Source of the DNA: an uncultured Ruminococcus sp.
GTDB taxonomy: Bacteria; Bacillota; Clostridia; Oscillospirales; Acutalibacteraceae
Assembly (NCBI GenBank): GCA_964575985.1
Contig: CAZNTP010000001.1
Location: 1-45,517 of the forward strand
Length of the DNA stretch: 45,517 nucleotides
Direction of reading: 5' to 3'
In this document: one piece after another, positions 1 through 45,517 of the stretch
How the letters are laid out: each line of letters starts with the position of its first letter
How positions within the stretch are numbered: position 1 is the first letter of the stretch
Translations under genes and position numbers: made by a program
Notes under the pieces: model-generated
Told to the model about the DNA's origin: nothing
The model's input: only the letters and a program-made list of their open reading frames with translations
Database searches by the model: none

Positions 1-547
1 TTTGGTCCCGTAGCACCTGTGTCGCCCTTATCTCCTTTCTCACCTTTTTCACCTTTAGGGCCTTGCAGACCGCGTTCGCCTTGGTCGCCCTTGTCGCCTT
101 TAAAAAGTCCGTTGTCGGCATCATCTCTTACCGACTGCGCAATTTCTCTGGTAGCTTCACTTAAATTTATTAACTGCTGATATTCACTCTCGGTTGGTGC
201 TTCAGGCTCTGCGCCCTCTGCAAAACCGCTCTCTAAAACCTTTATATATGCCTTAGTAGCTGTAGCTACACTCTCTCCCGAAATACCGAAAACCGATATT
301 TCAAAACCCGGCGCGTTTATTACCTCATGGGGTATATAACATTCGTTTTCGCTGATACACAGCGGATTATCTGCTGATAAAATAATATTTACCGCCTCAC
401 CATCAGCCTTATAGAAAACCGCGGTTTTCGAAAACAAATCCCATGATTTCGGGAATTTGAATTCAACAGTTTCAAACTTGATGCTGTCCGCTACAATGTT
501 ATCCTTTATAAGAATTACATTATTCTGTAAAACCTCTGCTTTTATCA
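1..547 (-). CDS. Partial CDS running off the left edge: globular N-terminal domain followed by collagen-like Gly-X-Y repeats (phage tail-fibre / exosporium-like protein)
   Basis: Absent from the ORF track because no stop lies in the window. The reverse complement of 545-547 is ATG, with AGGAG (rc of 553-557) 5 nt upstream. Hand translation: MIKAEVLQNNVILIKDNIVADSIKFETVEFKFPKSWDLFSKTAVFYKADGEAVNIILSADNPLCISENECYIPHEVINAPGFEISVFGISGESVATATKAYIKVLESGFAEGAEPEAPTESEYQQLINLSEATREIAQSVRDDADNGLFKGDKGDQGERGLQGPKGEKGEKGDKGDTGATGP... There are 10 or more uninterrupted G-X-Y triplets, and the frame is still open at nt 1. Confidence 0.6.
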
Positions 548-667
548 TATTATCTCCTTTCTGCCTGCATCCACATTAATTATAATGATTATTACAAAAA
601 CAGTCACCGCCTTTTTTATACAAAACGAAAAGTTGTCGGCAAATGGCGGCATTTTACGGATTATATA

Positions 668-700
668 TAAAAAACTGCCTCACCTTGATAGGCGAAGCAG
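668..700 (-). terminator. Rho-independent terminator downstream of the AraC gene
   Basis: On the minus strand, CTGCTTCGCC-tatcaa-GGTGAGGCAG forms a 10-bp stem (two G-U pairs) followed by TTTTTT. On the plus strand the arms are 675-684 and 691-700, with the A-run at 669-674. Confidence 0.5.
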
Positions 701-812
701 TAAAATTATGATATTTTATTATACATTCTTATTTAGTTTTTTATATTAATGCTTTTGCATAACTATATCAAAAGGCATATCTAATTTATCAAAACTATGC
801 TTATAATTAAAA

Positions 813-1649
813 TTAGACTTTCGGATATTTTTGCGTATATGGTTTTTCCGATACTCTGTAGGAGAAATGCCCATAATTTTTTTTAAACCGATTTGTAAAG
901 GACGGTTGGTCCGCAAATCCCAAAGCCAACGCAATATTAAGAATAGACTCTGAGGAATCTATTAAAAGGTTGGCGGCAATTTCTATTTTTCTTTCCAATA
1001 TGTATTGGTATGGTGTTATACCGTAGCAAAGCCTGAAATCCTTTATAAGCTTAGGTTGCGAAATACACAGCTCGTTTGCAATATCACTTATAGTGATTTT
1101 TTCATAAATACACTTATCCAGTTTTTCTTTTATTAAGCTTTCATTACTTATAACAGCATTACGCTTCAAATTTTTTTGCAGTTGCTGAACTATTTTTAAA
1201 AAAGTAATAGCCGCTTCCGACATTATTTGTTCGGTGCTTTTGTTAGAGGAGCATATTTCGTAAAGTTCTTCAATAAGATTGTAATTATTGAACTGGGAAA
1301 AAAGCACAATGTTATTAACACCATATGTAAAGAGCAGATTTTTTATTAAAATACCGTCTACATTAAACCACATTTTTGTCCAGTTTTTTTCGGGTGCGTA
1401 CTTATGGCAACTGCCCTTTGGAAGAATAAAAAGGTCGCCCTGCTTAACATGGTATGTCTTGTCATCGCATATAACAGTGCCTGTCCCTTTAATAACATAC
1501 TCTATTATATAGCAATAATTTTTTTCTCTTGAAATCATATACGGTTCATCGCACTCGGTTATACCGGCAATTTCAATATTAAAGGGGTATGTACTTGGAT
1601 TAAACGGAAATACCTGTGTTTTTTCAACATTCATAATATTAACCCCCAT
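813..1649 (-). CDS. AraC/XylS-family transcriptional regulator (N-terminal cupin-like sensor, C-terminal HTH); the C-terminus appears frameshifted
   Basis: 278-aa ORF. The N-terminus has the cupin pattern (YCYIIEYVIKGTG...GDLFILPKG). The C-terminus has AraC HTH signatures (ISDIANELCISQPKLIKDFRLCYGITPYQYILERKIEIAANLL...LGFADQPSFTNRFKK). The expected final G-x-SP-x-EYR helix is not in this frame; it is in the overlapping ORF 746-934 (GISPTEYRKN). Confidence 0.85.
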   Translation of the reverse strand: MGVNIMNVEKTQVFPFNPSTYPFNIEIAGITECDEPYMISREKNYCYIIEYVIKGTGTVICDDKTYHVKQGDLFILPKGSCHKYAPEKNWTKMWFNVDGILIKNLLFTYGVNNIVLFSQFNNYNLIEELYEICSSNKSTEQIMSEAAITFLKIVQQLQKNLKRNAVISNESLIKEKLDKCIYEKITISDIANELCISQPKLIKDFRLCYGITPYQYILERKIEIAANLLIDSSESILNIALALGFADQPSFTNRFKKNYGHFSYRVSEKPYTQKYPKV

Positions 1650-1675
1650 CTTTTAATTTTATAGTTTTCTTAATT

Positions 1676-1704
1676 ATTATAACATTAATAATCTCATTCT
1701 TCAA
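1676..1704 (-). promoter_or_regulatory. Sigma-A-type promoter for the AraC gene
   Basis: The minus strand reads TTGAAG - 17 nt - TATAAT (rc of 1699-1704 and 1676-1681). It lies about 30 nt upstream of the start codon and its GGGGG-type RBS. Confidence 0.45.
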
Positions 1705-1736
1705 TAATAAGAAATAAATTTTGTGTGTAATAATTT

Positions 1737-1792
1737 CAAAAAATTGAAAAGCATATTCGGTTAAGATAGGTTTTATCCAACCGAATATGCTT
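1737..1792 (-). terminator. Strong rho-independent terminator ending the giant-protein transcription unit
   Basis: A perfect 14-bp stem (1749-1762 pairs with 1779-1792, AAGCATATTCGGTT/AACCGAATATGCTT) with a 16-nt loop. On the minus strand it is followed by TTTTCAATTTTTTG. It sits 24 nt after the stop of the 1816-3387 gene. Confidence 0.7.
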
Positions 1793-1815
1793 TAAACATT
1801 TAATTATTGATTAAT

Positions 1816-3387
1816 TTATTTAACACCGATAGCACTTAATTGCTTATCAATTTCACTATTAATCTTGGTAACGTTTGCATCAACCTTATTCTTGAGGGAA
1901 GCTACCTGTGTAGCAACCTGAGCAGGTGCGTATGTTGCTACTGTTGTATAGTCATTGTATACATGCTCACCTGTTAATGTGCAAACACCATCGATATATC
2001 TTATAAGCTTCTGATCGGTCTTCATAGAAGTAAGCTTAAAGAAGAAATCTCTTGCATCTGCAGAAATGAAGGCAGAATCCAAATCGTAATTATTTACATC
2101 AAGATAGTATCTTAAGAATATACCTGCAGCAACAGGATTCTTAGCACCGCGGATTAAGCCCCAAGCTCTTGATACAGAAGATACTACACGCTTATGGTTA
2201 GCATCGTAATCAGGCATATAGGTATAACCGATATCCTTAGTATTCATATTAGCCCAATAACCTGTTGCCTTTAAGCCGAAAGCGTCGATAACTGCAATAC
2301 CTGCTTTACCGATTTTGAAGTTATTGGTAAGGTTAAGGTCGGTAACCTTTTTAATAAGTCCGTCACTAGTCCATGTAGCTATCTTGGTTAAAACGTTAAC
2401 AGCCATATTATCCATAGCATTAGAGAACTTGCCGTCCTTAAATCTATAGAAGCCGGAGCCTGTAGAAGCAAGCAAAGCCTCAACATCTATATAAGCACCG
2501 ATATAGCCTGCGTCCTTAAGATCCTTCATACATTTTTCGAAGGTATCGAAATTCCATTTTCCTGCTGCTACATACTCTTCGGGAGTTGTAATATTATTAT
2601 CAGCAAAGATTTTCTTATTATAGTAAACGCAGTCAGCCTCAGACCAGATGTTACCTACAGTATTAACAAGGAATGCCTCACCGTTAATGGTAGAATTCTC
2701 GATCATAGTAGTATCCCAGATAGGATCGGTTAAATCAAGCTTCATAGCAGAAATCGGCTGTAAGCAGGAAAGAGAACCAGGGAAGAACTTGGTTTCAAAG
2801 AAAACATCCGGAGAGTTTCCTGCAGCAATCATACCCTGAATTTCGTGTACATAAGTAGCCTGCGGAACAGTTACAATTTCAACCTTAATTCCGTATTTCT
2901 TCTGGAATGAATCAACAACGATTCCGTCCTCATTGTGATACGGATTTTTCCAGGTTGCATATTTAACGGTAGTGCCTCTGTAATCCTCGGGATTAACGCC
3001 GTTAGTTCCTGTTTGCTGAGTAGGTTTGCCTTTATCATTAGAAGACGTCTTTGAAGACTCTGTCTTTGATTCGGTCTTAGACTCAGTCTTTGACTCTGTT
3101 TTGGACTCGGTCTTAGATTCGGTCTTTGACTCTGTTTTGGACTCGGTCTTAGATTCGGTCTTTGACTCATCCTTAGACTCTGTTTTAGACTCAGTCTTGG
3201 ATTCCGTCTCAGACTCGGTCTCTGTTTTGGACTCAGTTTCAGACTCTGTTTCTGAAACGGTATCGGAAGCAACTGTCATTTCTGATGCAATATCGCTTGT
3301 ATCGGCTGCGTTTTCACAACCCACTGCGGTTGATAAAACTAAAACCAAACACAAAACCAAATCAAAAATTCTGATGAGTGATTTCAT
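1816..3387 (-). CDS. Extracellular solute-binding lipoprotein (ABC family-1-like) with a long (S-K-T-E)n linker; no permease genes adjacent
   Basis: 523-aa ORF. It has a signal peptide plus lipobox (LSTAVGC), an 80-aa low-complexity ESKTESKTE linker, and a roughly 400-aa region with the general look of sugar-binding proteins (KYATWKNP..., GNSPDVFF, WGLIRGAKNP). The RBS AAAGGAAA is upstream. Confidence 0.8.
   Translation of the reverse strand: MKSLIRIFDLVLCLVLVLSTAVGCENAADTSDIASEMTVASDTVSETESETESKTETESETESKTESKTESKDESKTESKTESKTESKTESKTESKTESKTESKTESKTESSKTSSNDKGKPTQQTGTNGVNPEDYRGTTVKYATWKNPYHNEDGIVVDSFQKKYGIKVEIVTVPQATYVHEIQGMIAAGNSPDVFFETKFFPGSLSCLQPISAMKLDLTDPIWDTTMIENSTINGEAFLVNTVGNIWSEADCVYYNKKIFADNNITTPEEYVAAGKWNFDTFEKCMKDLKDAGYIGAYIDVEALLASTGSGFYRFKDGKFSNAMDNMAVNVLTKIATWTSDGLIKKVTDLNLTNNFKIGKAGIAVIDAFGLKATGYWANMNTKDIGYTYMPDYDANHKRVVSSVSRAWGLIRGAKNPVAAGIFLRYYLDVNNYDLDSAFISADARDFFFKLTSMKTDQKLIRYIDGVCTLTGEHVYNDYTTVATYAPAQVATQVASLKNKVDANVTKINSEIDKQLSAIGVK
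3045..3255. repeat. In-frame 12-nt tandem repeat array encoding (SKTE)n, including a perfect 36-bp tandem duplication
   Basis: Units are of the form GACTCGGTCTTA / GATTCGGTCTTT / GACTCTGTTTTG. The 36-mer GACTCTGTTTTGGACTCGGTCTTAGATTCGGTCTTT occurs back to back at 3092-3127 and 3128-3163. Confidence 0.85.
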
Positions 3388-3421
3388 AAAAGGTTTCCTT
3401 TCTTTATAGTTGATTTTGAAA

Positions 3422-6400
3422 TCAGTTTGCTAAATTCAATTCACCCTCGCCGTTTTGATATAGACGAATCCAATCAATATAGTACTCTGCGGGGAGATTT
3501 TCTTCAGCATTCTCTATCTCACAGCCTACATAAGGCTTATAAGAACTGTTTTGTGTAAACAAATGATTGTTAATAAGAACTGATACAGCAGTATCAAAGC
3601 CGCTCATATCGCTTATACCGTCAAAATTATTTGTTAAGTCATAAGTGTAGTACGCAACGCCATCAACATACATTGTAATCTCGGTAGGAGTCCACTTAAA
3701 TCCGTATAAATGATATTCGTTGTTAAGATTTTCCCACTCAGTGAAGGTATATACATCCTCGCCTGCCCACTGTGTGTGCTTGCCCGAGCCGTCGGTGTAC
3801 CATTTATGAATGTTAGGAACAACTGTATCTTTAGATGCAAACTGCTCGAAAATATCAATTTCAATGGTATAATCAGCATCCTGATTTGCGTTAAGTGCGC
3901 GACCGCTCGACATCCAGAAGCCCGGCCAACAACCAGTTCCAAACGGAATTTTAGCTTTCATCTCAAGATAACCGTATTTAAAGCTCATAGAATCCTTTGT
4001 GGATACAGTAGCAGGAACAACATAACGGTCATTATTATCAATATAATTGTCGGCATGAAGCTTTAATAAACCGTCCTCTACTTTGGTAGAAGAATTGCTG
4101 TTGCTATAATCAATAACTAAATCATTAGTACCTGAAAGCTGATTCCAAACTCTATGATAGCGGTCCCACTTAGAAATGTCAAGAGAATCTTGCTCGAATT
4201 CATCGCCCCAAACATAAACATACTCGTCACCGATAGGTGCGGTAGAGGTGAAATCAGAGGATAAATTAAACAAAGAGATTTTTCCGTTTTGAGAACTTCT
4301 TAAAAATTCTCTGTTAGCCATCATAACTGTCTGTGTATGTCCACCGCTGATAACAATGTTGTCACCGTCCTGGGAAACGGAGTAAGCTCCGTCTCCCATA
4401 TTGGTATCTACAGTTAAAGCAATTGTTTTTTCTGCTACAGCAGAATCAGCATCAGCAACCGTTAAAGCTACACCCTCGTTTAATAAATAGTATTCTTTAA
4501 GAGCTAAAGCCTCGCTATATAAATCTGCATTATTTGCATCATAAGTGATTACATAATCGGATGTGATTTCAAAATCCACAAGAGCCGATGCATCTAATCC
4601 CTTCTTTTTAAGATTTACAAGGTCACGGACATCGCTGAAGCCGTCTTCATTCAAATCGGTTAAACCGAATTCAGCTACACCGAGTATATGCTTTCTGAGC
4701 GCGGTCATATCAAGAGCGTTGCCCTTTCTGTCACCGTTGATATCACCCATTCTCATACCTGTAGCTTTAAGTGCGGGGAAGCCTTCGGTCCAGTAGAACT
4801 CATCGTTAGCATTAATAGCTGCGATTGCCTCAAGACCCTCTTTGCCTGTAGCATTTTCTACTACTGTGTAGCTTGAATCCAAATCAGTGTCAGTAACAGG
4901 AGCTACTGTTCCAATGTTATTCAAACCGTTAAATACTAATACACTTGTAGGAACATAGTTTGCAGTGAAGGTATTTCTTATAGTTTTAGTACCTGTACCC
5001 TTCCATACATCTGCAAATGCAGCGCCGTATCTTGCACCCTCAGTCCAGGTAAGCTCACCTGTGAATATACAGCCGTCGATAAGAATGGAATCGTCACCGC
5101 CGCCGATTATACCGCCAACCTGTGCATTTTGTGAGTTAGAATTGTCAGCAAAGGAATTAGAAAGCTTAACTGTATCGTCAACATAACAGCCAATTACTCG
5201 GCTATCGTCATCAACAAAGCCTATAATACCGCCAACATAGCTAGCACCGCTCTCTGCCAAGGTTGAATATAAGGTAATACTTGAATCGGTAAGAGAAAGG
5301 TCGCTTATTACCGCATTGCTAGCTATTGGAATAAAGCCTACATTAGTATTATTCCATTCGATAGAGCCATTGTAATAAAGACCGCTTACAACATAGCCGT
5401 TACCGTTGAGAGTTCCCTTAAATGCTTTAATTCCTTCGCTCTTTGAAGTGAACCAGCTATTATCGGTAGCACCGTCTTTATTAAGCTTAATATCAGCAAC
5501 TAATTCATAATACTTGCCTGTTGAATCTGTTTTAAGCATTCTTACAAGCTGTTCAGCAGTCTTAATAATATAAGGATTATTTGAGCTACCGTTACCGCCT
5601 GCAAATTTATCTGCAACAGCACCTGACCAAACAGTGCCCTCAATACCACTATAGAAAACAGTAGGATAAGAGGTTGTTGCATAGAAACCTGTAAGTAAAG
5701 GCATATTATCGAGTGCGTTTGCGCCCTTCATAAGTTCAGCACTGTCAAGCTTATTAACTGTACCAGTATACGCAAAATTCTCTGTGCCAATATTGTAACA
5801 ATTCTCTACTGTAATCGAATTGCTTTTATGCCCAGTCATAGGTACGTTTGCCGCAGAAAAACTATTCTTAATTACACGGGCGGCAGCAGTATTGCCCCAA
5901 ATATTTCCTATAAACGCACCCATAGTATCAGGGGCAGTTATTGTTGCCATAACTGCAGAATCATAAATATATACCTTTGGTGAGTTGTAAGCTACAAAGC
6001 CTGCAGCACCCGTTCCGCTTTCTGTAGTAGTAATCTTAACTGTCTCATCAACAATACATTTCTTAAAGGTCAGGGTTTCTTGACCATAGCCTACTAATGC
6101 TGCAACAGCATTTGAAGATGTGACATCCGCATTGCTTATACGCAAATTGGTAATTGTTGTGTTACTAGCCTGTGGGAATAGAGCTGCCCTGTCAGAACCA
6201 TTATAGTAAAGACCGTGGATTGTGTAGCCTGCGCCGTCAAGTGTGCCTACAAAGGCGGTGTAATTTATAGCCGCTCTGTCATACCAGCTGTTAGGAGAAT
6301 TGCTTGCCCAATCAGCCTTTGATACATCGTTAAGATAAATATCAGCGCCTAAAACGTAATATTTACCCGTTTCGGAGGTACCCTCTATAAGCATTTTAGC

Positions 6401-9400
6401 TAACTGCTCAGGTGTTTCGATAACATAGGGATTTAAAGCTGTACCGCTACCGGCTGCATAATCCTCTGCAATAACACCTGTCCAAACCTCACCCTTAACA
6501 CCGTTAGTATTACGGTGGATAGGATATCCACTATCGGTTGTTGTCCAAACTGCCTTCCAATCAAGGTTTGGCATATTGGTTTCAGCCGCAGCACCCTTCA
6601 TCAAGGAATCCTCAACATACGGGGCTTGAGTAACCGTAAAGGTTTCGGTATCTAACTGCTCTGCAGTATAGCTATTTGTGATAGTACCTACATAATAGGT
6701 TGAAAATGCTTCTTTAGCAAAGCTATTTGTAATAGTAACGTTTCTTGTGCCGCCACTTGACCAATAAATACCGCCAACCATTGAGCCTCTTCTATATAGC
6801 GAAGGTTGAGCTACGGGGTCAACCAACGATTCAAAATGACCTAAGGAATAAGAATCAGAAATATTAACAACACAGTTACCGTTAGCAACAAAGCCGCCTG
6901 CAACTACAGCTGAGATAACCTCAACGCTTTCGGTAATACCGCACTTTTCAAAGTTCACTGTGCCTGAGCCAAGACCAACAAAAGCAGAAGCAGAAGCGTT
7001 ACTGCTATAATTATTCACAATATGTGAATCAGAAATAATAACATTTTTAAATGTTGCTGTTCCGCTGGTCTTTGAAACCAAACCTGTATATTGACTGTCG
7101 CTGCCGTTAATATACAAACCGTATATCTTATGACCTGCGCCGTCTAATGTGCCTTGGAAAGCCACATCGTTAACCGAGCTTTTACCGTTCCATTCTTTAG
7201 CAGAATCGGTCCAATTTGAAGCAGACACATCATTTAGATAGATATTGGTTGTTAATTTGAAATACTTGCCGCTTGTTTCATCACCCATAGCAACCATATA
7301 AGCTAATTGCTCAGCATTTTCGATTAAATATGGGTCTGCTGCAGTACCGCTGCCATTAGTGAATTTTTCTAATGTTCCGTTCCAAATTTCATCTTCATCT
7401 GGAACTTCATTAATTAAATCGGTAATATATGCAGAGAGCTTTTGAGCATATGTGGTTTGTACCTCAAGTGAAGGATGTCCTTTAGCACCATCAGTAGAAG
7501 TAGGTAATTCGAGCGAATAAATACCGCTTGATTTACCGCCCATATCGGCAACCGCCTTTTTTATAATGCTTGTAGCATCATCACGCATCATACCGTAAAC
7601 CCAAACTATCTTAGCGTTGGGGTTCTTTTCTCTGACAAGAGCTATCATAGCTTCAAATTCTGCTTCAACATCAGCCTTAGTTTTATCGTAATCAGCATAG
7701 GTCCACATATCATTTGTGCCAAGACCTAATACCACAACATCAGGCTGACGGGTGAAAGCATAATCTGAAGTATTATTTGCATAATAACGTGTTTTGGGAT
7801 AAACAGTCTGCATCGAAGCACCGTTTTCGCCGTACCAACCGTAACCGTTACCTGCTGTAATACCACTTTTAGCTAAAACAGACCAATCCGCGCCAAGTGC
7901 TTTTGCGGTAAGATAAGGCCAACCTCTTGTTGCATCCTGATAAAGAGTAGTATTCTCTCCCGAACTATCGGTCAAGATACCTGCATTTGCAGTTATAGAG
8001 TCGCCTATAAACTCAATATATAACTCGTTATCCTCAGGGGGTGCTACGAATTCGCCGTTTAAATCAATAGCAGTGATACCGTAAGAAGCCTTTTCAGCTT
8101 CGGTTTGATTATAAATTGCAAAGGTATGTTTACCTGCGGGTAAATCCTTTGCAATAACAAACATTGATTTACCTGCGGTTTGAATATGATAAGGATATCC
8201 TGTTGAATTGCTTAACCAGCTATCAGAAGCAGTATCTTCAGGCATTCTTAAATTTTCATATTGAACAATGCCATCAACAACAACGGTGAAATAAATACCA
8301 TCTGTAGCGCCCTTTACAATTTTATCTGTATTAAAGGTAACAACCACATTGCCTGAACATTCAGCATTAAACTCTATACCGGATGCTGACCAATCAATAT
8401 ATAATGTGTTGTTTAAAAGCTCTGTTCTGCCCTGTGTTTTGTAAAGACCTTCGAGTTCTTCTATAGTATAGTAGCCCTCAGGCTTTTCACCAGAAATCAC
8501 AGGGAAACCGCTTTCGGTAACAGACCAAATGCCCCAATCAAGTAAAGGCATATTAGTCTTAGCAGCAGCGCCCTTCATTAAATCAGCGCTATCAAGTGCG
8601 ATTGCGCTACCTGTAATGATGCTAGCGCTTGGGTCTTCACCTATTCTATAGGTATTATTTACAGAAATTCCGTGTGAAACATGACCTGCTAAAGGAAGCT
8701 CAGATGTAGTATAACTGAATGAGATAGAACGTTGTACGCTTGTACTCCAACAGTTACCTATAAATGCACCCTTGCTGTTTGTTGTGTTAGAGTTGATTGT
8801 TGCCATAACAGCAGAATCTTCAATAAATACATTCGGTGAGCCGTATGCCACGAAACCGCCTATACCCTCTTGACCGCCTGAAGCAATAGTATTTGTAAGG
8901 CTTACAGTTTCGTCAACAATACATTTCTTAAATGTAACAGTATTTTGAGCAAAGCCTACTAAGGCTGCTACTCTTTCGGTAGAATTCACATAGGAATTGC
9001 TAATACGCAAATTTGTAATGGTTGTATTACTTGCCTGTGGGAATAAACCGAAAAGCGAAGCACCTGTATAATAAAGACCGTGAATTGTATAGCCTGCACC
9101 GTCAAGATTTCCTACAAAAGCAGTATTATTTATAGCCGCTCTGTCATACCAACTAAGAGGTGCGTTATCTTTCCAATCAGCTTGAGCCACATCGTTAAGG
9201 TAAATATCAGCAGTTAATTTGTAGTAACCACCTGTGGTATCTCCACCCTTAACCATTTTAGCCAACTGCTCAGGGGTTTCAATTAAGAAAGGATCTGCCT
9301 CTGTACCGCTACCGCCTGCAAAGTTATCTGCAACTGCGCCTGACCAAGCCTCGCCCTTAACGCCGTTAGAATCACGGTAGGTAGGATAGTCATTCTCGGT

Positions 9401-11194
9401 TGTCTGCCAAACGCCTCTCCAATTAAGATTTGGCATATTGGTTTTAGCCTGGGCGCCCTTCATTAAATCAGCGCTTTCAAGTCTTGTAACGCCTGTTTCA
9501 TCGGCAACTGCATCGCCCACACCGTAAACATTAGTAAAGGTCACCTTTGTATTCTGGTAACCGTTAAAGGCCATCGGAGTTGTAGCGAAACTATTGGTAA
9601 TCGTTCTTGTTGTATTCCATACGTTACCAATCATTGAACCTGTATTGCCACCGGCTGAAGTAATGTCTGCTAAAACTGCACAACTATCAATATTAATAGC
9701 GGTCTGACTTCCACCGTAAGCTACAATACCGGCGATACCGCTTGTACCTGTAGTGGTAAGCTTTACGGTTTCATCAATAACACATTTATTTATAGCAACA
9801 GTATTTTGGAAATATCCGATTAAAGCGGATACTTGAGCCGAAGAGGTAACATCCGCGTTGCTTATACGCAAATTAGATACGGTTGTATTACTCACCCTTG
9901 GCAATAAACCTATTAAATTAGCGCCGTTATAGTAAAGTCCGTGAATTGTGTGACCTGCACCGTCAATATTACCAATGAATATAGCTTTATTAACATCAAT
10001 ATAATCATACCAACTAATAGGCGAATTGCTTGCCCAATCAGCGTTTGATACATCGTTAAGATATATATCGGCAGTTAATTTATAATACTTATCTGTTGTT
10101 GTAATACCAAAGAAGAGCATTTTAGCTAATTGCTCAGGGGTTTCGATTAAATAGGGGTCAGCGGCTGTACCTGTACCGCCTGCAAAGTCATTTGCAATAA
10201 GACCACCCCAAGCTTCGCCCTTAACACCGTTAGGATTACGGTATATAGGATAACCGCTCTCGGTTACTGCCCAAACACCTCTCCAATCAAGGTTAGGCAT
10301 ATTGGTTTTGGCCTCAGCGCCCTTCATAAGTTCTGCGCTTTCAAGTCTTGTAACACCGTTTTCAGCAGTAACACTTGTTCCAACACCGTAGTTGTTACTC
10401 GAAGTTGTTAAATAATTCTTACCGTTAAAAAGCACTTCGGGTGTAGCAATTGTATTTGTTATTGTCTTAGGTTGACTTGCCGTATACCACAAATTACCAA
10501 AAATTGCACCTGCCATTACACTTGAACTTACTGTTCCAAAAAATGCACAATTATCAACAGTTACTGTACCTGTACCGTATGCAACAAAGCCACCTGCGCT
10601 GGCATTAGTATCGCTGCTAGTAGTTGTTAAGTTTACACTATCTGTTACATAACATTTGCTAATACTAATTGAATATCCACCGTATGAAAAACCAAACAAA
10701 GTAGCGACACGAATACCACTTGTTGTAAATTCACTATCAGAAACGGTAAGATTTTTAACCGAAACTGTGCCTCCTGCAAGACCGAAAAGCGAAATGTAAT
10801 CGCCACTTCCGTTATAGTAAGCACCATATACAGTATGACCGTCACCGTCTAAATTAGCTTGGAATTTAATGCCACTAACATCCCATTGGCGAGCGCTTTC
10901 CTTCCAATTTTCCTTGGTAATATCATTAAGATAAATATCTGCATTAAGCTTGTAATACAGACCGCTTGCCCCATCACCAAGGGTTGCTAAATAATAGAAC
11001 TGCTCGGGGGTTGCAATTAGGTATGGGTCTGCTTCTGTACCTGTACCGCCTGCAAATGCAGTTGCAGCCGTACCGTCCCAAACATCAAGCTCGGTACCCT
11101 CTGCCGATGCTACAAAAGGTAATCCTGCTATTGTTGAAAAAATCATGGAAATTGCTAAAATAACACTTAAAACTTTACTTAGTTTTTTATTCAT
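3422..11194 (-). CDS. Giant secreted multidomain protein (2590 aa). Order: signal peptide, 3 GLUG-like ~290-aa modules, CE2-like esterase, 3 more modules, dockerin, alpha/beta domain, GH16 glucanase
   Basis: Single uninterrupted ORF with RBS AAAGGAG and signal peptide MNKKLSKVLSVILAISMIFSTIAGLPFVASA. Six repeats carry the signature G-[ST]-G-T-x-x-D/N-P-Y-L-I-x-T-P-E-Q-L ... YYKLTADIYLND ... GxLDGxG[HY]T[IV]xG[LI]Y ... AGGFVA ... L[DE]SA[DE]LMKGxxAKTNMPNLxW..VW. Other domains are listed separately. Confidence 0.9.
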   Translation of the reverse strand: MNKKLSKVLSVILAISMIFSTIAGLPFVASAEGTELDVWDGTAATAFAGGTGTEADPYLIATPEQFYYLATLGDGASGLYYKLNADIYLNDITKENWKESARQWDVSGIKFQANLDGDGHTVYGAYYNGSGDYISLFGLAGGTVSVKNLTVSDSEFTTSGIRVATLFGFSYGGYSISISKCYVTDSVNLTTTSSDTNASAGGFVAYGTGTVTVDNCAFFGTVSSSVMAGAIFGNLWYTASQPKTITNTIATPEVLFNGKNYLTTSSNNYGVGTSVTAENGVTRLESAELMKGAEAKTNMPNLDWRGVWAVTESGYPIYRNPNGVKGEAWGGLIANDFAGGTGTAADPYLIETPEQLAKMLFFGITTTDKYYKLTADIYLNDVSNADWASNSPISWYDYIDVNKAIFIGNIDGAGHTIHGLYYNGANLIGLLPRVSNTTVSNLRISNADVTSSAQVSALIGYFQNTVAINKCVIDETVKLTTTGTSGIAGIVAYGGSQTAINIDSCAVLADITSAGGNTGSMIGNVWNTTRTITNSFATTPMAFNGYQNTKVTFTNVYGVGDAVADETGVTRLESADLMKGAQAKTNMPNLNWRGVWQTTENDYPTYRDSNGVKGEAWSGAVADNFAGGSGTEADPFLIETPEQLAKMVKGGDTTGGYYKLTADIYLNDVAQADWKDNAPLSWYDRAAINNTAFVGNLDGAGYTIHGLYYTGASLFGLFPQASNTTITNLRISNSYVNSTERVAALVGFAQNTVTFKKCIVDETVSLTNTIASGGQEGIGGFVAYGSPNVFIEDSAVMATINSNTTNSKGAFIGNCWSTSVQRSISFSYTTSELPLAGHVSHGISVNNTYRIGEDPSASIITGSAIALDSADLMKGAAAKTNMPLLDWGIWSVTESGFPVISGEKPEGYYTIEELEGLYKTQGRTELLNNTLYIDWSASGIEFNAECSGNVVVTFNTDKIVKGATDGIYFTVVVDGIVQYENLRMPEDTASDSWLSNSTGYPYHIQTAGKSMFVIAKDLPAGKHTFAIYNQTEAEKASYGITAIDLNGEFVAPPEDNELYIEFIGDSITANAGILTDSSGENTTLYQDATRGWPYLTAKALGADWSVLAKSGITAGNGYGWYGENGASMQTVYPKTRYYANNTSDYAFTRQPDVVVLGLGTNDMWTYADYDKTKADVEAEFEAMIALVREKNPNAKIVWVYGMMRDDATSIIKKAVADMGGKSSGIYSLELPTSTDGAKGHPSLEVQTTYAQKLSAYITDLINEVPDEDEIWNGTLEKFTNGSGTAADPYLIENAEQLAYMVAMGDETSGKYFKLTTNIYLNDVSASNWTDSAKEWNGKSSVNDVAFQGTLDGAGHKIYGLYINGSDSQYTGLVSKTSGTATFKNVIISDSHIVNNYSSNASASAFVGLGSGTVNFEKCGITESVEVISAVVAGGFVANGNCVVNISDSYSLGHFESLVDPVAQPSLYRRGSMVGGIYWSSGGTRNVTITNSFAKEAFSTYYVGTITNSYTAEQLDTETFTVTQAPYVEDSLMKGAAAETNMPNLDWKAVWTTTDSGYPIHRNTNGVKGEVWTGVIAEDYAAGSGTALNPYVIETPEQLAKMLIEGTSETGKYYVLGADIYLNDVSKADWASNSPNSWYDRAAINYTAFVGTLDGAGYTIHGLYYNGSDRAALFPQASNTTITNLRISNADVTSSNAVAALVGYGQETLTFKKCIVDETVKITTTESGTGAAGFVAYNSPKVYIYDSAVMATITAPDTMGAFIGNIWGNTAAARVIKNSFSAANVPMTGHKSNSITVENCYNIGTENFAYTGTVNKLDSAELMKGANALDNMPLLTGFYATTSYPTVFYSGIEGTVWSGAVADKFAGGNGSSNNPYIIKTAEQLVRMLKTDSTGKYYELVADIKLNKDGATDNSWFTSKSEGIKAFKGTLNGNGYVVSGLYYNGSIEWNNTNVGFIPIASNAVISDLSLTDSSITLYSTLAESGASYVGGIIGFVDDDSRVIGCYVDDTVKLSNSFADNSNSQNAQVGGIIGGGDDSILIDGCIFTGELTWTEGARYGAAFADVWKGTGTKTIRNTFTANYVPTSVLVFNGLNNIGTVAPVTDTDLDSSYTVVENATGKEGLEAIAAINANDEFYWTEGFPALKATGMRMGDINGDRKGNALDMTALRKHILGVAEFGLTDLNEDGFSDVRDLVNLKKKGLDASALVDFEITSDYVITYDANNADLYSEALALKEYYLLNEGVALTVADADSAVAEKTIALTVDTNMGDGAYSVSQDGDNIVISGGHTQTVMMANREFLRSSQNGKISLFNLSSDFTSTAPIGDEYVYVWGDEFEQDSLDISKWDRYHRVWNQLSGTNDLVIDYSNSNSSTKVEDGLLKLHADNYIDNNDRYVVPATVSTKDSMSFKYGYLEMKAKIPFGTGCWPGFWMSSGRALNANQDADYTIEIDIFEQFASKDTVVPNIHKWYTDGSGKHTQWAGEDVYTFTEWENLNNEYHLYGFKWTPTEITMYVDGVAYYTYDLTNNFDGISDMSGFDTAVSVLINNHLFTQNSSYKPYVGCEIENAEENLPAEYYIDWIRLYQNGEGELNLAN
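3425..4225 (-). other. GH16 (beta-glucanase/laminarinase-like) catalytic domain of the 2590-aa protein
   Basis: Motifs: YVWGDEFEQDSLDISKW start, GCWPGFWM, the catalytic E-x-D-x-x-E motif EIDIFE (rc of 3845-3862), and a YGFKWTP...DWIRLYQ tail. Confidence 0.8.
4600..4750 (-). other. Dockerin-like duplicated calcium-binding segment, internal to the 2590-aa protein
   Basis: GDINGDRKGNALDMTALRKHILG ... DLNEDGFSDVRDLVNLKKK. These are two D-x-N-x-D-G-type loops, each followed by a helix, as in type-I dockerins. Confidence 0.7.
7405..8480 (-). other. CE2-like carbohydrate esterase insert (beta-sandwich plus SGNH hydrolase) in the middle of the module array
   Basis: A beta-sandwich-like segment (LYIDWSASGIEFNAECSG...HTFAIYNQTEAEK) is followed by the SGNH blocks IEFIGDSITA (Ser codon rc of 7997-7999), LGLGTNDMW and DGAKGHPS. 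Confidence 0.6.
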
Positions 11195-11229
11195 AGAATT
11201 TGCTCCTTTCCATTGTTTGAATTTATAAA

Positions 11230-12816
11230 TTAATACGCTGTATCAAGAACTGCACCGTTATCATCCTTTTGATATAAGCGTATCCAATCCACAAAATACT
11301 CTGCGGGGAGGTCTGCGTGATAAATCTCGCAGCCATCATAAATCTTCCAAGTGCTAGACTGAGTAAATAAATGATTGTTAAAGATAATGTGAAGCTGTGC
11401 TTCCTCAAAGCCAATATTACCCGATTCACCGTTATCAAAGTTTTTGGTGATGTCATAGGTGTAGTAGGCTTCACCGTCGATATACATTATCATCTCGGTA
11501 GGTGTCCACTCGAAACCGTAAATGTGGTATTCATTTACAAGGTTTTCGGCATTCTCAAATGTATAGCCCTCACGCGAAGCATCTGTTTCATCAGCCCACA
11601 TAGTATGATCACCTAAGTGATACCATTTATGAACATTAGGCGCCAAGCTATCTATACTTGAGAAGACCTCAAAAATATCAACCTCAATAGTGTAATCAGC
11701 CTTGTATTTACCTATTGTTCCGTAGGAGTTTGCGCTGCTCATCCAGAAGCCAGGCCAACAGCCACGCTTAAAGGGCACCTTGGCGCGCATTTCGAGATAA
11801 CCGTATCTAAAACTCATTTCGTTCATTGAGGTTACCGACCAGGGACAAGCGAATTCCGCACCGCCGATTTTTGGGTTATAGTACCTTCTTGCAAACATCT
11901 TTAAATATCCGTTTTCAAGTCGGATTGCTTCCTCAGAATCGTCCAACGCGATTTCGGCATTTCCTGCCATTTTGGTTGATAAATTCCATTTCTTTGTGTT
12001 TAACTCGGCAGCCTCGAACTCGTCACCCCAAACATAAGTATAACCGTTGGGCTTTGTGGAAGAAAACTCCTGTTTTTCATCAAAAACATTAGCTTTGCCT
12101 TTAGTTCTTTCAAGTCTTGTGAAAAGCTCAACCGCTTTTTCGGTCATAGTGTCATGACCGCCGCCGAAAATGAGCTTGCCATCCTTAACCTCGGCAAAAT
12201 AACTGCCCTCTTCACACTTTTTCGTGTATCGGCTTGTATTGCCAATCAAAATTTCTTTTGATTTGGCGGCGGTGCTGTCATCCTTTATTTCGAGTTCAAC
12301 ACCGTCTGTCTTTTTAAAATAATCCTTTAGTGTTTCAGCTGCATATTTTAAAGTTTTGTTTCCCTTGGGATAAATTATGGTATATCCTTTAGGACCGTCC
12401 CAGCCTACGCTTTCGCTCTCGAAAGCGATATCGGCTTCATATTTTGAAGCCTCTATGCTCTCAACCGTGGGAATAAAGCGGTCTGTAACATAATTGTCAA
12501 CCTCATCTTCGGTTTCATCCTCAGAATCATCCTCCGCTTCACCGTCATTGTCTTCCGTATCGCTTTCGGTGTCACTCTCGGTTGTATCATCTGAACCGCT
12601 CTGTGTATCACTTTCAGTTTCATCCTCAGAGTCACTCTCGGTGTCGCTTGCGGTTTCATCCTCAGCACTACTATCGGTATTGTTTTCTGTAGTTTCGCTA
12701 TTAACCGATGAAGCATCCGTCGGTTTCTTTTGAGGTTTCTTCTCGTTATCACCGCAACCGCAAACCGCCAAAACGATTAAGAAACACAATAAAATACTTA
12801 GTATTCTTTTAAACAT
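11230..12816 (-). CDS. Lipoprotein with acidic S/T/D/E linker, alpha/beta domain and GH16 beta-glucanase domain
   Basis: 528-aa ORF with RBS AAAGGAG and lipobox LAVCGC. It has an acidic low-complexity segment (SDTESDSEDETESDT...). GH16 motifs: YVWGDEFEAAELNTKKW, GCWPGFWM, EVDIFE (rc of 11668-11685), YGFEWTP...DWIRLYQ. It is paralogous to the C-terminus of the 2590-aa protein. Confidence 0.9.
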   Translation of the reverse strand: MFKRILSILLCFLIVLAVCGCGDNEKKPQKKPTDASSVNSETTENNTDSSAEDETASDTESDSEDETESDTQSGSDDTTESDTESDTEDNDGEAEDDSEDETEDEVDNYVTDRFIPTVESIEASKYEADIAFESESVGWDGPKGYTIIYPKGNKTLKYAAETLKDYFKKTDGVELEIKDDSTAAKSKEILIGNTSRYTKKCEEGSYFAEVKDGKLIFGGGHDTMTEKAVELFTRLERTKGKANVFDEKQEFSSTKPNGYTYVWGDEFEAAELNTKKWNLSTKMAGNAEIALDDSEEAIRLENGYLKMFARRYYNPKIGGAEFACPWSVTSMNEMSFRYGYLEMRAKVPFKRGCWPGFWMSSANSYGTIGKYKADYTIEVDIFEVFSSIDSLAPNVHKWYHLGDHTMWADETDASREGYTFENAENLVNEYHIYGFEWTPTEMIMYIDGEAYYTYDITKNFDNGESGNIGFEEAQLHIIFNNHLFTQSSTWKIYDGCEIYHADLPAEYFVDWIRLYQKDDNGAVLDTAY

Positions 12817-12844
12817 ATATAATTTCTACTCCTTTCAGCGGTAA

Positions 12845-15800
12845 TTAAACTTTAGTTTTGCGTTTTTTTATAATAACCACAGCAACTACTGCTCCCGCGA
12901 TCAAAACTGCCAAAACCACAGCGGACAATATAATTAACCAAAGATAACTTGTCTTATCGGCCTTTTGGGTTTTCTTATTATTGTCCTTAGAATTAGATAC
13001 TTCTTTGGAGGATTCATCCTCGTCATCTTCTGTACCATCCTCAACCTCAGATTCCGTTTCGTCCTCATCCGAATCGTCAAACTCAGGCAACTCCTCATCG
13101 GTATCCTGCCAATAGTCATCAAAATCGAATTCATCGTCTTCCGTATCGGTCGGATTTGAAGTATCCTCAATATCTTCGTCATCCTTGCCAGCAGGTTGCT
13201 TGTCAGACTCATCCTTTTCATCCGAGTCCTTAATACCAACATATCTTAATGTTGTTACCATAAAATCATCAAAGAATATGCTGGCGTTACCTGTTGTTCT
13301 GATAGCTATCCACTGAGTTTTAGCCACAAACTTATAGGTAACCTCTATCCATTCGCCGCTACTTATACTATCGAACTTTTTAATCAGCTCAACACCCGAA
13401 TCGCTGTCATATATATCGGGCCAATCTTCGTGCACAAGGGATAAATCAAATGAAGTATCTTCGGTATCGGTGCTTACATAGAATTTCATTTCATACTCGG
13501 TGCCGACCTTTAGCAAATCTTCATAGAAAACAAGGAAATCAGCGTCGTAATCCTCATTTCCGATTCTATGCATACTTGAAACTCCGCCTTTTACATAGCT
13601 ACTGTCATAAGCAAAGGTTCCCGGACGGTAGTATTCATAATCCTCGCCGTAGTCATACATAGTATTTGCATAATCCTCGAAATCCTGAATAAAGCTGGTC
13701 TTTTCCCATTTAGCATAAAGTGTCTGATCAAAGTAGGGGAAGAAATCGTATGTATACTCTATATCAAGCTCTTTGTAAACAAACCAACCTGCAAACTTAT
13801 AGCCTTCTCTTTCGGGGGTTGGTAACTTTAATGCATCCTCAGGGTTACCGTACATATTCTCACATTCGGTACCGCCATTGCTTATGAATGTAATCTCAAT
13901 AGGCTTAGGATCGGTTGTGTTCGAGAATTTATCGGTTGTTCCAAATACTCTGAGCACAGGTGTTCCGTTAGGTAATGCGTACCAAACCTTATCGAAATCC
14001 AAGCCCTTCATATTCTTTTTAGCTGCATCGCCGCGCATCATAAGTACACTTATTCTTGTCTGGAAAGAGCTAAGACCTAAATATGTAGAATAGTTGTCAA
14101 CATAATCAATAGTAGAGAATGAGTTGGATATACCCGCTCTGCCCGCCGCAAGATAATCACTATCAGCAGTAGCGGAATAGCATCTTCTTACTGCGGCATT
14201 TGTATACTGTGATTGAAGCCAGGTATCGCCGATAATTGCGCCGCCCTTTAGACTAAAGTTGAGTTTACCCACAAAGTAGCAGTCTTCAATAACTACAGGT
14301 CTAGGCACACCGCAGACAATACCGCCTGTGCCTCTTCCCTCTAAATAAACCGATGTGCTACCAAAGCACTGTGAAATATAGGCAGGGTCACGAGGAGCGT
14401 TATCATCCTTATAGAATACAGAGCCCGCAATACCTGCAACATAGTTACCCTGTATCGATTCGTCGGTCATTTTAACTCTCATATATGCGTCAGATATACC
14501 AACCTTTTCGATAACGGCGCCATCGGTAATTGCTGAGAAGAGACCTGCATAAACAACCTCTGTTGTCTGCAACAGATCCAAATACATACCGTAAATTACA
14601 TGACCGTCGCCGTCAAAATGACCGTCAAAGCCGGTATCCTTTGAGGAAGAAGACCAATACCAATGGTTTGGATTGTTCTCTTTCCAATCTTCCTTTGAAA
14701 CGTCATTAAGATAAATATCAGCTGCTAGCTTGTAATATTTATCTCTGCAAACTGTAAGGTTAGAGCAAAGCTTTGCCAACTGCTCAGGGGTTTCGATAAT
14801 ATAGGGGTCATCCTTTGTTCCGTTACCGCTGGCATAGCTATCAGCCGCAGCACCCGACCAAATACCGCCGACTGTTCCTTTGTAGACCGTGAAATTGAGA
14901 ACGGGGAATCCGTTTTCGTCTTCAAACCACATATTTTTCCAGTCAAGCAAAGGCATATTAGTCTTAGCGTTCTCGCCCTTCATTAAAGCAATATCGCTTA
15001 TAATAGTAGGTTGAGCTATCTCAACATCGGTAAGCTTCTCTGAAGAGTAGCTATCCAATATCTTTCCTATATAATAGTTGGTAAAGGCTTCTTTTGCAAA
15101 GCTCTGATTTACAGAAACCGTTCTGTCTGTCGTAGCAGACCAATAAATACCGCCAACCATAGAGCCGTGTCTCTTGGGAGATTCAAAATGCCCCAAAGAA
15201 GCGGAATTTTCAATATATATCTTTCCGCTACCGTTAGCAACAAAGCCTGCGGCTGTGTTTGCAGTTTTACAAATTACGCTTTCGGTAATATAGCATCTGT
15301 CAAATCTTGCAGTTGCGCCTGCGGTTATCCAACCAATAAACGCAGCAGCAGAGCCTTCCTCGCTGTTAGCTTCTATGTAAGCGTCGGAAATAACAATTCT
15401 TTTGAATGATACGCTTCCGTCAGCGCGGGAAACCAAGCCTATGCTTGCTTTATCTGAGCCGCTATAATACATACCGTATACCGTATGACCTGCGCCGTCC
15501 AAATTACCTTGGAAAACACCGCCGGTGCCAACCCAGGACACAGCAAAATCGATCCAATTCTCTGCAGAAACATCATTCAGCTTAATGTCGGCAGTAAGCA
15601 CATAGTATTTACCGCTTGTAGCGTCGCCGTCGGTTGCCATTTTTGCAAGCTCGGCACCGTTAGAGATTTTGTAAGGATTCTTTTCGCTACCGTCACCGCC
15701 TGCAAAGCTATCGGCAATAGTACCGTTCCAAACGGTAGTATCCATATCGCCCATATCCATATATACAGGATAACCCGTCTCGGAAGGCTTCCATACATTT

Positions 15801-18800
15801 ATCCAATTAAGCTTTGGCATATTGGTTTTAGCCTGGGTGCCCTTCATTTTGTCAGTACTGTCAAGCCTTATAACGCCGTTTTCGGCAGTAAGTGTTGTTC
15901 CAACACCGTAGTTGCTCTTTGAACTGTCACTTATAGTCTGCTTACTGTTAAAAGGAATCTCGGCAGAAGCGAAGCTGTTGGTGATTATTTTGGTGGAATT
16001 CCAAACATTACCAATCATTGAAGCTTTATGTACCGGAGATTCTACAGTTCCAAGGAATGCCGAGCTATCAATTGTTATAGTACCGTTACCGTAAGCCACA
16101 AAGCCTGCGGCAGAGGTTTGAACCTCATCACTACAGGTTGAGATAACCTCAACACTTTCATTAGCGTATACCCTTGAAATATCAATATTGGAGCCCGAAG
16201 ATACAAATCCTATAAGCGCAGAAGCCGCATATCCCGAGGTTTCCATATGACAGCTTGAAAGGAATAAATTACTGATACTCACATTGCCCTTTACTCTTGT
16301 AAATAGACCTACATAATTTTCTGTACCTGTATAGTAAAGTCCTGAAACGGTATAACCTGCGCCGTCAAAATTGCCTTGGAAATAGTTTCCTGTTATTACC
16401 CATTTATTTGCATAATTTTTCCAATCGGCGTCAGTTACATCATTAAGCTTTATGTCATTAGCCAATACGTAATATTTGCCAGCGGTGGCATCACCGTCGG
16501 TTACCATTTTGGCAAGCTGTGCGCCGTTAGTAATTATATAAGGTGTAGCCTTTTCACCGTCACCGCCGGCAAAATCGGTTGCTACCGTGCCGTCCCAAAC
16601 AGTCGGGTCGATTATTACTTCGCCAACATATTCGGGATAACCTGTTTCGGTGGTTTTCCAAACAGTCTTCCAATTAAGGTTTGGCATATTGGTTTTAGCC
16701 TGGGTGCCCTTCATTAAGTCAGCACTGTCAAGCTTGGTAACTGTTCCGGTGTAATCCAGCGTTTCGGTTCCAACGCTATAACATTTCTCGACTGTGATTG
16801 AGTTTGTAGTGTGAGCAGTCATAGGAGCATCGGTTGCTGAAAAGCTATTTGTTATAGAACGGTCAGCTGCCGTATTTCCCCAAACATTTCCTATAAATGC
16901 ACCCTTGTATTCATTAGCCGTAATCGTTGCCATTACGGCAGAATCCTCAATATGAATCTTCGCTGTGCCGTAAGCCACAAAGCCTGCTATTCCCTTATCA
17001 CCTGATGCAATATTGTTAGCTAGTGTTACGGTTTCATCAACAATACATTTGCTAAATCTAAGGGTTTCTTTACCAAATCCCACCAACGCCGCAACTTTTT
17101 CTGTAGAATTTACATAAGCATTGCTTATACGCAAATTCTTAATAGTTGTATTGCTCGCCTGCGGGAAAAGTGCAAATATAGAAGAGCCATTATAGTAAAG
17201 ACCGTAAATGGTGTGTCCGTCACCGTCAAGATTGCCTACAAAAGCTATATTGTTTATATCGGCTCTATCGTACCAACGGTTAGGTGAATTTTCGGTCCAA
17301 TCAACCTGAGATATGTCGTTTAGCTTTATATCAGCTGTTAATTTGTAATAACCGCCCTCGGTATTTCCCTCTTTAACCATTTTGGCTAATTGTGACGGGG
17401 TTTCGATTAAATAAGGGTCTGTCTCTGTACCTGTACCGCCGGCAAATGCGGTTGCTACTGTACCGTCCCAAACAGTCGGGTCGATAACTACATCCCCCTT
17501 AAATTCAGGATAACCTGTTTCGGTGGTTTTCCAAACAGTCTTCCAATTAAGGTTTGGCATATTAGTTTTAGCCGCAGTGCCTTTCATTAATTCTACATTG
17601 CTCACATAAGTCGCCTGAACTACGGTAGAATCAAGTTGTTCGGCAGTATAACTGTTTGTAATTGAGGTTGCATAATAGTTTGTAAACGCTTCAATAGCAA
17701 AGCTGTTATTTATTGAAACATTTCTGCCGGCACCGCTTGACCAATAAATACCGCCAACCATAGAGCCTCTTCTATCGCGAGCAACACCCTGCGATTCAAA
17801 ATGGCCTAATGAAGCACAATTGGTAATATTAATCGTACCGCTACCATTAGCAACAAAGCCGCCGGCTACATTTGCAGCCACAACATTTACACTTTCGGTA
17901 ATGCGACATTTATCAAAGCTAACAGTCGAACCGCCGCTCAAATTACCTACAAAAGCAGAAGCAGCACCTTCAGAACTATGAGTATTCTTTATATAAGAGT
18001 CAGAAACTGTAAGGTTTTTAAAGGTTGCAGTTCCCTTTGTGCTTACAACCAAACCTGCGTTCCAACTGCCCGATACATCAAGGTAAATACCGTATACGGT
18101 ATAGCCTGCACCGTCCAAATTACCTTGGAAAGAAGCAGAGGTGAATTCACTGGCACCTACCCACATTGTAGCCGAATCGGTCCAATTAGTCTTGGATACA
18201 TCGTTAAGATATATATCTGCACCCAACACATAATATTTTCCGCTTGTAGCGTCGCCGTCTTTAACCATTTTGGCTAACTGCTCAGGGGTTTCGATTAAGT
18301 AAGGGTCTGTCTCTATACCTGTACCGCCCGCAAAATCAGTTGCAACTGTACCGTCCCAAACACCCTCTATATCAGATGGTGGTGTAACCTCAGTTTTAAA
18401 TATAGGATAACCGCTTGTCGTTGTAGCCCACACCTCATCCCAGTTAAGACCCGACATATTGGTTTTAGCAGCTTCACCCTTCATTAATTCTACATCACTT
18501 ACATAAGTCGCCTGAACTACAGTAGAATTAAGCTGTTCGGCGGTGTAGCTGTTTGTAATTGAGGTTGCAAAATAGTTAGTAAATGCTTCTTTAGCGAAGC
18601 TGTTATCTACATTAACAGCTCTTGTTCCCCATATACCTCCAACCATTGAACCTCTTCTGTCGCGTTTAACTCCAAGTGATTCAAAATGACCCAATGATAC
18701 AGAATTGGTAATATTAACTGTACCGCTACCGTTAGCAACAAAGCCACCTGCCACATTTGCGGCTATAGCATTTACGCTTTCTGTAACACGGCATTTATCA

Positions 18801-20200
18801 AAACTTACTGTTCCTGAATTTAGATTGCCGACAAAAGCCGAGGCGGCGCCTTCGTCGCTATGAGTACTCTTTATATAAGAGTCGGAAACTGTAAGGTTTT
18901 TAAAGGTTACATTTCCTTTTGCAGCAGGAACTAAACCTGCATTCCAACTGCCCGATACATCAAGATAAATACCGTATACGGTATAGCCCGCGCCATCTAA
19001 ATTACCTTGGAAAGAGGCAGAGGTAAATTCACTGGCACCTACCCACATTGTAGCCGAATCGGTCCAATTAGTCTTGGATACATCGTTAAGATATATATCT
19101 GCACCCAACACATAATATTTTCCGCTTGTAGCGTCGCCGTCTTTAACCATTTTGGCTAACTGCTCAGGAGTTTCGATTAAGTATGGGTCTGTCTCTGTAC
19201 CCGTACCGCCCGCAAAATCATCTGCAACAGCGCTCGACCAAACCTCACCCTTAACACCGTTAGTATCGCGATAGGTAGGATATCCGCTTTCGGTAGTCTG
19301 CCAAACACCCTTCCAATTAAGATTTGGCATATTAGTATTAGCCGCAGTGCCTTTCATTAAATCAGCATTGTCAAGCTTAGTAATAGTTCCGTTTGTAAGG
19401 TTTGTCGAACCAATAGTATAACAATTGGTTGCGGTGATTTTATTTGAATGATGGCCTGTCATAGGTACATCTGTTGCAGAAAAACTGTTTTTAACCGTAC
19501 GCGTACCCGACCAACAGTTACCGAAAAATGCACCTTTATATGATTCTGCTGTGATTGTTGCCATTACAGCGGAATCTTCTATATTAATATTAGCAGAACC
19601 GTAGGCGACAAAGCCTGCTAATCCCTTATCGCCAGATGTAATGTTATTAGAAAGCGTTACGGTTTCGTCAACAATACATTTCTTGAAATTAAGAGTACCT
19701 TGACCAAAGCTTATCAAGGCGGCAGCCTTCTCGGTAGAGTTAACATACGCATTACTGATACACAAATTTGTGATTGTTGTGTTGTTTGCCTGCGGGAAAA
19801 GAGCAAACATAGAACTACCTGTGTAGTAAAGACCGTGAATGGTATGTCCGTCACCGTCAAAATTACCTACAAACGCGGTATTGCTTATGTCAGCCCTGTC
19901 ATACCACTCGTTCGGTGAATTGCTTGCCCAATCAGCCTGCGATACATCGTTAAGGTAGATATCTGCGGTCAATTTATAATATCCGCCTGTAGTGTCTCCA
20001 CCCTTAACCATTTTGGCTAACTGCTCAGGTGTTGCAATTAAGTACGGGTCTGCCACTGTACCAGTACCACCCGCAAAATCAGTTGCAACTGTGCCGTCCC
20101 AAGCGTCTACCTGATTGGCATTAGCCAAAAAGGGTACGCCAATTACGGTACTTATAAGCAAAACAAACGCTGCCAAAACCGAAATTACTCTTTTCATCAT
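12845..20200 (-). CDS. Giant surface protein (about 2451 aa). Order: signal peptide, 7 GLUG-like ~290-aa modules, Listeria-Bacteroides-type repeat, beta-sandwich (CBM-like) domain, acidic linker, C-terminal transmembrane anchor
   Basis: The ORF is open to 20278, but the double ATG at 20195-20200 is preceded by GGAGAG and begins a classic signal peptide (MMKRVISVLAAFVLLISTVIGVPFLANA). It has the same module signature as the 2590-aa protein. The C-terminus is YLWLIILSAVVLAVLIAGAVVAVVIIKKRKTKV, with no LPXTG. Confidence 0.9.
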   Translation of the reverse strand: MMKRVISVLAAFVLLISTVIGVPFLANANQVDAWDGTVATDFAGGTGTVADPYLIATPEQLAKMVKGGDTTGGYYKLTADIYLNDVSQADWASNSPNEWYDRADISNTAFVGNFDGDGHTIHGLYYTGSSMFALFPQANNTTITNLCISNAYVNSTEKAAALISFGQGTLNFKKCIVDETVTLSNNITSGDKGLAGFVAYGSANINIEDSAVMATITAESYKGAFFGNCWSGTRTVKNSFSATDVPMTGHHSNKITATNCYTIGSTNLTNGTITKLDNADLMKGTAANTNMPNLNWKGVWQTTESGYPTYRDTNGVKGEVWSSAVADDFAGGTGTETDPYLIETPEQLAKMVKDGDATSGKYYVLGADIYLNDVSKTNWTDSATMWVGASEFTSASFQGNLDGAGYTVYGIYLDVSGSWNAGLVPAAKGNVTFKNLTVSDSYIKSTHSDEGAASAFVGNLNSGTVSFDKCRVTESVNAIAANVAGGFVANGSGTVNITNSVSLGHFESLGVKRDRRGSMVGGIWGTRAVNVDNSFAKEAFTNYFATSITNSYTAEQLNSTVVQATYVSDVELMKGEAAKTNMSGLNWDEVWATTTSGYPIFKTEVTPPSDIEGVWDGTVATDFAGGTGIETDPYLIETPEQLAKMVKDGDATSGKYYVLGADIYLNDVSKTNWTDSATMWVGASEFTSASFQGNLDGAGYTVYGIYLDVSGSWNAGLVVSTKGTATFKNLTVSDSYIKNTHSSEGAASAFVGNLSGGSTVSFDKCRITESVNVVAANVAGGFVANGSGTINITNCASLGHFESQGVARDRRGSMVGGIYWSSGAGRNVSINNSFAIEAFTNYYATSITNSYTAEQLDSTVVQATYVSNVELMKGTAAKTNMPNLNWKTVWKTTETGYPEFKGDVVIDPTVWDGTVATAFAGGTGTETDPYLIETPSQLAKMVKEGNTEGGYYKLTADIKLNDISQVDWTENSPNRWYDRADINNIAFVGNLDGDGHTIYGLYYNGSSIFALFPQASNTTIKNLRISNAYVNSTEKVAALVGFGKETLRFSKCIVDETVTLANNIASGDKGIAGFVAYGTAKIHIEDSAVMATITANEYKGAFIGNVWGNTAADRSITNSFSATDAPMTAHTTNSITVEKCYSVGTETLDYTGTVTKLDSADLMKGTQAKTNMPNLNWKTVWKTTETGYPEYVGEVIIDPTVWDGTVATDFAGGDGEKATPYIITNGAQLAKMVTDGDATAGKYYVLANDIKLNDVTDADWKNYANKWVITGNYFQGNFDGAGYTVSGLYYTGTENYVGLFTRVKGNVSISNLFLSSCHMETSGYAASALIGFVSSGSNIDISRVYANESVEVISTCSDEVQTSAAGFVAYGNGTITIDSSAFLGTVESPVHKASMIGNVWNSTKIITNSFASAEIPFNSKQTISDSSKSNYGVGTTLTAENGVIRLDSTDKMKGTQAKTNMPKLNWINVWKPSETGYPVYMDMGDMDTTVWNGTIADSFAGGDGSEKNPYKISNGAELAKMATDGDATSGKYYVLTADIKLNDVSAENWIDFAVSWVGTGGVFQGNLDGAGHTVYGMYYSGSDKASIGLVSRADGSVSFKRIVISDAYIEANSEEGSAAAFIGWITAGATARFDRCYITESVICKTANTAAGFVANGSGKIYIENSASLGHFESPKRHGSMVGGIYWSATTDRTVSVNQSFAKEAFTNYYIGKILDSYSSEKLTDVEIAQPTIISDIALMKGENAKTNMPLLDWKNMWFEDENGFPVLNFTVYKGTVGGIWSGAAADSYASGNGTKDDPYIIETPEQLAKLCSNLTVCRDKYYKLAADIYLNDVSKEDWKENNPNHWYWSSSSKDTGFDGHFDGDGHVIYGMYLDLLQTTEVVYAGLFSAITDGAVIEKVGISDAYMRVKMTDESIQGNYVAGIAGSVFYKDDNAPRDPAYISQCFGSTSVYLEGRGTGGIVCGVPRPVVIEDCYFVGKLNFSLKGGAIIGDTWLQSQYTNAAVRRCYSATADSDYLAAGRAGISNSFSTIDYVDNYSTYLGLSSFQTRISVLMMRGDAAKKNMKGLDFDKVWYALPNGTPVLRVFGTTDKFSNTTDPKPIEITFISNGGTECENMYGNPEDALKLPTPEREGYKFAGWFVYKELDIEYTYDFFPYFDQTLYAKWEKTSFIQDFEDYANTMYDYGEDYEYYRPGTFAYDSSYVKGGVSSMHRIGNEDYDADFLVFYEDLLKVGTEYEMKFYVSTDTEDTSFDLSLVHEDWPDIYDSDSGVELIKKFDSISSGEWIEVTYKFVAKTQWIAIRTTGNASIFFDDFMVTTLRYVGIKDSDEKDESDKQPAGKDDEDIEDTSNPTDTEDDEFDFDDYWQDTDEELPEFDDSDEDETESEVEDGTEDDEDESSKEVSNSKDNNKKTQKADKTSYLWLIILSAVVLAVLIAGAVVAVVIIKKRKTKV
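13700..13900 (-). other. Listeria-Bacteroides (Flg_new-type) repeat within the 2451-aa protein
   Basis: ITFISNGGTECENMYGNPEDALKLPTPEREGYKFAGWFVYKELDIEYTYDFFPYFDQTLYAKWE matches the familiar pattern: v-F..nGG ... p.P.r.GY.F.GW ... LYA.W. Confidence 0.6.
17465..19228 (-). repeat. Tandem duplication (2 x 882 bp = 2 x 294 aa) of one module inside the 2451-aa gene
   Basis: Modules 2 and 3 share long identical peptide runs (ETDPYLIETPEQLAKMVKDGDATSGKYYVLGADIYLNDVSKTNWTDSATMWVGASEFTSASFQGNLDGAGYTVYGIYLDVSGSWNAGLV). At the DNA level, 18144-18286 and 19026-19168 are identical by hand comparison (about 140 nt, offset 882). Flanks are roughly 90 percent similar. Confidence 0.8.
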
Positions 20201-20311
20201 AACTCTCCTATCAAAAATCAGATTCTTTATCTTAAAATCAAAAAAATCAAAACTCTGCAATGCCACCAAATCAAACAATTATTATCGGCACTTTTATGTT
20301 TTATTTATTAT

Positions 20312-20371
20312 ATTTTAACATATATTCGCTATAGAACAATGTAAAAAATTAATTATAATATGTCAAAAAAG
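20312..20371 (-). promoter_or_regulatory. Promoter plus tandem direct-repeat activator-type site upstream of the giant-protein unit
   Basis: The minus strand carries two direct repeats (plus-strand ATGTAAAAAATT at 20339-20350 and ATGTCAAAAAAG at 20360-20371, 21 bp apart). These are followed by -35 TTGTTC (rc of 20334-20339), a 16-nt spacer ending in TGT, and -10 TAAAAT (rc of 20312-20317). The core 37 bp is 32/37 identical to 39109-39145. Confidence 0.5.
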
Positions 20372-20407
20372 AAACGAACCAATTGTCTTCAACAGCTGAA
20401 GCTAAAA

Positions 20408-21349
20408 TCATAAAAATATCGGATTAGTCCATGCCTTTTTACCGTTTTTATCAACAATACTGATTCTCACGTAATCATAGGGTCCTGCCCAATAGTTTGC
20501 GATATCAAACTCAGCGTGGGTTATATTGCCCTCCTCATCCACAGTAACGCGGTTAGGATGCATATCACTATGTAAACGCACACGGGCTACAGGCGAGCAA
20601 TCTATAACGGCCTTACCGTCTTCAACATAAAAATCATAAATTTCGGGGCCGCAGGAAGAATAAAACTCGCCGTTTTCAAGAGCTTTTAATATAGAGTTTA
20701 TATCCTTATCAGCCTTTACCATAACCCAGCCCTTACAAAGCTCTTTATAAGAATGGGCATCGTCTGTTGCTACACCGTACCATATTTTGCCTTGACCTAA
20801 AATTTCATCCCAATAAGCCGCATCACTGTCACAGTCGGCAGAAAGCGCACTGCCGCTGTTCCAGATTTCCATAGCAAAGTTGCCTTTTTGGGTTTCGAAG
20901 TGCTTTGCGCTTGTGCTACTCCACTGAGGATGGCAAAGAATTGTCAGGTTTTTCTTTTCATGAATTTTATCAAGCCATGGCTGATACTCTTTTGAATTAG
21001 GTTTGAAGCCCCAATCAAACTTCTGGTCGTGACAGAATCCGTTACCGTCCTCCTTAGCAGGACCGATACAAACCGTGTGGAAGCAACGGAAACCGTGGCC
21101 TTTTATAAGGTCGTTACCGTATTCCATACCGGGTATTACGAGCACCTCGGTTTCGGGAGCATAAGCTTCCATAGTATAAATCTGATGGTCGGTAATTGCC
21201 ATAAAATCATAACCCTGACCTTTGGCATAAACTATAACCTCTTCGGGTGTGAGCTTACCGTCAGAACGGGTAGTATGGCAATGAAGACCGCCTTTTAGAA
21301 ATTTTTTGTCTTTATTTATAAAAGCCTGCTGTCTTTTCAAGGAAATCAA
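20408..21349 (-). CDS. PHP-domain metal-dependent phosphoesterase
   Basis: 313-aa ORF. PHP signature GGLHCHTTRSDGKLTPEEVIVYAKGQGYDFMAITDH, plus later His/Asp clusters (ILCHPQW, ATDDAH). The start codon is TTG (rc of 21347-21349), directly after an in-frame TAG. The SD is weak. Confidence 0.75.
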   Translation of the reverse strand: MISLKRQQAFINKDKKFLKGGLHCHTTRSDGKLTPEEVIVYAKGQGYDFMAITDHQIYTMEAYAPETEVLVIPGMEYGNDLIKGHGFRCFHTVCIGPAKEDGNGFCHDQKFDWGFKPNSKEYQPWLDKIHEKKNLTILCHPQWSSTSAKHFETQKGNFAMEIWNSGSALSADCDSDAAYWDEILGQGKIWYGVATDDAHSYKELCKGWVMVKADKDINSILKALENGEFYSSCGPEIYDFYVEDGKAVIDCSPVARVRLHSDMHPNRVTVDEEGNITHAEFDIANYWAGPYDYVRISIVDKNGKKAWTNPIFL

Positions 21350-21366
21350 CCCCTAGTGAGATAGAA

Positions 21367-22734
21367 TTAAAATAAAAGTGTGATAATAGAATGTGGCTTC
21401 ATTATATTTTTAGTGCAACCACCGTTATACCTAAGTGTCGCATATTGCTGTTTATCTGAAGTATTTATAACAACACAAACCTTACTGCCATCGGGATTAA
21501 CAAAGGCACAAGTATATAAATCCTTGCTGTGTTTGGTTGTGGCAACCCTTACAGCGCCGCGCTTTACATATTTTGAGAAATGACCTATGTAGTAATAAAT
21601 CGGAGTAACCTCAAGTTCATTTTTTTCTGTATCATAAAGAATAGGCGCATAGCAACCGTCCTCTTTATTCTCAAAAAGGTCACCCTCGGTTTTGGCTGTT
21701 CTGTTGTGGTATGGACCGCCATACTGATCAAGAAGCAAATTCCAATCACAAGAGGCTATTTCATAGTTGTTGAAGTTTTCACAAATCTCAATGCCGTATT
21801 TCTCGGCAAGCACATTTACATCCTCAGTAATAGGTCCGCAGAACTCACCGCAAACAAGGGGTTTATGAAGCTGCTCATGAACAAGACGAAGTCCTTCAAA
21901 ATGGTCGCCTGAGTACCAATGGTGAGCCACCGCCCAAACCCTTTTATTTACTCTCTCATTGCTTAAAATTTTCTTTGCACGGTCATAAACACACTCTTTA
22001 TTGTGGTCCCAAATCATAATTTTTATATCGCTAAGCCCCTCTTCGTCGAGAGCTGCTATCAGATATTTATCAATAAACTCGGCCTCATCCTCAGGTGAAT
22101 AATAACAGCTTTCCCAAGTCTGTATTGCCTTAGGCTCGTTCTGAATAGTAATGGCGCTGATTTTAACGCCCTCTTTAGCCATAGCCTTTATATACTTGGC
22201 GTAATAATGAGCCCAAACCGACTTATACTCCTCTAAAAGCTTACCGCCCTTTAGCATATTATTGTTATCCTTCATAAAGGCCGGCGGACTCCAAGGGGAC
22301 GCGAAAAGCACAATTTCCTCGTCGCAGTACTCTAAAGCATCCTTTAGAAAGGGCAAAATGTACTTCTTTTCTCTATCTAAATTAAAACTTTCAAGGGTTT
22401 TGTCGCCCTCTTCTACAGAAGAATAAATGCTGATTGAAAAATCGCAGGAATTGATATGGCTTCTGCCAAAATTGTAGCCAATACCTTTTTCGCGGTCGAA
22501 ATAAAGCTCTAAAAATGTGCGTTTTTGTTCATCACTTAATAAAGAATAGTTATATGCGGCAGACTCGGTAAAAGCACCGCCAAAGCCTAAAACCTCTTGG
22601 TATTTTACGTCATCAAAAACATTTACTATTCCCCACTCGGTATCGCTTGGAAAATTATTAAGCTCTACCTGCTCTTGAGCAAAGTAAATATCCTCTTTTG
22701 GACAAGTTTCAATTTTCTTTATGAATTTTTCCAT
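21367..22734 (-). CDS. Glycoside hydrolase family 30 (glucosylceramidase / beta-1,6-glucanase-like), no signal peptide
   Basis: 455-aa ORF. Motifs: GFGGAFTESAA near the N-terminus, ITIQNEP (acid/base Glu), FASPWSPPAFMK, and a beta-sandwich tail. Confidence 0.8.
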   Translation of the reverse strand: MEKFIKKIETCPKEDIYFAQEQVELNNFPSDTEWGIVNVFDDVKYQEVLGFGGAFTESAAYNYSLLSDEQKRTFLELYFDREKGIGYNFGRSHINSCDFSISIYSSVEEGDKTLESFNLDREKKYILPFLKDALEYCDEEIVLFASPWSPPAFMKDNNNMLKGGKLLEEYKSVWAHYYAKYIKAMAKEGVKISAITIQNEPKAIQTWESCYYSPEDEAEFIDKYLIAALDEEGLSDIKIMIWDHNKECVYDRAKKILSNERVNKRVWAVAHHWYSGDHFEGLRLVHEQLHKPLVCGEFCGPITEDVNVLAEKYGIEICENFNNYEIASCDWNLLLDQYGGPYHNRTAKTEGDLFENKEDGCYAPILYDTEKNELEVTPIYYYIGHFSKYVKRGAVRVATTKHSKDLYTCAFVNPDGSKVCVVINTSDKQQYATLRYNGGCTKNIMKPHSIITLLF

Positions 22735-22781
22735 TCTTTACACCCACTTTTAAAACTAATTCCTATAGCAAATTATTTCTT

Positions 22782-23954
22782 CTAATACGGCATTACGGCA
22801 TCTTCGCCGGGACCTAGGTTATATTTGCGGCATACACTGCGGTTTACCGAAAATACATCAATACAGGTTTCCCTTTCGGTACCCTCGGTACGTTCCTTCA
22901 TTTGCACCCACGGAAGTTCCTTATTGGCTGCGGGACCGCCCCAGCCGCCCCAGGCATTTTCACAGCCCGTTGCCACCTGCCATAAATCAATATCCTCACT
23001 GTAATGAACAAGCTCGGCATGCTGATGCCCAAAATTGTATAAAACAATTTTTCCGTTTTTAATACCGCTAAAATCGGCATTTACAGCGATTTCCTTACCG
23101 TTCATATCGGTATATATAAAATCATATTTTCCGCGGGACTGGAACGCTTTAAATACTTTTCTTAAATTTTCACCGTTTTTGCAGTTATCGCTTGTATCAT
23201 TTTCAATTCCCATATGGGATAAAATTATGTAATCCCAACCGTCATCAGCCCCCAAAGCCACATTACAAAGCCAATCAAGCTGTTCAAAGGTATACCAGAA
23301 TCTTGGAAGTCTGTTTGTAAGCTCGGTAACAGTTCCGTTCTCATCAAAAGGCTTTCTCATATCCATTGTATCCAGTACAATAATACGGGTCTTTTTATTT
23401 TCTAAATCAAAATAAAAATATTTCGAATAAGGGTAATTCTTGTCGTGAACTCTTTTTTCACTAAAGGGATAAAGGTCCATAACCTTTTTAGACCAATCCA
23501 TATCGCTTAAAAGCCATTCACATCTAAGCTCGGAATAGTTTGGATTAAGTGTCTGAAAGCCGTTATCATCATGATTGCCAAATGCCAAAATTACAGGCTT
23601 TTGACTATTTTGAAGAGGCTTAAATGCGCGGTTAAGAGTATCCAAAACCGCCTGTTTGCCTCTTACGTTATAAGCATTAAGCGCATCGCCCGCAAAGGCT
23701 ATAAAATCAATATTTTCATTATTATTGGCAAAGCTTACCGCCTCTTCAAGATGGGACTGAAGCATAGAAATTCGTTTTTCAACCTTTTCCTCGGCTTCGA
23801 ATACGGTAAGAGAACCGTCCTCAGCTTTGCGCAAATATTCGTCTATATGGCAATCTGCAAATACAAGATAATTAACAGAATTCTTGCCGTTTTCATTAAT
23901 TTCTTTACCGATTAAATCGAATTTTTCTTTTATCTTATATGCCATTTTATTCAC
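22782..23954 (-). CDS. Calcineurin-like metallophosphoesterase
   Basis: 390-aa ORF with the ordered motifs FADCHID, FAGDALN, FGNHDD, ILSHMG and FGHQHAE. Confidence 0.8.
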   Translation of the reverse strand: MNKMAYKIKEKFDLIGKEINENGKNSVNYLVFADCHIDEYLRKAEDGSLTVFEAEEKVEKRISMLQSHLEEAVSFANNNENIDFIAFAGDALNAYNVRGKQAVLDTLNRAFKPLQNSQKPVILAFGNHDDNGFQTLNPNYSELRCEWLLSDMDWSKKVMDLYPFSEKRVHDKNYPYSKYFYFDLENKKTRIIVLDTMDMRKPFDENGTVTELTNRLPRFWYTFEQLDWLCNVALGADDGWDYIILSHMGIENDTSDNCKNGENLRKVFKAFQSRGKYDFIYTDMNGKEIAVNADFSGIKNGKIVLYNFGHQHAELVHYSEDIDLWQVATGCENAWGGWGGPAANKELPWVQMKERTEGTERETCIDVFSVNRSVCRKYNLGPGEDAVMPY

Positions 23955-23960
23955 TCCCGA

Positions 23961-25172
23961 TTATTCACTTATAAACTTAGTCCAACCCTTGATTTTAAAC
24001 ACACAAAGAGCCGTAGCAAGCAATGCTATTATGCACCAGCTTATAAGCACCGCATTCCAACCCATACCGTCTGCTAATGCAGCAAAACCGTAGGACGATA
24101 CCGACGCACCTACATAGGTAAAGGCATTAAGTATTCCCGAAAAAGTAGAAACCATACCGTATTTTGAAAAATTCTTAGGGATAAGACCAATTAGCATATG
24201 GTTAACACCGTGCATACAGCCCGAAATCATAGCCGCCGAAACTATTGTAACAATAGCAGGAACCTTAAGTCCCAGTCCCATAGGCACAGTAGCTATAAAA
24301 GCTATACCGAACATAATGGATGCCGTTTTTAATTCATTTTTAATTCTATGATAAATTGTGTTTGCAGTGATTACACTTACCATACTCAAAACGGGCAATA
24401 CCGCTGTGCTTAAAACAGACGAGGACTCGCTGAGCCCGAACTTTTCATTCACAAGTGACGGAAGCCAGGTTTGGATACCGTCCCTTAAAATGCCCTGCAG
24501 TGCGATAATTATAAATATAGGAATAAGTCCCGCCAAGGAAATAAGACCCCAAGCAGAAATAGTTTTCTGACTTTGAGTTTTAGCCGTTGCCTCTGCTTTA
24601 CCCATTGGTATATTTCTTGTGGCATAGCCCCAGACAAGCATCATAATTATACCAAAAACCGCCATACATCTGAAAACATTTCGCCAAACCGTGACTTCCA
24701 ATATAAAAGGAACAAAAAGATATACAAATATTGTTCCTACAGATGCGGAAAGGCTTACAGCGGTTATTGCATCGGAATATTTTTCTGTTCCAACCTGTTC
24801 TGAAACAAAACGTGCGAGTGGCGGCCAAAGCATTGCCTGACACACACCGTTAATACACCAAAGAACAGTAATCAGCTTCATACTTGAACAGAATGAAACT
24901 AAAATATTAACGAGAATTGTTCCAAGCATTGCAGTGCTTATCATTTTAACGGGGGATATTTTATCCCCTATAAAGCCACAGATAACCTGTCCCACACCGT
25001 ATGTAATAAAGCTGCCCGTAACTGCTGCAGATGCCATTGTATTGGTTATTTTAAGGTCGGATACTATTGCTACCAAGGAAGCCGAATAATCAAGCCGCAT
25101 AGCATAGCTGAAAAAATAAACCAAAAAGCCAAGCGCCACTACTGTTTTATATGAAAGTGTTTTATTTGCCAT
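23961..25172 (-). CDS. MFS transporter
   Basis: 403-aa ORF with about 12 hydrophobic segments arranged 6+6 around a central charged loop (GKAEATAKTQSQK). Substrate is not assignable by eye. Confidence 0.8.
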   Translation of the reverse strand: MANKTLSYKTVVALGFLVYFFSYAMRLDYSASLVAIVSDLKITNTMASAAVTGSFITYGVGQVICGFIGDKISPVKMISTAMLGTILVNILVSFCSSMKLITVLWCINGVCQAMLWPPLARFVSEQVGTEKYSDAITAVSLSASVGTIFVYLFVPFILEVTVWRNVFRCMAVFGIIMMLVWGYATRNIPMGKAEATAKTQSQKTISAWGLISLAGLIPIFIIIALQGILRDGIQTWLPSLVNEKFGLSESSSVLSTAVLPVLSMVSVITANTIYHRIKNELKTASIMFGIAFIATVPMGLGLKVPAIVTIVSAAMISGCMHGVNHMLIGLIPKNFSKYGMVSTFSGILNAFTYVGASVSSYGFAALADGMGWNAVLISWCIIALLATALCVFKIKGWTKFISE

Positions 25173-25190
25173 TTTAAAGCTATCCCTTTG

Positions 25191-25976
25191 CTAAATATAT
25201 TTGTAAGGTGTACCTATAAAGCCCACCTGACTGAAATCCTCAAAATTATGACGCACAATATAGTCTATATATGAGGTTATCATCTGAGCGGTTAAAATAT
25301 ATCCTGCCGCATTCATATGCCCGCCCACAAAAAATTTCTTTTTAAACTCACTGTCATATTTAGGGCTATGGGTTCTAAGGTCAATAACATAGGTGTTGTC
25401 AAATAACTCTGCCATTTCTTTAAGAAGCCTTGCATGATTATCACCGTCAAGATTATCTATTCCGTTAGGTAGGGTTACAAGGAAAAACTTTGCATCAGGC
25501 TGAATAGTTTTAAGGCGCTGAATAATTCTTGCATAATAGCCTGTAAATGTAGGCTTATTGTTTTCGGGATTTTCTAAATCTATGTCCGAAACCTCGCCTA
25601 ATTCTACCTGTTTTGTGTACATATCATTTACACCCAAGGCCAGAATATAAGCCTGACATTTCTTTTCGTCGGTCCAGACACCGCAAGCGTCAGCAAAGCT
25701 TTCCATAAACCATTTTGCCGACATTCCGCCACGGGAAAAATTATAAACCTTTATGCCCGCGTTTCTTGCCATATACTGTCCCCAGGAATAATCATAAAAA
25801 TCGTGATAACCGTAATTGCCGTCCTTATCGCGCGATTCGTGCTCGCCCGAAGAAAGACTGTCCCCTATGCAACCGATAGTTCTGAAAATACGCGCATAAC
25901 CGCCGTCGTATACAATTCGGTCTAACGGTTTTTCATCCTCACTATATAAAAGCTTTTCTAAATCCATTATAAACAC
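25191..25976 (-). CDS. SGNH/GDSL-family hydrolase (esterase), cytoplasmic
   Basis: 261-aa ORF. Block I IGCIGDSLSSG, block II FSRGGMSA, block III LGVNDM, block V GGHMNAAGY. The start abuts the stop of the upstream gene (25976/25977). Confidence 0.8.
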   Translation of the reverse strand: MFIMDLEKLLYSEDEKPLDRIVYDGGYARIFRTIGCIGDSLSSGEHESRDKDGNYGYHDFYDYSWGQYMARNAGIKVYNFSRGGMSAKWFMESFADACGVWTDEKKCQAYILALGVNDMYTKQVELGEVSDIDLENPENNKPTFTGYYARIIQRLKTIQPDAKFFLVTLPNGIDNLDGDNHARLLKEMAELFDNTYVIDLRTHSPKYDSEFKKKFFVGGHMNAAGYILTAQMITSYIDYIVRHNFEDFSQVGFIGTPYKYI

Positions 25977-27038
25977 CTACTCTTTAAGTATACAACCTAT
26001 ATTTCCCTCAATTATGCAGTTGGTATTATTTTCTTCTATAAGATTGTCAATAAGCGCACCGTTGTGCATTGCATTTTCCTTAACTATTGTATTCTCGCAA
26101 TTTTTAATAATCAGGCCGTAATCGGGGCTTACGGGAAGTGTCCCGCCATCGCCTGCGCCCACCTTCATAGTGTTACCCACAAGAACACAGCCTGTGCAAC
26201 CGTCCATAATTACGTGCGAGCTCTTTAAAGGGTCGGTATGGGGTTTATCCACATAACAACCGCCACGTCTGAAAATATTACCCGTAATAGTGGCAAGGTT
26301 AGGACCAACGCCATCCTTACCTAACTCTAAAGCCGGACCGAATGTGCGGTCAAAGAAATTACCTGTAATATTGAAACTGTCTCCCCTCGGGAATATAAAT
26401 CCGCCCTTTTTATTCCATTCAACACGGTTACCCGTGGCTGTAATAGCGGCAACATATCCACTTACGGTAATACCACCACTGCCATTATTAGCAAACCAGT
26501 TATCTGTAAGAAAAGCATCCCATCCACTGAAATTAAGTCCCGCGCCGCCATTGGTAATAATAAGGCATCGCCTTACAGAGAAACACCAGATATGGTCAAA
26601 ATGCAGACCGTCTCCCGAGAAAAGCGATATTCTGCAATCGTCTATATTAGGTGTATCCTCTTGACCGCCGCCGTTTGCCACGGGCCACTGGAGTCTTATT
26701 CCGTGAATATTCTTTCCAAGCTTTTTGCCATTAAAAGACATACCGCTTATCTTACAACCAAATGCTCCGCTTATATCAAGCAGACACTCAGCATTTTCAT
26801 TTGTCAGAATAAAAGCAGAAGCACCGTCATTACGGTAGGTCCAGGAGGAACAACCCTCCAAGGAAACACCCTCACCGCGAAGCTTAAGGTCTCCTTTAAC
26901 ATTATACCTGCCGGGCGGAACTACTATTTTTCCCATACAGTCACGTGCGGCATCCATAGCCTTTTGTATGGCTTCGGTACAATCGGCAACACCGTCACCT
27001 ATTGCGCCGAATTCGGTAATGTCAAATACATTTTTCAT
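25977..27038 (-). CDS. Right-handed parallel beta-helix protein (pectate-lyase-3 / GH28-GH55-like fold), no signal peptide
   Basis: The ORF track extends to 27224, but that stretch overlaps the upstream gene. The ATG at 27036-27038 (MKNVFDITEFGAIGDGVADCTEAIQKAMDAA, a typical N-terminus for this family) has GGTGGGGA upstream and leaves a 25-nt gap. Repetitive G-x-x-I/V-x-N beta-helix rungs follow. Confidence 0.7.
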   Translation of the reverse strand: MKNVFDITEFGAIGDGVADCTEAIQKAMDAARDCMGKIVVPPGRYNVKGDLKLRGEGVSLEGCSSWTYRNDGASAFILTNENAECLLDISGAFGCKISGMSFNGKKLGKNIHGIRLQWPVANGGGQEDTPNIDDCRISLFSGDGLHFDHIWCFSVRRCLIITNGGAGLNFSGWDAFLTDNWFANNGSGGITVSGYVAAITATGNRVEWNKKGGFIFPRGDSFNITGNFFDRTFGPALELGKDGVGPNLATITGNIFRRGGCYVDKPHTDPLKSSHVIMDGCTGCVLVGNTMKVGAGDGGTLPVSPDYGLIIKNCENTIVKENAMHNGALIDNLIEENNTNCIIEGNIGCILKE

Positions 27039-27063
27039 TGTTATCCCCACCGTTCCGATTAAC

Positions 27064-27969
27064 TTACTCTTCAAAACAATTATACTGTGTAAGTATAAAT
27101 TTACCAATATCATAAAGTATAGCTTCAAATCTTTTTCTGAATTCCACAGGCAGCTGCAAGCAACGTGTATCACATTTAAATTTACGACGCCTGAATACTC
27201 CGTAAGGCACGTTATCGGACTCAAAGGTAAAATAACCGTTATAGCCTATATCTATTAATCCGTGCATTACCGAATCTATATTGGTAATACCCATAAACGG
27301 CATTATATGATGGTCATCATTACCCATATTATCCTGAATATGAAGTGCCAAAACATCCTTGCCTAAAATTTTTAAGGCCTCGTGTTGAGGTAATTCCTGT
27401 AAATTTCCGTGACCTACATCCCAACAACCTTTAAGAAGCGGGTGATTAATATAATCTATCAATGATTTTTGGTCTTCAGCAGAGTCTACCCAATAACAAC
27501 CCGGAACACACATTTTATTGAAATTTTCAGTAAGAATGGTTATTCCTGATTTTTCAGCAACTTTAAGTAAATCCTCATAAAAAATCTTGTTTTTATAAAA
27601 GGTTTCTTCCTTACTCAAACCGGTTTGGTAACCGGAGTGAACCACGATATTAGGTATACCCAAATAGGCCGCCGCTTCTATGCTTCGCTTAGTATCGAGA
27701 ATAAATTGCTCATACTCACCATCCATAACCAATGGTCTGCCCATTGGTGAATGAGCCTGAACAAAGCTAACCCCTAGCTTTTGGGCAAAATCCTTTAGTT
27801 CATTGCCATACGCTTTCCAATCGTCGCTATAAAAGCCTGTACGGGTTCTGCAATCTAACCCAAAAGAATAATCTATGTATTTAAAACCCGCTTCTCTTAT
27901 GGCGGCAATACTTTCTTTTGCATTAAAACCGTATGCCGCGAAATCACCTGTGGTTGTTGCCAATTTCAT
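27064..27969 (-). CDS. Sugar phosphate isomerase/epimerase (xylose-isomerase-like TIM barrel)
   Basis: 301-aa ORF with the family pattern: AGFKYIDYSF, VQAHSP, IVVHSG, ILTENF, WDVGHGN. Confidence 0.7.
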   Translation of the reverse strand: MKLATTTGDFAAYGFNAKESIAAIREAGFKYIDYSFGLDCRTRTGFYSDDWKAYGNELKDFAQKLGVSFVQAHSPMGRPLVMDGEYEQFILDTKRSIEAAAYLGIPNIVVHSGYQTGLSKEETFYKNKIFYEDLLKVAEKSGITILTENFNKMCVPGCYWVDSAEDQKSLIDYINHPLLKGCWDVGHGNLQELPQHEALKILGKDVLALHIQDNMGNDDHHIMPFMGITNIDSVMHGLIDIGYNGYFTFESDNVPYGVFRRRKFKCDTRCLQLPVEFRKRFEAILYDIGKFILTQYNCFEE

Positions 27970-28000
27970 TTTTAATCACCGTCATCTTTACAGATTTTGA

Positions 28001-28987
28001 TTATCCTGTAATACCAACGCGGTCGATACTTTCAATAAACCAGCGCTGTAAAATCATATAAACTATAAGCATAGGTGTTACAAAAAGCACACAGCCAGCC
28101 ATCTGGAATGCCATTGTTTCGGGAGTTTCGGGGTTCATATAATAGCCCTTGGTCGAAAGCGCTGTGGGCAACAAATCAAGCTTCATAGCAAGCGGATAAT
28201 CATCGTTAAGATACATTGAGCAAAGCTGATAATCATTCCAATGCCATATAAGTGAGAACACAACTACTGTTATAATTACAACACCCGAAGACGGCAATGC
28301 TATACGAAGGAAGGTTTTAACAGGGCCTGCGCCGTCAATCCAAGCCGCCTCTTCAAGCTCTTTGGGGAAGCCTGAAAAGAACTGTATATATATGAATATT
28401 ATTACACCTGACCTTAATCCCATTGAGAATATAGAGGGCAAATAAAATGCCGCCGCGCTACCAAGAATATTAGGTCTTAAATCAATGCCTGTCAGTTTAT
28501 CGAACAACCCTAAGATACCTAAAACATCCATTTTAGAGTAATTTGCCATTCGGGGAATAAGCACCATCATATCTGGAACCAGAATTGTAAGGAATAATAT
28601 ACCGAGCATTATACCCTTACCCTTAAACTTAAAGCGCGCAAAGCCGTAGGCGGTAAAGGCGCAAGCCGCAACCTCAATAAGAGCGCTTATAATTTCATAA
28701 ATAAAGGTTGATTTAAGCGCTTTTCCGTAGTCGAGAAGCTCAATTGCTATGTCATAATTGAACTTGGGACTTATAGCCTCGGGAATCCAGACTCTAGTTG
28801 AGTTAAAGAAACCGTTACGGCTTACAAGAGAGGTCACCACCATATAAAGCAGGGGATAAATAATAACAAAGCCTATAGATATAAGAAGTATCATTCTGAA
28901 AGCAAACATTGCCGTGTTTGGCAAATTGCGCTTTAGGGTCTCTTTATTAAGGTTTAAGGAGATTTTTTTGTTGTTAAATAAGCTCAT
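28001..28987 (-). CDS. Carbohydrate ABC transporter permease (pair 2, MalG-like)
   Basis: 328-aa ORF with 6 TM segments and the EAA loop EEAAWIDGAGPVKTFLRIALP. Confidence 0.85.
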   Translation of the reverse strand: MSLFNNKKISLNLNKETLKRNLPNTAMFAFRMILLISIGFVIIYPLLYMVVTSLVSRNGFFNSTRVWIPEAISPKFNYDIAIELLDYGKALKSTFIYEIISALIEVAACAFTAYGFARFKFKGKGIMLGILFLTILVPDMMVLIPRMANYSKMDVLGILGLFDKLTGIDLRPNILGSAAAFYLPSIFSMGLRSGVIIFIYIQFFSGFPKELEEAAWIDGAGPVKTFLRIALPSSGVVIITVVVFSLIWHWNDYQLCSMYLNDDYPLAMKLDLLPTALSTKGYYMNPETPETMAFQMAGCVLFVTPMLIVYMILQRWFIESIDRVGITG

Positions 28988-28999
28988 ATTATCCCCTCC

Positions 29000-29896
29000 T
29001 TAATTCCAACGGTTTTGAAGGAATTTTTTGTAAACAAATACAATCAATCCCATTATTGTGCCAACTACTAAGAAATAGAACCACATCATAGCAGAGGTTT
29101 CGTCATAAACAGCGGCACGCATTAAACTGTAAACCTTTACAACCAAAACATTATTATTGCTTACAAACAGTTCTACCATTGTATAAACCATAACAAGCAA
29201 TGTAACATTTGAAAGCATTGGGAAGGTTATAAACCAAAATTCCTCCCACTTAGTAGCGCCCTCTACCTTACTTGCCTCATAAAGCGTTGAAGGTATAGAC
29301 TGAAGACCCGCTAAGAAAAGTACGGTCTGAATACCGCTGTTCCATATAAGGTCAAATATATTGCTTATTATCTTTTGAACATATTCAGCCACTTGAGCCG
29401 GTAGGTCAAGTATAGATATAATATCCTGAACACTGAACATTCCGCCCGATACCGATTCTGAAACGGATGAGCTTGTCATATCGTCGCCCGCCATACCGGA
29501 AATCAGCTCTATTACTACACCCGAAGCTATAATTACGGGCATAAAATAGAGGGCTCTAAAAAACAGTCTGCCTCTGAATTTCTGGTTAAGCAAAAGTGCC
29601 AGTACCATACTGAGCAATACAATAATCGGCAAGGAATAAACAAAATTTGTAACCGATTTTGTAAGCCAGTTAATATAATCGGTATGCTCGGCAACTATGT
29701 ACTTATAGTTTTTAATACCTACCCAAAGAGTTTGAACACCGTCTTCTGTGATAGACATTTGAGAAAAAGAATAAATTATTGACTGAATAACCGGTATTGC
29801 AAAGAAAAGCACTACACCCACTACCCAGGATGAAATAAAGAACCATCCGTAGCGGGCCTTAATCTCTTCAATACCTCTGTATTTTTTCTTTTTCAT
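29000..29896 (-). CDS. Carbohydrate ABC transporter permease (pair 2, MalF-like) with an unusual S-rich periplasmic insert
   Basis: 298-aa ORF with the EAA loop [21 protein letters not shown]. Its ATG overlaps the stop of the upstream gene (TAATG at 29894-29898). Confidence 0.85.
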
Positions 29897-32142
29897 TACT
29901 TCGCCCCCTCTATAAGAAAGCTTTTTGCAGGAATTTTGCCTGCAGCGTCTGATATTTCATTATCAGAATAATTCACATAAACAGTAACTCCGTTAGAGAA
30001 TTCTGTTTTACGAATACCCGATTCTAAAATAGTGTGATTTACAATTTCACTGTCTGCTATTTTTTCATAGTAGTCGGAAAGTGACTTGTAATTTTCAATT
30101 ACTGTATCCTTTATATCGCTATATAGACTATTGTAAAAAATAGGGGAAACACTGTCAAGCAGTACGGTATCATAATCTGCAATCAGTGTATAGCTTAAAC
30201 CGCAACCGCTCTCAACCGCACGCAAAAGCTGTAAATCGGGTTCGGCTACCAGATTTACGCTCTCAGCCGAAAGCGAGGTTCTGCCTCTGAATACCATCTG
30301 GTAAAGCGGAATATCTTCATCAAAAATAAATGCTTTTGATGAAACGGTAGGCGCACCTATAACCGCATCTGATTTTGCCGCCGCAAAGGCATTGGCATCT
30401 TCAGTAATAATTTTTTTGTTTTCGGCTTTAATACTGTCTATTATACCGATAACCTGATTTGCAAAGCCTTCCTTTGCATAATATTCTACCGATTCCTTAT
30501 TACTGTAATCGGAATATACCATATTTGAAAGTGAGGTAAGACCCACGCCCGAAAGCTCTAGTTTTTCGGCCGCATTGAGAACGTCCTCTCCGACATCTGT
30601 AAAGCGGTCGCGGGCTAAAAGCGATAATGCGTTTTCGGTTTCTCTGCCCAAAACTGCGATATCAAACCTATAATCCTTTGCAGGCTTACGGTTAGCTCTT
30701 ATAGCCGCATCAAAATATGATTTGTAGCCGTTAGCAGACTGGTTAAAGCTAACAGTATTAAAATCAAAATAAAAATCTGTGCCGTTATTCTTGCAAAGCT
30801 CCATTACCTGCCCGAGTTCTTTTGCTTTGCCAAGCTTAGAATCTATTTTGAAATTACCCGCAAGCTTATTAGAGTCAATTCCGTTTTCAGTAAAGCCTTT
30901 AAGGGTTACGTTTGAAACATCAAGACCTTTTTCCTTAAGCTCATTAAGAATATCGCCTACCTGCGATATTGTAGTTGTTGGGAAAAGTGTCTTATAAGGA
31001 ATACCCAAAAATGACTTTACGGTCATAGTGCCGCCAATAAATGTGAGGTCAAGCTTTGAAGAAGCGGCCGCCTTGGCTTCGCCCATAGTTTTATCAAGAT
31101 AATTACGGTAGGTCTCTGCCATAGCACTATAGTTAGCCTTTTCATTCTCTAAGGGATAGAAACCGATTGTAAGCGGAGTTTCTATCATATTATCGGCATA
31201 AACCGAGCCCTCATAATATCTGTTGTTATAAAGTTCTTTTATGTTTGCGGTATATCCGCGAAGCTGATATGTGGTATAAACCGAGCTATAGCCAATAGAG
31301 GTTGAGCCCACTGTCATTTTAAGAAGAGAAGACTCTGCCCCCTGCTCTATTATGCCGGCTACAGCGGTTGTTGCCGTTTTTACACCGAAAAGCGGTAATC
31401 TGATTGCTTTTTCGGTGGTAATTTTGTCCCACACCTCTTTGGAGTAGTCGATGCCGTAAACCTCTGCCTCATAAGCTTCACCGGGTTGTGAAATTTCTTT
31501 AGCATATACAAGTGCTCCCGAGCCTGAGGGATAAACCAAATAGCCGTCTGTTGCGCTATTTTCTACCGAACAGAAGAAGGGCGCCACCGCCACAGAAATG
31601 AGCATATTCTCATTTTCCTCTATTTCCTTAGGGTTAACGGTAATTGCCACACTGTCCTCTCTGAGAGAGTATTCAACCGGCACCATAATCTGTGCATCAT
31701 CAAAATAATACTTAATTTTGATGCCGTTTTCTATCTCCTCAGCAACGGTGCGGCCTCCCTTTACAGCCGCGTTATAAGAAATAAGCTGTGAGGTTATATT
31801 TTTTTCAACATCAAGGTAGTCAATAATTAATACAGACTCAACCTGTGGATGCCTTTTAATAGGCATACCGAACTCATCAAACTGCTGTTCACCCGAAGCT
31901 ATAGGATTAGTACCGTAAACTGCACCTGTTTTCAAATTTGTAAGGGTTATGCCCATTGTAGTTTCATTAAGCTCCAGCTTAAAATTTTCATTTTCTGCTA
32001 TAACGGTGTCAGAAACCGATGCCGATTCCGTCTTATCATCGAAGGAATTCTTTTTTAGCACGGTCTTGCCCGAGCAACCGCAAAGCATTGTTAAAACCAA
32101 TGTAAATATACAAACTGACGAAATAAATCTTTGCCAATTCAA
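29896..32142 (-). CDS. Large lipoprotein of unknown function (748 aa)
   Basis: TTG start (rc of 32140-32142) 8 nt after AGGAGG. Signal peptide plus lipobox (LTMLCGCSG). I could find no catalytic or binding motif. It is translationally coupled to the downstream permease. Confidence 0.75.
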
Positions 32143-32158
32143 AAGTAATTCCTCCTAT

Positions 32159-34270
32159 CTATGATATTAATTCAAGAAAAACGGTTACGGCGAAGCCGCC
32201 TATTTGCTGAATAAGCATTCCTACCAGAATCATAAGGAACACTAAAACCGCCAACCAAGCAATACTTAAAACACTTGTGCCGATAAGTCTCGACATACTG
32301 AAATCGTGTATTTTAATAAGACCGATTATAAGAAGTATTGCGGTAAATCCAATTGCCACCGCATCAAAACCGTCAAGGAACATTGCCTCATTAGGTAATA
32401 ATACATTAGTGAAAATAAGTCTTGCAAATCTTTCTATTATTATAGGTAACAAGCTGTAGCAGGTTACAATGCAAATCTCTCTGAGGGTTCCCTTACCCTG
32501 CATAAGAGTACATATCATCCAGTTGCTGAGTATCCACAAAACAACAAGACCTGCACTACGAACAAGCACCCAAATTGAATTGAAGTTTGCGGGGTCGTAC
32601 TGTGTGAATAAAAATCCGCCGCAAAGCACCTGAATTACGGCTGTTACATAAAACAAGGTAATCAGCACACCGCAAATTATAAGTGAGCCCTGCTTCTTTT
32701 CCTTAATCTCCTCAAAGGTTAAAACAGGATGAATAAGGGTTCTGAACATCAGTCTTACCTGTTTTGATTTTATAAGCTTTATTTGCTTTTTCTTTATAAA
32801 TACCGACAAACCGATAACTGCCGCTATTATAACTACAACCGACAGGAATATCAGCCAAAAATATTCTTTAAGCAAATTCTGGCGATAAAATTCAAAGGCT
32901 ATCTGATAGGTTTCTCTGTCATAACCTATTTTTGCATATTCCATCGCGGCTTTGTAATCACATTCTGTAAGATACGCTCTTGCAATACCGCTGTATGCAG
33001 GCTGGAAATTACGGTCAAGGGCTATAACCTCGTTCCAACCCTCTCGCGCTTCGAGATATTTACCCTCAAGGGTAATATCTATAAGCCCCATAACCTTTTT
33101 GCCGAAATCGGTGATTTTAAAAACTGTAACTGTATTTTTTAGCTTATCTGTAACAAGTACATCTGTGCCGTTAAGGGCTATTGCATTTGCGGCAGAAAAT
33201 GTACCGTCCTGCTGACCGCTACCGAGACCGCCGCCAAATGCAGTAAGCATTCTGCAGGACCTGTCATAAAGGAAAACTCTGCCAAACTGAGATTCAATAC
33301 AGTAAACATAACCCGCATCGTTAACAACAAGACCAACGATATCCTGCTCTATTTGCTTACCGTTATTAAATGTGGTATTAAAGGCATCGTCAACAAAGTT
33401 TGATTCTTCCGAGTTTAAAATATTACTGCCATTACCGGGATTTAGCTTTTTTATCTGTCCCACTCTATCGTAGGTATCTGTTTTACCGGTAGCTGTATAA
33501 ATAAAGTCATTTTTATCAATAACTATGTCTACAAACGAATAAGGCAATGTTCTTGCGCTTGCGCTCTTTTTGGCATTGTTAGGGAACATACGCTCAATAA
33601 TATTTTTAATAGCCGATGCTATTCCCGTTGTAACATCATTAGCACCGTAAAAGCCTGTAAAGCTTTTATCGGGCGCATAAAGAAGCGCACCGTAATACGA
33701 ACCGTCACTCAAAACATAAAGATAGCCGTGTGAATCCATAACAGCCTTTAGGGGCTTAAAGACAAACTCCTCAGGAATAAGCGAAGATTCGGGCAAAAGA
33801 TATACATCTGTAACAGTTCCGTCAGGCTTTATTCTTAAAACCTGAGCCTGCTCGGTATTGCAGACAAAAATTGTTCCGTCTGTATAAACAAACAGACTTT
33901 GTGCGCCTGCAAAGTTATAAACTACACCGTCACTGCCCACAAGCTCGGTAATTTCAGCCAATAATTTATAGTTGTTATCAAGAACTATTATTCTGGATTC
34001 GTTATCAAGAATATAAATTCTGTCATTCCCTGTAACAACATCATTAATCTGTGTGAGGGGCTTAATCCCTAAAGATAACGCATCGATAACAAAATCGGTT
34101 GTGTACATAGGTCGGCTGTAAACAGCCTTTCTTTCCTCACCTATATCCTCCCAATAAGTATAGCTCTCAAAAGGAATCTGATTTGAAGCGGCATTAACAC
34201 CTAAAATGCAGGAGAATAAACATATGAAGGCTAACAGTACCGCAATCAAACGAATTGCTCTTTTAAACAT
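32159..34270 (-). CDS. Membrane protein: signal peptide, NHL-like beta-propeller, TPR-like segment, TM helix, C-terminal Yip1-like multi-pass domain
   Basis: 703-aa ORF with RBS AAGGGGAG. It has repeated blade-like segments (RIYILDNESRIIVLD, GTIFVCNTEQAQVLRI, GYLYVLSDGSYYG, DFIYTATG, GYVYCIESQFGRVFLYD, DVLVTDKLKNTVTVF) and a TPR-like stretch (YSGIARAYLTECDYKAAMEYAKIG). One TM helix is at about aa 468-490, with about 5 more in the last 190 aa. Confidence 0.7.
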   Translation of the reverse strand: MFKRAIRLIAVLLAFICLFSCILGVNAASNQIPFESYTYWEDIGEERKAVYSRPMYTTDFVIDALSLGIKPLTQINDVVTGNDRIYILDNESRIIVLDNNYKLLAEITELVGSDGVVYNFAGAQSLFVYTDGTIFVCNTEQAQVLRIKPDGTVTDVYLLPESSLIPEEFVFKPLKAVMDSHGYLYVLSDGSYYGALLYAPDKSFTGFYGANDVTTGIASAIKNIIERMFPNNAKKSASARTLPYSFVDIVIDKNDFIYTATGKTDTYDRVGQIKKLNPGNGSNILNSEESNFVDDAFNTTFNNGKQIEQDIVGLVVNDAGYVYCIESQFGRVFLYDRSCRMLTAFGGGLGSGQQDGTFSAANAIALNGTDVLVTDKLKNTVTVFKITDFGKKVMGLIDITLEGKYLEAREGWNEVIALDRNFQPAYSGIARAYLTECDYKAAMEYAKIGYDRETYQIAFEFYRQNLLKEYFWLIFLSVVVIIAAVIGLSVFIKKKQIKLIKSKQVRLMFRTLIHPVLTFEEIKEKKQGSLIICGVLITLFYVTAVIQVLCGGFLFTQYDPANFNSIWVLVRSAGLVVLWILSNWMICTLMQGKGTLREICIVTCYSLLPIIIERFARLIFTNVLLPNEAMFLDGFDAVAIGFTAILLIIGLIKIHDFSMSRLIGTSVLSIAWLAVLVFLMILVGMLIQQIGGFAVTVFLELIS

Positions 34271-34283
34271 ACATTTCTCCCCT

Positions 34284-35189
34284 TTACATATCTTTAATGC
34301 CTGCGCTGCTCATAGCCTCTACAACATTGCTCTGAGATATTAAATAAACTATAACAGGCGGGATCATCATAATAGTAGTTATAGCCATAGCGCTACCTGT
34401 TCTTGCAATACCTCCGGCGGTAATCTGGGTTACAATCTGGGGAAGAGTTTTAAGCTCTTCATTGAAAATTGTACCGTTAGGAATTGCCGCCCAGATATCA
34501 CGGAAAGCAAAAAGGGTAACCGTAAGCCACGCAGGTTTTATAATAGGCATTATAATCTGCCAGAAAATTCTGATGTAACCTGCACCGTCTATTTTTGCGG
34601 CTTCCATCAAAGCATCAGGCACATAGCCCTCAATATACTGCTTTATAAGGAATACACCCAATGTACCTGCCAATTGCGGTAAAATATATACCCAATATGT
34701 ATCCACTAACCGAAGCTTTGAGAATATAAGGTACTGCGGAACCGAAAGCACATAAGAGTTAAACATAAGCGCAAACTGAATTATAAGGAATATAAAGCCC
34801 TTGCACTTATATGTACCCTTAGCAAGCGAAAATGCCGCCATTGCCGAAAAAACAATATTAAGCACCGATGTAACAGCTGTTATAAACAAGCTGTTGAAAA
34901 CATAACGCGAAAGCGGCACCGAAAGGCTTGAAAGCAAGGTCGGTAATACTACATAGTTTTCGGTGGTGGGTCTGCGCACTGTGAAAAGTGTCGGAGGGAA
35001 AATAAGTAATTCATCAATAGGCTTAAACGATGTAACCACCGCATAAATAAGGGGTAGCATACTGAAAAGACCTGTTGCGATTATAAAAGCAAAGCAAACA
35101 AAATTACCAAATTTTGAACGGGTAAAGCGGTTTGCATTAGGCTTTTTAGGATTAGCTAATCTGTATTTATAATAAAGCTTCTTAAACAT
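34284..35189 (-). CDS. Carbohydrate ABC transporter permease (pair 1, LplC/MalG-like)
   Basis: 301-aa ORF with 6 TM segments and the EAA loop MEAAKIDGAGYIRIFWQIIMP. Confidence 0.85.
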   Translation of the reverse strand: MFKKLYYKYRLANPKKPNANRFTRSKFGNFVCFAFIIATGLFSMLPLIYAVVTSFKPIDELLIFPPTLFTVRRPTTENYVVLPTLLSSLSVPLSRYVFNSLFITAVTSVLNIVFSAMAAFSLAKGTYKCKGFIFLIIQFALMFNSYVLSVPQYLIFSKLRLVDTYWVYILPQLAGTLGVFLIKQYIEGYVPDALMEAAKIDGAGYIRIFWQIIMPIIKPAWLTVTLFAFRDIWAAIPNGTIFNEELKTLPQIVTQITAGGIARTGSAMAITTIMMIPPVIVYLISQSNVVEAMSSAGIKDM

Positions 35190-35198
35190 CTATACCAC

Positions 35199-36110
35199 CT
35201 ACTTACTTACCATATTCAAAACTTTGCCGATAATATATCTTGTTGTTGCCATTAAAGCAAACAAAACAACCGCTATTGAAGAAGCATAGCCCAGCTCATA
35301 TCTGACCGTTGCCATATCCGACATATGCGTAACAATGGTATCAACCGTGTGCTGAACACTGGGGTAGCCCGCAAGCTCTACAGCAACAGCGCTTATAGAG
35401 AAGCTGCTTTGAATCTGCATAACCGCACTGAAAAGCAGCATGTGTGACATTGAAGGCAATGTAATATATCTTAGCTCTTGCCAACGGCTACGAATACCGT
35501 CAATAGCGCCGGCTTCATATAAATCGCGGTTTACATTCTGAAGACCCGAAATATTCGAAAGGAAGGAAACACCGAGACTTTGCCATAGTTGTACAATTAT
35601 AACTATAGTAAAGAGATAATCGGGGCTTTTAAGCCAGGTAATAGGCTCGGTAATAATACCCACCGATAAAAGCAGGCTGTTAATATAACCGTAGCTGTCA
35701 CCCGAAAAGGCAATTTTCCAAATGAAATATGCGTTACCTACAAGGGACGGCGCATAAAACATAAACGAGAAAAGGGTTCTAAGTCCTGTGGAAAACTCAT
35801 TTACAAGCCAAGCAAAAAGGAAGGCCAGCAAAAAGCCCGCAGGACCTACAACAACCGCAAGCGCTACGGTATTCTTTAATACCGTCATAAACACATCGTC
35901 TTCAACAAACATACGCATATAGTTTCCAATGTTTATGAATTTAGGCATAGAAAGCATATCATATGAGGTGAAGCTTAAAACAATAGAAGAAAGTATCGGT
36001 AAAACCGTAAATACAAGGAAAAAGGTGAAAAACGGAGCTAACAGCAATAGCATAGGTAGCTGTTCATATTTTCCGCTTGTACTTTTTTTAATAACTTTTG
36101 TATTTTTCAT
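35199..36110 (-). CDS. Carbohydrate ABC transporter permease (pair 1, LplB/MalF-like)
   Basis: 303-aa ORF with the EAA loop YEAGAIDGIRSRWQELRYITLP. Confidence 0.85.
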   Translation of the reverse strand: MKNTKVIKKSTSGKYEQLPMLLLLAPFFTFFLVFTVLPILSSIVLSFTSYDMLSMPKFINIGNYMRMFVEDDVFMTVLKNTVALAVVVGPAGFLLAFLFAWLVNEFSTGLRTLFSFMFYAPSLVGNAYFIWKIAFSGDSYGYINSLLLSVGIITEPITWLKSPDYLFTIVIIVQLWQSLGVSFLSNISGLQNVNRDLYEAGAIDGIRSRWQELRYITLPSMSHMLLFSAVMQIQSSFSISAVAVELAGYPSVQHTVDTIVTHMSDMATVRYELGYASSIAVVLFALMATTRYIIGKVLNMVSK

Positions 36111-36124
36111 GTAACCTTCCTCCT

Positions 36125-38995
36125 TTACTTATACTCTTCAATCTTACGATTGATTTCAGCATCGGCCACCTGACTCCACTTTGTTATGGCGTCCTTTGCG
36201 TTAACATTATCGTTAAGAACAGACCAATACGCCTGATCTATCGCGCGGCTCAAATAATAACTGCCTGGAAGCTCGGGCACTTCCTTTACCTTACTCCACT
36301 GGTTAAGGATAATTTCCAAATCATTTTTATCCCAGCTTAAGTTTTTAAGTGCCTCTACATTGGCTGTGGTCTGACGTCCAAGCATACCCAAAAGCGACTC
36401 TACATTGTTTGAATATCTGGTCTGGGTATCGGCAGATGTCCACCATTTAAGGAATCGCCATGCCTCTTTTTGATTGGGGGATTTTTTAAGTATTGCGCAT
36501 CCTGTACCTGCACCTGCAACAGAATCGTTACCGCCCACAGTTCCTGGTACGCAAGCCACAGACCAACGTCCCTTGATTTCGGGCGCCGCGCTGTAAAGTG
36601 TCAAATATGTAGAATAGGGCGCAATACCAAGCGGCATAACACCTACACGAAGTCTGTTATAGAAATCTGCCTCCTTTTGATACTCATAATCAGTATAAAG
36701 GGTGGTCCAGAAATCAAATACAGAAATTTCGTCAATACCTGTGAGTTGGGTTGCGTTTAACTCCTCATTATAAATTGAAAGTCCGTTCTGTCCCATAAGT
36801 GTGGGGAAAAGATTAAGGCTTCCTATACCTGCATTTACAGTGGTTGCCGCAGTAATCATTGTATAAGGAATATAAACATTCATATTATTTCGCTGAATAA
36901 TAGCAGATGTATAAAGGAATTCATCCCACGTAGTAGGCACCGTAAGCCCTAAGTTTTCAAGAATATCGCTACGGTAGAACATCATATAGAAGCTCTGGGT
37001 ATCGGGTAAAGCATAAAGCTCGCCGTCATAACAGTACGGAACCTCGGCATCAGGCTGAAAACGCTCTAATATTTCATCAATATCATCAAACTCGGATAAA
37101 TCTGTAAGGGCACCGCGTATTCCCAGGTTTACAGGCTCAGTTCTTGTTAAATGAAGAGCCATATCGGGAAAATTACCCGAAAGCAAACCGTTTATAAGAG
37201 AAGCATTTGTTATCTGCACCTTAACGGGTATTCCTGTTTCGGCAGTAAAAGAATCTCTTATCAAAGTGTCAAGGGCTGTTGCCTGGTCTCTACCCCAGTT
37301 TACCCAAAGCTTAAGACTGGTTTTATTCTCCTCGGCAGTTTTGGATTCAATAATATAATCGTCTACAAAAGAGATAAAAAGTCTTTCTGCTCCATATAGC
37401 AATTTCTTTAAGAAAGAAGCGTCCTTGTTTTCAAACTCTGCACCCACGGGGGCTAACTGAATAGTATCGATATAAAGCGGCATCTTCTTCATATCATAAA
37501 GCCAAGAGCTAAGAGAAGAATAATTTGTATAGTAGTCAGTTACATACTGATGTGCCATATAAGGACTGTCGCACATTATTTTAAGCACGCGGCTCATATT
37601 GTTTAATGCCGCAATATACTGACTGCTTCTTTTACCCGTGAACTTTTCGAGATCCTTTGCCAGAGTGATTAACTGCTCTCTACATTCCTCAAAGGTATCG
37701 TTAAGATTGGGGATTTGCCTGAATAATTCATAGTCAAGATTTGCATCGGGTGTAGCGCCCGTAATCTTAACAATTTCAATATACTTATTTCCAAGCTTAT
37801 CAACTATATCGGATAAACGGTAGAAATATTCTGACATATCACCCATTGTAACCTCAAGGGTAAGTGTGTGCTCGCCCTTATCAAGCCAAATGTAATAAGG
37901 CTCTTCACCGTTTTTCCATTCGAAGAAGCTCCACTTAGCACAGTAAGGGAATCTTATTCCCTTAGCTTCTGTGAAAGGAGTTTTTCCGTCTATTTTAAGC
38001 CAACGCCAGCTCTCTGCATTGATAACATCGCTTTGACGGTATCTGAAACCGAGCTTGTAATAACCTGCTTCCTTAGCAGTGAAATCCCATTGCAAGAACT
38101 GACCTGCCTCCTGCCAAGAGGTGCCGCCTATGTAATTCAGTTTTGTGAGCATTACATCATTGGGTGTCACACCGGCATCCGAATTATCAGATTTAGGGAT
38201 AAGACTTGATGCAGATTTAAGGCTTGCATTCTCTCCCTGAATAACTATGGTTTTTACATCTTTTTCACTGATTTTGTAATCCTTTGAAACCTCTTCATAG
38301 CTCTCTGTTTTTTCGGGTGCAGAAAGCTCTAAGCAAGCTACCGCTACCGCTTGCTCGGGATTATTTATAGAAACAGTATGGGTGCCGGCGCTGAAATAAA
38401 AGGCATACGGCTCTACCGTTACACCCGTTGTGCTTCGGGCCAAAGTTTTTTGGTATTCTTTAACCTCGGCTTGTTCAGGGGTGAGCTCATTACCTAAATT
38501 ATCAACCCTTATTTTATCAGAAGCATTTTCCCACAAACGCGGAAAGCTTAAAAGCTCGGCCTCGCCAAAAGGAGTTACGCCATCTATCTTAAAAGCGAAT
38601 ACATAATCCACACCGCTCTCAACAGCGCTGTATTCAAGCTTAATATTATAATAGGAATCTGTAGGCACGGTAACTGTCCACTCGGCAGCACCCGTTCCCT
38701 TTTGCCATAAAACCGCGGTTTTACCGTTTGCTTCTTTAATTACAGCATCACCCGAAACCACAGCATCAGCGGCATTTAAGCTCATACTGTTTTCCGCAGC
38801 AGAAAACTCATCAAATTTTGATATGTATTCATTATAGTCCGTAGCTGTAACGGCAGTTTGTGATTGTACTATAGGAGTCGATTCTTCTACAGTATCTGCA
38901 CTGACTGTAATACCGTTTAAACATAAATTAGAACTCGCGGCCAATATCACAGTCAAACCAAGTGATACAAATCTTTTTGAAAACCCTCTGTTCAT
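36125..38995 (-). CDS. Secreted fusion protein (~956 aa): two beta-sandwich (CBM-like) domains, helical linker, C-terminal family-1 solute-binding domain
   Basis: The ORF is open to a GTG at 39064, which has no SD. The ATG at 38993-38995 (or the TTG 3 nt upstream) follows AAAGGAG and starts signal peptide MNRGFSKRFVSLGLTVILAASSNLCLNGITVSA. Two similar segments are present (WTVTVPTDSYYNIKLEYS...FKIDGVTPF and WDFTAKEAGYYKLGFRYRQ...LKIDGKTPF). The C-terminal ~400 aa is SBP-like (LKLWVNWGRDQ..., YALPDTQSF, KEAWRFLKWW). Confidence 0.8.
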   Translation of the reverse strand: MNRGFSKRFVSLGLTVILAASSNLCLNGITVSADTVEESTPIVQSQTAVTATDYNEYISKFDEFSAAENSMSLNAADAVVSGDAVIKEANGKTAVLWQKGTGAAEWTVTVPTDSYYNIKLEYSAVESGVDYVFAFKIDGVTPFGEAELLSFPRLWENASDKIRVDNLGNELTPEQAEVKEYQKTLARSTTGVTVEPYAFYFSAGTHTVSINNPEQAVAVACLELSAPEKTESYEEVSKDYKISEKDVKTIVIQGENASLKSASSLIPKSDNSDAGVTPNDVMLTKLNYIGGTSWQEAGQFLQWDFTAKEAGYYKLGFRYRQSDVINAESWRWLKIDGKTPFTEAKGIRFPYCAKWSFFEWKNGEEPYYIWLDKGEHTLTLEVTMGDMSEYFYRLSDIVDKLGNKYIEIVKITGATPDANLDYELFRQIPNLNDTFEECREQLITLAKDLEKFTGKRSSQYIAALNNMSRVLKIMCDSPYMAHQYVTDYYTNYSSLSSWLYDMKKMPLYIDTIQLAPVGAEFENKDASFLKKLLYGAERLFISFVDDYIIESKTAEENKTSLKLWVNWGRDQATALDTLIRDSFTAETGIPVKVQITNASLINGLLSGNFPDMALHLTRTEPVNLGIRGALTDLSEFDDIDEILERFQPDAEVPYCYDGELYALPDTQSFYMMFYRSDILENLGLTVPTTWDEFLYTSAIIQRNNMNVYIPYTMITAATTVNAGIGSLNLFPTLMGQNGLSIYNEELNATQLTGIDEISVFDFWTTLYTDYEYQKEADFYNRLRVGVMPLGIAPYSTYLTLYSAAPEIKGRWSVACVPGTVGGNDSVAGAGTGCAILKKSPNQKEAWRFLKWWTSADTQTRYSNNVESLLGMLGRQTTANVEALKNLSWDKNDLEIILNQWSKVKEVPELPGSYYLSRAIDQAYWSVLNDNVNAKDAITKWSQVADAEINRKIEEYK

Positions 38996-39084
38996 CAAAA
39001 TATCTACTCCTTTTATTTGCCGATAAGGCATCTTTATATAATTTATTTTAAAAACAATTTGCACAATATTCCATTCTTAAAAGT

Positions 39085-39145
39085 ATTGTATCATATACAA
39101 TCCTTACTAACAATGTAAAAAATTAACTATAAAATGTGAAAAATT
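39085..39145 (-). promoter_or_regulatory. Promoter, tandem direct-repeat site and overlapping palindromic operator upstream of the transporter unit
   Basis: Direct repeats ATGTAAAAAATT (39113-39124) and ATGTGAAAAATT (39134-39145) lie 21 bp apart. The minus strand carries -35 TTGTTA (rc of 39108-39113), a 17-nt spacer ending in TGA, and -10 TACAAT (rc of 39085-39090). The perfect palindrome ATTGTAT-cat-ATACAAT (39085-39101) covers the -10 and spacer. Confidence 0.5.
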
Positions 39146-39335
39146 ATTTTTCGTTGTCATTGTTTCACAATAAAACCAATTAAGTGGGCTTAAATATGAC
39201 ATTTTAGGTAATAAATATTGGCAAAAACTGTAGAATTTGGTTTTTCCGCTTGTTTTTTCTATTTTCATCTTGTATAATATGTAATTGATTGTATAATTTA
39301 AGAAAAAAACTCACTGAAATTTCAAGGAGAGCAAA

Positions 39336-41522
39336 ATGATAAAATATATTGCCGAAAACAAAACATTTTACTTAAATACAAAAAATTCCAGTTATGTGAT
39401 AAAGCTGCTCAAAAGTGATATGCTTTGTCACTGGTATTACGGCGCACGTATTGAAGCCGAAAATTTGGATATGCTTAATTTGCTCTGCAAAAGAGAATAT
39501 ACTCAGGGAGAATTTCTTGATGAAATAAATAAACGCAACTACGTTACAAAGGATGCAGCCCCTATAGAATTTCCTATTTCAGGCAACGGCGATTTCAGAA
39601 TTCCTGCATTGCTGACAGAAAATTCCTTTGGACAGCACGGCGCAAATCTTATATATAAATCCCACTGTATAACCAAAGGCAAAAAAGCCCTTGAAAATCT
39701 TCCCTCTTTTGATACCAATACCGAAAATACCGAAACTCTGGAAATTGTTTTAGAGGATACCGTTTCGGGTTATGAGGTTTCAATTTTCTATTCTGTATTC
39801 GAGGAAGAGGATGCTATTGCAAGGCATACAGAAATAAGAAATGTGACCGATAAGAAGTTGAAAATCACATCTGCGCAAAGTCTTTCTATAGATTTTCCCG
39901 CAAAGCAATTTGATTTTATAACCCTTGACGGCGCCTGGGCAAGAGAACGCCACGTAACCCGTCGCGCACTTTCTGCAGGCACAACCTCTATCGAAAGCCA
40001 CAGAGGCGCCACTGGCCATCAGCACAACCCTTTTAGTGCCTTAGTTGAAAAAACCACGACCGAAAACAGCGGTATTGCATATGGCTTCGCGCTTGTATAT
40101 AGCGGTAATTTCAAGTCTGTTGCGGAGGTTGACCAGTTTGGCTCTACACGTTTTCAAATTGGTATTAACCCACACAATTTCTGTTGGAACCTGCTCCCCG
40201 GCGAAACCTTTATAACACCCGAAGCTGTTTGTGTTTTCAGCAACGAGGGTCTTAACGGAATGTCTCACAGCTTCCATAATATGTGCAAAAATCACCTCGG
40301 CAAATCTACATTAAACATAAAAAGACCCATTGTTATAAACAGCTGGGAAGCTATGTATTTTGATATGAATGAAGCCGCCATAGAAAAGTTTATCAATGAC
40401 TGTAAGGGTCTTGGTATAGACACCTTTGTGCTTGATGACGGTTGGTTTGGAAAACGGGACGATGATTATAGCTCGCTTGGAGATTGGTTTGTACATAAAA
40501 CAAAATTCCCTGACGGCTTAGACAAAGTAATTGATACCTGTCAGCAAAACGGTATGAATTTCGGAATTTGGTTTGAGCCCGAAATGATTTCGCCCAAGAG
40601 TGAGCTTTTTGAAAAGCATCCCGATTGGTGTGCTCATGTTGAAAACAAGACTCCAACCGAAAGCCGACATCAATTGGTATTGGATATGTCACGTCCGGAA
40701 GTTGTGGATTACACATACAATCAGGTTGCAGATATACTTAAAAAATATGACATTTCCTATGTTAAGTGGGATATGAACCGCAACATTATTGACGTAGGCT
40801 CTGCCGCGCTTTCTGCGGATAATCAAAAGGAATTCTCACACCGCTACATTTTAGGTGTTTATGATTTAATGCGCAGACTTACCGATGATTTTCCCAATGT
40901 TTTGTTTGAAGGCTGCGCCGGCGGCGGCGGCAGATTTGATTTTGGTATTCTCTACTATATGCCGCAAATCTGGACAAGTGATGATTCCGATGCTATCGAA
41001 CGTCTTAAAATTCAGTACGGCACAAGCTTTGTTTACCCGCCCTCTGCAATGACAGCGCATGTATCGGCCTGCCCCAACCACCAAACAAAAAGAATCACCC
41101 CCTTTAAAACAAGAGGTGATGTGGCTCAGATTTGCAATTTCGGTTATGAGCTTAATGTTTCTAAACTAAGTGATGAAGAAAAGGAGCTTATCAAAGAGCA
41201 GATAGCCCTTCACAGACGTTTAGAGGATATAATTGAAAACGGTACCTTATACCGAATTGACAGTCCGTTTGAAAACGAGTTTTGCAGTTGGCAGCTAGTA
41301 TCCAAGGACAAAAAGCGCGCATTTGCTGTATGCGCCACCCAAAAAATTACCGCCAACAACAACGGTCACTATATTAAACTTAAAGGTCTTGACCCAAAAA
41401 CCGAATACACCGTTAACGGCAGTTTTAATCTTCACGGTAACACGCTTATGAACTTCGGCCTGCCGATAGTCGGCGATTTGACAGATTTTAAAACCTATAC
41501 ATTCGAAATTATTGCCAAGTAA
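39336..41522 (+). CDS. GH36 alpha-galactosidase
   Basis: 728-aa ORF with RBS AAGGAGAG. GH36 signatures: LDDGWFGKRDDDYSSLGDW, YVKWDMNR, FEGCAGGGGRFD, WTSDDSDA. Confidence 0.9.
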   Translation: MIKYIAENKTFYLNTKNSSYVIKLLKSDMLCHWYYGARIEAENLDMLNLLCKREYTQGEFLDEINKRNYVTKDAAPIEFPISGNGDFRIPALLTENSFGQHGANLIYKSHCITKGKKALENLPSFDTNTENTETLEIVLEDTVSGYEVSIFYSVFEEEDAIARHTEIRNVTDKKLKITSAQSLSIDFPAKQFDFITLDGAWARERHVTRRALSAGTTSIESHRGATGHQHNPFSALVEKTTTENSGIAYGFALVYSGNFKSVAEVDQFGSTRFQIGINPHNFCWNLLPGETFITPEAVCVFSNEGLNGMSHSFHNMCKNHLGKSTLNIKRPIVINSWEAMYFDMNEAAIEKFINDCKGLGIDTFVLDDGWFGKRDDDYSSLGDWFVHKTKFPDGLDKVIDTCQQNGMNFGIWFEPEMISPKSELFEKHPDWCAHVENKTPTESRHQLVLDMSRPEVVDYTYNQVADILKKYDISYVKWDMNRNIIDVGSAALSADNQKEFSHRYILGVYDLMRRLTDDFPNVLFEGCAGGGGRFDFGILYYMPQIWTSDDSDAIERLKIQYGTSFVYPPSAMTAHVSACPNHQTKRITPFKTRGDVAQICNFGYELNVSKLSDEEKELIKEQIALHRRLEDIIENGTLYRIDSPFENEFCSWQLVSKDKKRAFAVCATQKITANNNGHYIKLKGLDPKTEYTVNGSFNLHGNTLMNFGLPIVGDLTDFKTYTFEIIAK

Positions 41523-41533
41523 AGAGGAAGATT

Positions 41534-42394
41534 ATGAGATACCGTTTTTTACGCTTTCCGGAAGGCAAGCCTAAAGCCGTAACCCTTAGTTATGATGACG
41601 GTTGCCGTGCTGATATTAAGCTATCTACCCTTTTAAATAAATACGGATTAAAATGTACCTTTAATCTTAATAGCGCGTGGCTCGGCAAGAGTGAGAGCGA
41701 TTGGCACTTAACCAAAACGGAAATTCAAAAATATTTAATTGATACGGGTCACGAAATCGCTGTTCACGGTGCCGAGCATAAAGCAAACGGTAACCTGAGA
41801 GCTATTGAGGGTATTCTTGATGTTGCAAATTGCCGCTTAGGTCTTGAAAAGGATTTTGACTGCATAGTAAGGGGTATGGCATACGCCGATTCAGGTGTAG
41901 GTCACTTTCACAACGGAATAACTATGTCGGATATTGAAACATACCTGAAATCCTTGGATATTGTTTATGCCCGCGCTCTTGGTGCAAATAACGAAACCTT
42001 TGATTTACCTCAGGATTGGTACCGTTGGATGCCCACCGCGCACCACGATTCCAAAAATGTTTTTGAGCTTATCGACAGATTTGTAAACTACAAGCTGACC
42101 GATACCTATCTCGCCCGAAGAATACCAAAGCTTTTCTACCTTTGGGGACATGCTTACGAATTTGATGAGAATAATAATTGGGACCGAATGGAAGAAATTT
42201 GTCAGAAACTCAGCGGGAAGTCAGATATATGGTATGCCACTAATATTGAGATTTATGAATATATAAATGCTTATCATTCTTTGATTTTCAGCGCTGACAG
42301 TTCTAGAATTTACAACCCCACCCTTAAGACTCTGTGGTTCGATATAGACGATACCCTATACACCATTAAACCGGGAGAGACCATTAAAATTTAA
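41534..42394 (+). CDS. Polysaccharide deacetylase (CE4-like) family protein
   Basis: 286-aa ORF. Motifs: TLSYDDG and HEIAVHGAEH. It lies 11 nt after the alpha-galactosidase stop, with AGAGGAAG as RBS. Confidence 0.7.
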   Translation: MRYRFLRFPEGKPKAVTLSYDDGCRADIKLSTLLNKYGLKCTFNLNSAWLGKSESDWHLTKTEIQKYLIDTGHEIAVHGAEHKANGNLRAIEGILDVANCRLGLEKDFDCIVRGMAYADSGVGHFHNGITMSDIETYLKSLDIVYARALGANNETFDLPQDWYRWMPTAHHDSKNVFELIDRFVNYKLTDTYLARRIPKLFYLWGHAYEFDENNNWDRMEEICQKLSGKSDIWYATNIEIYEYINAYHSLIFSADSSRIYNPTLKTLWFDIDDTLYTIKPGETIKI

Positions 42395-42420
42395 TCCAAA
42401 AACAATCCCTTGTATAAATA

Positions 42421-42455
42421 AGACCTCAAAGGAAAAATCCTTCGAGGTCTTTAAA
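42421..42455 (+). terminator. Rho-independent terminator after the deacetylase gene
   Basis: AGACCTCAAAGGA-aaaa-TCCTTCGAGGTCT forms a 13-bp stem with one A-C mismatch, followed by TTTAAATAATT (a weak U-tract). Confidence 0.5.
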
Positions 42456-42569
42456 TAATTATTCTATATCTAGATAAATTTTGTTTTTATCTGTCAGAAA
42501 ATAGTAGAAAAAAGGATTTGAATATGTTATAATTCTGTCTATAATCTTTTAAAAAAGGAAAATTTTGAA

Positions 42570-43979
42570 ATGGAAAAGTTTTTTAAGCTAAAAGAACGCG
42601 GCACTGATGTTAAAACAGAGCTAATTGCAGGTATGACCACCTTTTTTGCAATGGTTTACATTTTAATGGTTAATGCGAATATGTTTGCCGACCCTTTTGG
42701 TGACGGCTCAAATCCCCTCGGTGTCTCCTATGGCGCTATCTATATTGCAACCGCCATTTCTGCGGTTGTGGGCACAATTCTTGCAGGCTTGCTTGCAAAT
42801 CTGCCCCTGGCACAGGCCAGCGGTATGGGGCTTAACGCATTCTTTGTTTACACCGTTTGTATCGGATTTGGTCTTTCTTACGCAAATGCATTAGTGCTTG
42901 TACTAATAGAGGGTACCGTTTTTGTTCTGCTTACCGTAACGGGACTTCGCAAAAAGATTTTCGAAGCTCTGCCCCACGCTGTAAGGGTTGCAATTCCCTC
43001 GGGTATAGGTCTTTTTATTGCTCTTTTAGGCTTTCAGAATGCAGGAATTGTTGTGCCTGACAGTTCAACTGCGGTTGACTTGGGTTCATTCAATCTGCTG
43101 ACTCAAAGCTGGGGTGACATTATGCCGATGATAATCACCCTATTTACACTCCTTGCCATTGTTATTATGAGCCACAAAAAAATTCGCGGCGCTGTGCTTA
43201 TAGGCATTCTGGGCGGTATGGCGCTTTATTACCTCTTGGGTCTTACCGTTAACGGCTTTTATGCCGAGTTTACTCTTAATGTGGTAAGTCCAATCCAAGC
43301 CTTTAAAGAATTCGGCGAACAGTCGCTTTTTAAGGTATTTACCGAGGGCTTTGATTTCTCCGCCTTTAAGCAGGCGCACGGAACGGCTAATCTTATTCTT
43401 ACCATAGCCACAACTGCTCTTGCCTTTTGTATGGTTGATATGTTTGATACGCTTGGCACTCTTTATGCGGCTTGCGAGCGCGCAGATTTGCTTGACGAAA
43501 ACGGCGAGCCGCTCAATATGAACGAGGGTATGCTCTCTGACGCTATTGCAACCACTGCAGGCGCTATTTGCGGCACCTCAACAGTTACTACATTCAGCGA
43601 GGTAAATGCAGGTGTTGCGGCAGGCGGCAAAACAGGACTTACATCGGTTTTCTGCGGAATATTTTTCTTTATTGCAATGTTTTTGAGTCCTATCGCCCAG
43701 CTTGTTCCAAGCTGTACCACTGCGGCGGCACTCATTTATGTAGGCTTTCTGATGCTCGCTTCAATCAAAAATATTGATTGGAATGATTTAAAAATTGCAG
43801 TCCCCGCCTTTCTAACTCTGTCTGTAATGCCCTTTACATATAATATCTCTTACGGTATTGCTTTCGGTTTGATTTCATATATTGTTATAAGCGTTTTCTG
43901 TGGTGACTTTAAGAAAATTAAAGTAAGCTCCTGGGTGATAGCATTCCTATTTATTGCAATGCTACTTTTAACACATTAA
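42570..43979 (+). CDS. NCS2-family purine (adenine/guanine/hypoxanthine) permease, AzgA/PbuG-like
   Basis: 469-aa ORF. The N-terminus MEKFFKLKERGTDVKTELIAGMTTFFAMVYILMVN is characteristic of this subfamily. About 13 TM segments. Confidence 0.85.
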   Translation: MEKFFKLKERGTDVKTELIAGMTTFFAMVYILMVNANMFADPFGDGSNPLGVSYGAIYIATAISAVVGTILAGLLANLPLAQASGMGLNAFFVYTVCIGFGLSYANALVLVLIEGTVFVLLTVTGLRKKIFEALPHAVRVAIPSGIGLFIALLGFQNAGIVVPDSSTAVDLGSFNLLTQSWGDIMPMIITLFTLLAIVIMSHKKIRGAVLIGILGGMALYYLLGLTVNGFYAEFTLNVVSPIQAFKEFGEQSLFKVFTEGFDFSAFKQAHGTANLILTIATTALAFCMVDMFDTLGTLYAACERADLLDENGEPLNMNEGMLSDAIATTAGAICGTSTVTTFSEVNAGVAAGGKTGLTSVFCGIFFFIAMFLSPIAQLVPSCTTAAALIYVGFLMLASIKNIDWNDLKIAVPAFLTLSVMPFTYNISYGIAFGLISYIVISVFCGDFKKIKVSSWVIAFLFIAMLLLTH

Positions 43980-44005
43980 AATATTAACTTAATACGAAAT
44001 TTTAA

Positions 44006-44034
44006 GGCGGCAAGGATTTTCCTTGCCGCCTTTT
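44006..44034. terminator. Bidirectional rho-independent terminator between the convergent permease and XRE genes
   Basis: GGCGGCAAGG-atttt-CCTTGCCGCC is a perfect 10-bp GC-rich stem (44006-44015 / 44021-44030). It is followed by TTTT on the plus strand and preceded by an A/T run that would serve the minus strand. Confidence 0.75.
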
Positions 44035-44067
44035 GCATTCGCCCACGCCCCATAGGGCGTTAGTATA

Positions 44068-44388
44068 TTATTTTTTTATTTCCTTTACAAGTGAAATCAG
44101 GTTTTCTAACTGCTTGCTGTCTAAGCCCTTGAGTAGCTTTAACAGCTCTTTTTCCATTGTGGGATTTTGCGAATCGGTATCGAAAAATTCAGAGGGTGTA
44201 ATACCGAAATATTCGCATATATAGAAAAATACTTCCATAGACGGATAATTAACACAATTTTCAACATTATTAATATAGCCATCGCTTAATCCAATTGACA
44301 AACTCATATCTCGTGCAGATACGCCTTTATTTATTCTCAACTTAGCAACTCGCTCTGCAAATTCTTTCTTTTCCATACCGTTCACCAC
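44068..44388 (-). CDS. XRE-family helix-turn-helix transcriptional regulator
   Basis: 106-aa ORF. HTH_3-type pattern FAERVAKLRINKGVSARDMSLSIGLSDGYINNVENCVNYPSMEVFFYICEYFGITPSEFF. RBS AGGTGG. Confidence 0.85.
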   Translation of the reverse strand: MVNGMEKKEFAERVAKLRINKGVSARDMSLSIGLSDGYINNVENCVNYPSMEVFFYICEYFGITPSEFFDTDSQNPTMEKELLKLLKGLDSKQLENLISLVKEIKK

Positions 44389-44393
44389 CTGTA

Positions 44394-44477
44394 TCTAATT
44401 GTACTATATATTATGTACACTTATAGTCAATTAGACTGCCAAAAACATTTGACTTATCTAATTTAATTAGATATAAT
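44394..44477. promoter_or_regulatory. Divergent promoter/operator region of the XRE - SLOG-like pair
   Basis: Plus strand: TTGACT (44449-44454), 17 nt, TATAAT (44472-44477). The perfect palindrome ATCTAATT-t-AATTAGAT (44456-44472) fills the spacer. Related half-sites TCTAATTG (44394-44401) and CAATTAGA (44428-44435) form a second inverted pair. That pair overlaps the minus-strand promoter TTGACT - 16 nt - TATAGT of the XRE gene. Confidence 0.6.
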
Positions 44478-44515
44478 GTTGTTGTTATCTATTTTATTTA
44501 TCGACAGGTGATAAT

Positions 44516-44947
44516 ATGGTTTGTACTTTTTTCGGTCACAGAGATACACCGCACGATGTAGAAGAACGGCTTAAAGCAGTTTTAACAGCGCTGATTACTA
44601 CAAAGGGTGTTGATACATTTTACATAGGGCATCAAGGGAATTTTGATTTTATAGCGAGAAAGGTTGTTTTAAAGCTTAAAGAGGAATTTCCGCATATTAA
44701 TTACTCAATTATTTTAGCCTACATACCAACCGACAGGGAAAATTTCTTTACAAAAGATTATGAGCACACAATATACCCCGAAGAACTGGAAAAAACACCG
44801 CAAAGGTGTGCAATATCCAAAAGAAACCGTTGGCTTATTGAACATTCTGACATAGTAGTCACTTATGTCAGGCATACCTTTGGTAGCTCATCGCAGTTTA
44901 AAGAACTAGCCGAAAAGCGCGGGCGAACAGTACTAAATATTGTTTAA
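44516..44947 (+). CDS. SLOG-superfamily / DUF1273 (YpsA-like) protein
   Basis: 143-aa ORF. The N-terminal C-x-F-x-GHR motif (MVCTFFGHRD) is followed by G-x-Q-G-x-F-D (IGHQGNFDFIARKVVLKLKEEFP) and ...IILAYIP. This is my recollection of the DUF1273 pattern and is not HMM-verified. Confidence 0.55.
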   Translation: MVCTFFGHRDTPHDVEERLKAVLTALITTKGVDTFYIGHQGNFDFIARKVVLKLKEEFPHINYSIILAYIPTDRENFFTKDYEHTIYPEELEKTPQRCAISKRNRWLIEHSDIVVTYVRHTFGSSSQFKELAEKRGRTVLNIV

Positions 44948-44980
44948 ATGGGCTATCGAGCACACCACACTAGTTAAAAG

Positions 44981-45095
44981 CCCTCCTTGTGTAAAGGAGG
45001 GTGGCAGCCATAGCTGACGGGAGGATTGTTTTTTATAACGACAATCCCTCAGTCAAAACCGAAGGTTTTGCCGGCTCCCTTTGCACAAGGGAGCC
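44981..45095 (+). repeat. Structured palindromic repeat unit, copy 1 (three to four stem-loops)
   Basis: Hairpin CCCTCCTT-gtgta-AAGGAGGG (44981-45001), then core GTGGCAGCCATAGCTGAC, then an imperfect long hairpin GAGGATTG...CAATCCCTC ending in CCCTCAGTC. This is followed by AAAACC-gaa-GGTTTT (45055-45069) and GGCTCCCTT-tgcac-AAGGGAGCC (45073-45095). Confidence 0.7.
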
Positions 45096-45206
45096 ATCGC
45101 TAACTGCCGTGACAGTCACATTTTAAAGCACAGAAATAACAAAAACAGACGGGACTGTCTCACTAAGGTTAAAATGCACAAATAAAAAGCTTAGCCAACA
45201 CTCTTG

Positions 45207-45337
45207 GCTCCCTCTGACGAGGGAGCTGTCGAGTGCAACGAGACTGAGGGAGAGAAAAACTACATTTTTGCAGATTTTTTACCTTTTCTCTCCCTCCGTC
45301 ACAGCTACGCTGTGCCACCTCCCTCGTCAGAGGGAGG
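45207..45337 (-). repeat. Structured palindromic repeat unit, copy 2 (inverted relative to copy 1)
   Basis: GCTCCCTC-tgac-GAGGGAGC (45207-45226). A long hairpin pairs GACTGAGGGAGAGAAAA (45242-45258) with TTTTCTCTCCCTCCGTC (45284-45300), with one mismatch. The core ACAGCTACGCTGTGCCAC is the reverse complement of a GTGGCACAGCGTAGCTGT-type core. CCTCCCTC-gtca-GAGGGAGG (45318-45337). Read in reverse complement, the element order matches copy 1. Confidence 0.7.
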
Positions 45338-45364
45338 CAAGGTTTTTGCAAATTACCTTTAATG

Positions 45365-45431
45365 AGACAGCTCCGTTTATAACCGCAGAAAAACAACGGT
45401 TGCGTTTGACAGCCCCCTTTACACAAAGGGG
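45365..45431 (-). repeat. Partial third copy of the structured repeat
   Basis: Hairpin CCCCTTT-acac-AAAGGGG (45414-45431); its reverse complement carries the same GTGTA loop as copy 1 hairpin A. A short AACCG...CGGTT hairpin (about 45381-45401) lies where the long hairpin would be. Confidence 0.4.
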
Positions 45432-45517
45432 ACTTTGTTTTGCGTGTTGATTTTATATTGTGTAAAAAAATCCCCCTCGATTGAGCAATGTCATTAAGTT
45501 AAGGGCATGCGAATAGG

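Follow-up and report, generated by a model that had tools for sequence, protein, structure and literature searches.

The analysed window, a stretch of 45,517 nucleotides from an uncultured Ruminococcus sp., encodes two giant paralogous surface proteins built from 13 copies of one GLUG-like module. The function of these modules we infer in its entirety: the reading we favour, to which we give slightly less than an even chance, is that they are non-catalytic, CBM-like glycan-capture units forming a rod that would also display CE2 and GH16 domains. The repeat anatomy described by the initial annotation was borne out by the open reading frames, by pairwise identities of 27–85% among the copies, far beyond chance, and by a hidden Markov model (HMM) built from the 13 copies, which returned exactly six plus seven full-length matches across the whole window.

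Both giant genes, like every feature located below, lie on the minus strand. Gene A (3422–11194, 2590 aa; open reading frame with Pfam and NCBIfam) encodes a signal peptide, modules A1–A3, a CE2-like esterase, modules A4–A6, a dockerin, a GH20b-like domain and GH16, in that order. Gene B (12845–20200, 2451 aa; open reading frame with Pfam) runs from a signal peptide through modules B1–B7 to Flg_new, a CBM4/9/22-like domain, an acidic linker and a C-terminal transmembrane (TM) anchor. Its ATG at 20200 is preceded, 5 nt before, by an AGGAG ribosome-binding site, and a promoter-like site (20338–20366, a consensus match only) lies in the 207-nt AT-rich gap upstream. The signal peptides of both proteins read as Sec-type from the sequence. 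The interval 3422–20200 had been assigned to the two giants; it does contain both genes, but it also holds a separate one (11230–12816) for a 528-aa GH16 lipoprotein with a lipobox, an acidic linker, a GH20b-like domain and a GH16 domain. The last gene of this B-GH16-A-SBP string, at 1816–3387, encodes a lipoprotein solute-binding protein (SBP) with a (TESK)n linker.

The CE2-like SGNH esterase of A (7433–8482, residues ~905–1254) is inserted between modules and carries a GDS motif at residue 1064. Fusion of the modules to CE2-like and GH16 domains had been claimed from the start; GH16 and the SGNH part are both above the Pfam cut-off, and the CE2_N part is borderline: Lipase_GDSL_2 scores 54 bits, with a weak NCBIfam match to AxeC2, whereas CE2_N falls just under its cut-off (24.5 versus 27.9 bits). 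The GH16 domains at the C-terminus of A and in the 528-aa protein score 59.3 and 45.7 bits, respectively (cut-off 22), and the catalytic motif ExDxxE is intact in both, as EIDIFE and EVDIFE. The GH16 catalytic domain of A and the faintly matched GH20b-like domain together occupy 3440–4573, and this end of the protein is paralogous to the C-terminal region of the 528-aa lipoprotein. Among solved structures the two GH16 domains come closest to GH16 laminarinases and the 6T2N series, and they resemble GH16_3 laminarinases and O-glycanases. Giant A, alone of the two, has a type I dockerin over the Pfam cut-off, as expected of a cellulosomal component (4601–4747, residues 2150–2198; Dockerin_1 24.1 bits, cut-off 22.9). 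The search for Flg_new proposed in the initial annotation located this Listeria-Bacteroides repeat in B (13709–13894; Pfam 43.1 bits, cut-off 27). Next to it lies a CBM4/9/22-like β-sandwich (13235–13693), a conserved element of B-type giant tails. CBM_4_9 is matched by 11 of the 13 orthologous tails (best E 4.6e-7); the match of B is weak (E 0.11). In the PDB the domain matches CBM22 from xylanase Y (E 4e-3). An acidic linker (46% D/E) and the TM anchor, with a KKRKTKV tail, complete the protein (12848–13234). Pfam and NCBIfam detect no peptidase or M26 zinc-metalloprotease domain in A or B.

Each module comprises 280–306 aa, typically about 285 aa. Every copy shows GG[FIM]V[AG] turns. The skeleton motifs do exist as a consensus, yet 'invariant', as they had been called, overstates their conservation: only 21 columns are identical in all 13 copies, and A6 and B7 deviate. 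An identity matrix resolves the copies into at least three subtypes, as had been claimed: type I (A3, A5, B1 and B4, to which A2 is related), type II (A4, B2, B3 and B6), type III (A1 and B5) and the singletons A6 and B7. The order in giant A is III-I′-I-[CE2]-II-I-X, from A1 (10238–11086, residues 37–319) through A2 (9374–10216, residues 327–607), a type I relative with a type-III-like YGVG segment, and A3 (8492–9352, residues 615–901), then beyond the esterase through A4 (6512–7384, residues 1271–1561) and A5 (5654–6490, residues 1569–1847) to the divergent A6 (4775–5635, residues 1854–2140), whose GLUG turns are canonical and whose C-cap is degenerate. In giant B the order is I-II-II-I-III-II-Y, represented by B1 (19268–20107), B2 (18395–19246), B3 (17498–18364, 85% identical to B2), B4 (16625–17476), B5 (15758–16603), B6 (14894–15736) and the divergent, membrane-proximal terminal module B7 (13949–14866).

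The module copies are old paralogues under purifying selection, with a synonymous divergence (dS) of 0.6–1.6 and an omega of 0.13–0.33. Their DNA is mostly 60–85% identical, the identity along the modules is mosaic, and one 300-nt block reaches 95% between B2 and B3. Internal modules resemble one another more than they resemble orthologous arrays, B7 has its orthologue in the terminal module of giants from other species (52% for two of them, L003 and L004), and in another clade the modules show positional orthology across species. The mosaic identity, the B2/B3 block and the mutual closeness of the internal modules favour the module-level recombination that had been proposed; the accompanying term 'shuffling' fits less well than a description in which tandem duplication and gene conversion act upstream of a terminal module that stays conserved. 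That the arrays are an assembly artefact, chimeric or with a collapsed or expanded copy number, is very improbable. It would accord with the full-length A and B proteins being on record solely from the present contig, with a short-read contig that breaks off at module repeats and with the near-identical B2/B3 block. However, copies that are 27–85% identical at the protein level, old and under purifying selection would hardly arise from mis-assembly; their DNA differs by 15–40%, the reading frames are unbroken across 7.4–7.8 kb, an independent Logan contig is 100% identical over the 4.7 kb from 11161 to 15842, and many metagenome-assembled genomes (MAGs) hold orthologous arrays of 5–8 modules. 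The mis-assembly of fewer copies that the initial annotation had allowed for is thus unlikely.

The AF2 model of B1 is a right-handed β-helix with cap helices (pLDDT 95.6, pTM 0.93). Searched against the PDB with hmmsearch, the 13-module profile matches 3n6z_A at E 4.4e-10, covering profile positions 11–284 in two stretches, and Foldseek returns 3N6Z as the best match (E 3e-5, probability 1.0, TM 0.58) and the sole one with E <= 1e-3. The N-terminal domain of IgA1 protease (IgA1P) is matched far less well (profile E 0.06; Foldseek E 5e-3, TM about 0.5). The module is therefore homologous to 3N6Z and, remotely, to the N-terminal β-helix of M26 IgA1 proteases. 3N6Z is BACOVA_03286 of Bacteroides ovatus, and the match spans its GxGTxxxPYxI N-cap, FDGxxH turn, GG[IV]xG rungs and C-terminal W...GYP; it differs in being a single-domain protein of 363 aa with more rungs and 17% identity, deposited as a structural-genomics entry. 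The 'IgA1 protease' label on that entry is an annotation carry-over. The IgA1P domain of S. pneumoniae (PDB 6XJA, 6XJB and 7JGJ) is likewise a small β-helix with GLUG-type turns, but it occurs once per protein and beside an M26 Zn-protease domain, which the giants do not have. It is non-catalytic and independently folding, binds the IgA1 Fab and gates the active site (PMC7695701). A match to a family of established non-glycan function had been named as grounds for abandoning a carbohydrate-related role, and the IgA1P domain does bind protein; the relationship is nevertheless too remote for function to be transferred.

Family models add little to this assignment. None in Pfam or NCBIfam reaches its cut-off for the module, either in the whole giants or in modules scanned singly. 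GLUG (PF07581, gathering score 20.5 bits) scores 18.1 bits in whole A and has no match in B, and it matches 2 of the 13 single modules (best E 3.5e-6); Peptidase_M26_N (PF05342) reaches at best 22.2 bits, in A, under its gathering score of 27.7, and matches three single modules (best E 0.055). A word-indexed homologue search returned exclusively proteins that are unnamed or 'hypothetical', of <= 536 aa, so that no annotation could be transferred, and three phage proteins in a viral library share the module fold and say nothing on function. The searched literature contains no functional study of the module, just remarks of the kind 'unknown function / maybe adhesion', and the GLUG motif is called function-unknown there. 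The earlier statement that the module has no assigned activity accordingly stands.

Clustered at 50% identity, the module superfamily comprises 65,021 representatives, of which 5,169 match at E <= 1e-30. It is very common in gut metagenomes and plentiful in fibre degraders from the rumen and from herbivore guts as well as in Fibrobacter, with 3 to 22 copies per array. In many Clostridia MAGs a module giant belongs to a conserved cassette with NHL/Yip1, DUF5696, ABC permeases, an SBP and GH16; synteny with module giants extends to at least 15 other loci for the 528-aa type of GH16 lipoprotein and to at least 12 for the SBP. The context in a carbohydrate locus is thus real, and stronger than the initial annotation could discern. 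Its argument from this context to a carbohydrate-related module gains support from the same synteny but meets a counterweight in the one characterised homologue, whose role is protein binding and gating. PDB sequence searches gave no informative relative for the DUF5696 and NHL/Yip1 proteins, and the GH30 of the locus is like exo-acting glucosylceramidase/SrfJ-type enzymes. The cassette also encodes complete proteins consisting of a signal peptide, one module and a dockerin, which argues that the module is a functional unit and not just a spacer; in related loci a dockerin-GH16 protein is encoded beside membrane-anchored giants. Modules of other lineages are fused to GH16, CBM26, CBM4/9-like, Flg_new and Big_2 domains.

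Whether the modules are themselves enzymes bears on the earlier description of a 'catalytic or binding unit', of which the lyase or hydrolase half is now disfavoured. All modules, or one subtype, could represent a new family of β-helix lyases, hydrolases or esterases, making the giants multi-enzyme trains. The β-helix is the fold of PL1/3/6/9, GH28, GH141 and CE8, cellulosomal β-helix domains without known function have yielded new GH families (GH141), the single-module dockerin proteins resemble typical cellulosomal cargo, and type II modules carry H/E/R/K/Y-rich motifs. Yet in 196 full modules the columns conserved to at least 80% fall in caps and Gly turns only, and the polar ones among them (D50, N54 and D84) all lie in the N-cap or first rung; with H88 these make up the few conserved polar residues of the module (profile numbering). 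No acid/base cluster is conserved across the 196 modules or 12 single-module dockerin proteins, and in the latter, too, conservation is limited to caps and turns. The type II motifs were considered as an ancient active site and rejected because they are confined to the present genome. Pfam finds no Beta_helix, Pectate_lyase or GH28 match in the giants or in single modules, catalytic β-helices of the PL1/3/6/9, GH28, GH87 and CE8 type in the PDB match the AF2 models poorly in Foldseek (E > 0.05, TM 0.2–0.36), and hhalign with the pectate-lyase-fold protein encoded in the window gives a probability of 0.1%; the closest structural relatives, for their part, are non-catalytic or without assigned function. 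Seven tandem catalytic domains of one family would also, to our knowledge, be unusual, and we regard catalytic modules as improbable.

Two non-catalytic alternatives are unlikely, if less so. The modules may be a ligand-free, inert stalk, long and rigid, whose only role would be to carry the CE2, GH16 and CBM-like domains through the cell wall or capsule and out beyond it, in the manner of DUF1735/BACON spacers or the stalk domains of fibrillar adhesins. Conservation confined to caps and turns, with a poorly conserved body, fits a structural spacer too, as do tandem arrays of 3 to 22 copies anchored at one end, catalytic and CBM-like domains that sit within the array or at its ends, and a two-module AF2 model, built on a shallow alignment of 17 sequences, that suggests an ordered junction (pTM 0.81, linker pLDDT about 88–91). 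B moreover has a conventional CBM-like domain, so that its β-helices might not need to bind glycan. The single-module dockerin proteins of the cassette, however, have nothing to space, the CBM-like domain of B is membrane-proximal while the helices project outward, and subtype- and position-specific sequences are kept by purifying selection across species. Somewhat less probable still is that the modules bind protein, as an adhesin or scaffold for host proteins (IgA, mucin cores), other cells or partners from the locus. The sole characterised homologue binds protein, as noted above; an adhesin-like role in gut microbes has been put forward in the literature for the pairing of GLUG with Flg_new, and M26_N-like clusters turn up in fibrillar-adhesin screens. 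Against this stand the remoteness of the IgA1-protease homology, the abundance of the family in fibre degraders of the rumen and herbivore gut and in Fibrobacter, and genomic linkage to CAZymes, SBPs and permeases. In one version of this idea the modules are non-cohesin receptors for dockerins encoded next door: dockerin genes adjoin membrane-anchored giants and no cohesin is detected in the window, but cohesins may be encoded elsewhere in the genome, of which the window represents one contig. A more specific proposal, which we consider highly improbable, makes the B-type giant a cohesin-independent scaffold whose modules, or whose terminal module, Flg_new and CBM-like tail, would hold neighbouring dockerin proteins. 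Candidate partners for such a scaffold are giant A and, elsewhere, the single-module dockerin proteins and the dockerin-GH16 protein.

For glycan capture, the best functional precedent is CBM89, a non-catalytic right-handed β-helix of a capybara-gut GH10 that binds xylan, the substrate of the enzyme (PMC8810776). It differs from the modules in having 14 turns, in occurring as a single copy and in coming from Bacteroidota, and it is absent from the PDB profile matches at E <= 1 and from the best 50 Foldseek matches. L. reuteri SRRP (5NY0/5NXK), the Cthe_2159 family and PfbA are described in the literature as surface β-helices that bind pectic or cellulosic polysaccharides or host ligands without catalysis. 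Their Foldseek matches to the module are weak (TM 0.23–0.35), which makes them fold-level analogues only, and they have a single binding region at the stalk tip where A and B have tandem arrays; for CBM89, SRRP and Cthe_2159 alike, homology to the module is not detectable. With cellulosomal scaffoldins and fibrillar adhesins the giants share a large secreted architecture of tandem modules, an anchor at one end and the use of dockerins, but those systems repeat a cohesin of ~150 aa or an Ig-like stalk domain, whereas A and B repeat a β-helix of ~285 aa. Pfam detects no cohesin, and hence not the tandem cohesins of a scaffoldin, in A, B or the 20 other window proteins.

We therefore keep glycan capture as our preferred, still tentative, account of the modules. 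Each would be a self-contained non-catalytic β-helix of the GLUG / M26-N-like kind, with conserved N- and C-caps and a variable body, and six or seven of them, arranged head to tail through short ordered linkers, would form a semi-rigid surface rod some tens of nanometres long. The rod would be attached through the C-terminal membrane anchor in B and through the dockerin in A. The variable faces of the modules may offer multivalent surfaces for polysaccharide capture, akin to those of binders of the CBM89, SRRP and Cthe_2159 type, and in function the rod would parallel the surface glycan-binding proteins encoded by polysaccharide-utilisation loci (PULs) of Bacteroidota. It could also expose two embedded enzymes, the CE2-like esterase and the GH16 endo-glycanase, to their substrate, and the released oligosaccharides would pass through the adjacent SBP and ABC permeases to intracellular exo-enzymes, the GH30 glucosylceramidase-like protein among them. 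The locus substrate is probably a β-glucan or β-galactan-type glycan; its identity is uncertain because the GH16 subfamily holds both laminarinases and mucin O-glycanases.

Among the uncharacterised extracellular building blocks of gut and rumen metagenomes the module ranks with the larger ones, and it is tied here to a conserved Gram-positive polysaccharide-utilisation cassette with NHL/Yip1, DUF5696, ABC permeases, an SBP and GH16. Were the scaffold proposal true, B-type giants would stand for a new cell-surface enzyme-assembly system dedicated to one PUL. If the modules bind glycan, they would constitute a new and very large β-helix CBM family and a Gram-positive counterpart of the surface glycan-binding proteins of Bacteroidota, and thousands of 'hypothetical' giants would gain an annotation; the three subtypes within one genome provide a ready-made specificity panel.

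The two giant surface proteins are encoded on the minus strand, which holds nearly all genes between 813 and 39064 in the ORF listing of the window, itself a complete contig of 45,517 nt. Gene A (3422..11194) is an ORF of 2590 aa and gene B (12845..20200) one of 2451 aa; the start of B was assigned to the ATG at 20200, with an AGGAG ribosome-binding site 5 nt ahead, and the TTG at 20278 given as start in the ORF listing was rejected. A separate gene for a GH16 lipoprotein of 528 aa (11230..12816) lies between A and B, and a gene for a lipoprotein solute-binding protein (SBP) of 523 aa (1816..3387) follows A. Since the B, GH16, A and SBP genes are separated by gaps of 28–35 nt, and an AT-rich gap of 207 nt with a promoter-like site lies upstream of B, the four genes in this order look like a single transcription unit. 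A strong terminator-like hairpin (674-701, minus strand; 12 pairs, then a T run) follows an AraC-family gene (813..1649) and may mark the end of this unit, possibly with the AraC gene included. Directly behind the lipobox of the 523-aa SBP, a 12-nt tandem repeat at 3055-3221 (~14 copies) codes for a low-complexity (TESK)n linker.

From N- to C-terminus, giant A comprises a signal peptide, modules A1–A3, a CE2-like SGNH esterase, modules A4–A6, a type I dockerin, a GH20b-like domain and a GH16 domain. The esterase (GDS motif at aa 1064) matches Lipase_GDSL_2 above cut-off and CE2_N just under it, the GH20b-like domain gives a faint match only, and the GH16 domain carries EIDIFE. In the 528-aa lipoprotein (minus strand), a D/E/S/T-rich linker of ~90 aa precedes a GH20b-like and a GH16 domain; as this two-domain unit also forms the C-terminus of giant A (3440-4573, minus strand), giant A resembles a module array fused to a copy of the gene for this lipoprotein. 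Giant B consists of a signal peptide, modules B1–B7, Flg_new, a 150-aa beta-sandwich, an acidic linker (96 aa, 46% D/E) and a C-terminal TM helix ending in a KKRKTKV tail. The beta-sandwich is CBM4/9/22-like: its profile matches the CBM22 of C. thermocellum xylanase Y, and CBM_4_9 matches occur in 11 of 13 orthologous giant tails (best E 4.6e-7), that of giant B itself being weak (E 0.11).

By motif searches and MAFFT alignment, A divides into six modules and B into seven, of 280–306 aa each, and an HMM built from the 13 copies gives exactly 6 full-length matches in A and 7 in B, so the repeats described in the initial annotation are real. Its three subtypes are likewise evident in the identity matrix (27–85% pairwise), with A3, A5, B1 and B4 as type I (A2 being a relative), A4, B2, B3 and B6 as type II, A1 and B5 as type III, and A6 and B7 as singletons. 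The motifs quoted there as an invariant skeleton are instead a family consensus, only 21 alignment columns being invariant across the 13 copies. That the arrays are an assembly artefact is extremely improbable. Full-length A and B genes are on record from this single contig only; a Logan contig from SRR14307658 is 100% identical over 11161-15842 and ends within conserved module segments. DNA identity between copies is 60–85%, bar one 300-nt block, and NG86 estimates over the whole module length give dS of 0.6-1.6 with purifying omega of 0.13-0.33. The modules are old paralogues, each individually maintained. In the exceptional block, the N-terminal parts of B3 (18047-18346) and B2 (18929-19228) are 95% identical, against 74-82% in the remainder of these modules; this recent gene-conversion tract is the likeliest site of a copy-number error. 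Sharp identity shifts along B2/B3 (pS 0.17 at the N-terminus versus 0.64 mid-module) and A3/B1 (81% identical at the N-terminus, 59% at the C-terminus) show gene conversion below the module level.

When 1.84 billion cluster representatives were searched exhaustively with the HMM, 65,021 proteins matched at E <= 1e-3, of which 5,169 reach E <= 1e-30, with up to 22 matched stretches and lengths of up to 7,824 aa. In a scan of species-representative genomes, relatives were found mainly in Acutalibacteraceae, Oscillospiraceae, Ruminococcus and other Clostridia from herbivore- and human-gut MAGs, and further in Fibrobacter and Bacteroidota such as Paludibacteraceae, Prevotella and Muribaculaceae. 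Giants of 5-8 modules are frequent. Most B-type giants share Flg_new, the CBM-like domain and the TM tail; the A-type ending recurs at two related loci in other genomes (L006, L014) as modules followed by a dockerin-like Ca-binding repeat, recognised by eye, and a GH16-like domain. Among more distant relatives, the fusion partners are fn3, Big_2, CBM26, dockerin, DUF4886, T9SS sorting and FimA-like domains. The internal modules of the window are 38–85% identical to each other versus <=46% to those of the syntenic giants at L003 and L004, and the flanking permeases are 76–82% identical to their counterparts there. The membrane-proximal B7 has its orthologue in the final module of other giants (52%). 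In the 7-8-module giants of L010, L017, L020 and L021, modules are 25–30% identical within a protein and positionally orthologous across species (39–53% on the diagonal), so an array can be ancient with position-specific modules, in contrast to that of the window, which is partly homogenised. From these comparisons, the terminal module is conserved and arrays grow upstream of it, through tandem duplication and gene conversion; the shuffling first proposed describes this only in part.

For the module, searched in single copies and in the whole giants, no Pfam or NCBIfam match is at cut-off, the only traces being faint Peptidase_M26_N matches (22 bits; cut-off 27.7) and GLUG matches in 2 of the 13 copies. 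Against the PDB, the 13-copy profile finds 3N6Z (E 4.4e-10) in a match that takes in the entire domain, GxGTxxxPYxI cap and C-terminal W...GYP included. This entry, Bacteroides ovatus BACOVA_03286, was deposited as a 'putative IgA1 protease', and no functional study of it was found in the literature. Besides this solved homologue, the module has a remote non-glycan relative, the N-terminal domain of S. pneumoniae IgA1 protease (weak profile match, E 0.06). An AlphaFold2 model of B1 (51-sequence alignment; pLDDT 95.6, pTM 0.93) shows a beta-helix that has a cap helix at its N-terminal end and two short helices at its C-terminal end. The sole strong Foldseek match of this model in the PDB is again 3N6Z (E 3e-5, TM 0.58), followed by IgA1-protease N-terminal domains (E 5e-3, TM ~0.5); a two-module model brought nothing new in this comparison. 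Pectate lyases, PL6, GH87, SRRP and PfbA reach TM 0.2-0.36 only (E > 0.05), and hhalign against the window's canonical pectate-lyase-fold protein (25977..27224) gives a probability of 0.1%, values that rule out membership in any catalytic beta-helix family. On these results the module belongs to the small beta-helix superfamily of GLUG / M26-N-like type, in which it forms a divergent branch. In IgA1-protease structures the related N-terminal domain is non-catalytic, binds IgA1 Fab and gates the active site (PMC7695701); a fibrillar-adhesin survey rates an M26_N-like cluster 'ambiguous', and other papers describe GLUG as 'of unknown function, maybe adhesion'. Three proteins of the BFVD viral library (A0A8S5VQE1, A0A8S5TTR3 and H9YQW5, 527-570 aa; one annotated Siphoviridae sp., two without a name) share the fold of the module (E 1e-8 to 4e-8), indicating that viruses use it too.

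The surroundings tie the giants to glycans more firmly than initially proposed, owing to a conserved cassette. Among 36 related loci with at least three modules, a homologue of the 528-aa GH16 protein adjoins the giant in at least 15 and an SBP in at least 12, counts that are minima because many loci end at contig ends. The recurring gene order is Yip1, DUF5696, two permeases, SBP, giant, GH16, giant; single-module dockerin genes sit within this cassette, which elsewhere bears GH78 or GH43 enzymes. In the window, the cassette (29896-34270, minus strand) encodes an NHL-like/Yip1 membrane protein (703 aa), DUF5696 (748 aa) and two ABC permeases; sometimes with an SBP, this four-to-five-gene set accompanies module giants and single-module dockerin genes across many Clostridia MAGs, including loci L003, L004, L008, L016, L022, L038, L061, L081 and L084. 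DUF5696 has no sequence relative in the PDB and no mention in the literature searched. The other genes of the window (GH30, GDSL esterase, pectate-lyase-fold protein, GH36, CE4, two ABC systems and an AraC regulator) fit an ABC-type Gram-positive polysaccharide-utilisation locus. The closest relatives of both GH16 domains are GH16 laminarinases and 6T2N-series entries, which we take to be mucin O-glycanases, and the GH30 is glucosylceramidase/SrfJ-like; a substrate of beta-glucan or beta-galactan type is plausible. A 979-aa SBP (36125-39064, minus strand) has a ~600-aa N-terminal extension without a Pfam match and is kept at L006 and L021 beside other module giants (49-55% identity over 95-98% of length). 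The pectate-lyase-fold ORF (25977-27224, minus strand) has a TTG start and overlaps the upstream xylose-isomerase-like TIM-barrel gene (27064-27969, minus strand) by ~160 nt; its true start is probably further downstream.

What the modules do was considered from their conservation. Across 196 full modules, residues conserved at >=80% are confined to the N-cap and first rung (W3, G5, G14, G16, P21, Y22, I24, L30, L47, D50, I51, N54, W61, F79, G81, D84, G85, G87, G92, Y94, G104 and L105) and the C-cap (G258, P282), the helix body (positions ~110-250) being variable; the pattern is identical in 12 single-module plus dockerin proteins, and the type-II motifs GHFES, SMVGG and FAKEAF are limited to this genome. 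Such cap-only conservation is unlike that of an enzyme family and, with the fold comparisons, makes a new catalytic family, an option the initial annotation had kept, very unlikely. A two-module AlphaFold2 model of B1-B2 (17 sequences; pLDDT 91.2, pTM 0.81; linker pLDDT ~88-91) suggests, from its confidence scores alone, that adjoining modules meet at a defined junction and so form a rod. That the modules are pure stalk or spacer is unlikely: complete proteins of 385-434 aa consisting of a signal peptide, one module and a dockerin argue for a function of the module's own, beyond spacing. A protein-binding adhesin or scaffold is slightly less likely again, as all that speaks for it is the distant analogy to IgA1 protease and the presence of dockerins nearby.

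We tentatively favour non-catalytic beta-helices that capture polysaccharide in a rod, display CE2 and GH16 and feed ABC importers, a reading we put at slightly below even. The initial interpretation is largely right, apart from the refinements given above. The variable faces of the modules would bind polysaccharide multivalently, and the modules, arranged as a rod, would additionally present the CE2 and GH16 domains and supply the adjacent ABC importers, making the giants a Gram-positive analogue of Bacteroidota surface glycan-binding proteins. A beta-helix carbohydrate-binding module has been shown experimentally in CBM89, fused to a gut GH10 (PMC8810776), which is an analogue of the module with no detectable homology to it. 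The proposed mechanism contains no unprecedented element, but the module family is very large, lacks annotation and can be tested directly.

Follow-up and report, generated by a model that had tools for sequence, protein, structure and literature searches.

In Escherichia coli, AraC reads the tandem half-sites araI1 and araI2 at araBAD, which lie two helical turns apart; the proximal one overlaps the −35 box, the regulator makes class-II contact with sigma, and araC is divergent from its operon. Likewise, the XylS site at the Pm promoter overlaps the polymerase site. The XylS dimer was described to bind two 15-bp direct repeats separated by 6 bp (PMC5481539), using a seven-helix DNA-binding domain in which helices 3 and 6 are the recognition helices (PMC5481539, PMC9722767). 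Among regulators of sugar genes, BgaR of Clostridium perfringens is reported as a lactose sensor (PMC7598627), MtlR is described at PmtlE of Pseudomonas fluorescens with two similar 15-bp blocks upstream of the −35 (PMC4514859), and XydR of Clostridium cellulolyticum is described to bind upstream of a hemicellulase cluster and of one distant gene (PMC3572039). The mechanism class is textbook knowledge, and the operator sequence presented here is itself undescribed in the literature searched. This search, with RegPrecise, most subscription papers and supplements outside its scope, yielded no description of the motif or the regulon, so that an earlier in-silico prediction may exist; a BgaR site sequence for comparison was not found either.

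In this work, we analysed a 45,517-nt stretch of DNA (the window) that carries a short direct-repeat element twice on its minus strand. Judged by sequence comparison, this element is very probably a class-II operator of the AraC/XylS type that serves a glycan-foraging regulon; we propose a precise and testable operator, together with its regulon, in an uncultured clostridial lineage of the gut for which we found no account of sugar regulation. Copy A lies at 20335–20369 (distal box 20360–20368, TTTTGACAT; proximal box 20339–20347, TTTTTACAT) and copy B, 18,774 bp apart and in the same orientation, at 39109–39143 (distal box 39134–39142, TTTTCACAT; proximal box 39113–39121, TTTTTACAT), with 32 of 35 bases identical. 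A first-pass annotation had recognized both copies and their common orientation, but its 37-bp length and 32/37 identities add two mismatched flanking bases to a conserved stretch of 35 bp; its direct repeats were confirmed in both copies as ATGT-n-AAAA boxes with a 21-bp period. For comparison, the best ungapped 35-mer match reached 27 in dinucleotide shuffles of both gaps (n = 500) and 31, never 32, when up to 1,500 pairs were sampled at random among 154 AT-rich upstream regions of this genome. The 60-bp flanks of the two copies match at just 14 of 60 positions on each side, and hence the element is isolated and not part of a duplicated promoter region. Contrary to what had been stated, the two gaps are not the only long intergenic ones, since a third sizeable gap of 166 bp before the AraC gene is free of the element. 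The genome-wide motif scan that had been suggested was run on the window's own genome (G000; 1.73 Mb in 178 contigs, 84% complete), in which the strict two-box pattern occurs exactly three times; the third strong copy (28/35 in a mismatch scan of the whole assembly) is found at G000:C10:23240-23274.

Read along the transcribed strand, a site consists of TTTTNACAT, 12 nt, TWTTYACAT and then TG, and the box period is 21 bp in all three G000 sites as well as in all 19 aligned sites of other genomes. The TTG of a −35 box is formed by the final T of the proximal box plus the two bases after it, and the remaining three −35 bases are free. The proximal repeat had been thought to abut the −35; in fact it overlaps the first −35 base, and the conserved stretch takes in the TTG. 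In the usual pattern, TG-n-TATAAT or a close variant follows 17 bp after the −35. Predicted promoter core B (39085–39113, minus strand) has the −35 TTGTTA at 39113–39108, a 17-bp spacer and TG-n-TACAAT with its −10 at 39090–39085. Predicted core A (20312–20339, minus strand), read from the consensus, has a weak −35 TTGTTC at 20339–20334, a 16-bp spacer and TG-n-TAAAAT with its −10 at 20317–20312, next to an alternative TATAAT at 20312–20307. Both copies are phased to a −35 and an extended −10, as noted before, but not at quite the same position, given spacers of 16 and 17 bp. Class-II geometry, i.e., a proximal site overlapping or abutting a weak −35 at a fixed distance to the −10, was found with 22 nt between proximal box and −10 in copy B and the C10 copy and with 21 nt in copy A.

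From sequence, spacing, conservation and linkage to one AraC clade we infer that a dimeric AraC/XylS-family activator would bind the element, its two monomers placed on direct repeats two helical turns apart and the proximal one overlapping the poor −35 box (TTG and three free bases). With such a poor −35 covered by the proximal site, polymerase would be recruited to the extended −10 only once a sugar effector activates the regulator. The site would thereby join the giant surface proteins, an ABC transporter/enzyme unit and the secreted protein encoded on contig C10 in one regulon, whose natural reader would be the AraC clade that holds two branches, A and B, the latter including the gene in the window.

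The unit behind copy A (1816–20200, minus strand) runs giant protein, GH16, giant protein, solute-binding protein: a 2451-aa repeat-rich surface protein with a C-terminal membrane anchor, a GH16 lipoprotein, a 2590-aa repeat protein with CE2/GDSL, dockerin-like and GH16 domains, and the binding protein. Both giant proteins (3422–11194 and 12845–20200) consist of repeats of ~290 aa with a DNA spacing of 860–890 bp and no good Pfam match, and relatives carry many paralogues of them that vary in repeat number and passengers (GH16, CE2, metallophosphoesterase, BspA LRR). The binding protein of this unit is ~90 aa longer than its orthologues, and 12-bp tandem repeats at 3020–3259 encode a low-complexity Ser/Glu/Lys/Thr linker in it. 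Behind copy B (20408–38995, minus strand) follow a large solute-binding protein, four ABC permeases, Yip1-domain and DUF5696 proteins, a xylose-isomerase-like TIM barrel, a beta-helix protein, a GDSL esterase, an MFS transporter, a metallophosphoesterase, GH30 and a PHP/CehA hydrolase. The large solute-binding protein has five paralogues in G000 (C1, C2, C4, C6 and C9) and up to 13 per congener; the operator is absent from the four other G000 copies. Divergent from copy B, a GH36 alpha-galactosidase and a polysaccharide-deacetylase-like gene occupy 39336–42394 on the plus strand. At its margins, the window holds an ORF that is truncated at the contig end and contains Gly-X-Y codons of the collagen type (1–560) and two long inverted-repeat pairs with arms of 30–33 nt (44977–45436), which are REP- or MITE-like and resemble an intergenic stretch in G014:C25.

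The C10 copy precedes a 1210-aa secreted protein with a dockerin-like end and otherwise no clear family, whose homologues in G060 (67%) and G189 (69%) lie inside or downstream of motif-led gene runs. Together they span C10:19595-23274, next to an RpiR regulator, kinase, NanE-like epimerase, MurQ-like etherase and GH42 cluster. Structure matches of the GH16, GH30 and beta-helix proteins leave the substrate ambiguous: laminarinases and other GH16 enzymes are equally near to GH16, GH30 resembles glucosylceramidase-like and beta-1,6-glucanase proteins, and the beta-helix protein could not be assigned. A motif-led operon in G189 starts with a trehalase-like gene. The regulon groups genes of obscure role, namely the repeat-rich giants, the Yip1/DUF5696 partners of the ABC transporter, the phosphoesterases and the beta-helix protein, and can thus aid the search for the substrate.

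Close homologues of the window AraC occur in 14 of 212 congeneric genomes, with 17 gene copies including that of G000; closer clade members come from metagenome bins labelled Acutalibacteraceae, Oscillospiraceae, Ruminococcaceae, Ruminococcus, Eubacteriales and Clostridia. A quick tree of the window AraC, all 33 other AraC proteins of G000 and 28 homologues (G141 left out) places the window protein in a 16-row clade with an SH-aLRT of 99, which no other G000 AraC protein joins. Branch B comprises the window gene and its orthologues in G060 (84%) and G189 (~77%), and branch A the rest. The motif was found, phased to a −10, in the gap directly divergent from the AraC homologue at 10 of 11 testable branch-A loci, the exception being the gap in G140, a basal clade member. 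Near the likewise basal G041 gene, which lies inside an operon, there was no motif; contig ends truncate the loci G087:C110 and G068 as well as the operon head of G189:C29. Both of two further loci picked by AraC homology alone, near-identical to each other, carry a site at score 27.0, one of them with a second site before a metallophosphoesterase-GH30 pair, and none of 16 loci whose AraC genes are basal or more distantly related has a site scoring at least 8. Altogether, 19 sites in 10 other genomes (six in G060) stand at operon heads of a shuffled, split gene set, before homologues of the GH16, solute-binding, giant-protein, beta-helix, metallophosphoesterase, TIM-barrel and GDSL/MFS/PHP operon genes. 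The motif thus moves with operon heads of homologous genes and is tied to one AraC clade, in support of the proposal of one regulon; likewise, its period, its phasing to −35 and −10 and the clade linkage bear out the class-II geometry that had been suggested.

These 19 training sites are pattern matches that either face an AraC homologue or whose next gene or operon is a homologue of a locus gene, whereas all other matches were excluded from training. A G000-derived pattern that included the −10 served to find them in the first place; their conservation is hence partly circular, and the genomes are kin. Three controls are free of this dependence. Outside the pattern, the G of the −35 TTG and the two bases upstream of the distal box are conserved in 19/19 sites, the T and G of the extended −10 in 18/19 each. 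When the −10 was omitted, the pattern matched 27 times in the 212 genomes, compared with nine for a reversed control; 17 of these matches fall into 9 of the 14 clade genomes and 10 into 9 of the 198 others. TA[TC]AAT stands exactly 22 nt downstream of 15/17 clade matches compared with 0/10 of the others, a difference whose Fisher significance is inflated by kinship. A matrix built from other genomes only, again without the −10, scored copy B at 40.0, copy A at 32.5 and the C10 copy at 24.9, followed by a next-best 16.4 in G000, which is also the maximum of the reversed-matrix control there. The bare two-box pattern was not enriched in 151 congeneric genomes, with 9 matches vs ~33 for the reversed control by hand count; three matches were in G000 and one in G060. 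The orthologous solute-binding protein clusters of G004, G010, G014, G018 and G023 have no gene of the AraC clade and no clean motif at the promoters inspected.

Several congeners (e.g., G060:C3:82043-83000) carry a related motif of direct repeats, TTTTTACAAAAA ... TTTTTTACATTT, that likewise stands 22 nt upstream of a −10; it faces another AraC gene and precedes an operon of FAD-oxidase, 4Fe-4S protein, aldolase, PfkB kinase and KduI/IolB. G000 has this FAD-oxidase/KduI operon on C33, but no close homologue of its AraC was found in G000. The related motif reaches 13–19.7 on the same matrix, so that cross-talk may occur or the C10 site may be misassigned. Furthermore, a well-phased copy with a score of 25.2 at G060:C53:51715-51772 precedes a gene without homologue in the window locus, which may also belong to the regulon of G060.

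In five relatives (G024, G060, G087, G189 and G207), a branch-A AraC gene lies on the far side of the motif gap with GH36 behind it, and in four cases the deacetylase comes next; as a rule, both enzyme genes are downstream of the AraC paralogue and point the same way. No clade member besides the window AraC came up when the 84% complete G000 was searched with a profile. In 10 of 12 such gaps (G095 and G126 being unclear), 120–133 nt separate the branch-A promoter from the motif, and in the window a promoter TTGTTT-17-TATAAT occupies this very position (39250–39278, plus strand), 130 nt from copy B and directly before GH36. The simplest reading is that branch A was deleted in G000 and that GH36 then inherited the branch-A promoter. 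A presumed remnant of the lost gene before the GH36 ribosome site was discarded, as its 6-base likeness to the end of that gene is too short. Copy B had been placed in a divergent region shared with the alpha-galactosidase operon, which it indeed adjoins; since the alpha-galactosidase promoter lies 130 nt off on the other strand and corresponds to that of the missing paralogue, the element is not placed for class-II activation of GH36.

The window AraC/XylS-family gene (746–1649, minus strand) encodes a cupin ligand domain (PF02311, E 1.9e-14) and a double HTH. Its native ORF (813–1649, 278 aa) leaves the conserved frame after residue 257, and the conserved C-terminal 42 aa continue in another frame that ends at 746. 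The +1 frameshift site is a run of eight A at 877–884 (minus strand): in the alignment, the frame shifts right after a conserved FKK, and the G-x-S-P-x-x-Y-R motif and the tail of the 295-aa orthologues follow in another frame. HTH_18 is matched over positions 1–72 of 80, compared with 1–80 in the intact G060 orthologue, and in a model of the latter (mean pLDDT 81) the lesion affects the last part of recognition helix 6 and the whole of helix 7. With these parts lost, DNA binding of the window AraC as assembled is likely reduced or abolished, as far as the model tells. The regulator gene noted earlier at the locus end (813–1649) thus belongs to the correct clade, but as assembled it is a damaged member of the AraC/XylS family, and the tightest sub-branch of the motif is the paralogue absent from the assembly. 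The gene's own upstream region (1676–1792, minus strand), read by eye, contains a terminator-like hairpin (1749–1792) and then a promoter-like TTGAAG-17-TATAAT (1704–1676); it has no operator copy, similar to both close orthologues.

Among 88 G000 loci compared with orthologues of at least 55% identity, the window AraC is the sole frame change, and two other loci have in-frame stops. Runs of eight A or eight T are rare in the assembly (71, vs 1,028 runs of seven). Both observations argue against general homopolymer error, with a local error remaining possible. A contig from a relative ~90% alike spans 743–1643 with 900 bases vs 901 and one gap; as three DNA runs hold this relative, they do not separate an assembly error from a true frameshift. 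An intact branch-B protein had no match in the metagenome scan. Within the clade, 2 of 15 copies not cut by contig ends are broken, the window AraC and a branch-A gene in G141 (G141:C257:900-1790) that has an internal TGA at a conserved tryptophan.

As only branch B was found in G000, and this in frameshifted form, the regulon would probably be uninduced or leaky unless the lesion is an assembly error or branch A is unassembled. In the sequenced population it may thus be switched off, leakily induced or orphaned, as far as the sequence allows to say. We may further speculate, although we consider it rather improbable, that the A8 run turns a costly ~40-kb programme with two surface proteins of >2,400 residues reversibly ON and OFF, either by slipped-strand change of the DNA or by transcriptional slippage that yields a trickle of full-length activator. 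After paralogue loss, the regulon would then depend on one slippery gene, copy A would drift to an activator-independent promoter (its unique TTGACA), and the stop in G141 would reflect repeated selection for shut-off. The broken activator and the lost paralogue are the unusual points of the locus; a lesion that is both real and reversible would be a phase switch that controls glycan foraging at the level of its regulator.

Within the operator reading, only branch A might read the site, with the window AraC serving other targets and the G000 sites orphaned (or branch A unassembled), which we regard as possible but the less probable variant. In the genomes searched, no intact branch-B gene was found that lacked a branch-A companion, and consequently binding by branch B is deduced from paralogy and location only. 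All eight genomes that have branch A alone and the motif carry the latter beside branch A, several residues distinguish the recognition helices of branch A from those of branch B, the gap at 39.1 kb retains the branch-A promoter with the gene gone, and two of the three G000 sites are off the usual pattern, copy A with a spacing one base shorter than usual and the C10 copy lacking an otherwise invariant G. Against such a restriction, branch B ends a motif-led unit in both G060 and G000, the two other branch-B genomes have the most matches (10 and 5, vs 0–2 elsewhere in the clade), and both branches form the single clade of the quick tree.

That the repeats are read not by an AraC protein but by an activator encoded elsewhere, for example a LytTR- or OmpR-type response regulator, appears very unlikely. 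Such response regulators, too, use tandem repeats near the −35, helically phased direct repeats are not unique to AraC proteins, and the sole local AraC in G000 is broken; yet the window showed neither a sensor kinase nor a response regulator, and through rearrangements the motif follows one AraC clade gene by gene. It is hardly tenable, moreover, that the element itself is a sigma-A promoter, with the distal box as −35 (TTGACA in copy A) and the proximal box as −10 (TACATT) 17 bp apart. A consensus scan indeed gives TTGACA-17-TACATT (10/12) for copy A and TTCACA-17-TACATT (9/12) for copy B. However, the would-be G of TTGACA is C or T in 19/19 sites of other genomes, the would-be first T of the −10 is T in just 9/19, and a separate, better −10 with a TG extension stands at a fixed 22 nt downstream; TTGACA-17-TACATT may act as a secondary promoter in copy A only. 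Recombination or insertion scars that flank an integrated segment of 18.8 kb are practically negligible as an explanation, for although the copies bracket exactly one gene block in the same orientation, a third copy lies on another contig, no recombinase was found in the window, and the copies of relatives head operons in many gene orders, phased to the −10.

We hence return to the AraC/XylS-type operator and its described counterparts. Like BgaR, the regulator would be a carbohydrate-sensing AraC protein of a Firmicute, and its N-terminal domain is closest to that of BgaR (PDB 6NWH/6NWJ; Foldseek E 7e-10, sequence E 1e-6). This likeness to a lactose sensor is a weak hint at a disaccharide effector; with ~22% identity BgaR is not an orthologue and its effector is not transferable, and our best, still weak, guess is a di- or oligosaccharide, namely a galactoside or beta-glucoside. 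MtlR, whose site geometry also agrees with that of the element, is likewise an AraC-type activator of sugar genes, but of proteobacterial origin. XydR, an AraC-type activator of a glycan cluster and a distant gene, is the nearest clostridial precedent, but it is a two-component response regulator; for both, a match to our motif is not established. The element shares with XylS/Pm the 21-bp period (15 + 6 bp), and the regulator the seven-helix double-HTH domain and the N-terminal effector domain (PMC5481539). In contrast to XylS/Pm, its sequence is of the type TTTTYACAT instead of TGCA-N6-GGNTA, the promoter has an extended −10 of the Gram-positive sigma-A type, the effector would be a sugar and not benzoate, and several operons would form the regulon. 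AraC domains are among the matches of the regulator profile, and with E. coli AraC the locus shares the tandem half-sites, the −35 overlap and, at branch-A loci, a regulator gene divergent from its operon; unlike in E. coli, the site sequence is unrelated, and the proposed regulon covers surface proteins together with ABC transport.

Follow-up and report, generated by a model that had tools for sequence, protein, structure and literature searches.

The analysed window, a 45,517-nt stretch of an uncultured Ruminococcus sp. contig (CAZNTP010000001.1), carries seven co-directional minus-strand genes spanning 28001-38995 (Table 1). In transcriptional order, they encode a giant solute-binding protein (SBPx), a first permease pair (P1a and P1b), an NHL/TPR-Yip1 protein, a DUF5696 lipoprotein, and a second permease pair (P2a and P2b). 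The successive intergenic spacings are 14, 9, 13, 16, -1, and 12 nt, and the DUF5696 stop codon overlaps the P2a start codon in the motif TAATG (29894-29898), with a GAGGGGG site upstream. The longest open reading frame of the SBPx gene extends over 36125-39064 from a GTG start (979 aa), while the ATG at 38995, preceded by an AAAGGAG ribosome-binding site (RBS), yields the 956-aa protein. The AT-rich region between the SBPx and GH36 genes probably contains the module promoter, for which TTTACA-18-TATGAT at 39119-39090 is a candidate by consensus match only. The first-pass annotation had described tightly packed, co-directional genes with gaps of 9-16 nt and a TAATG overlap, a first protein of 956 aa, and an SBP domain, four permeases in two pairs, a Yip1 domain, and a propeller/TPR part; the ORF coordinates and sequence, the RBS-preceded ATG, and the Pfam and profile searches, respectively, agree with this description.

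Table 1. Features of the seven-gene module and its surroundings (window coordinates)
Feature	Position	Strand	Description	Basis
SBPx	36125..38995	-	956 aa, secreted giant solute-binding protein	Pfam, RBS + ATG, AF2, Foldseek
P1a	35199..36110	-	303 aa, MalF/UgpA-like ABC permease, transporter 1; EAA loop YEAGAIDG	
P1b	34284..35189	-	301 aa, MalG/UgpE-like ABC permease, transporter 1; EAA loop MEAAKIDGAG	
NHL/TPR-Yip1 protein	32159..34270	-	703 aa	Pfam Yip1, profile vs PDB, hydropathy
DUF5696 lipoprotein	29896..32142	-	748 aa, lipobox Cys23	PF18952, AF2, Foldseek
P2a	29000..29896	-	298 aa, MalF-like ABC permease, transporter 2; EAA loop YEASKVEGA	
P2b	28001..28987	-	328 aa, MalG-like ABC permease, transporter 2; EAA loop EEAAWIDGAG	
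SBP2	1816..3387	-	523 aa, conventional SBP lipoprotein, lipobox AVGC	Pfam SBP_bac_8, sequence
Downstream context	3422..27969	-	ten gene products, same strand as module	
AraC regulator	813-1649			
GH36 gene	39336-41522		divergent from module	
Divergent intergenic region	38996..39335	.	AT-rich, between SBPx and GH36 genes	

The module is embedded, as one copy, in a GH16/GH30/GH36 glycan-utilisation cluster. The ten downstream products comprise a xylose-isomerase-like TIM protein, a beta-helix protein, a GDSL esterase, an MFS transporter, a metallophosphoesterase, a GH30 protein, a PHP protein, a 2477-aa surface protein with a C-terminal TM anchor, a GH16 lipoprotein, and a 2590-aa GH16/CE2/dockerin protein. 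The clustering of two GH16 genes, GH30, GH36, esterases, and an AraC regulator with transporters is that of a Gram-positive PUL (gpPUL), and the GH16, GH30, GH36, and AraC genes substantiate the glycan context suggested earlier.

All four permeases contain a BPD_transp_1 domain (Pfam and NCBIfam) and an EAA coupling loop, read from the translations, and the MalF-like plus MalG-like set with EAA loops that characterizes CUT1 importers is present twice, once per pair. The two pairs share only 24-25% identity with each other. The solute-binding proteins of a CUT1 system are represented by SBPx (E 1e-19) and SBP2 (SBP_bac_8, E 1.6e-10), the latter with a (TESK)n linker of roughly 90 aa. SBP2 homologues were found by phmmer in 55 of the fetched loci, in most of them directly after P2b; among the 74 loci with enough flank beyond P2b, 47 have an SBP gene no more than 600 nt downstream and 27 have none following. 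The GH36-AraC subclade and all four Bacilli loci of the set have no SBP2 gene directly downstream of P2b, and in two of the latter (L086 and L087) a conventional SBP gene is located upstream. SBP2 is probably the partner of P2a/P2b, although in this window its gene has moved to the opposite end of the cluster. The first-pass annotation recognised only one binding domain for four permeases; because SBP2 is encoded on the same strand of the same cluster and an SBP gene follows the second pair in most loci with sufficient flank, this puzzle largely dissolves.

The absence of an ATPase from the window, also proposed earlier, was confirmed by phmmer with a MalK-type ATPase and by Walker A and LSGGQ regular-expression scans of the six-frame translation. 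Sharing of an ATPase encoded in trans is usual in the CUT1 family. The missing ATPase is a lineage feature: a MalK-type ATPase gene heads the operon in three of the four Bacilli loci (L085, L086, and L089), and an ATPase is also encoded in cis at L075.

The seven genes form a real, deeply co-conserved unit, far beyond chance. All 89 fetched loci, from two bacterial classes, preserve their order (SBPx-perm-perm-NHL/TPR-Yip1-DUF5696-perm-perm) and strand; 73 loci hold all seven genes, and contig ends truncate the remaining 16. The carriers are Acutalibacteraceae and Oscillospiraceae MAGs, Butyrivibrio, Paenibacillus, Cohnella, and Neobacillus, so that the co-conservation across genera set as a test in the first-pass annotation was found, and its mention of YIP1/DUF-lipoprotein/permease strings in Clostridia and Paenibacillus proved correct. 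Several module copies occur per genome beside different glycoside hydrolases, with GH16, GH36, GH43, GH26/113/9, or GH2 as neighbours depending on the copy, and the DUF5696 profile has 5,088 matches among clusters formed at 50% identity. Among 72,556 plasmids searched, the SBPx N-terminal extension, NHL-Yip1, and DUF5696 match exactly the same two plasmids, both of which bear the module. The resemblance of each half to a standard CUT1 system, together with the position of SBP2 ~25 kb away, which shows that the cluster does rearrange, could be read as a functionally unlinked set of two unrelated genes and two standard sugar ABC transporters, brought together by chance or local rearrangement. 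However, this reading has almost no credibility and is effectively refuted by the conservation data, as order and strand are invariant despite the low identity between the permease pairs and among DUF5696 proteins (20-28% to those of Butyrivibrio and Paenibacillus cellulosilyticus), and the three signature families co-occur exclusively in the plasmid collection.

The 748-aa lipoprotein, previously thought to have no recognisable motif, matches DUF5696 (PF18952) over its full length (447.8 bits against a gathering threshold of 25.6; profile positions 5-612 of 612; E 8e-134), and this is its sole family match in Pfam/CAZy, with none of the GH Pfam models matching. Its AF2 model (pTM 0.77) comprises an N-terminal beta-sandwich, a (beta/alpha)8 barrel, and a C-terminal beta domain, for which Foldseek returned the GH129 structure 5opq as the best match (E 1.6e-30, TM 0.61/0.68), followed by GH101, GH36, and GH31 structures, with 5wzn at E 1.5e-23. 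At the sequence level, the profile match to ZgGH129 (the same 5opq entry) is weak and confined to short stretches (E 0.0036), phmmer against PDB sequences returned no match, and the hhalign match to GH36 is not significant. Six carboxylates (D232, D460, D478, D545, D610, and E644) are conserved; of these, D545, E644, D610, and D460, which the model places in the barrel region, and D232, which it places in the N-terminal domain, are conserved across 85 DUF5696 sequences. The protein is predicted to be membrane-anchored and extracellular in all loci. These features point to a putative membrane-tethered extracellular glycosidase with a GH129/GH101/GH36-like predicted fold. On the other hand, it is not obviously expected that a glycosidase would be kept in modules whose neighbouring enzymes have quite different target glycans, and DUF5696 could be a non-catalytic glycan binder.

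The constant membrane anchoring also accords with the idea, traced to the first-pass annotation, of a glycosidase-derived substrate receptor for the second pair, a binding or processing protein that would pass its product directly to P2a/P2b with no classical SBP. The translational coupling of the DUF5696 stop and P2a start in nearly all loci (-4 to +2 nt in six of the seven loci with called genes; -1 here) fits such a role, as do the 27 loci, and the four from Bacilli, with no SBP gene after P2b. Nevertheless, we consider this arrangement improbable: an SBP gene does follow P2b in the majority of the 74 loci, a homologous SBP is encoded in the present cluster, L086 and L087 have their conventional SBP gene upstream, and type I ABC importers are known to dock SBPs with two lobes. 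In addition, the predicted fold is an enzyme fold with conserved carboxylates, and its glycosidase type favours an enzymatic role of DUF5696 over that of a stand-in binding protein for pair 2.

Behind a cleavable signal peptide, SBPx carries a pair of CBM6/35-like beta-sandwich domains (modelled at ~aa 60-225 and 250-382), a helical bundle (~387-503 in the model), and a C-terminal SBP_bac_1/8 domain (aa 597-886, Pfam). In its AF2 model, the N-terminal domains are confident and the SBP part is of low confidence. The resemblance of the beta-sandwiches to CBM6/CBM35 structures is limited to the fold (Foldseek E 1e-6 to 1e-4, TMt up to 0.77); the Pfam CBM_35 model scores below threshold (E 0.049) in SBPx and is recorded for four homologues. 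SBPx lacks a lipobox, as do 63 of 65 orthologues (a lipobox is present in only 2/65), and the orthologues carry signal peptidase I-type signal peptides. The 703-aa protein begins with a signal peptide, followed by an extracytoplasmic NHL beta-propeller (~aa 66-390), a TPR pair (~404-455), a TM helix (474-492), and a Yip1 domain (PF04893, aa 510-680; 45.0 bits against a cut-off of 28.6) whose hydrophobic segments at 530-687 indicate a polytopic topology. Profile searches against PDB sequences matched the propeller to Pizza and PknD-sensor NHL propellers (E 7e-42 to 2e-22, 3-6 stretches) and also confirmed the TPR, and the Pfam NHL model scores above threshold in the Paenibacillus and Butyrivibrio orthologues. 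In Butyrivibrio and Cohnella, the NHL and Yip1 parts are two separate overlapping genes, and this occurrence in two lineages argues for physical interaction of the two parts.

The closeness of the NHL propeller to PknD-sensor-derived structures and the missing anchor of SBPx raise the alternative that the module is partly a sensor, in which SBPx and/or the NHL/TPR-Yip1 protein would sense a glycan outside the cell and regulate expression or the activity of the transporters instead of participating in uptake. Regulators do lie nearby, namely AraC here and a histidine kinase with a response regulator adjoining the Butyrivibrio copy; however, in contrast to the seven invariant genes, these neighbours vary in type and many loci lack them. 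No cytoplasmic signalling domain is present in the Yip1 protein, and SBPx always immediately precedes a permease pair, like a transport SBP, making a sensory role quite improbable.

Collectively, the module probably represents a widespread, undescribed, generic dual ABC importer platform for glycan fragments in Bacillota, with the component roles that we infer below. Polymers would be cut by large surface enzymes, here GH16, and the fragments would be captured by SBPx and handed to P1a/P1b. Membrane-held DUF5696 may then trim or debranch fragments, with the products entering via SBP2 and P2a/P2b, and both transporters would be powered by one MalK/MsmK-type ATPase encoded elsewhere in the genome. 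The NHL/TPR-Yip1 protein may hold the assembly together and retain the anchorless SBPx, a role for which YknW offers a precedent. A further, rather doubtful possibility is that the seven proteins, SBP2, and the MalK-type ATPase build one membrane supercomplex, a Gram-positive counterpart of the Bacteroidota utilisome, in which NHL/TPR-Yip1 would scaffold both importers, tether SBPx, and position DUF5696, which would be a new GH129-like glycosidase family, such that cleavage at the membrane feeds directly into two-lane import. It is purely by inference that we propose a physical supercomplex, a tether for SBPx, and separate tasks for the two transporters.

The literature search found no study of the gene string and no paper mentioning DUF5696 or PF18952, in line with the first-pass annotation, which knew of no functional description. 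The proposal of an undescribed glycan capture and import machine stands with regard to the conserved unit, the glycan setting, and the lack of a description, while its orphan lipoprotein proves to be a DUF5696 protein and a predicted enzyme. For Gram-positive bacteria of gut and soil, the capture and import of complex glycan fragments are much less well understood than the Sus-type systems of Bacteroidota. The module is abundant, and it is conserved from the human and ruminant gut (uncultured Acutalibacteraceae) to culturable Paenibacillus, Cohnella, Neobacillus, and Butyrivibrio, so that hosts which grow in culture and may be tractable are available for its study. An active DUF5696 enzyme would be the founding member of a new glycoside hydrolase family, and scaffolding of the importers by the Yip1 protein, if real, would imply a general role of bacterial Yip1 proteins as ABC-transporter assembly factors. 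As a genomic marker, the module could also help to locate Bacillota glycan-utilisation loci.

Among known systems, CUT1 importers (MalEFGK2, MsmEFGK, and UgpABCE) are matched by each half of the module in its MalF-like and MalG-like BPD_transp_1 permeases with EAA loops and its SBP_bac_1/8 protein, as well as in a MalK/MsmK-type ATPase that is shared or has its gene elsewhere, with a cis-encoded version in three of the four Bacilli copies. Unlike these importers, the module is a single invariant operon in which two non-transporter proteins separate two divergent permease pairs, and its SBPx is ~950 aa long, with two CBM-like domains, a helical bundle, and no lipid anchor. The DUF5696 model shares the three-domain architecture of GH129/GH101 enzymes, including ZgGH129 3,6-anhydro-D-galactosidase (5OPQ), NagBb alpha-N-acetylgalactosaminidase (5WZN), and EngBF (Foldseek E 1.6e-30 to 1e-17), but differs in its 13-14% identity, membrane tethering, and location within a transporter operon. 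As in gpPULs and, by analogy, the Sus-like utilisomes of Bacteroidota, hydrolases, transporter, and regulator are clustered, and capture, cleavage, and import are encoded together; the paralogous copies per genome beside different glycoside hydrolases are a further likeness to gpPULs. To our knowledge, no described gpPUL has this fixed seven-gene core, and the module differs from Sus-like utilisomes in having no SusC/D homology. YknW, a Yip1-family protein of Bacillus, modulates assembly of the YknXYZ ABC transporter (PMC4887032), and both YknWXYZ and the module encode a polytopic protein of the bacterial Yip1 family together with an ABC transporter. However, YknYZ, which has a membrane fusion protein, is an exporter of the MacB type, whereas in the module the Yip1 protein sits between type I importers; PMC4887032 describes YknW just as a member of the Yip1 family and mentions no large ectodomain, whereas the Yip1 protein of the module carries an NHL propeller and TPR ectodomain.

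We established the parts list, topology and co-conservation of a module of seven minus-strand genes, which encode a giant secreted solute-binding protein (SBPx), a first ABC permease pair (P1a and P1b), an NHL/TPR-Yip1 membrane protein, a DUF5696 protein and a second permease pair (P2a and P2b). The first-pass annotation had described tightly packed, co-directional genes, and ORF coordinates, strand and intergenic gaps (14, 9, 13, 16, -1 and 12 nt, from SBPx to P2b) confirm this. The TAATG stop/start overlap at 29894-29898 that it reported is real, being readable in the sequence, and is preceded by GAGGGGG. The gap between the DUF5696 and P2a genes, -1 in the window, is -4 to +2 nt in 6/7 loci with called genes, and the two are translationally coupled. 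The size of 956 aa first given for SBPx is matched by an alternative ATG start at 38995, with an AAAGGAG site ahead of it. A consensus scan of the module yielded no informative internal promoter or terminator signals.

Features of the module and the surrounding cluster
Feature	Position	Strand	Description
SBPx	36125-39064	-	979-aa ORF from GTG
P1a	35199-36110	-	303 aa
P1b	34284-35189	-	301 aa
NHL/TPR-Yip1	32159-34270	-	703 aa
DUF5696	29896-32142	-	748 aa
P2a	29000-29896	-	298 aa
P2b	28001-28987	-	328 aa
SBP2	1816-3387	-	conventional solute-binding lipoprotein, 523 aa
2590-aa secreted protein	3422-11194	-	GH16, CE2/GDSL esterase, GLUG and GH20b-like regions, type I dockerin
GH16 lipoprotein	11230-12816	-	closest to GH16 laminarinases and 6t2n ('Glycoside hydrolase family 16 protein')
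2477-aa surface protein	12845-20278	-	signal peptide, C-terminal TM anchor; only Pfam match is one Listeria-Bacteroides repeat
GH30		same as module	SrfJ / glucosylceramidase type
PHP-domain protein, calcineurin-like metallophosphoesterase, MFS transporter	20408-25172	-	between the GH30 gene and the esterases
Esterases, AraC regulator		same as module	
Beta-helix ORF	25977-27224	-	pectate-lyase-like, TTG start
Xylose-isomerase-like gene	27064-27969	-	upstream of the beta-helix ORF
GH36 alpha-galactosidase		divergent	upstream of module

Scanning one genome per GTDB species returned 266 relatives, and the best 80 of these 266 loci, which were kept, are all gut or rumen MAGs titled Acutalibacteraceae, Oscillospiraceae, Ruminococcaceae, Clostridia or Lachnospiraceae; DUF5696 homologues in metagenomes show 40-90% identity. 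All ORFs of related loci were searched with the seven window proteins, and in the resulting set of 89 loci, which has one contig twice, gene order and strand were consistent throughout (89/89), with all seven genes present in 73 and the other 16 truncated by contig ends. The proposed co-conservation across genera was thus borne out, and the conserved order and strand exclude a chance adjacency of two transporters. Among 72,556 plasmids searched by tblastn, two carry the string, with gene names confirmed by RefSeq annotation: Butyrivibrio fibrisolvens pNP243, whose DUF5696 protein is 28% identical to that of the window over the tblastn-aligned stretch and 25% in whole-protein alignment, and a Paenibacillus cellulosilyticus plasmid (23% and 20%, respectively). 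The N-terminal extension of SBPx and the NHL-Yip1 protein each match only these two plasmids. With the Paenibacillus DUF5696 as query, a large clade was recovered in Paenibacillus, Cohnella and Neobacillus, and the string is also found in Neobacillus kokaensis, Cohnella luojiensis, a MAG and a Paenibacillus assembly bearing a protein named for P. mucilaginosus. Of clusters at 50% identity, 5,088 match the DUF5696 profile, 3,223 of them at E <= 1e-30. MAG JAZNJD (L019, L022, L024), MAG JAFOFE (L033, L065) and Paenibacillus hamazuiensis (P0300, P0306) each have the entire seven-gene module in paralogous copies, and the flanking enzymes differ between the copies of one genome.

The four permeases were identified by domain search as two MalF-like plus MalG-like pairs, and EAA loops could be read from the translations of all four. 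Identity between the pairs is only 25% (P1a vs P2a) and 24% (P1b vs P2b), which rules out recent duplication of one transporter; the pairs appear to be old paralogues. Because BPD_transp_1 permeases paired with SBPs are importers, an export function is ruled out as well. The earlier statement that the window encodes no nucleotide-binding subunit held, as neither phmmer with a MalK-type ATPase nor Walker A and LSGGQ patterns in the six-frame translation detected one across the window. The ATPase for this module must be encoded elsewhere. In 3/4 Bacilli loci (L085, L086 and L089), a MalK-type ATPase gene lies directly ahead of SBPx (ABC_tran, OB_MalK and TOBE_2 domains in L086 and L089; annotated UgpC in L085), and in L075 an ATPase gene lies downstream. 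That two permease pairs come with a single ATPase gene suggests that both transporters are driven by a common motor.

The description of the 703-aa protein as NHL/TPR-Yip1 was likewise right: it comprises a signal peptide, an NHL beta-propeller, a TPR pair, a TM helix (474-492) and a Yip1 domain. Profile search against PDB sequences matched the propeller to Pizza and PknD-sensor propellers (E 7e-42 to 2e-22) and placed the TPR at aa 404-455, while the Yip1 domain scores 45 bits, in agreement with hydropathy. The NHL/TPR and Yip1 parts are encoded by separate overlapping genes in Butyrivibrio and Cohnella luojiensis, an arrangement which argues that the two parts interact physically. These overlaps are of ~20 nt (L084, 9183-11278; L087, 6916-8986), and the parts are fused in one gene in the other loci inspected, including the window.

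In SBPx, the SBP_bac_1/8 domain occupies aa 597-886 of the 979-aa ORF. Its AF2 model, which rests on 17 homologues and is confident in the N-terminal part, contains beta-sandwich domains at ~aa 60-225 and ~250-382, followed by a long helical bundle at ~387-503; the SBP domain was modelled at low confidence and left out of use. The sandwiches resemble the CBM6/CBM35 modules 2cdp, 2w1w, 2vzp and 5fui (Foldseek E 1e-6 to 1e-4, target TM up to 0.77), and a precomputed Pfam CBM_35 match is present in four SBPx homologues and sub-threshold in the window protein (E 0.049); the predicted CBM6/35 assignment applies to the fold alone. SBPx orthologues (n=65) begin with a signal peptide of the signal peptidase I type, and 2/65 have a lipobox. 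We take the host to be single-membraned, judging from taxonomy, and a secreted, non-lipidated SBP such as SBPx is unusual for such a host, implying that a different kind of contact retains it. It is quite improbable that SBPx or the NHL protein has a sensing role, given that a signalling domain is absent and neighbouring regulators differ between loci.

The first-pass count of four permeases with one binding domain was wrong, since 47/74 loci with enough flank have a conventional SBP gene downstream of P2b, at a distance of <=600 nt. The window protein of this type, SBP2, has phmmer homologues in 55 loci, directly after P2b in most, and is displaced in the window by ~25 kb, to the cluster end. 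It is a lipoprotein (AVGC) in which a near-perfect (TESK)n / (TESE)n low-complexity linker of ~90 aa (aa 35-125) separates the lipobox from the SBP domain; the GH16 lipoprotein has a similar acidic linker, rich in Ser/Thr/Glu/Asp.

The 748-aa protein, previously regarded as an orphan lipoprotein with no recognisable motif, is instead a full-length DUF5696 protein (PF18952, E 8e-134). In its AF2 model (pTM 0.77), a (beta/alpha)8 barrel is flanked by an N-terminal beta-sandwich and a C-terminal beta domain, and the top Foldseek matches in the PDB are GH129 enzymes (ZgGH129 5opq, E 1.6e-30, TM 0.61/0.68; NagBb 5wzn, E 1.5e-23), followed by GH101, GH36 and GH31. Sequence-only PDB search gave no match, making the fold search necessary, and the DUF5696 sequence profile reaches 5opq weakly (E 0.0036); the protein is thus predicted to have a GH129 fold but to lie outside GH129 by sequence. 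Conserved carboxylates in an 85-sequence alignment include D232 (100%), D460 (91%), D478 (94%), D545 (98%), D610 (84%; D or E 91%) and E644 (100%), several of which directly follow predicted barrel strands. Catalytic-residue transfer by aligning this alignment with one of GH36 was not significant (hhalign probability 0.3). DUF5696 is always membrane-tethered. A lipobox is present at Cys23 in the window's clade; the N-terminus of the Butyrivibrio, Paenibacillus and L083 proteins is hydrophobic, carries no charge and lacks a lipobox cysteine, and we interpret it as an anchor of TM or signal type. One MAG copy (L088, 9001-12243) has a 1080-aa DUF5696 and a 1087-aa SBPx, both bearing extra domains. 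The coupling to P2a, and the lack of a downstream SBP2 in some loci, could indicate that DUF5696 acts as a surrogate receptor for the second permease pair, but its enzyme-type fold and the frequency of SBP2 make this unlikely.

The window is a large glycan-utilisation cluster, for which a substrate of beta-glucan type is plausible. The dockerin of the 2590-aa protein hints at cohesin-dockerin display in an Acutalibacteraceae-like host. The 2477-aa protein is a conserved giant surface protein: 36 related loci have a homologue beside the module, and SBP2, giant protein and GH16 often follow one another in that order. The PHP, metallophosphoesterase and MFS genes could reflect a phosphorylated or otherwise decorated substrate. 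The beta-helix ORF overlaps the xylose-isomerase-like gene by 161 nt, and its true start is probably further downstream. The enzymes beside the module vary: most Acutalibacteraceae copies have GH16, and a subclade has GH36-AraC; Butyrivibrio has GH43, Cohnella has GH26/GH113/GH9 and Neobacillus has GH2/GH38. These differing enzymes, together with several copies per genome, indicate that the module is a generic platform whose specificity diversifies.

For fragment capture, trimming and import, we infer the following stepwise roles. Surface enzymes would fragment the polymer, and SBPx would capture the fragments and feed them to P1a/P1b, while membrane-tethered DUF5696 would trim or debranch fragments and SBP2 with P2a/P2b would import the products. 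One MalK-type ATPase would power both transporters, and NHL/TPR-Yip1 would organise assembly and perhaps retain SBPx. That the seven proteins, SBP2 and the ATPase form one membrane supercomplex is a tentative proposal, which we consider possible rather than probable.

A literature search, with most subscription journals outside its coverage, found no paper on DUF5696, PF18952 or the seven-gene string, and we rate the module as undescribed, a deeply conserved combination of two ABC importers with two module-specific accessory proteins. Each half belongs to the CUT1 importers and has its ATPase in trans, and the whole is a gpPUL component, which diversifies in specificity as SBPs and SusC/D pairs do. 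For NHL/TPR-Yip1 as an organiser of importer assembly, the sole precedent is YknW, a Yip1-family protein of Bacillus that modulates assembly of the YknXYZ ABC transporter (PMC4887032).

Follow-up and report, generated by a model that had tools for sequence, protein, structure and literature searches.

The window analysed here is a 45,517-nucleotide stretch from an uncultured Ruminococcus sp. (contig CAZNTP010000001.1). According to the ORF list and its translation, positions 32159-34270 hold a single 703-aa ORF on the minus strand; the plus strand has stops throughout this interval, which corrects the strand assumed in the initial annotation. The features of the gene and of its neighbours are as follows.

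36125..38995, minus strand: gene 1 of the cassette, giant secreted solute-binding protein (SBP), about 956 aa from the MNRGFSK start (Pfam)
34284..36110, minus strand: genes 2-3, permease pair A, BPD_transp_1 (35199-36110 and 34284-35189; Pfam, conserved order)
34277..34282, minus strand: Shine-Dalgarno GGGGAG, 6 nt 5' of the ATG (read from the sequence)
32159..34270, minus strand: whole gene of the NHL-propeller/TPR/Yip1 membrane protein, stop codon included (ORF, Pfam Yip1, AF2)
34190..34270, minus strand: type-I signal peptide, residues 1-27, cleaved between …GVNA and AS (hydropathy, A27 conservation, pLDDT)
33113..34162, minus strand: six-bladed NHL-type beta-propeller, residues 37-386 (AF2 strands, Foldseek, family profile, conservation)
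32867..33112, minus strand: two TPR motifs and stalk helix, residues 387-468 (AF2 helices, family profile, homologues)
32798..32866, minus strand: TM1, residues 469-491, running from outside to inside (hydropathy peak 3.07; within helix 452-495)
32684..32797, minus strand: cytoplasmic segment, residues 492-529 (sequence, conservation, split point)
32162..32683, minus strand: Yip1 five-helix membrane bundle, residues 530-703 (Pfam, AF2 helices, conservation)
29896..32142, minus strand: gene 5, DUF5696 lipoprotein, 748 aa (Pfam DUF5696, E 8e-134)
28001..29896, minus strand: genes 6-7, permease pair B (29000-29896 and 28001-28987; Pfam, conserved order)

The propeller-Yip1 gene begins 13 nt past the stop codon of the upstream permease gene (34284-34286), and the DUF5696 gene begins 16 nt past the propeller-Yip1 gene. 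The AF2 model of the 703-aa protein has a pLDDT of 91.8 and a pTM of 0.84, and its domains follow in the order type-I signal peptide, six-bladed NHL propeller, two TPR motifs, TM1, basic loop and Yip1. The topology read from the sequence is N-out with the N-terminus of Yip1 inside, in agreement with the positive-inside rule. The protein has no NCBIfam match, and neither Pfam nor NCBIfam returned a SBP_bac, BPD_transp_1 or ABC_tran match; judged by these profiles, it is not a core CUT1 component (SBP, TMD or NBD). Pfam, NCBIfam and conservation also gave no catalytic signature and no cytoplasmic output domain.

The initial annotation had proposed a cleavable signal peptide, about six NHL-like blades, a TPR-like helix pair and a TM helix followed by a basic cytoplasmic loop and about five more TM helices, and all of these elements are borne out. 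At the predicted signal peptide cleavage site, A27 is kept in at least 90% of 136 aligned homologues, and the AF2 pLDDT falls at residues 25-31. The strands of the propeller span residues 37-386, with pLDDT mostly above 90 in the blades and a poorly modelled helical insert at about 211-243. The top 17 Foldseek matches are NHL domains without exception, the closest being the six-bladed NHL domains of Thin, TRIM2, TRIM71 and Brat (TMt 0.72-0.79, E down to 2e-13). Searched against PDB, the family profile matches Pizza/PknD-derived and TRIM NHL domains (E 4e-54 to 1e-29) as well as the propeller of M. tuberculosis PknD (1rwi, E 2e-22), and the canonical NHL Asp/Gly positions are conserved across the family alignments. 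Behind the propeller, AF2 places helices at 388-401, 405-418, 423-435 and 439-448, corresponding to about two TPR motifs, and a stalk helix (452-495) that runs unbroken into TM1; consensus TPR proteins are matched by the family profile at query 387-441.

A Pfam search, suggested by the initial annotation for all three domain types, gave a divided answer for the window protein itself: Yip1 was detected at 45 bits, and NHL and TPR stayed under threshold, with no NHL match at E<=0.01 and only a faint SGL match below the cut-off. The paralogue C2 from the same genome does match NHL (PF01436, 63.6 bits), PF01436 is present in many homologues, and Pfam detects TPR_19/TPR_11 in homologues. The NHL and TPR assignments are therefore based on the family profile, paralogues, homologues and fold. 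No Rosetta-stone fusion of the propeller to a permease, SBP or DUF5696 was found among the homologues, the longer of which add NHL repeats only.

The cytoplasmic segment opens at residue 492 with the basic stretch KKKQIKLIKSKQVR and continues with two short helices carrying a near-invariant H514-P515. The Pfam Yip1 match (PF04893, 45 bits against a cut-off of 28.6, E 1.4e-11) covers profile positions 2-171 of 173 and residues 510-680 (nt 32231-32743); the genome scan returned the same coordinates. AF2 places the bundle helices at 530-550, 565-589, 596-621, 626-655 and 659-702. Lys and Arg are restricted to the predicted inside loops, and the cytoplasmic parts of the protein amount to one 38-residue loop and two loops of 3-6 residues. 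Conserved polar and other residues include N564, N583, W584, G592, G594, P609, E628, H655 and E700. The initial annotation had named the Yip1 likeness of the C-terminal bundle as a point on which it could fail; in 20 of 20 diverse family members Pfam assigns Yip1, and Yip1 alone, to this bundle. No PDB chain was found with the Yip1-domain profile (best E 0.09, spurious), and no Yip1 structure appears among the Foldseek matches of the model.

The neighbourhood is indeed a transporter operon, as had been supposed: a seven-gene ABC cassette. Its giant SBP consists of N-terminal beta-rich domains and an SBP_bac_1/8 domain and has no lipobox, as is the case for 61 of 62 orthologues, which carry type-I signal peptides. 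The DUF5696 lipoprotein (AF2 pLDDT 90.7) has a GH129-like fold, with Foldseek matches of the model to ZgGH129 (5opq, E 7e-33) and NagBb (TMt 0.74); the HMM alignment to 5opq covers query 39-83, 320-451 and 671-744 only, leaving the catalytic strands outside. It has no NCBIfam match, and a literature search under the name DUF5696 found nothing. Genes for GH16, GH30 and GH36 neighbour the window cassette, and elsewhere in the genome there is one MalK-type ATPase fragment.

The architecture of the 703-aa protein is common to at least 1080 clusters at 50% identity. Using a 20-sequence alignment of the family to seek related loci, we found the order giant SBP, permeases A1A2, propeller-Yip1, DUF5696, permeases B1B2 in all 57 loci with sufficient flank, and individual cassette neighbours in 63/63 to 75/75 loci. 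Homologues are thus placed non-randomly with respect to ABC transporter genes, a second point on which the initial annotation had staked its reading. Five paralogous cassettes occur in the Ruminococcus genome itself, only 1.7 Mb in size, with parallel divergence of all seven genes; in a genome scan the five copies score 46-58 bits for Yip1. Seen from the other side, the top DUF5696 loci sampled across the class have the Yip1 domain of this family directly upstream in 28 of 29 cases, and the remaining locus is interrupted by an IS element inserted into DUF5696. The long, cassette-type DUF5696 (E <= 1e-100) occurs in about 78 of 400 sampled Clostridia genomes, about a fifth. Overall, the cassette is widespread in gut Clostridia and extends to Caldicellulosiruptor and Paenibacillus, including Paenibacillus odorifer. 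The regulators next to it vary: AraC at the window, a histidine kinase with an AraC-type response regulator at contig C4 of the same genome, LacI in C. obsidiansis and AraR/XynR in C. bescii. Whatever the regulator, the propeller-Yip1 gene always lies between the two permease pairs.

In some loci the protein is split into a gene for the ectodomain with TM1 and a separate 204-206-aa Yip1 gene, the cut falling within the segment 492-529. The two genes are 2 nt apart in paralogue C2 and overlap by 4 nt in Paenibacillus odorifer, where the arrangement is kept across many strains. The ectodomain of the split form has its own TM helix, yet the Yip1 gene is retained; the Yip1 part is therefore more than an anchor.

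A member of the family from Caldicellulosiruptor (Anaerocellum) bescii, ACM59329.1, leads to published data. It is almost certainly Athe_0177, an identification based on the name in the annotation, on the order of the genes and on a 90%-identity cluster shared with the C. kronotskyensis cassette protein. Athe_0177 is the 'X' of the xylan operon xloEFG-X-GH129-axoFGE-xynFED-xyn10A-xynXB (Rodionov et al. 2021, PMC8579813); its annotation reads 'NHL repeat-containing protein', and that of its neighbour 'putative GH129'. Its expression reaches 1898 FPKM on xylan, against 225 on glucose and 58 on cellobiose, with the neighbours in parallel, and on xylan the permeases reach 405-1666 FPKM (PMC8579813 Data Sets). 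Rodionov et al. left 'X' out of their functional reconstruction and treated the flanks as two separate predicted importers (PMC8579813). The main text of the literature searched contained nothing on Yip1 or NHL together with Caldicellulosiruptor; a search for Athe_0176-0181 by name gave one unrelated match only, and the maltodextrin-transport paper is silent on the gene. The Athe_0177 cassette shares protein family and order with the window cassette; it is a paralogous or orthologous cassette and differs in serving another glycan (xylan).

Do the parts of the cassette evolve in step? Correlations of pairwise distances ('mirror-tree') came out at about 0.9 throughout and told nothing before background removal, and for this reason we used branch-wise rate covariation on a fixed topology (125 branches, 106 used). 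The ectodomain covaries with DUF5696 (rho 0.34, p 4e-4), B1 (0.33) and B2 (0.28), the TPR region with DUF5696 (0.29), and the Yip1 TM part with the SBP domain (0.25) and A2 (0.23). For reference, the known partners A1-A2 and B1-B2 give 0.46 and 0.42, and cross pairs about 0. Covariation links the ectodomain to DUF5696 and permease pair B, with a modest effect. Its source could also be substrate shifts shared by all extracellular parts instead of binding.

On balance, we favour the view that the 703-aa protein is an integral membrane protein without catalytic activity that serves as an accessory, scaffold-type subunit in a conserved cassette for sugar import by twin CUT1 ABC transporters. Since it is a fixed part of a widely found seven-gene, two-importer sugar-uptake cassette, it probably represents an accessory component so far missing from the picture of complex-carbohydrate import. 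Its Yip1 bundle would pack against the ABC permeases within the membrane, in the way that YknW associates with YknXYZ, and the propeller/TPR platform would position extracellular partners above the translocators. Such partners could be the DUF5696 lipoprotein, the giant binding protein (which lacks a lipid anchor) or both. Captured and trimmed oligosaccharide could thereby be handed to both importers, which would be energised by a shared MsmX/MalK-type ATPase encoded elsewhere. Against the accessory reading, many CUT1 importers function without such a protein, and the ligand of the propeller could be a glycan, not a protein.

The closest precedent concerns the Yip1 family itself. The initial annotation regarded bacterial Yip1 homologues as essentially uncharacterised; YknW of B. 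subtilis, however, is a studied one, described in PMC4887032 and PMC4338810 as an accessory subunit of the YknWXYZ ABC exporter that modulates YknXYZ assembly. Both papers cite Yamada et al. 2012 for the YknWXYZ work, which concerns B. subtilis / B. amyloliquefaciens. Like the 703-aa protein, YknW is a polytopic membrane protein of the Yip1 family whose gene lies in an ABC-transporter operon, and it is an accessory component that neither transports nor hydrolyses ATP, a role that we infer for the 703-aa protein. There are differences as well: YknW is small, lacks a propeller/TPR ectodomain and works with a MacB-type exporter and its membrane-fusion protein in SDP toxin efflux. Its association has been demonstrated biochemically, whereas an association of the propeller-Yip1 protein would have indirect support from invariant synteny, co-expression of the C. 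bescii member and rate covariation. In the window cassette the partners comprise CUT1 importer permeases of type I together with a giant SBP and a GH129-like lipoprotein; the transporter thus differs from that of YknW in both fold and direction. With the eukaryotic Yip1/YIPF proteins, the 703-aa protein shares the PF04893 five-helix bundle with a cytoplasmic N-terminus (PMC6682643, PMC8327215). YIPFs, however, carry a large N-terminal region on the cytosolic side, form pairs with Yif1 and act together with Rab GTPases in the ER/Golgi (PMC6682643, PMC8327215). In these respects the 703-aa protein is not YIPF-like: its host is bacterial, its cytosolic part is about 38 residues, and its large domain follows a signal peptide and lies outside the cell.

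In the usual picture, oligosaccharides enter Gram-positive fibre degraders via simple three-part ABC systems. The Yip1-anchored propeller and the GH129-like lipoprotein would be the fourth and fifth fixed parts of a twin importer. The fusion is no one-off, being a fixed cassette member in Clostridia, in Paenibacillus and in the biomass-conversion model A. bescii. The genetics of A. bescii and a copy in its well-studied xylan locus make the role of a bacterial Yip1 protein directly testable, and a role there would provide the Yip1 fold with its second defined prokaryotic function.

A bolder version of the accessory reading, which we consider doubtful, is that the seven cassette proteins and the shared ATPase form one surface supercomplex with the propeller-TPR-Yip1 protein as its hub. 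The bundle would bridge both translocators, and the ectodomain would dock the GH129-like lipoprotein and tether the giant SBP. If true, it would give Gram-positive bacteria an equivalent of the SusCD 'utilisome' of Bacteroidetes, with capture, trimming and dual import physically coupled.

The initial annotation had offered three roles, of which scaffold and assembly factor are the best supported, by inference, and the glycan-sensing gate finds no support, given the missing output domain and the variable regulators. That the protein is a transient chaperone or insertase-like helper in the assembly or maturation of the cassette proteins, not a stoichiometric subunit, would fit the membrane-trafficking role of eukaryotic Yip1, the statement that YknW 'modulates assembly' of its partner complex, and the pairing of TPR and propeller, typical protein-binding modules. 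However, in C. bescii the mRNA on xylan is at or above the level of the permeases, and each paralogous cassette has its own co-diverging copy in place of a shared helper, which makes this unlikely.

A glycan sensor or gate, in which the propeller binds polysaccharide and the Yip1 bundle signals to a regulator or opens and closes the importers, appears rather unlikely. Extracellular NHL propellers can indeed be sensor domains, as the match to PknD recalls, and the gene lies within a substrate-induced operon. PknD and 'Pizza' share the six-bladed NHL propeller with our protein, which in PknD is carried by a single TM helix on the external face of a bacterial membrane. The propeller of PknD, however, is coupled to a cytoplasmic kinase, where the 703-aa protein has the Yip1 bundle. 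Its cytoplasmic loops of 3-38 residues hold no kinase, HTH or other output domain, and the neighbouring regulators change from locus to locus while the position between the permease pairs is constant.

We consider it quite improbable that the propeller itself acts enzymatically on the glycan, for instance as a lyase, esterase or lactonase anchored beside the importers. Faint SMP-30/gluconolactonase (SGL) matches, database names such as 'SMP-30/gluconolactonase/LRE-like' and Virginiamycin B lyase propellers among the Foldseek matches (TMt 0.58-0.63) point that way, but the NHL domains that head both the fold and the profile matches are non-catalytic and reach higher TM-scores, and the SGL matches lie under the Pfam cut-off. 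Conservation in the ectodomain concerns repeat-structural Asp, Gly and aromatics, with no His/Glu/metal set found, and an enzymatic propeller would leave the separate Yip1 gene of the split forms unexplained.

Finally, an operon hitch-hiker unrelated to transport, serving for example cell-envelope or adhesion biology, might be suggested by the absence of a role for 'X' in the C. bescii reconstruction, but it is highly improbable in view of the invariant position across three distant lineages, the five co-diverging copies in one small genome and the covariation of rates with the neighbours.

The gene at 32159-34270 is a single open reading frame of 703 aa on the minus strand, the plus strand being closed in that frame. 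Its ATG lies 13 nt beyond the end of the upstream permease gene, with the Shine-Dalgarno sequence GGGGAG 6 nt ahead of it, and the gene for a DUF5696 lipoprotein, preceded by GGAGG, starts 16 nt past its stop. From sequence alone, the initial annotation had placed here a cleavable signal peptide, an NHL-like propeller of about six blades, TPR helices, a transmembrane helix with a basic loop and a Yip1-like bundle. All of these parts were recovered by hydropathy, Pfam and an AlphaFold2 model (mean pLDDT 91.8, pTM 0.84) built from an alignment of 136 homologues (A1, not to be confused with permease A1):

residues 1-27, signal sequence, predicted cleavage between …GVNA and AS (hydropathy)
residues 37-386, strands of six beta-propeller blades (AlphaFold2)
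residues ~211-243, low-confidence helical insert of the propeller (AlphaFold2)
residues 388-448, two TPR motifs, or four helices (AlphaFold2)
residues 452-495, single 44-residue helix combining the final stalk helix and TM1 (AlphaFold2)
residues 469-491, strong transmembrane helix TM1, then KKKQIKLIKSKQVR, after which more hydrophobic helices extend to the C-terminus (hydropathy)
residues 503-524, two short cytoplasmic helices (AlphaFold2)
residues 510-680, Yip1 domain PF04893, E 1.4e-11, 45 bits (cut-off 28.6) over positions 2-171 of the 173-position profile (Pfam)
residues 530-702, five membrane helices ending the protein (AlphaFold2)

Yip1 was the single Pfam match in 20/20 diverse family members scanned; the sole other match of the window protein was a sub-threshold SGL propeller, and an NCBIfam scan of this protein gave no match. 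The NHL and TPR assignment rests on the family profile, the paralogues and the fold, the window sequence itself having no Pfam match to either. The top Foldseek matches in the PDB are six-bladed NHL domains (Thin 6xg7, E 2.4e-13; TRIM2 7b2r, TM-score 0.79 on target), those of TRIM71 and Brat coming next. Run against PDB sequences, the family profile matched Pizza, a set of PknD-derived NHL designs (E 4e-54), PknD itself (2e-22) and TRIM NHL domains, as well as consensus TPR proteins at query 387-441; no match to the Yip1 part was found among solved structures in the PDB. Since Lys and Arg are confined to predicted inside loops, the ectodomain is predicted to lie outside and the loop after TM1 inside, with the N-terminus of the Yip1 bundle facing the cytoplasm and the C-terminus the exterior.

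The gene sits in the middle of a seven-gene cassette, of which the same genome (1.73 Mb, 84% complete) holds five complete paralogous copies:

36125-38995, minus, giant secreted SBP, before pair A
directly ahead of the propeller-TPR-Yip1 gene, minus, permease pair A, two BPD_transp_1 proteins (Pfam)
29896-32142, minus, DUF5696 lipoprotein of 748 aa, next after the propeller-TPR-Yip1 gene
after DUF5696, minus, permease pair B, in conserved order
28001-38995, minus, whole window cassette
C9:5075-15993, C4:17053-27955, C6:13939-24836 and C2:16773-27755, paralogous cassettes on other contigs

That the gene lies beside ABC permeases, as the initial annotation had noted, is not a random placement. 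When cassette components were located by tblastn in 80 related loci and counted where the contig reaches far enough, the neighbours were present without exception (SBP 63/63, A1 72/72, A2 75/75, DUF5696 70/70, B1 68/68, B2 66/66), and the complete seven-gene order was found in 57/57 loci. An independent look-up of a 56%-identical homologue returned the same order together with a second SBP and GH16. Seen from the other side, 400 genomes were sampled across the class: 109 contain DUF5696, in about 78 cases the long form (E<=1e-100), and the family Yip1 domain lies directly upstream in 28 of the 29 best DUF5696 loci; the 29th has an IS element inside DUF5696 and an intact propeller-Yip1 gene just before the break. 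Such synteny leaves very little probability for a hitch-hiker without relation to transport.

The five Yip1 matches and five full-length DUF5696 genes of the window's own genome are always adjacent, and in BLAST comparisons the seven genes diverge together: relative to the window copy, the other four propeller-TPR-Yip1 proteins are 42, 32, 25 and 25% identical, the SBPs 44-29% and the pair-A permeases 69-35%. Each cassette has lipoprotein SBPs of 445-536 aa and giant surface proteins (1400-1900 aa) on its flanks, and one of the five cassettes also adjoins a histidine kinase and a response regulator of the AraC type. The C2 copy is split within the cytoplasmic loop into a 479-aa protein with signal peptide, NHL (Pfam, 63.6 bits), TPR and TM1, and a 206-aa Yip1 protein (56 bits) beginning 2 nt later. 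A phylum-level scan found the two-gene form in several lineages. In Paenibacillus odorifer there is a 4-nt overlap between the two genes and the rest of the cassette is identical; the pair, named 'NHL repeat-containing protein' and 'YIP1 family protein', is kept in many strains beside a 'DUF5696 domain-containing protein'. After the split, the ectodomain half still has a TM anchor of its own, yet the Yip1 gene has not been lost; the Yip1 bundle is therefore more than an anchor, and its conserved polar residues (H514-P515, N564, N583-W584, G592, G594, P609, E628, H655, E700) point in the same direction.

The neighbours are equally distinctive. The AlphaFold2 model of the DUF5696 lipoprotein (pLDDT 90.7, pTM 0.90) predicts a GH129-like three-domain fold: the best Foldseek matches are GH129 enzymes (ZgGH129 5opq, E 7e-33; NagBb 5wzn, TMt 0.74), then GH101, GH36 and GH31. 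By sequence profile, too, DUF5696 can be aligned to 5opq; this weak match (E 3e-4) runs colinearly over three segments, with the catalytic strands outside the alignment. Most orthologues carry a lipobox. Shorter DUF5696-like proteins of other Clostridia (~570 aa, L140-L144) have no signal peptide, match only profile positions ~190-612 and are probably intracellular GH129-like enzymes; since their loci have neither Yip1 nor ABC neighbours, the association with Yip1 is specific to the extracellular form. Binding proteins of monoderms are normally lipid-anchored. The giant SBP (~950 aa), unlike the DUF5696 protein and the conventional ~500-aa SBPs nearby, which are lipoproteins, has in 61/62 orthologues (L017-L094) no lipobox but an ordinary type-I signal peptide, so that it needs some other way of staying at the surface. 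Against at least 10 CUT1 permease pairs, the assembly contains one fragment of a MalK/MsmX-type OB-fold ATPase, at a contig end (C106:30-230), which is consistent with one shared ATPase.

The family is large, named in databases and functionally unstudied. A word-indexed search returned more than 856 full-length relatives of ~700 aa, many with precomputed NHL, TPR_19 and Yip1 domains; in an exhaustive search of 50%-identity representatives, 2657 proteins matched at E<=1e-3 and 1080 still did at E<=1e-30, almost all of them full length. The 80 related loci, from species-representative genomes, all belong to uncultured Acutalibacteraceae, Ruminococcaceae, Oscillospiraceae or 'Clostridia' MAGs from gut or rumen. 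An exact-sequence look-up assigned the high-scoring complete genomes to Caldicellulosiruptor, whose family members go by the name 'NHL repeat containing protein' or 'YIP1 family protein'; those of C. obsidiansis, C. hydrothermalis and C. acetigenus form one cluster, and those of C. kronotskyensis, which has the complete seven-gene cassette, and C. bescii (ACM59329.1) another. By name, gene order and 90% cluster, Athe_0177 of C. bescii is very likely a family member. It is the X of the operon xloEFG-X-GH129-axoFGE-xynFED-xyn10A-xynXB (Rodionov et al., supplementary tables, PMC8579813), and its FPKM values in the same RNA-seq study (58 on cellobiose, 131 on xylose, 225 on glucose, 543 on Avicel and 1898 on xylan) parallel those of Athe_0174-0180. 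Biochemical work has tested the XynR operator ahead of Athe_0174 (PMC12285236). The published reading sees two separate predicted importers and gives the central protein no function (PMC8579813); our literature search found no paper mentioning 'DUF5696' and, among Caldicellulosiruptor papers, none with Yip1 or NHL in the main text. New here are the tie between this xylan operon, with its expression data, and the cassette, the finding that one genome carries five paralogous cassettes, the fused-versus-split comparison, the giant SBP lacking a lipid anchor and the following analysis of rate covariation.

All seven proteins were aligned from 60 non-redundant cassettes, drawn from 59 related loci passing the filter, four own-genome cassettes and that of C. 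kronotskyensis. With the topology fixed from the concatenated alignment, branch lengths were re-estimated per protein or domain and residual relative rates correlated over 106 branches. Known partners gave rho 0.46 (A1-A2), 0.42 (B1-B2) and 0.29 (SBP domain-A2), and A-B cross pairs -0.06 to 0.19. The propeller covaried with DUF5696 (0.34, p 4e-4), B1 (0.33, p 5e-4) and B2 (0.28), the TPR with DUF5696 (0.29) and the SBP N-terminal domains (0.28), and the Yip1/TM part with the SBP domain (0.25) and A2 (0.23); DUF5696 itself covaried with B2 (0.31) and most strongly with the beta-rich SBP N-terminal domains (0.48). The ectodomain values are comparable with those of true partners, yet modest, and joint change of all substrate-facing parts upon a substrate shift would also produce them; the signal therefore denotes functional coupling, not contact.

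To our knowledge, YknW is the only studied bacterial Yip1 protein. In the reports on it (PMC4887032, PMC4338810) it is an accessory subunit in the membrane and modulates how the ABC exporter YknXYZ assembles. The present protein would likewise be a Yip1-type accessory to an ABC transporter, but differs in the extracellular propeller/TPR fused to Yip1, the twin CUT1 importer and the GH129-like lipoprotein. The best-supported reading, which we hold to be somewhat likelier true than false, is a scaffold or accessory subunit of a twin importer: the Yip1 bundle would lie among the permeases, the propeller/TPR platform would hold the GH129-like lipoprotein and perhaps tether the anchor-less giant SBP, and two importers would be fed at a single site and powered by a shared MalK/MsmX-type ATPase. 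A transient assembly factor carries the most weight among the alternatives, although we regard it as improbable. The protein contains no catalytic signature, signalling signature or ABC core domain. A sensor or gate, ranked just below, is unlikely, given that an output domain is missing and regulators vary between loci, and a catalytic propeller is a little less likely still, its similarity being NHL-type and not enzyme-type.

Downstream of the scaffold candidate's cassette, pair B is followed by genes whose products have no signal peptides:

20408-27969, xylose-isomerase-like TIM barrel, then more genes related to glycans (GH30, SGNH esterase, beta-helix protein and two phosphoesterases, one calcineurin-like and one PHP), with an MFS transporter (Pfam)
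25977-27224, minus, beta-helix (pectate-lyase-like) protein, TTG-start ORF overlapping the upstream TIM-barrel gene (27064-27969) by ~160 nt

This mix, two phosphoesterases included, is unusual in a glycan locus, and the true start of the beta-helix protein is probably an internal Met (…MKNVFDITEFGAIGDG…). Interruptions of cassette genes by insertion elements were seen in two cultured or complete genomes: G040, where DUF5696 contains an IS with two ORFs, of 498 and 263 aa (L146, G040:C1 7332-12729), and C. obsidiansis OB47, where the cassette is present and permease A2 is split by an inserted 442-aa ORF on the opposite strand (L138, 6862-9721).
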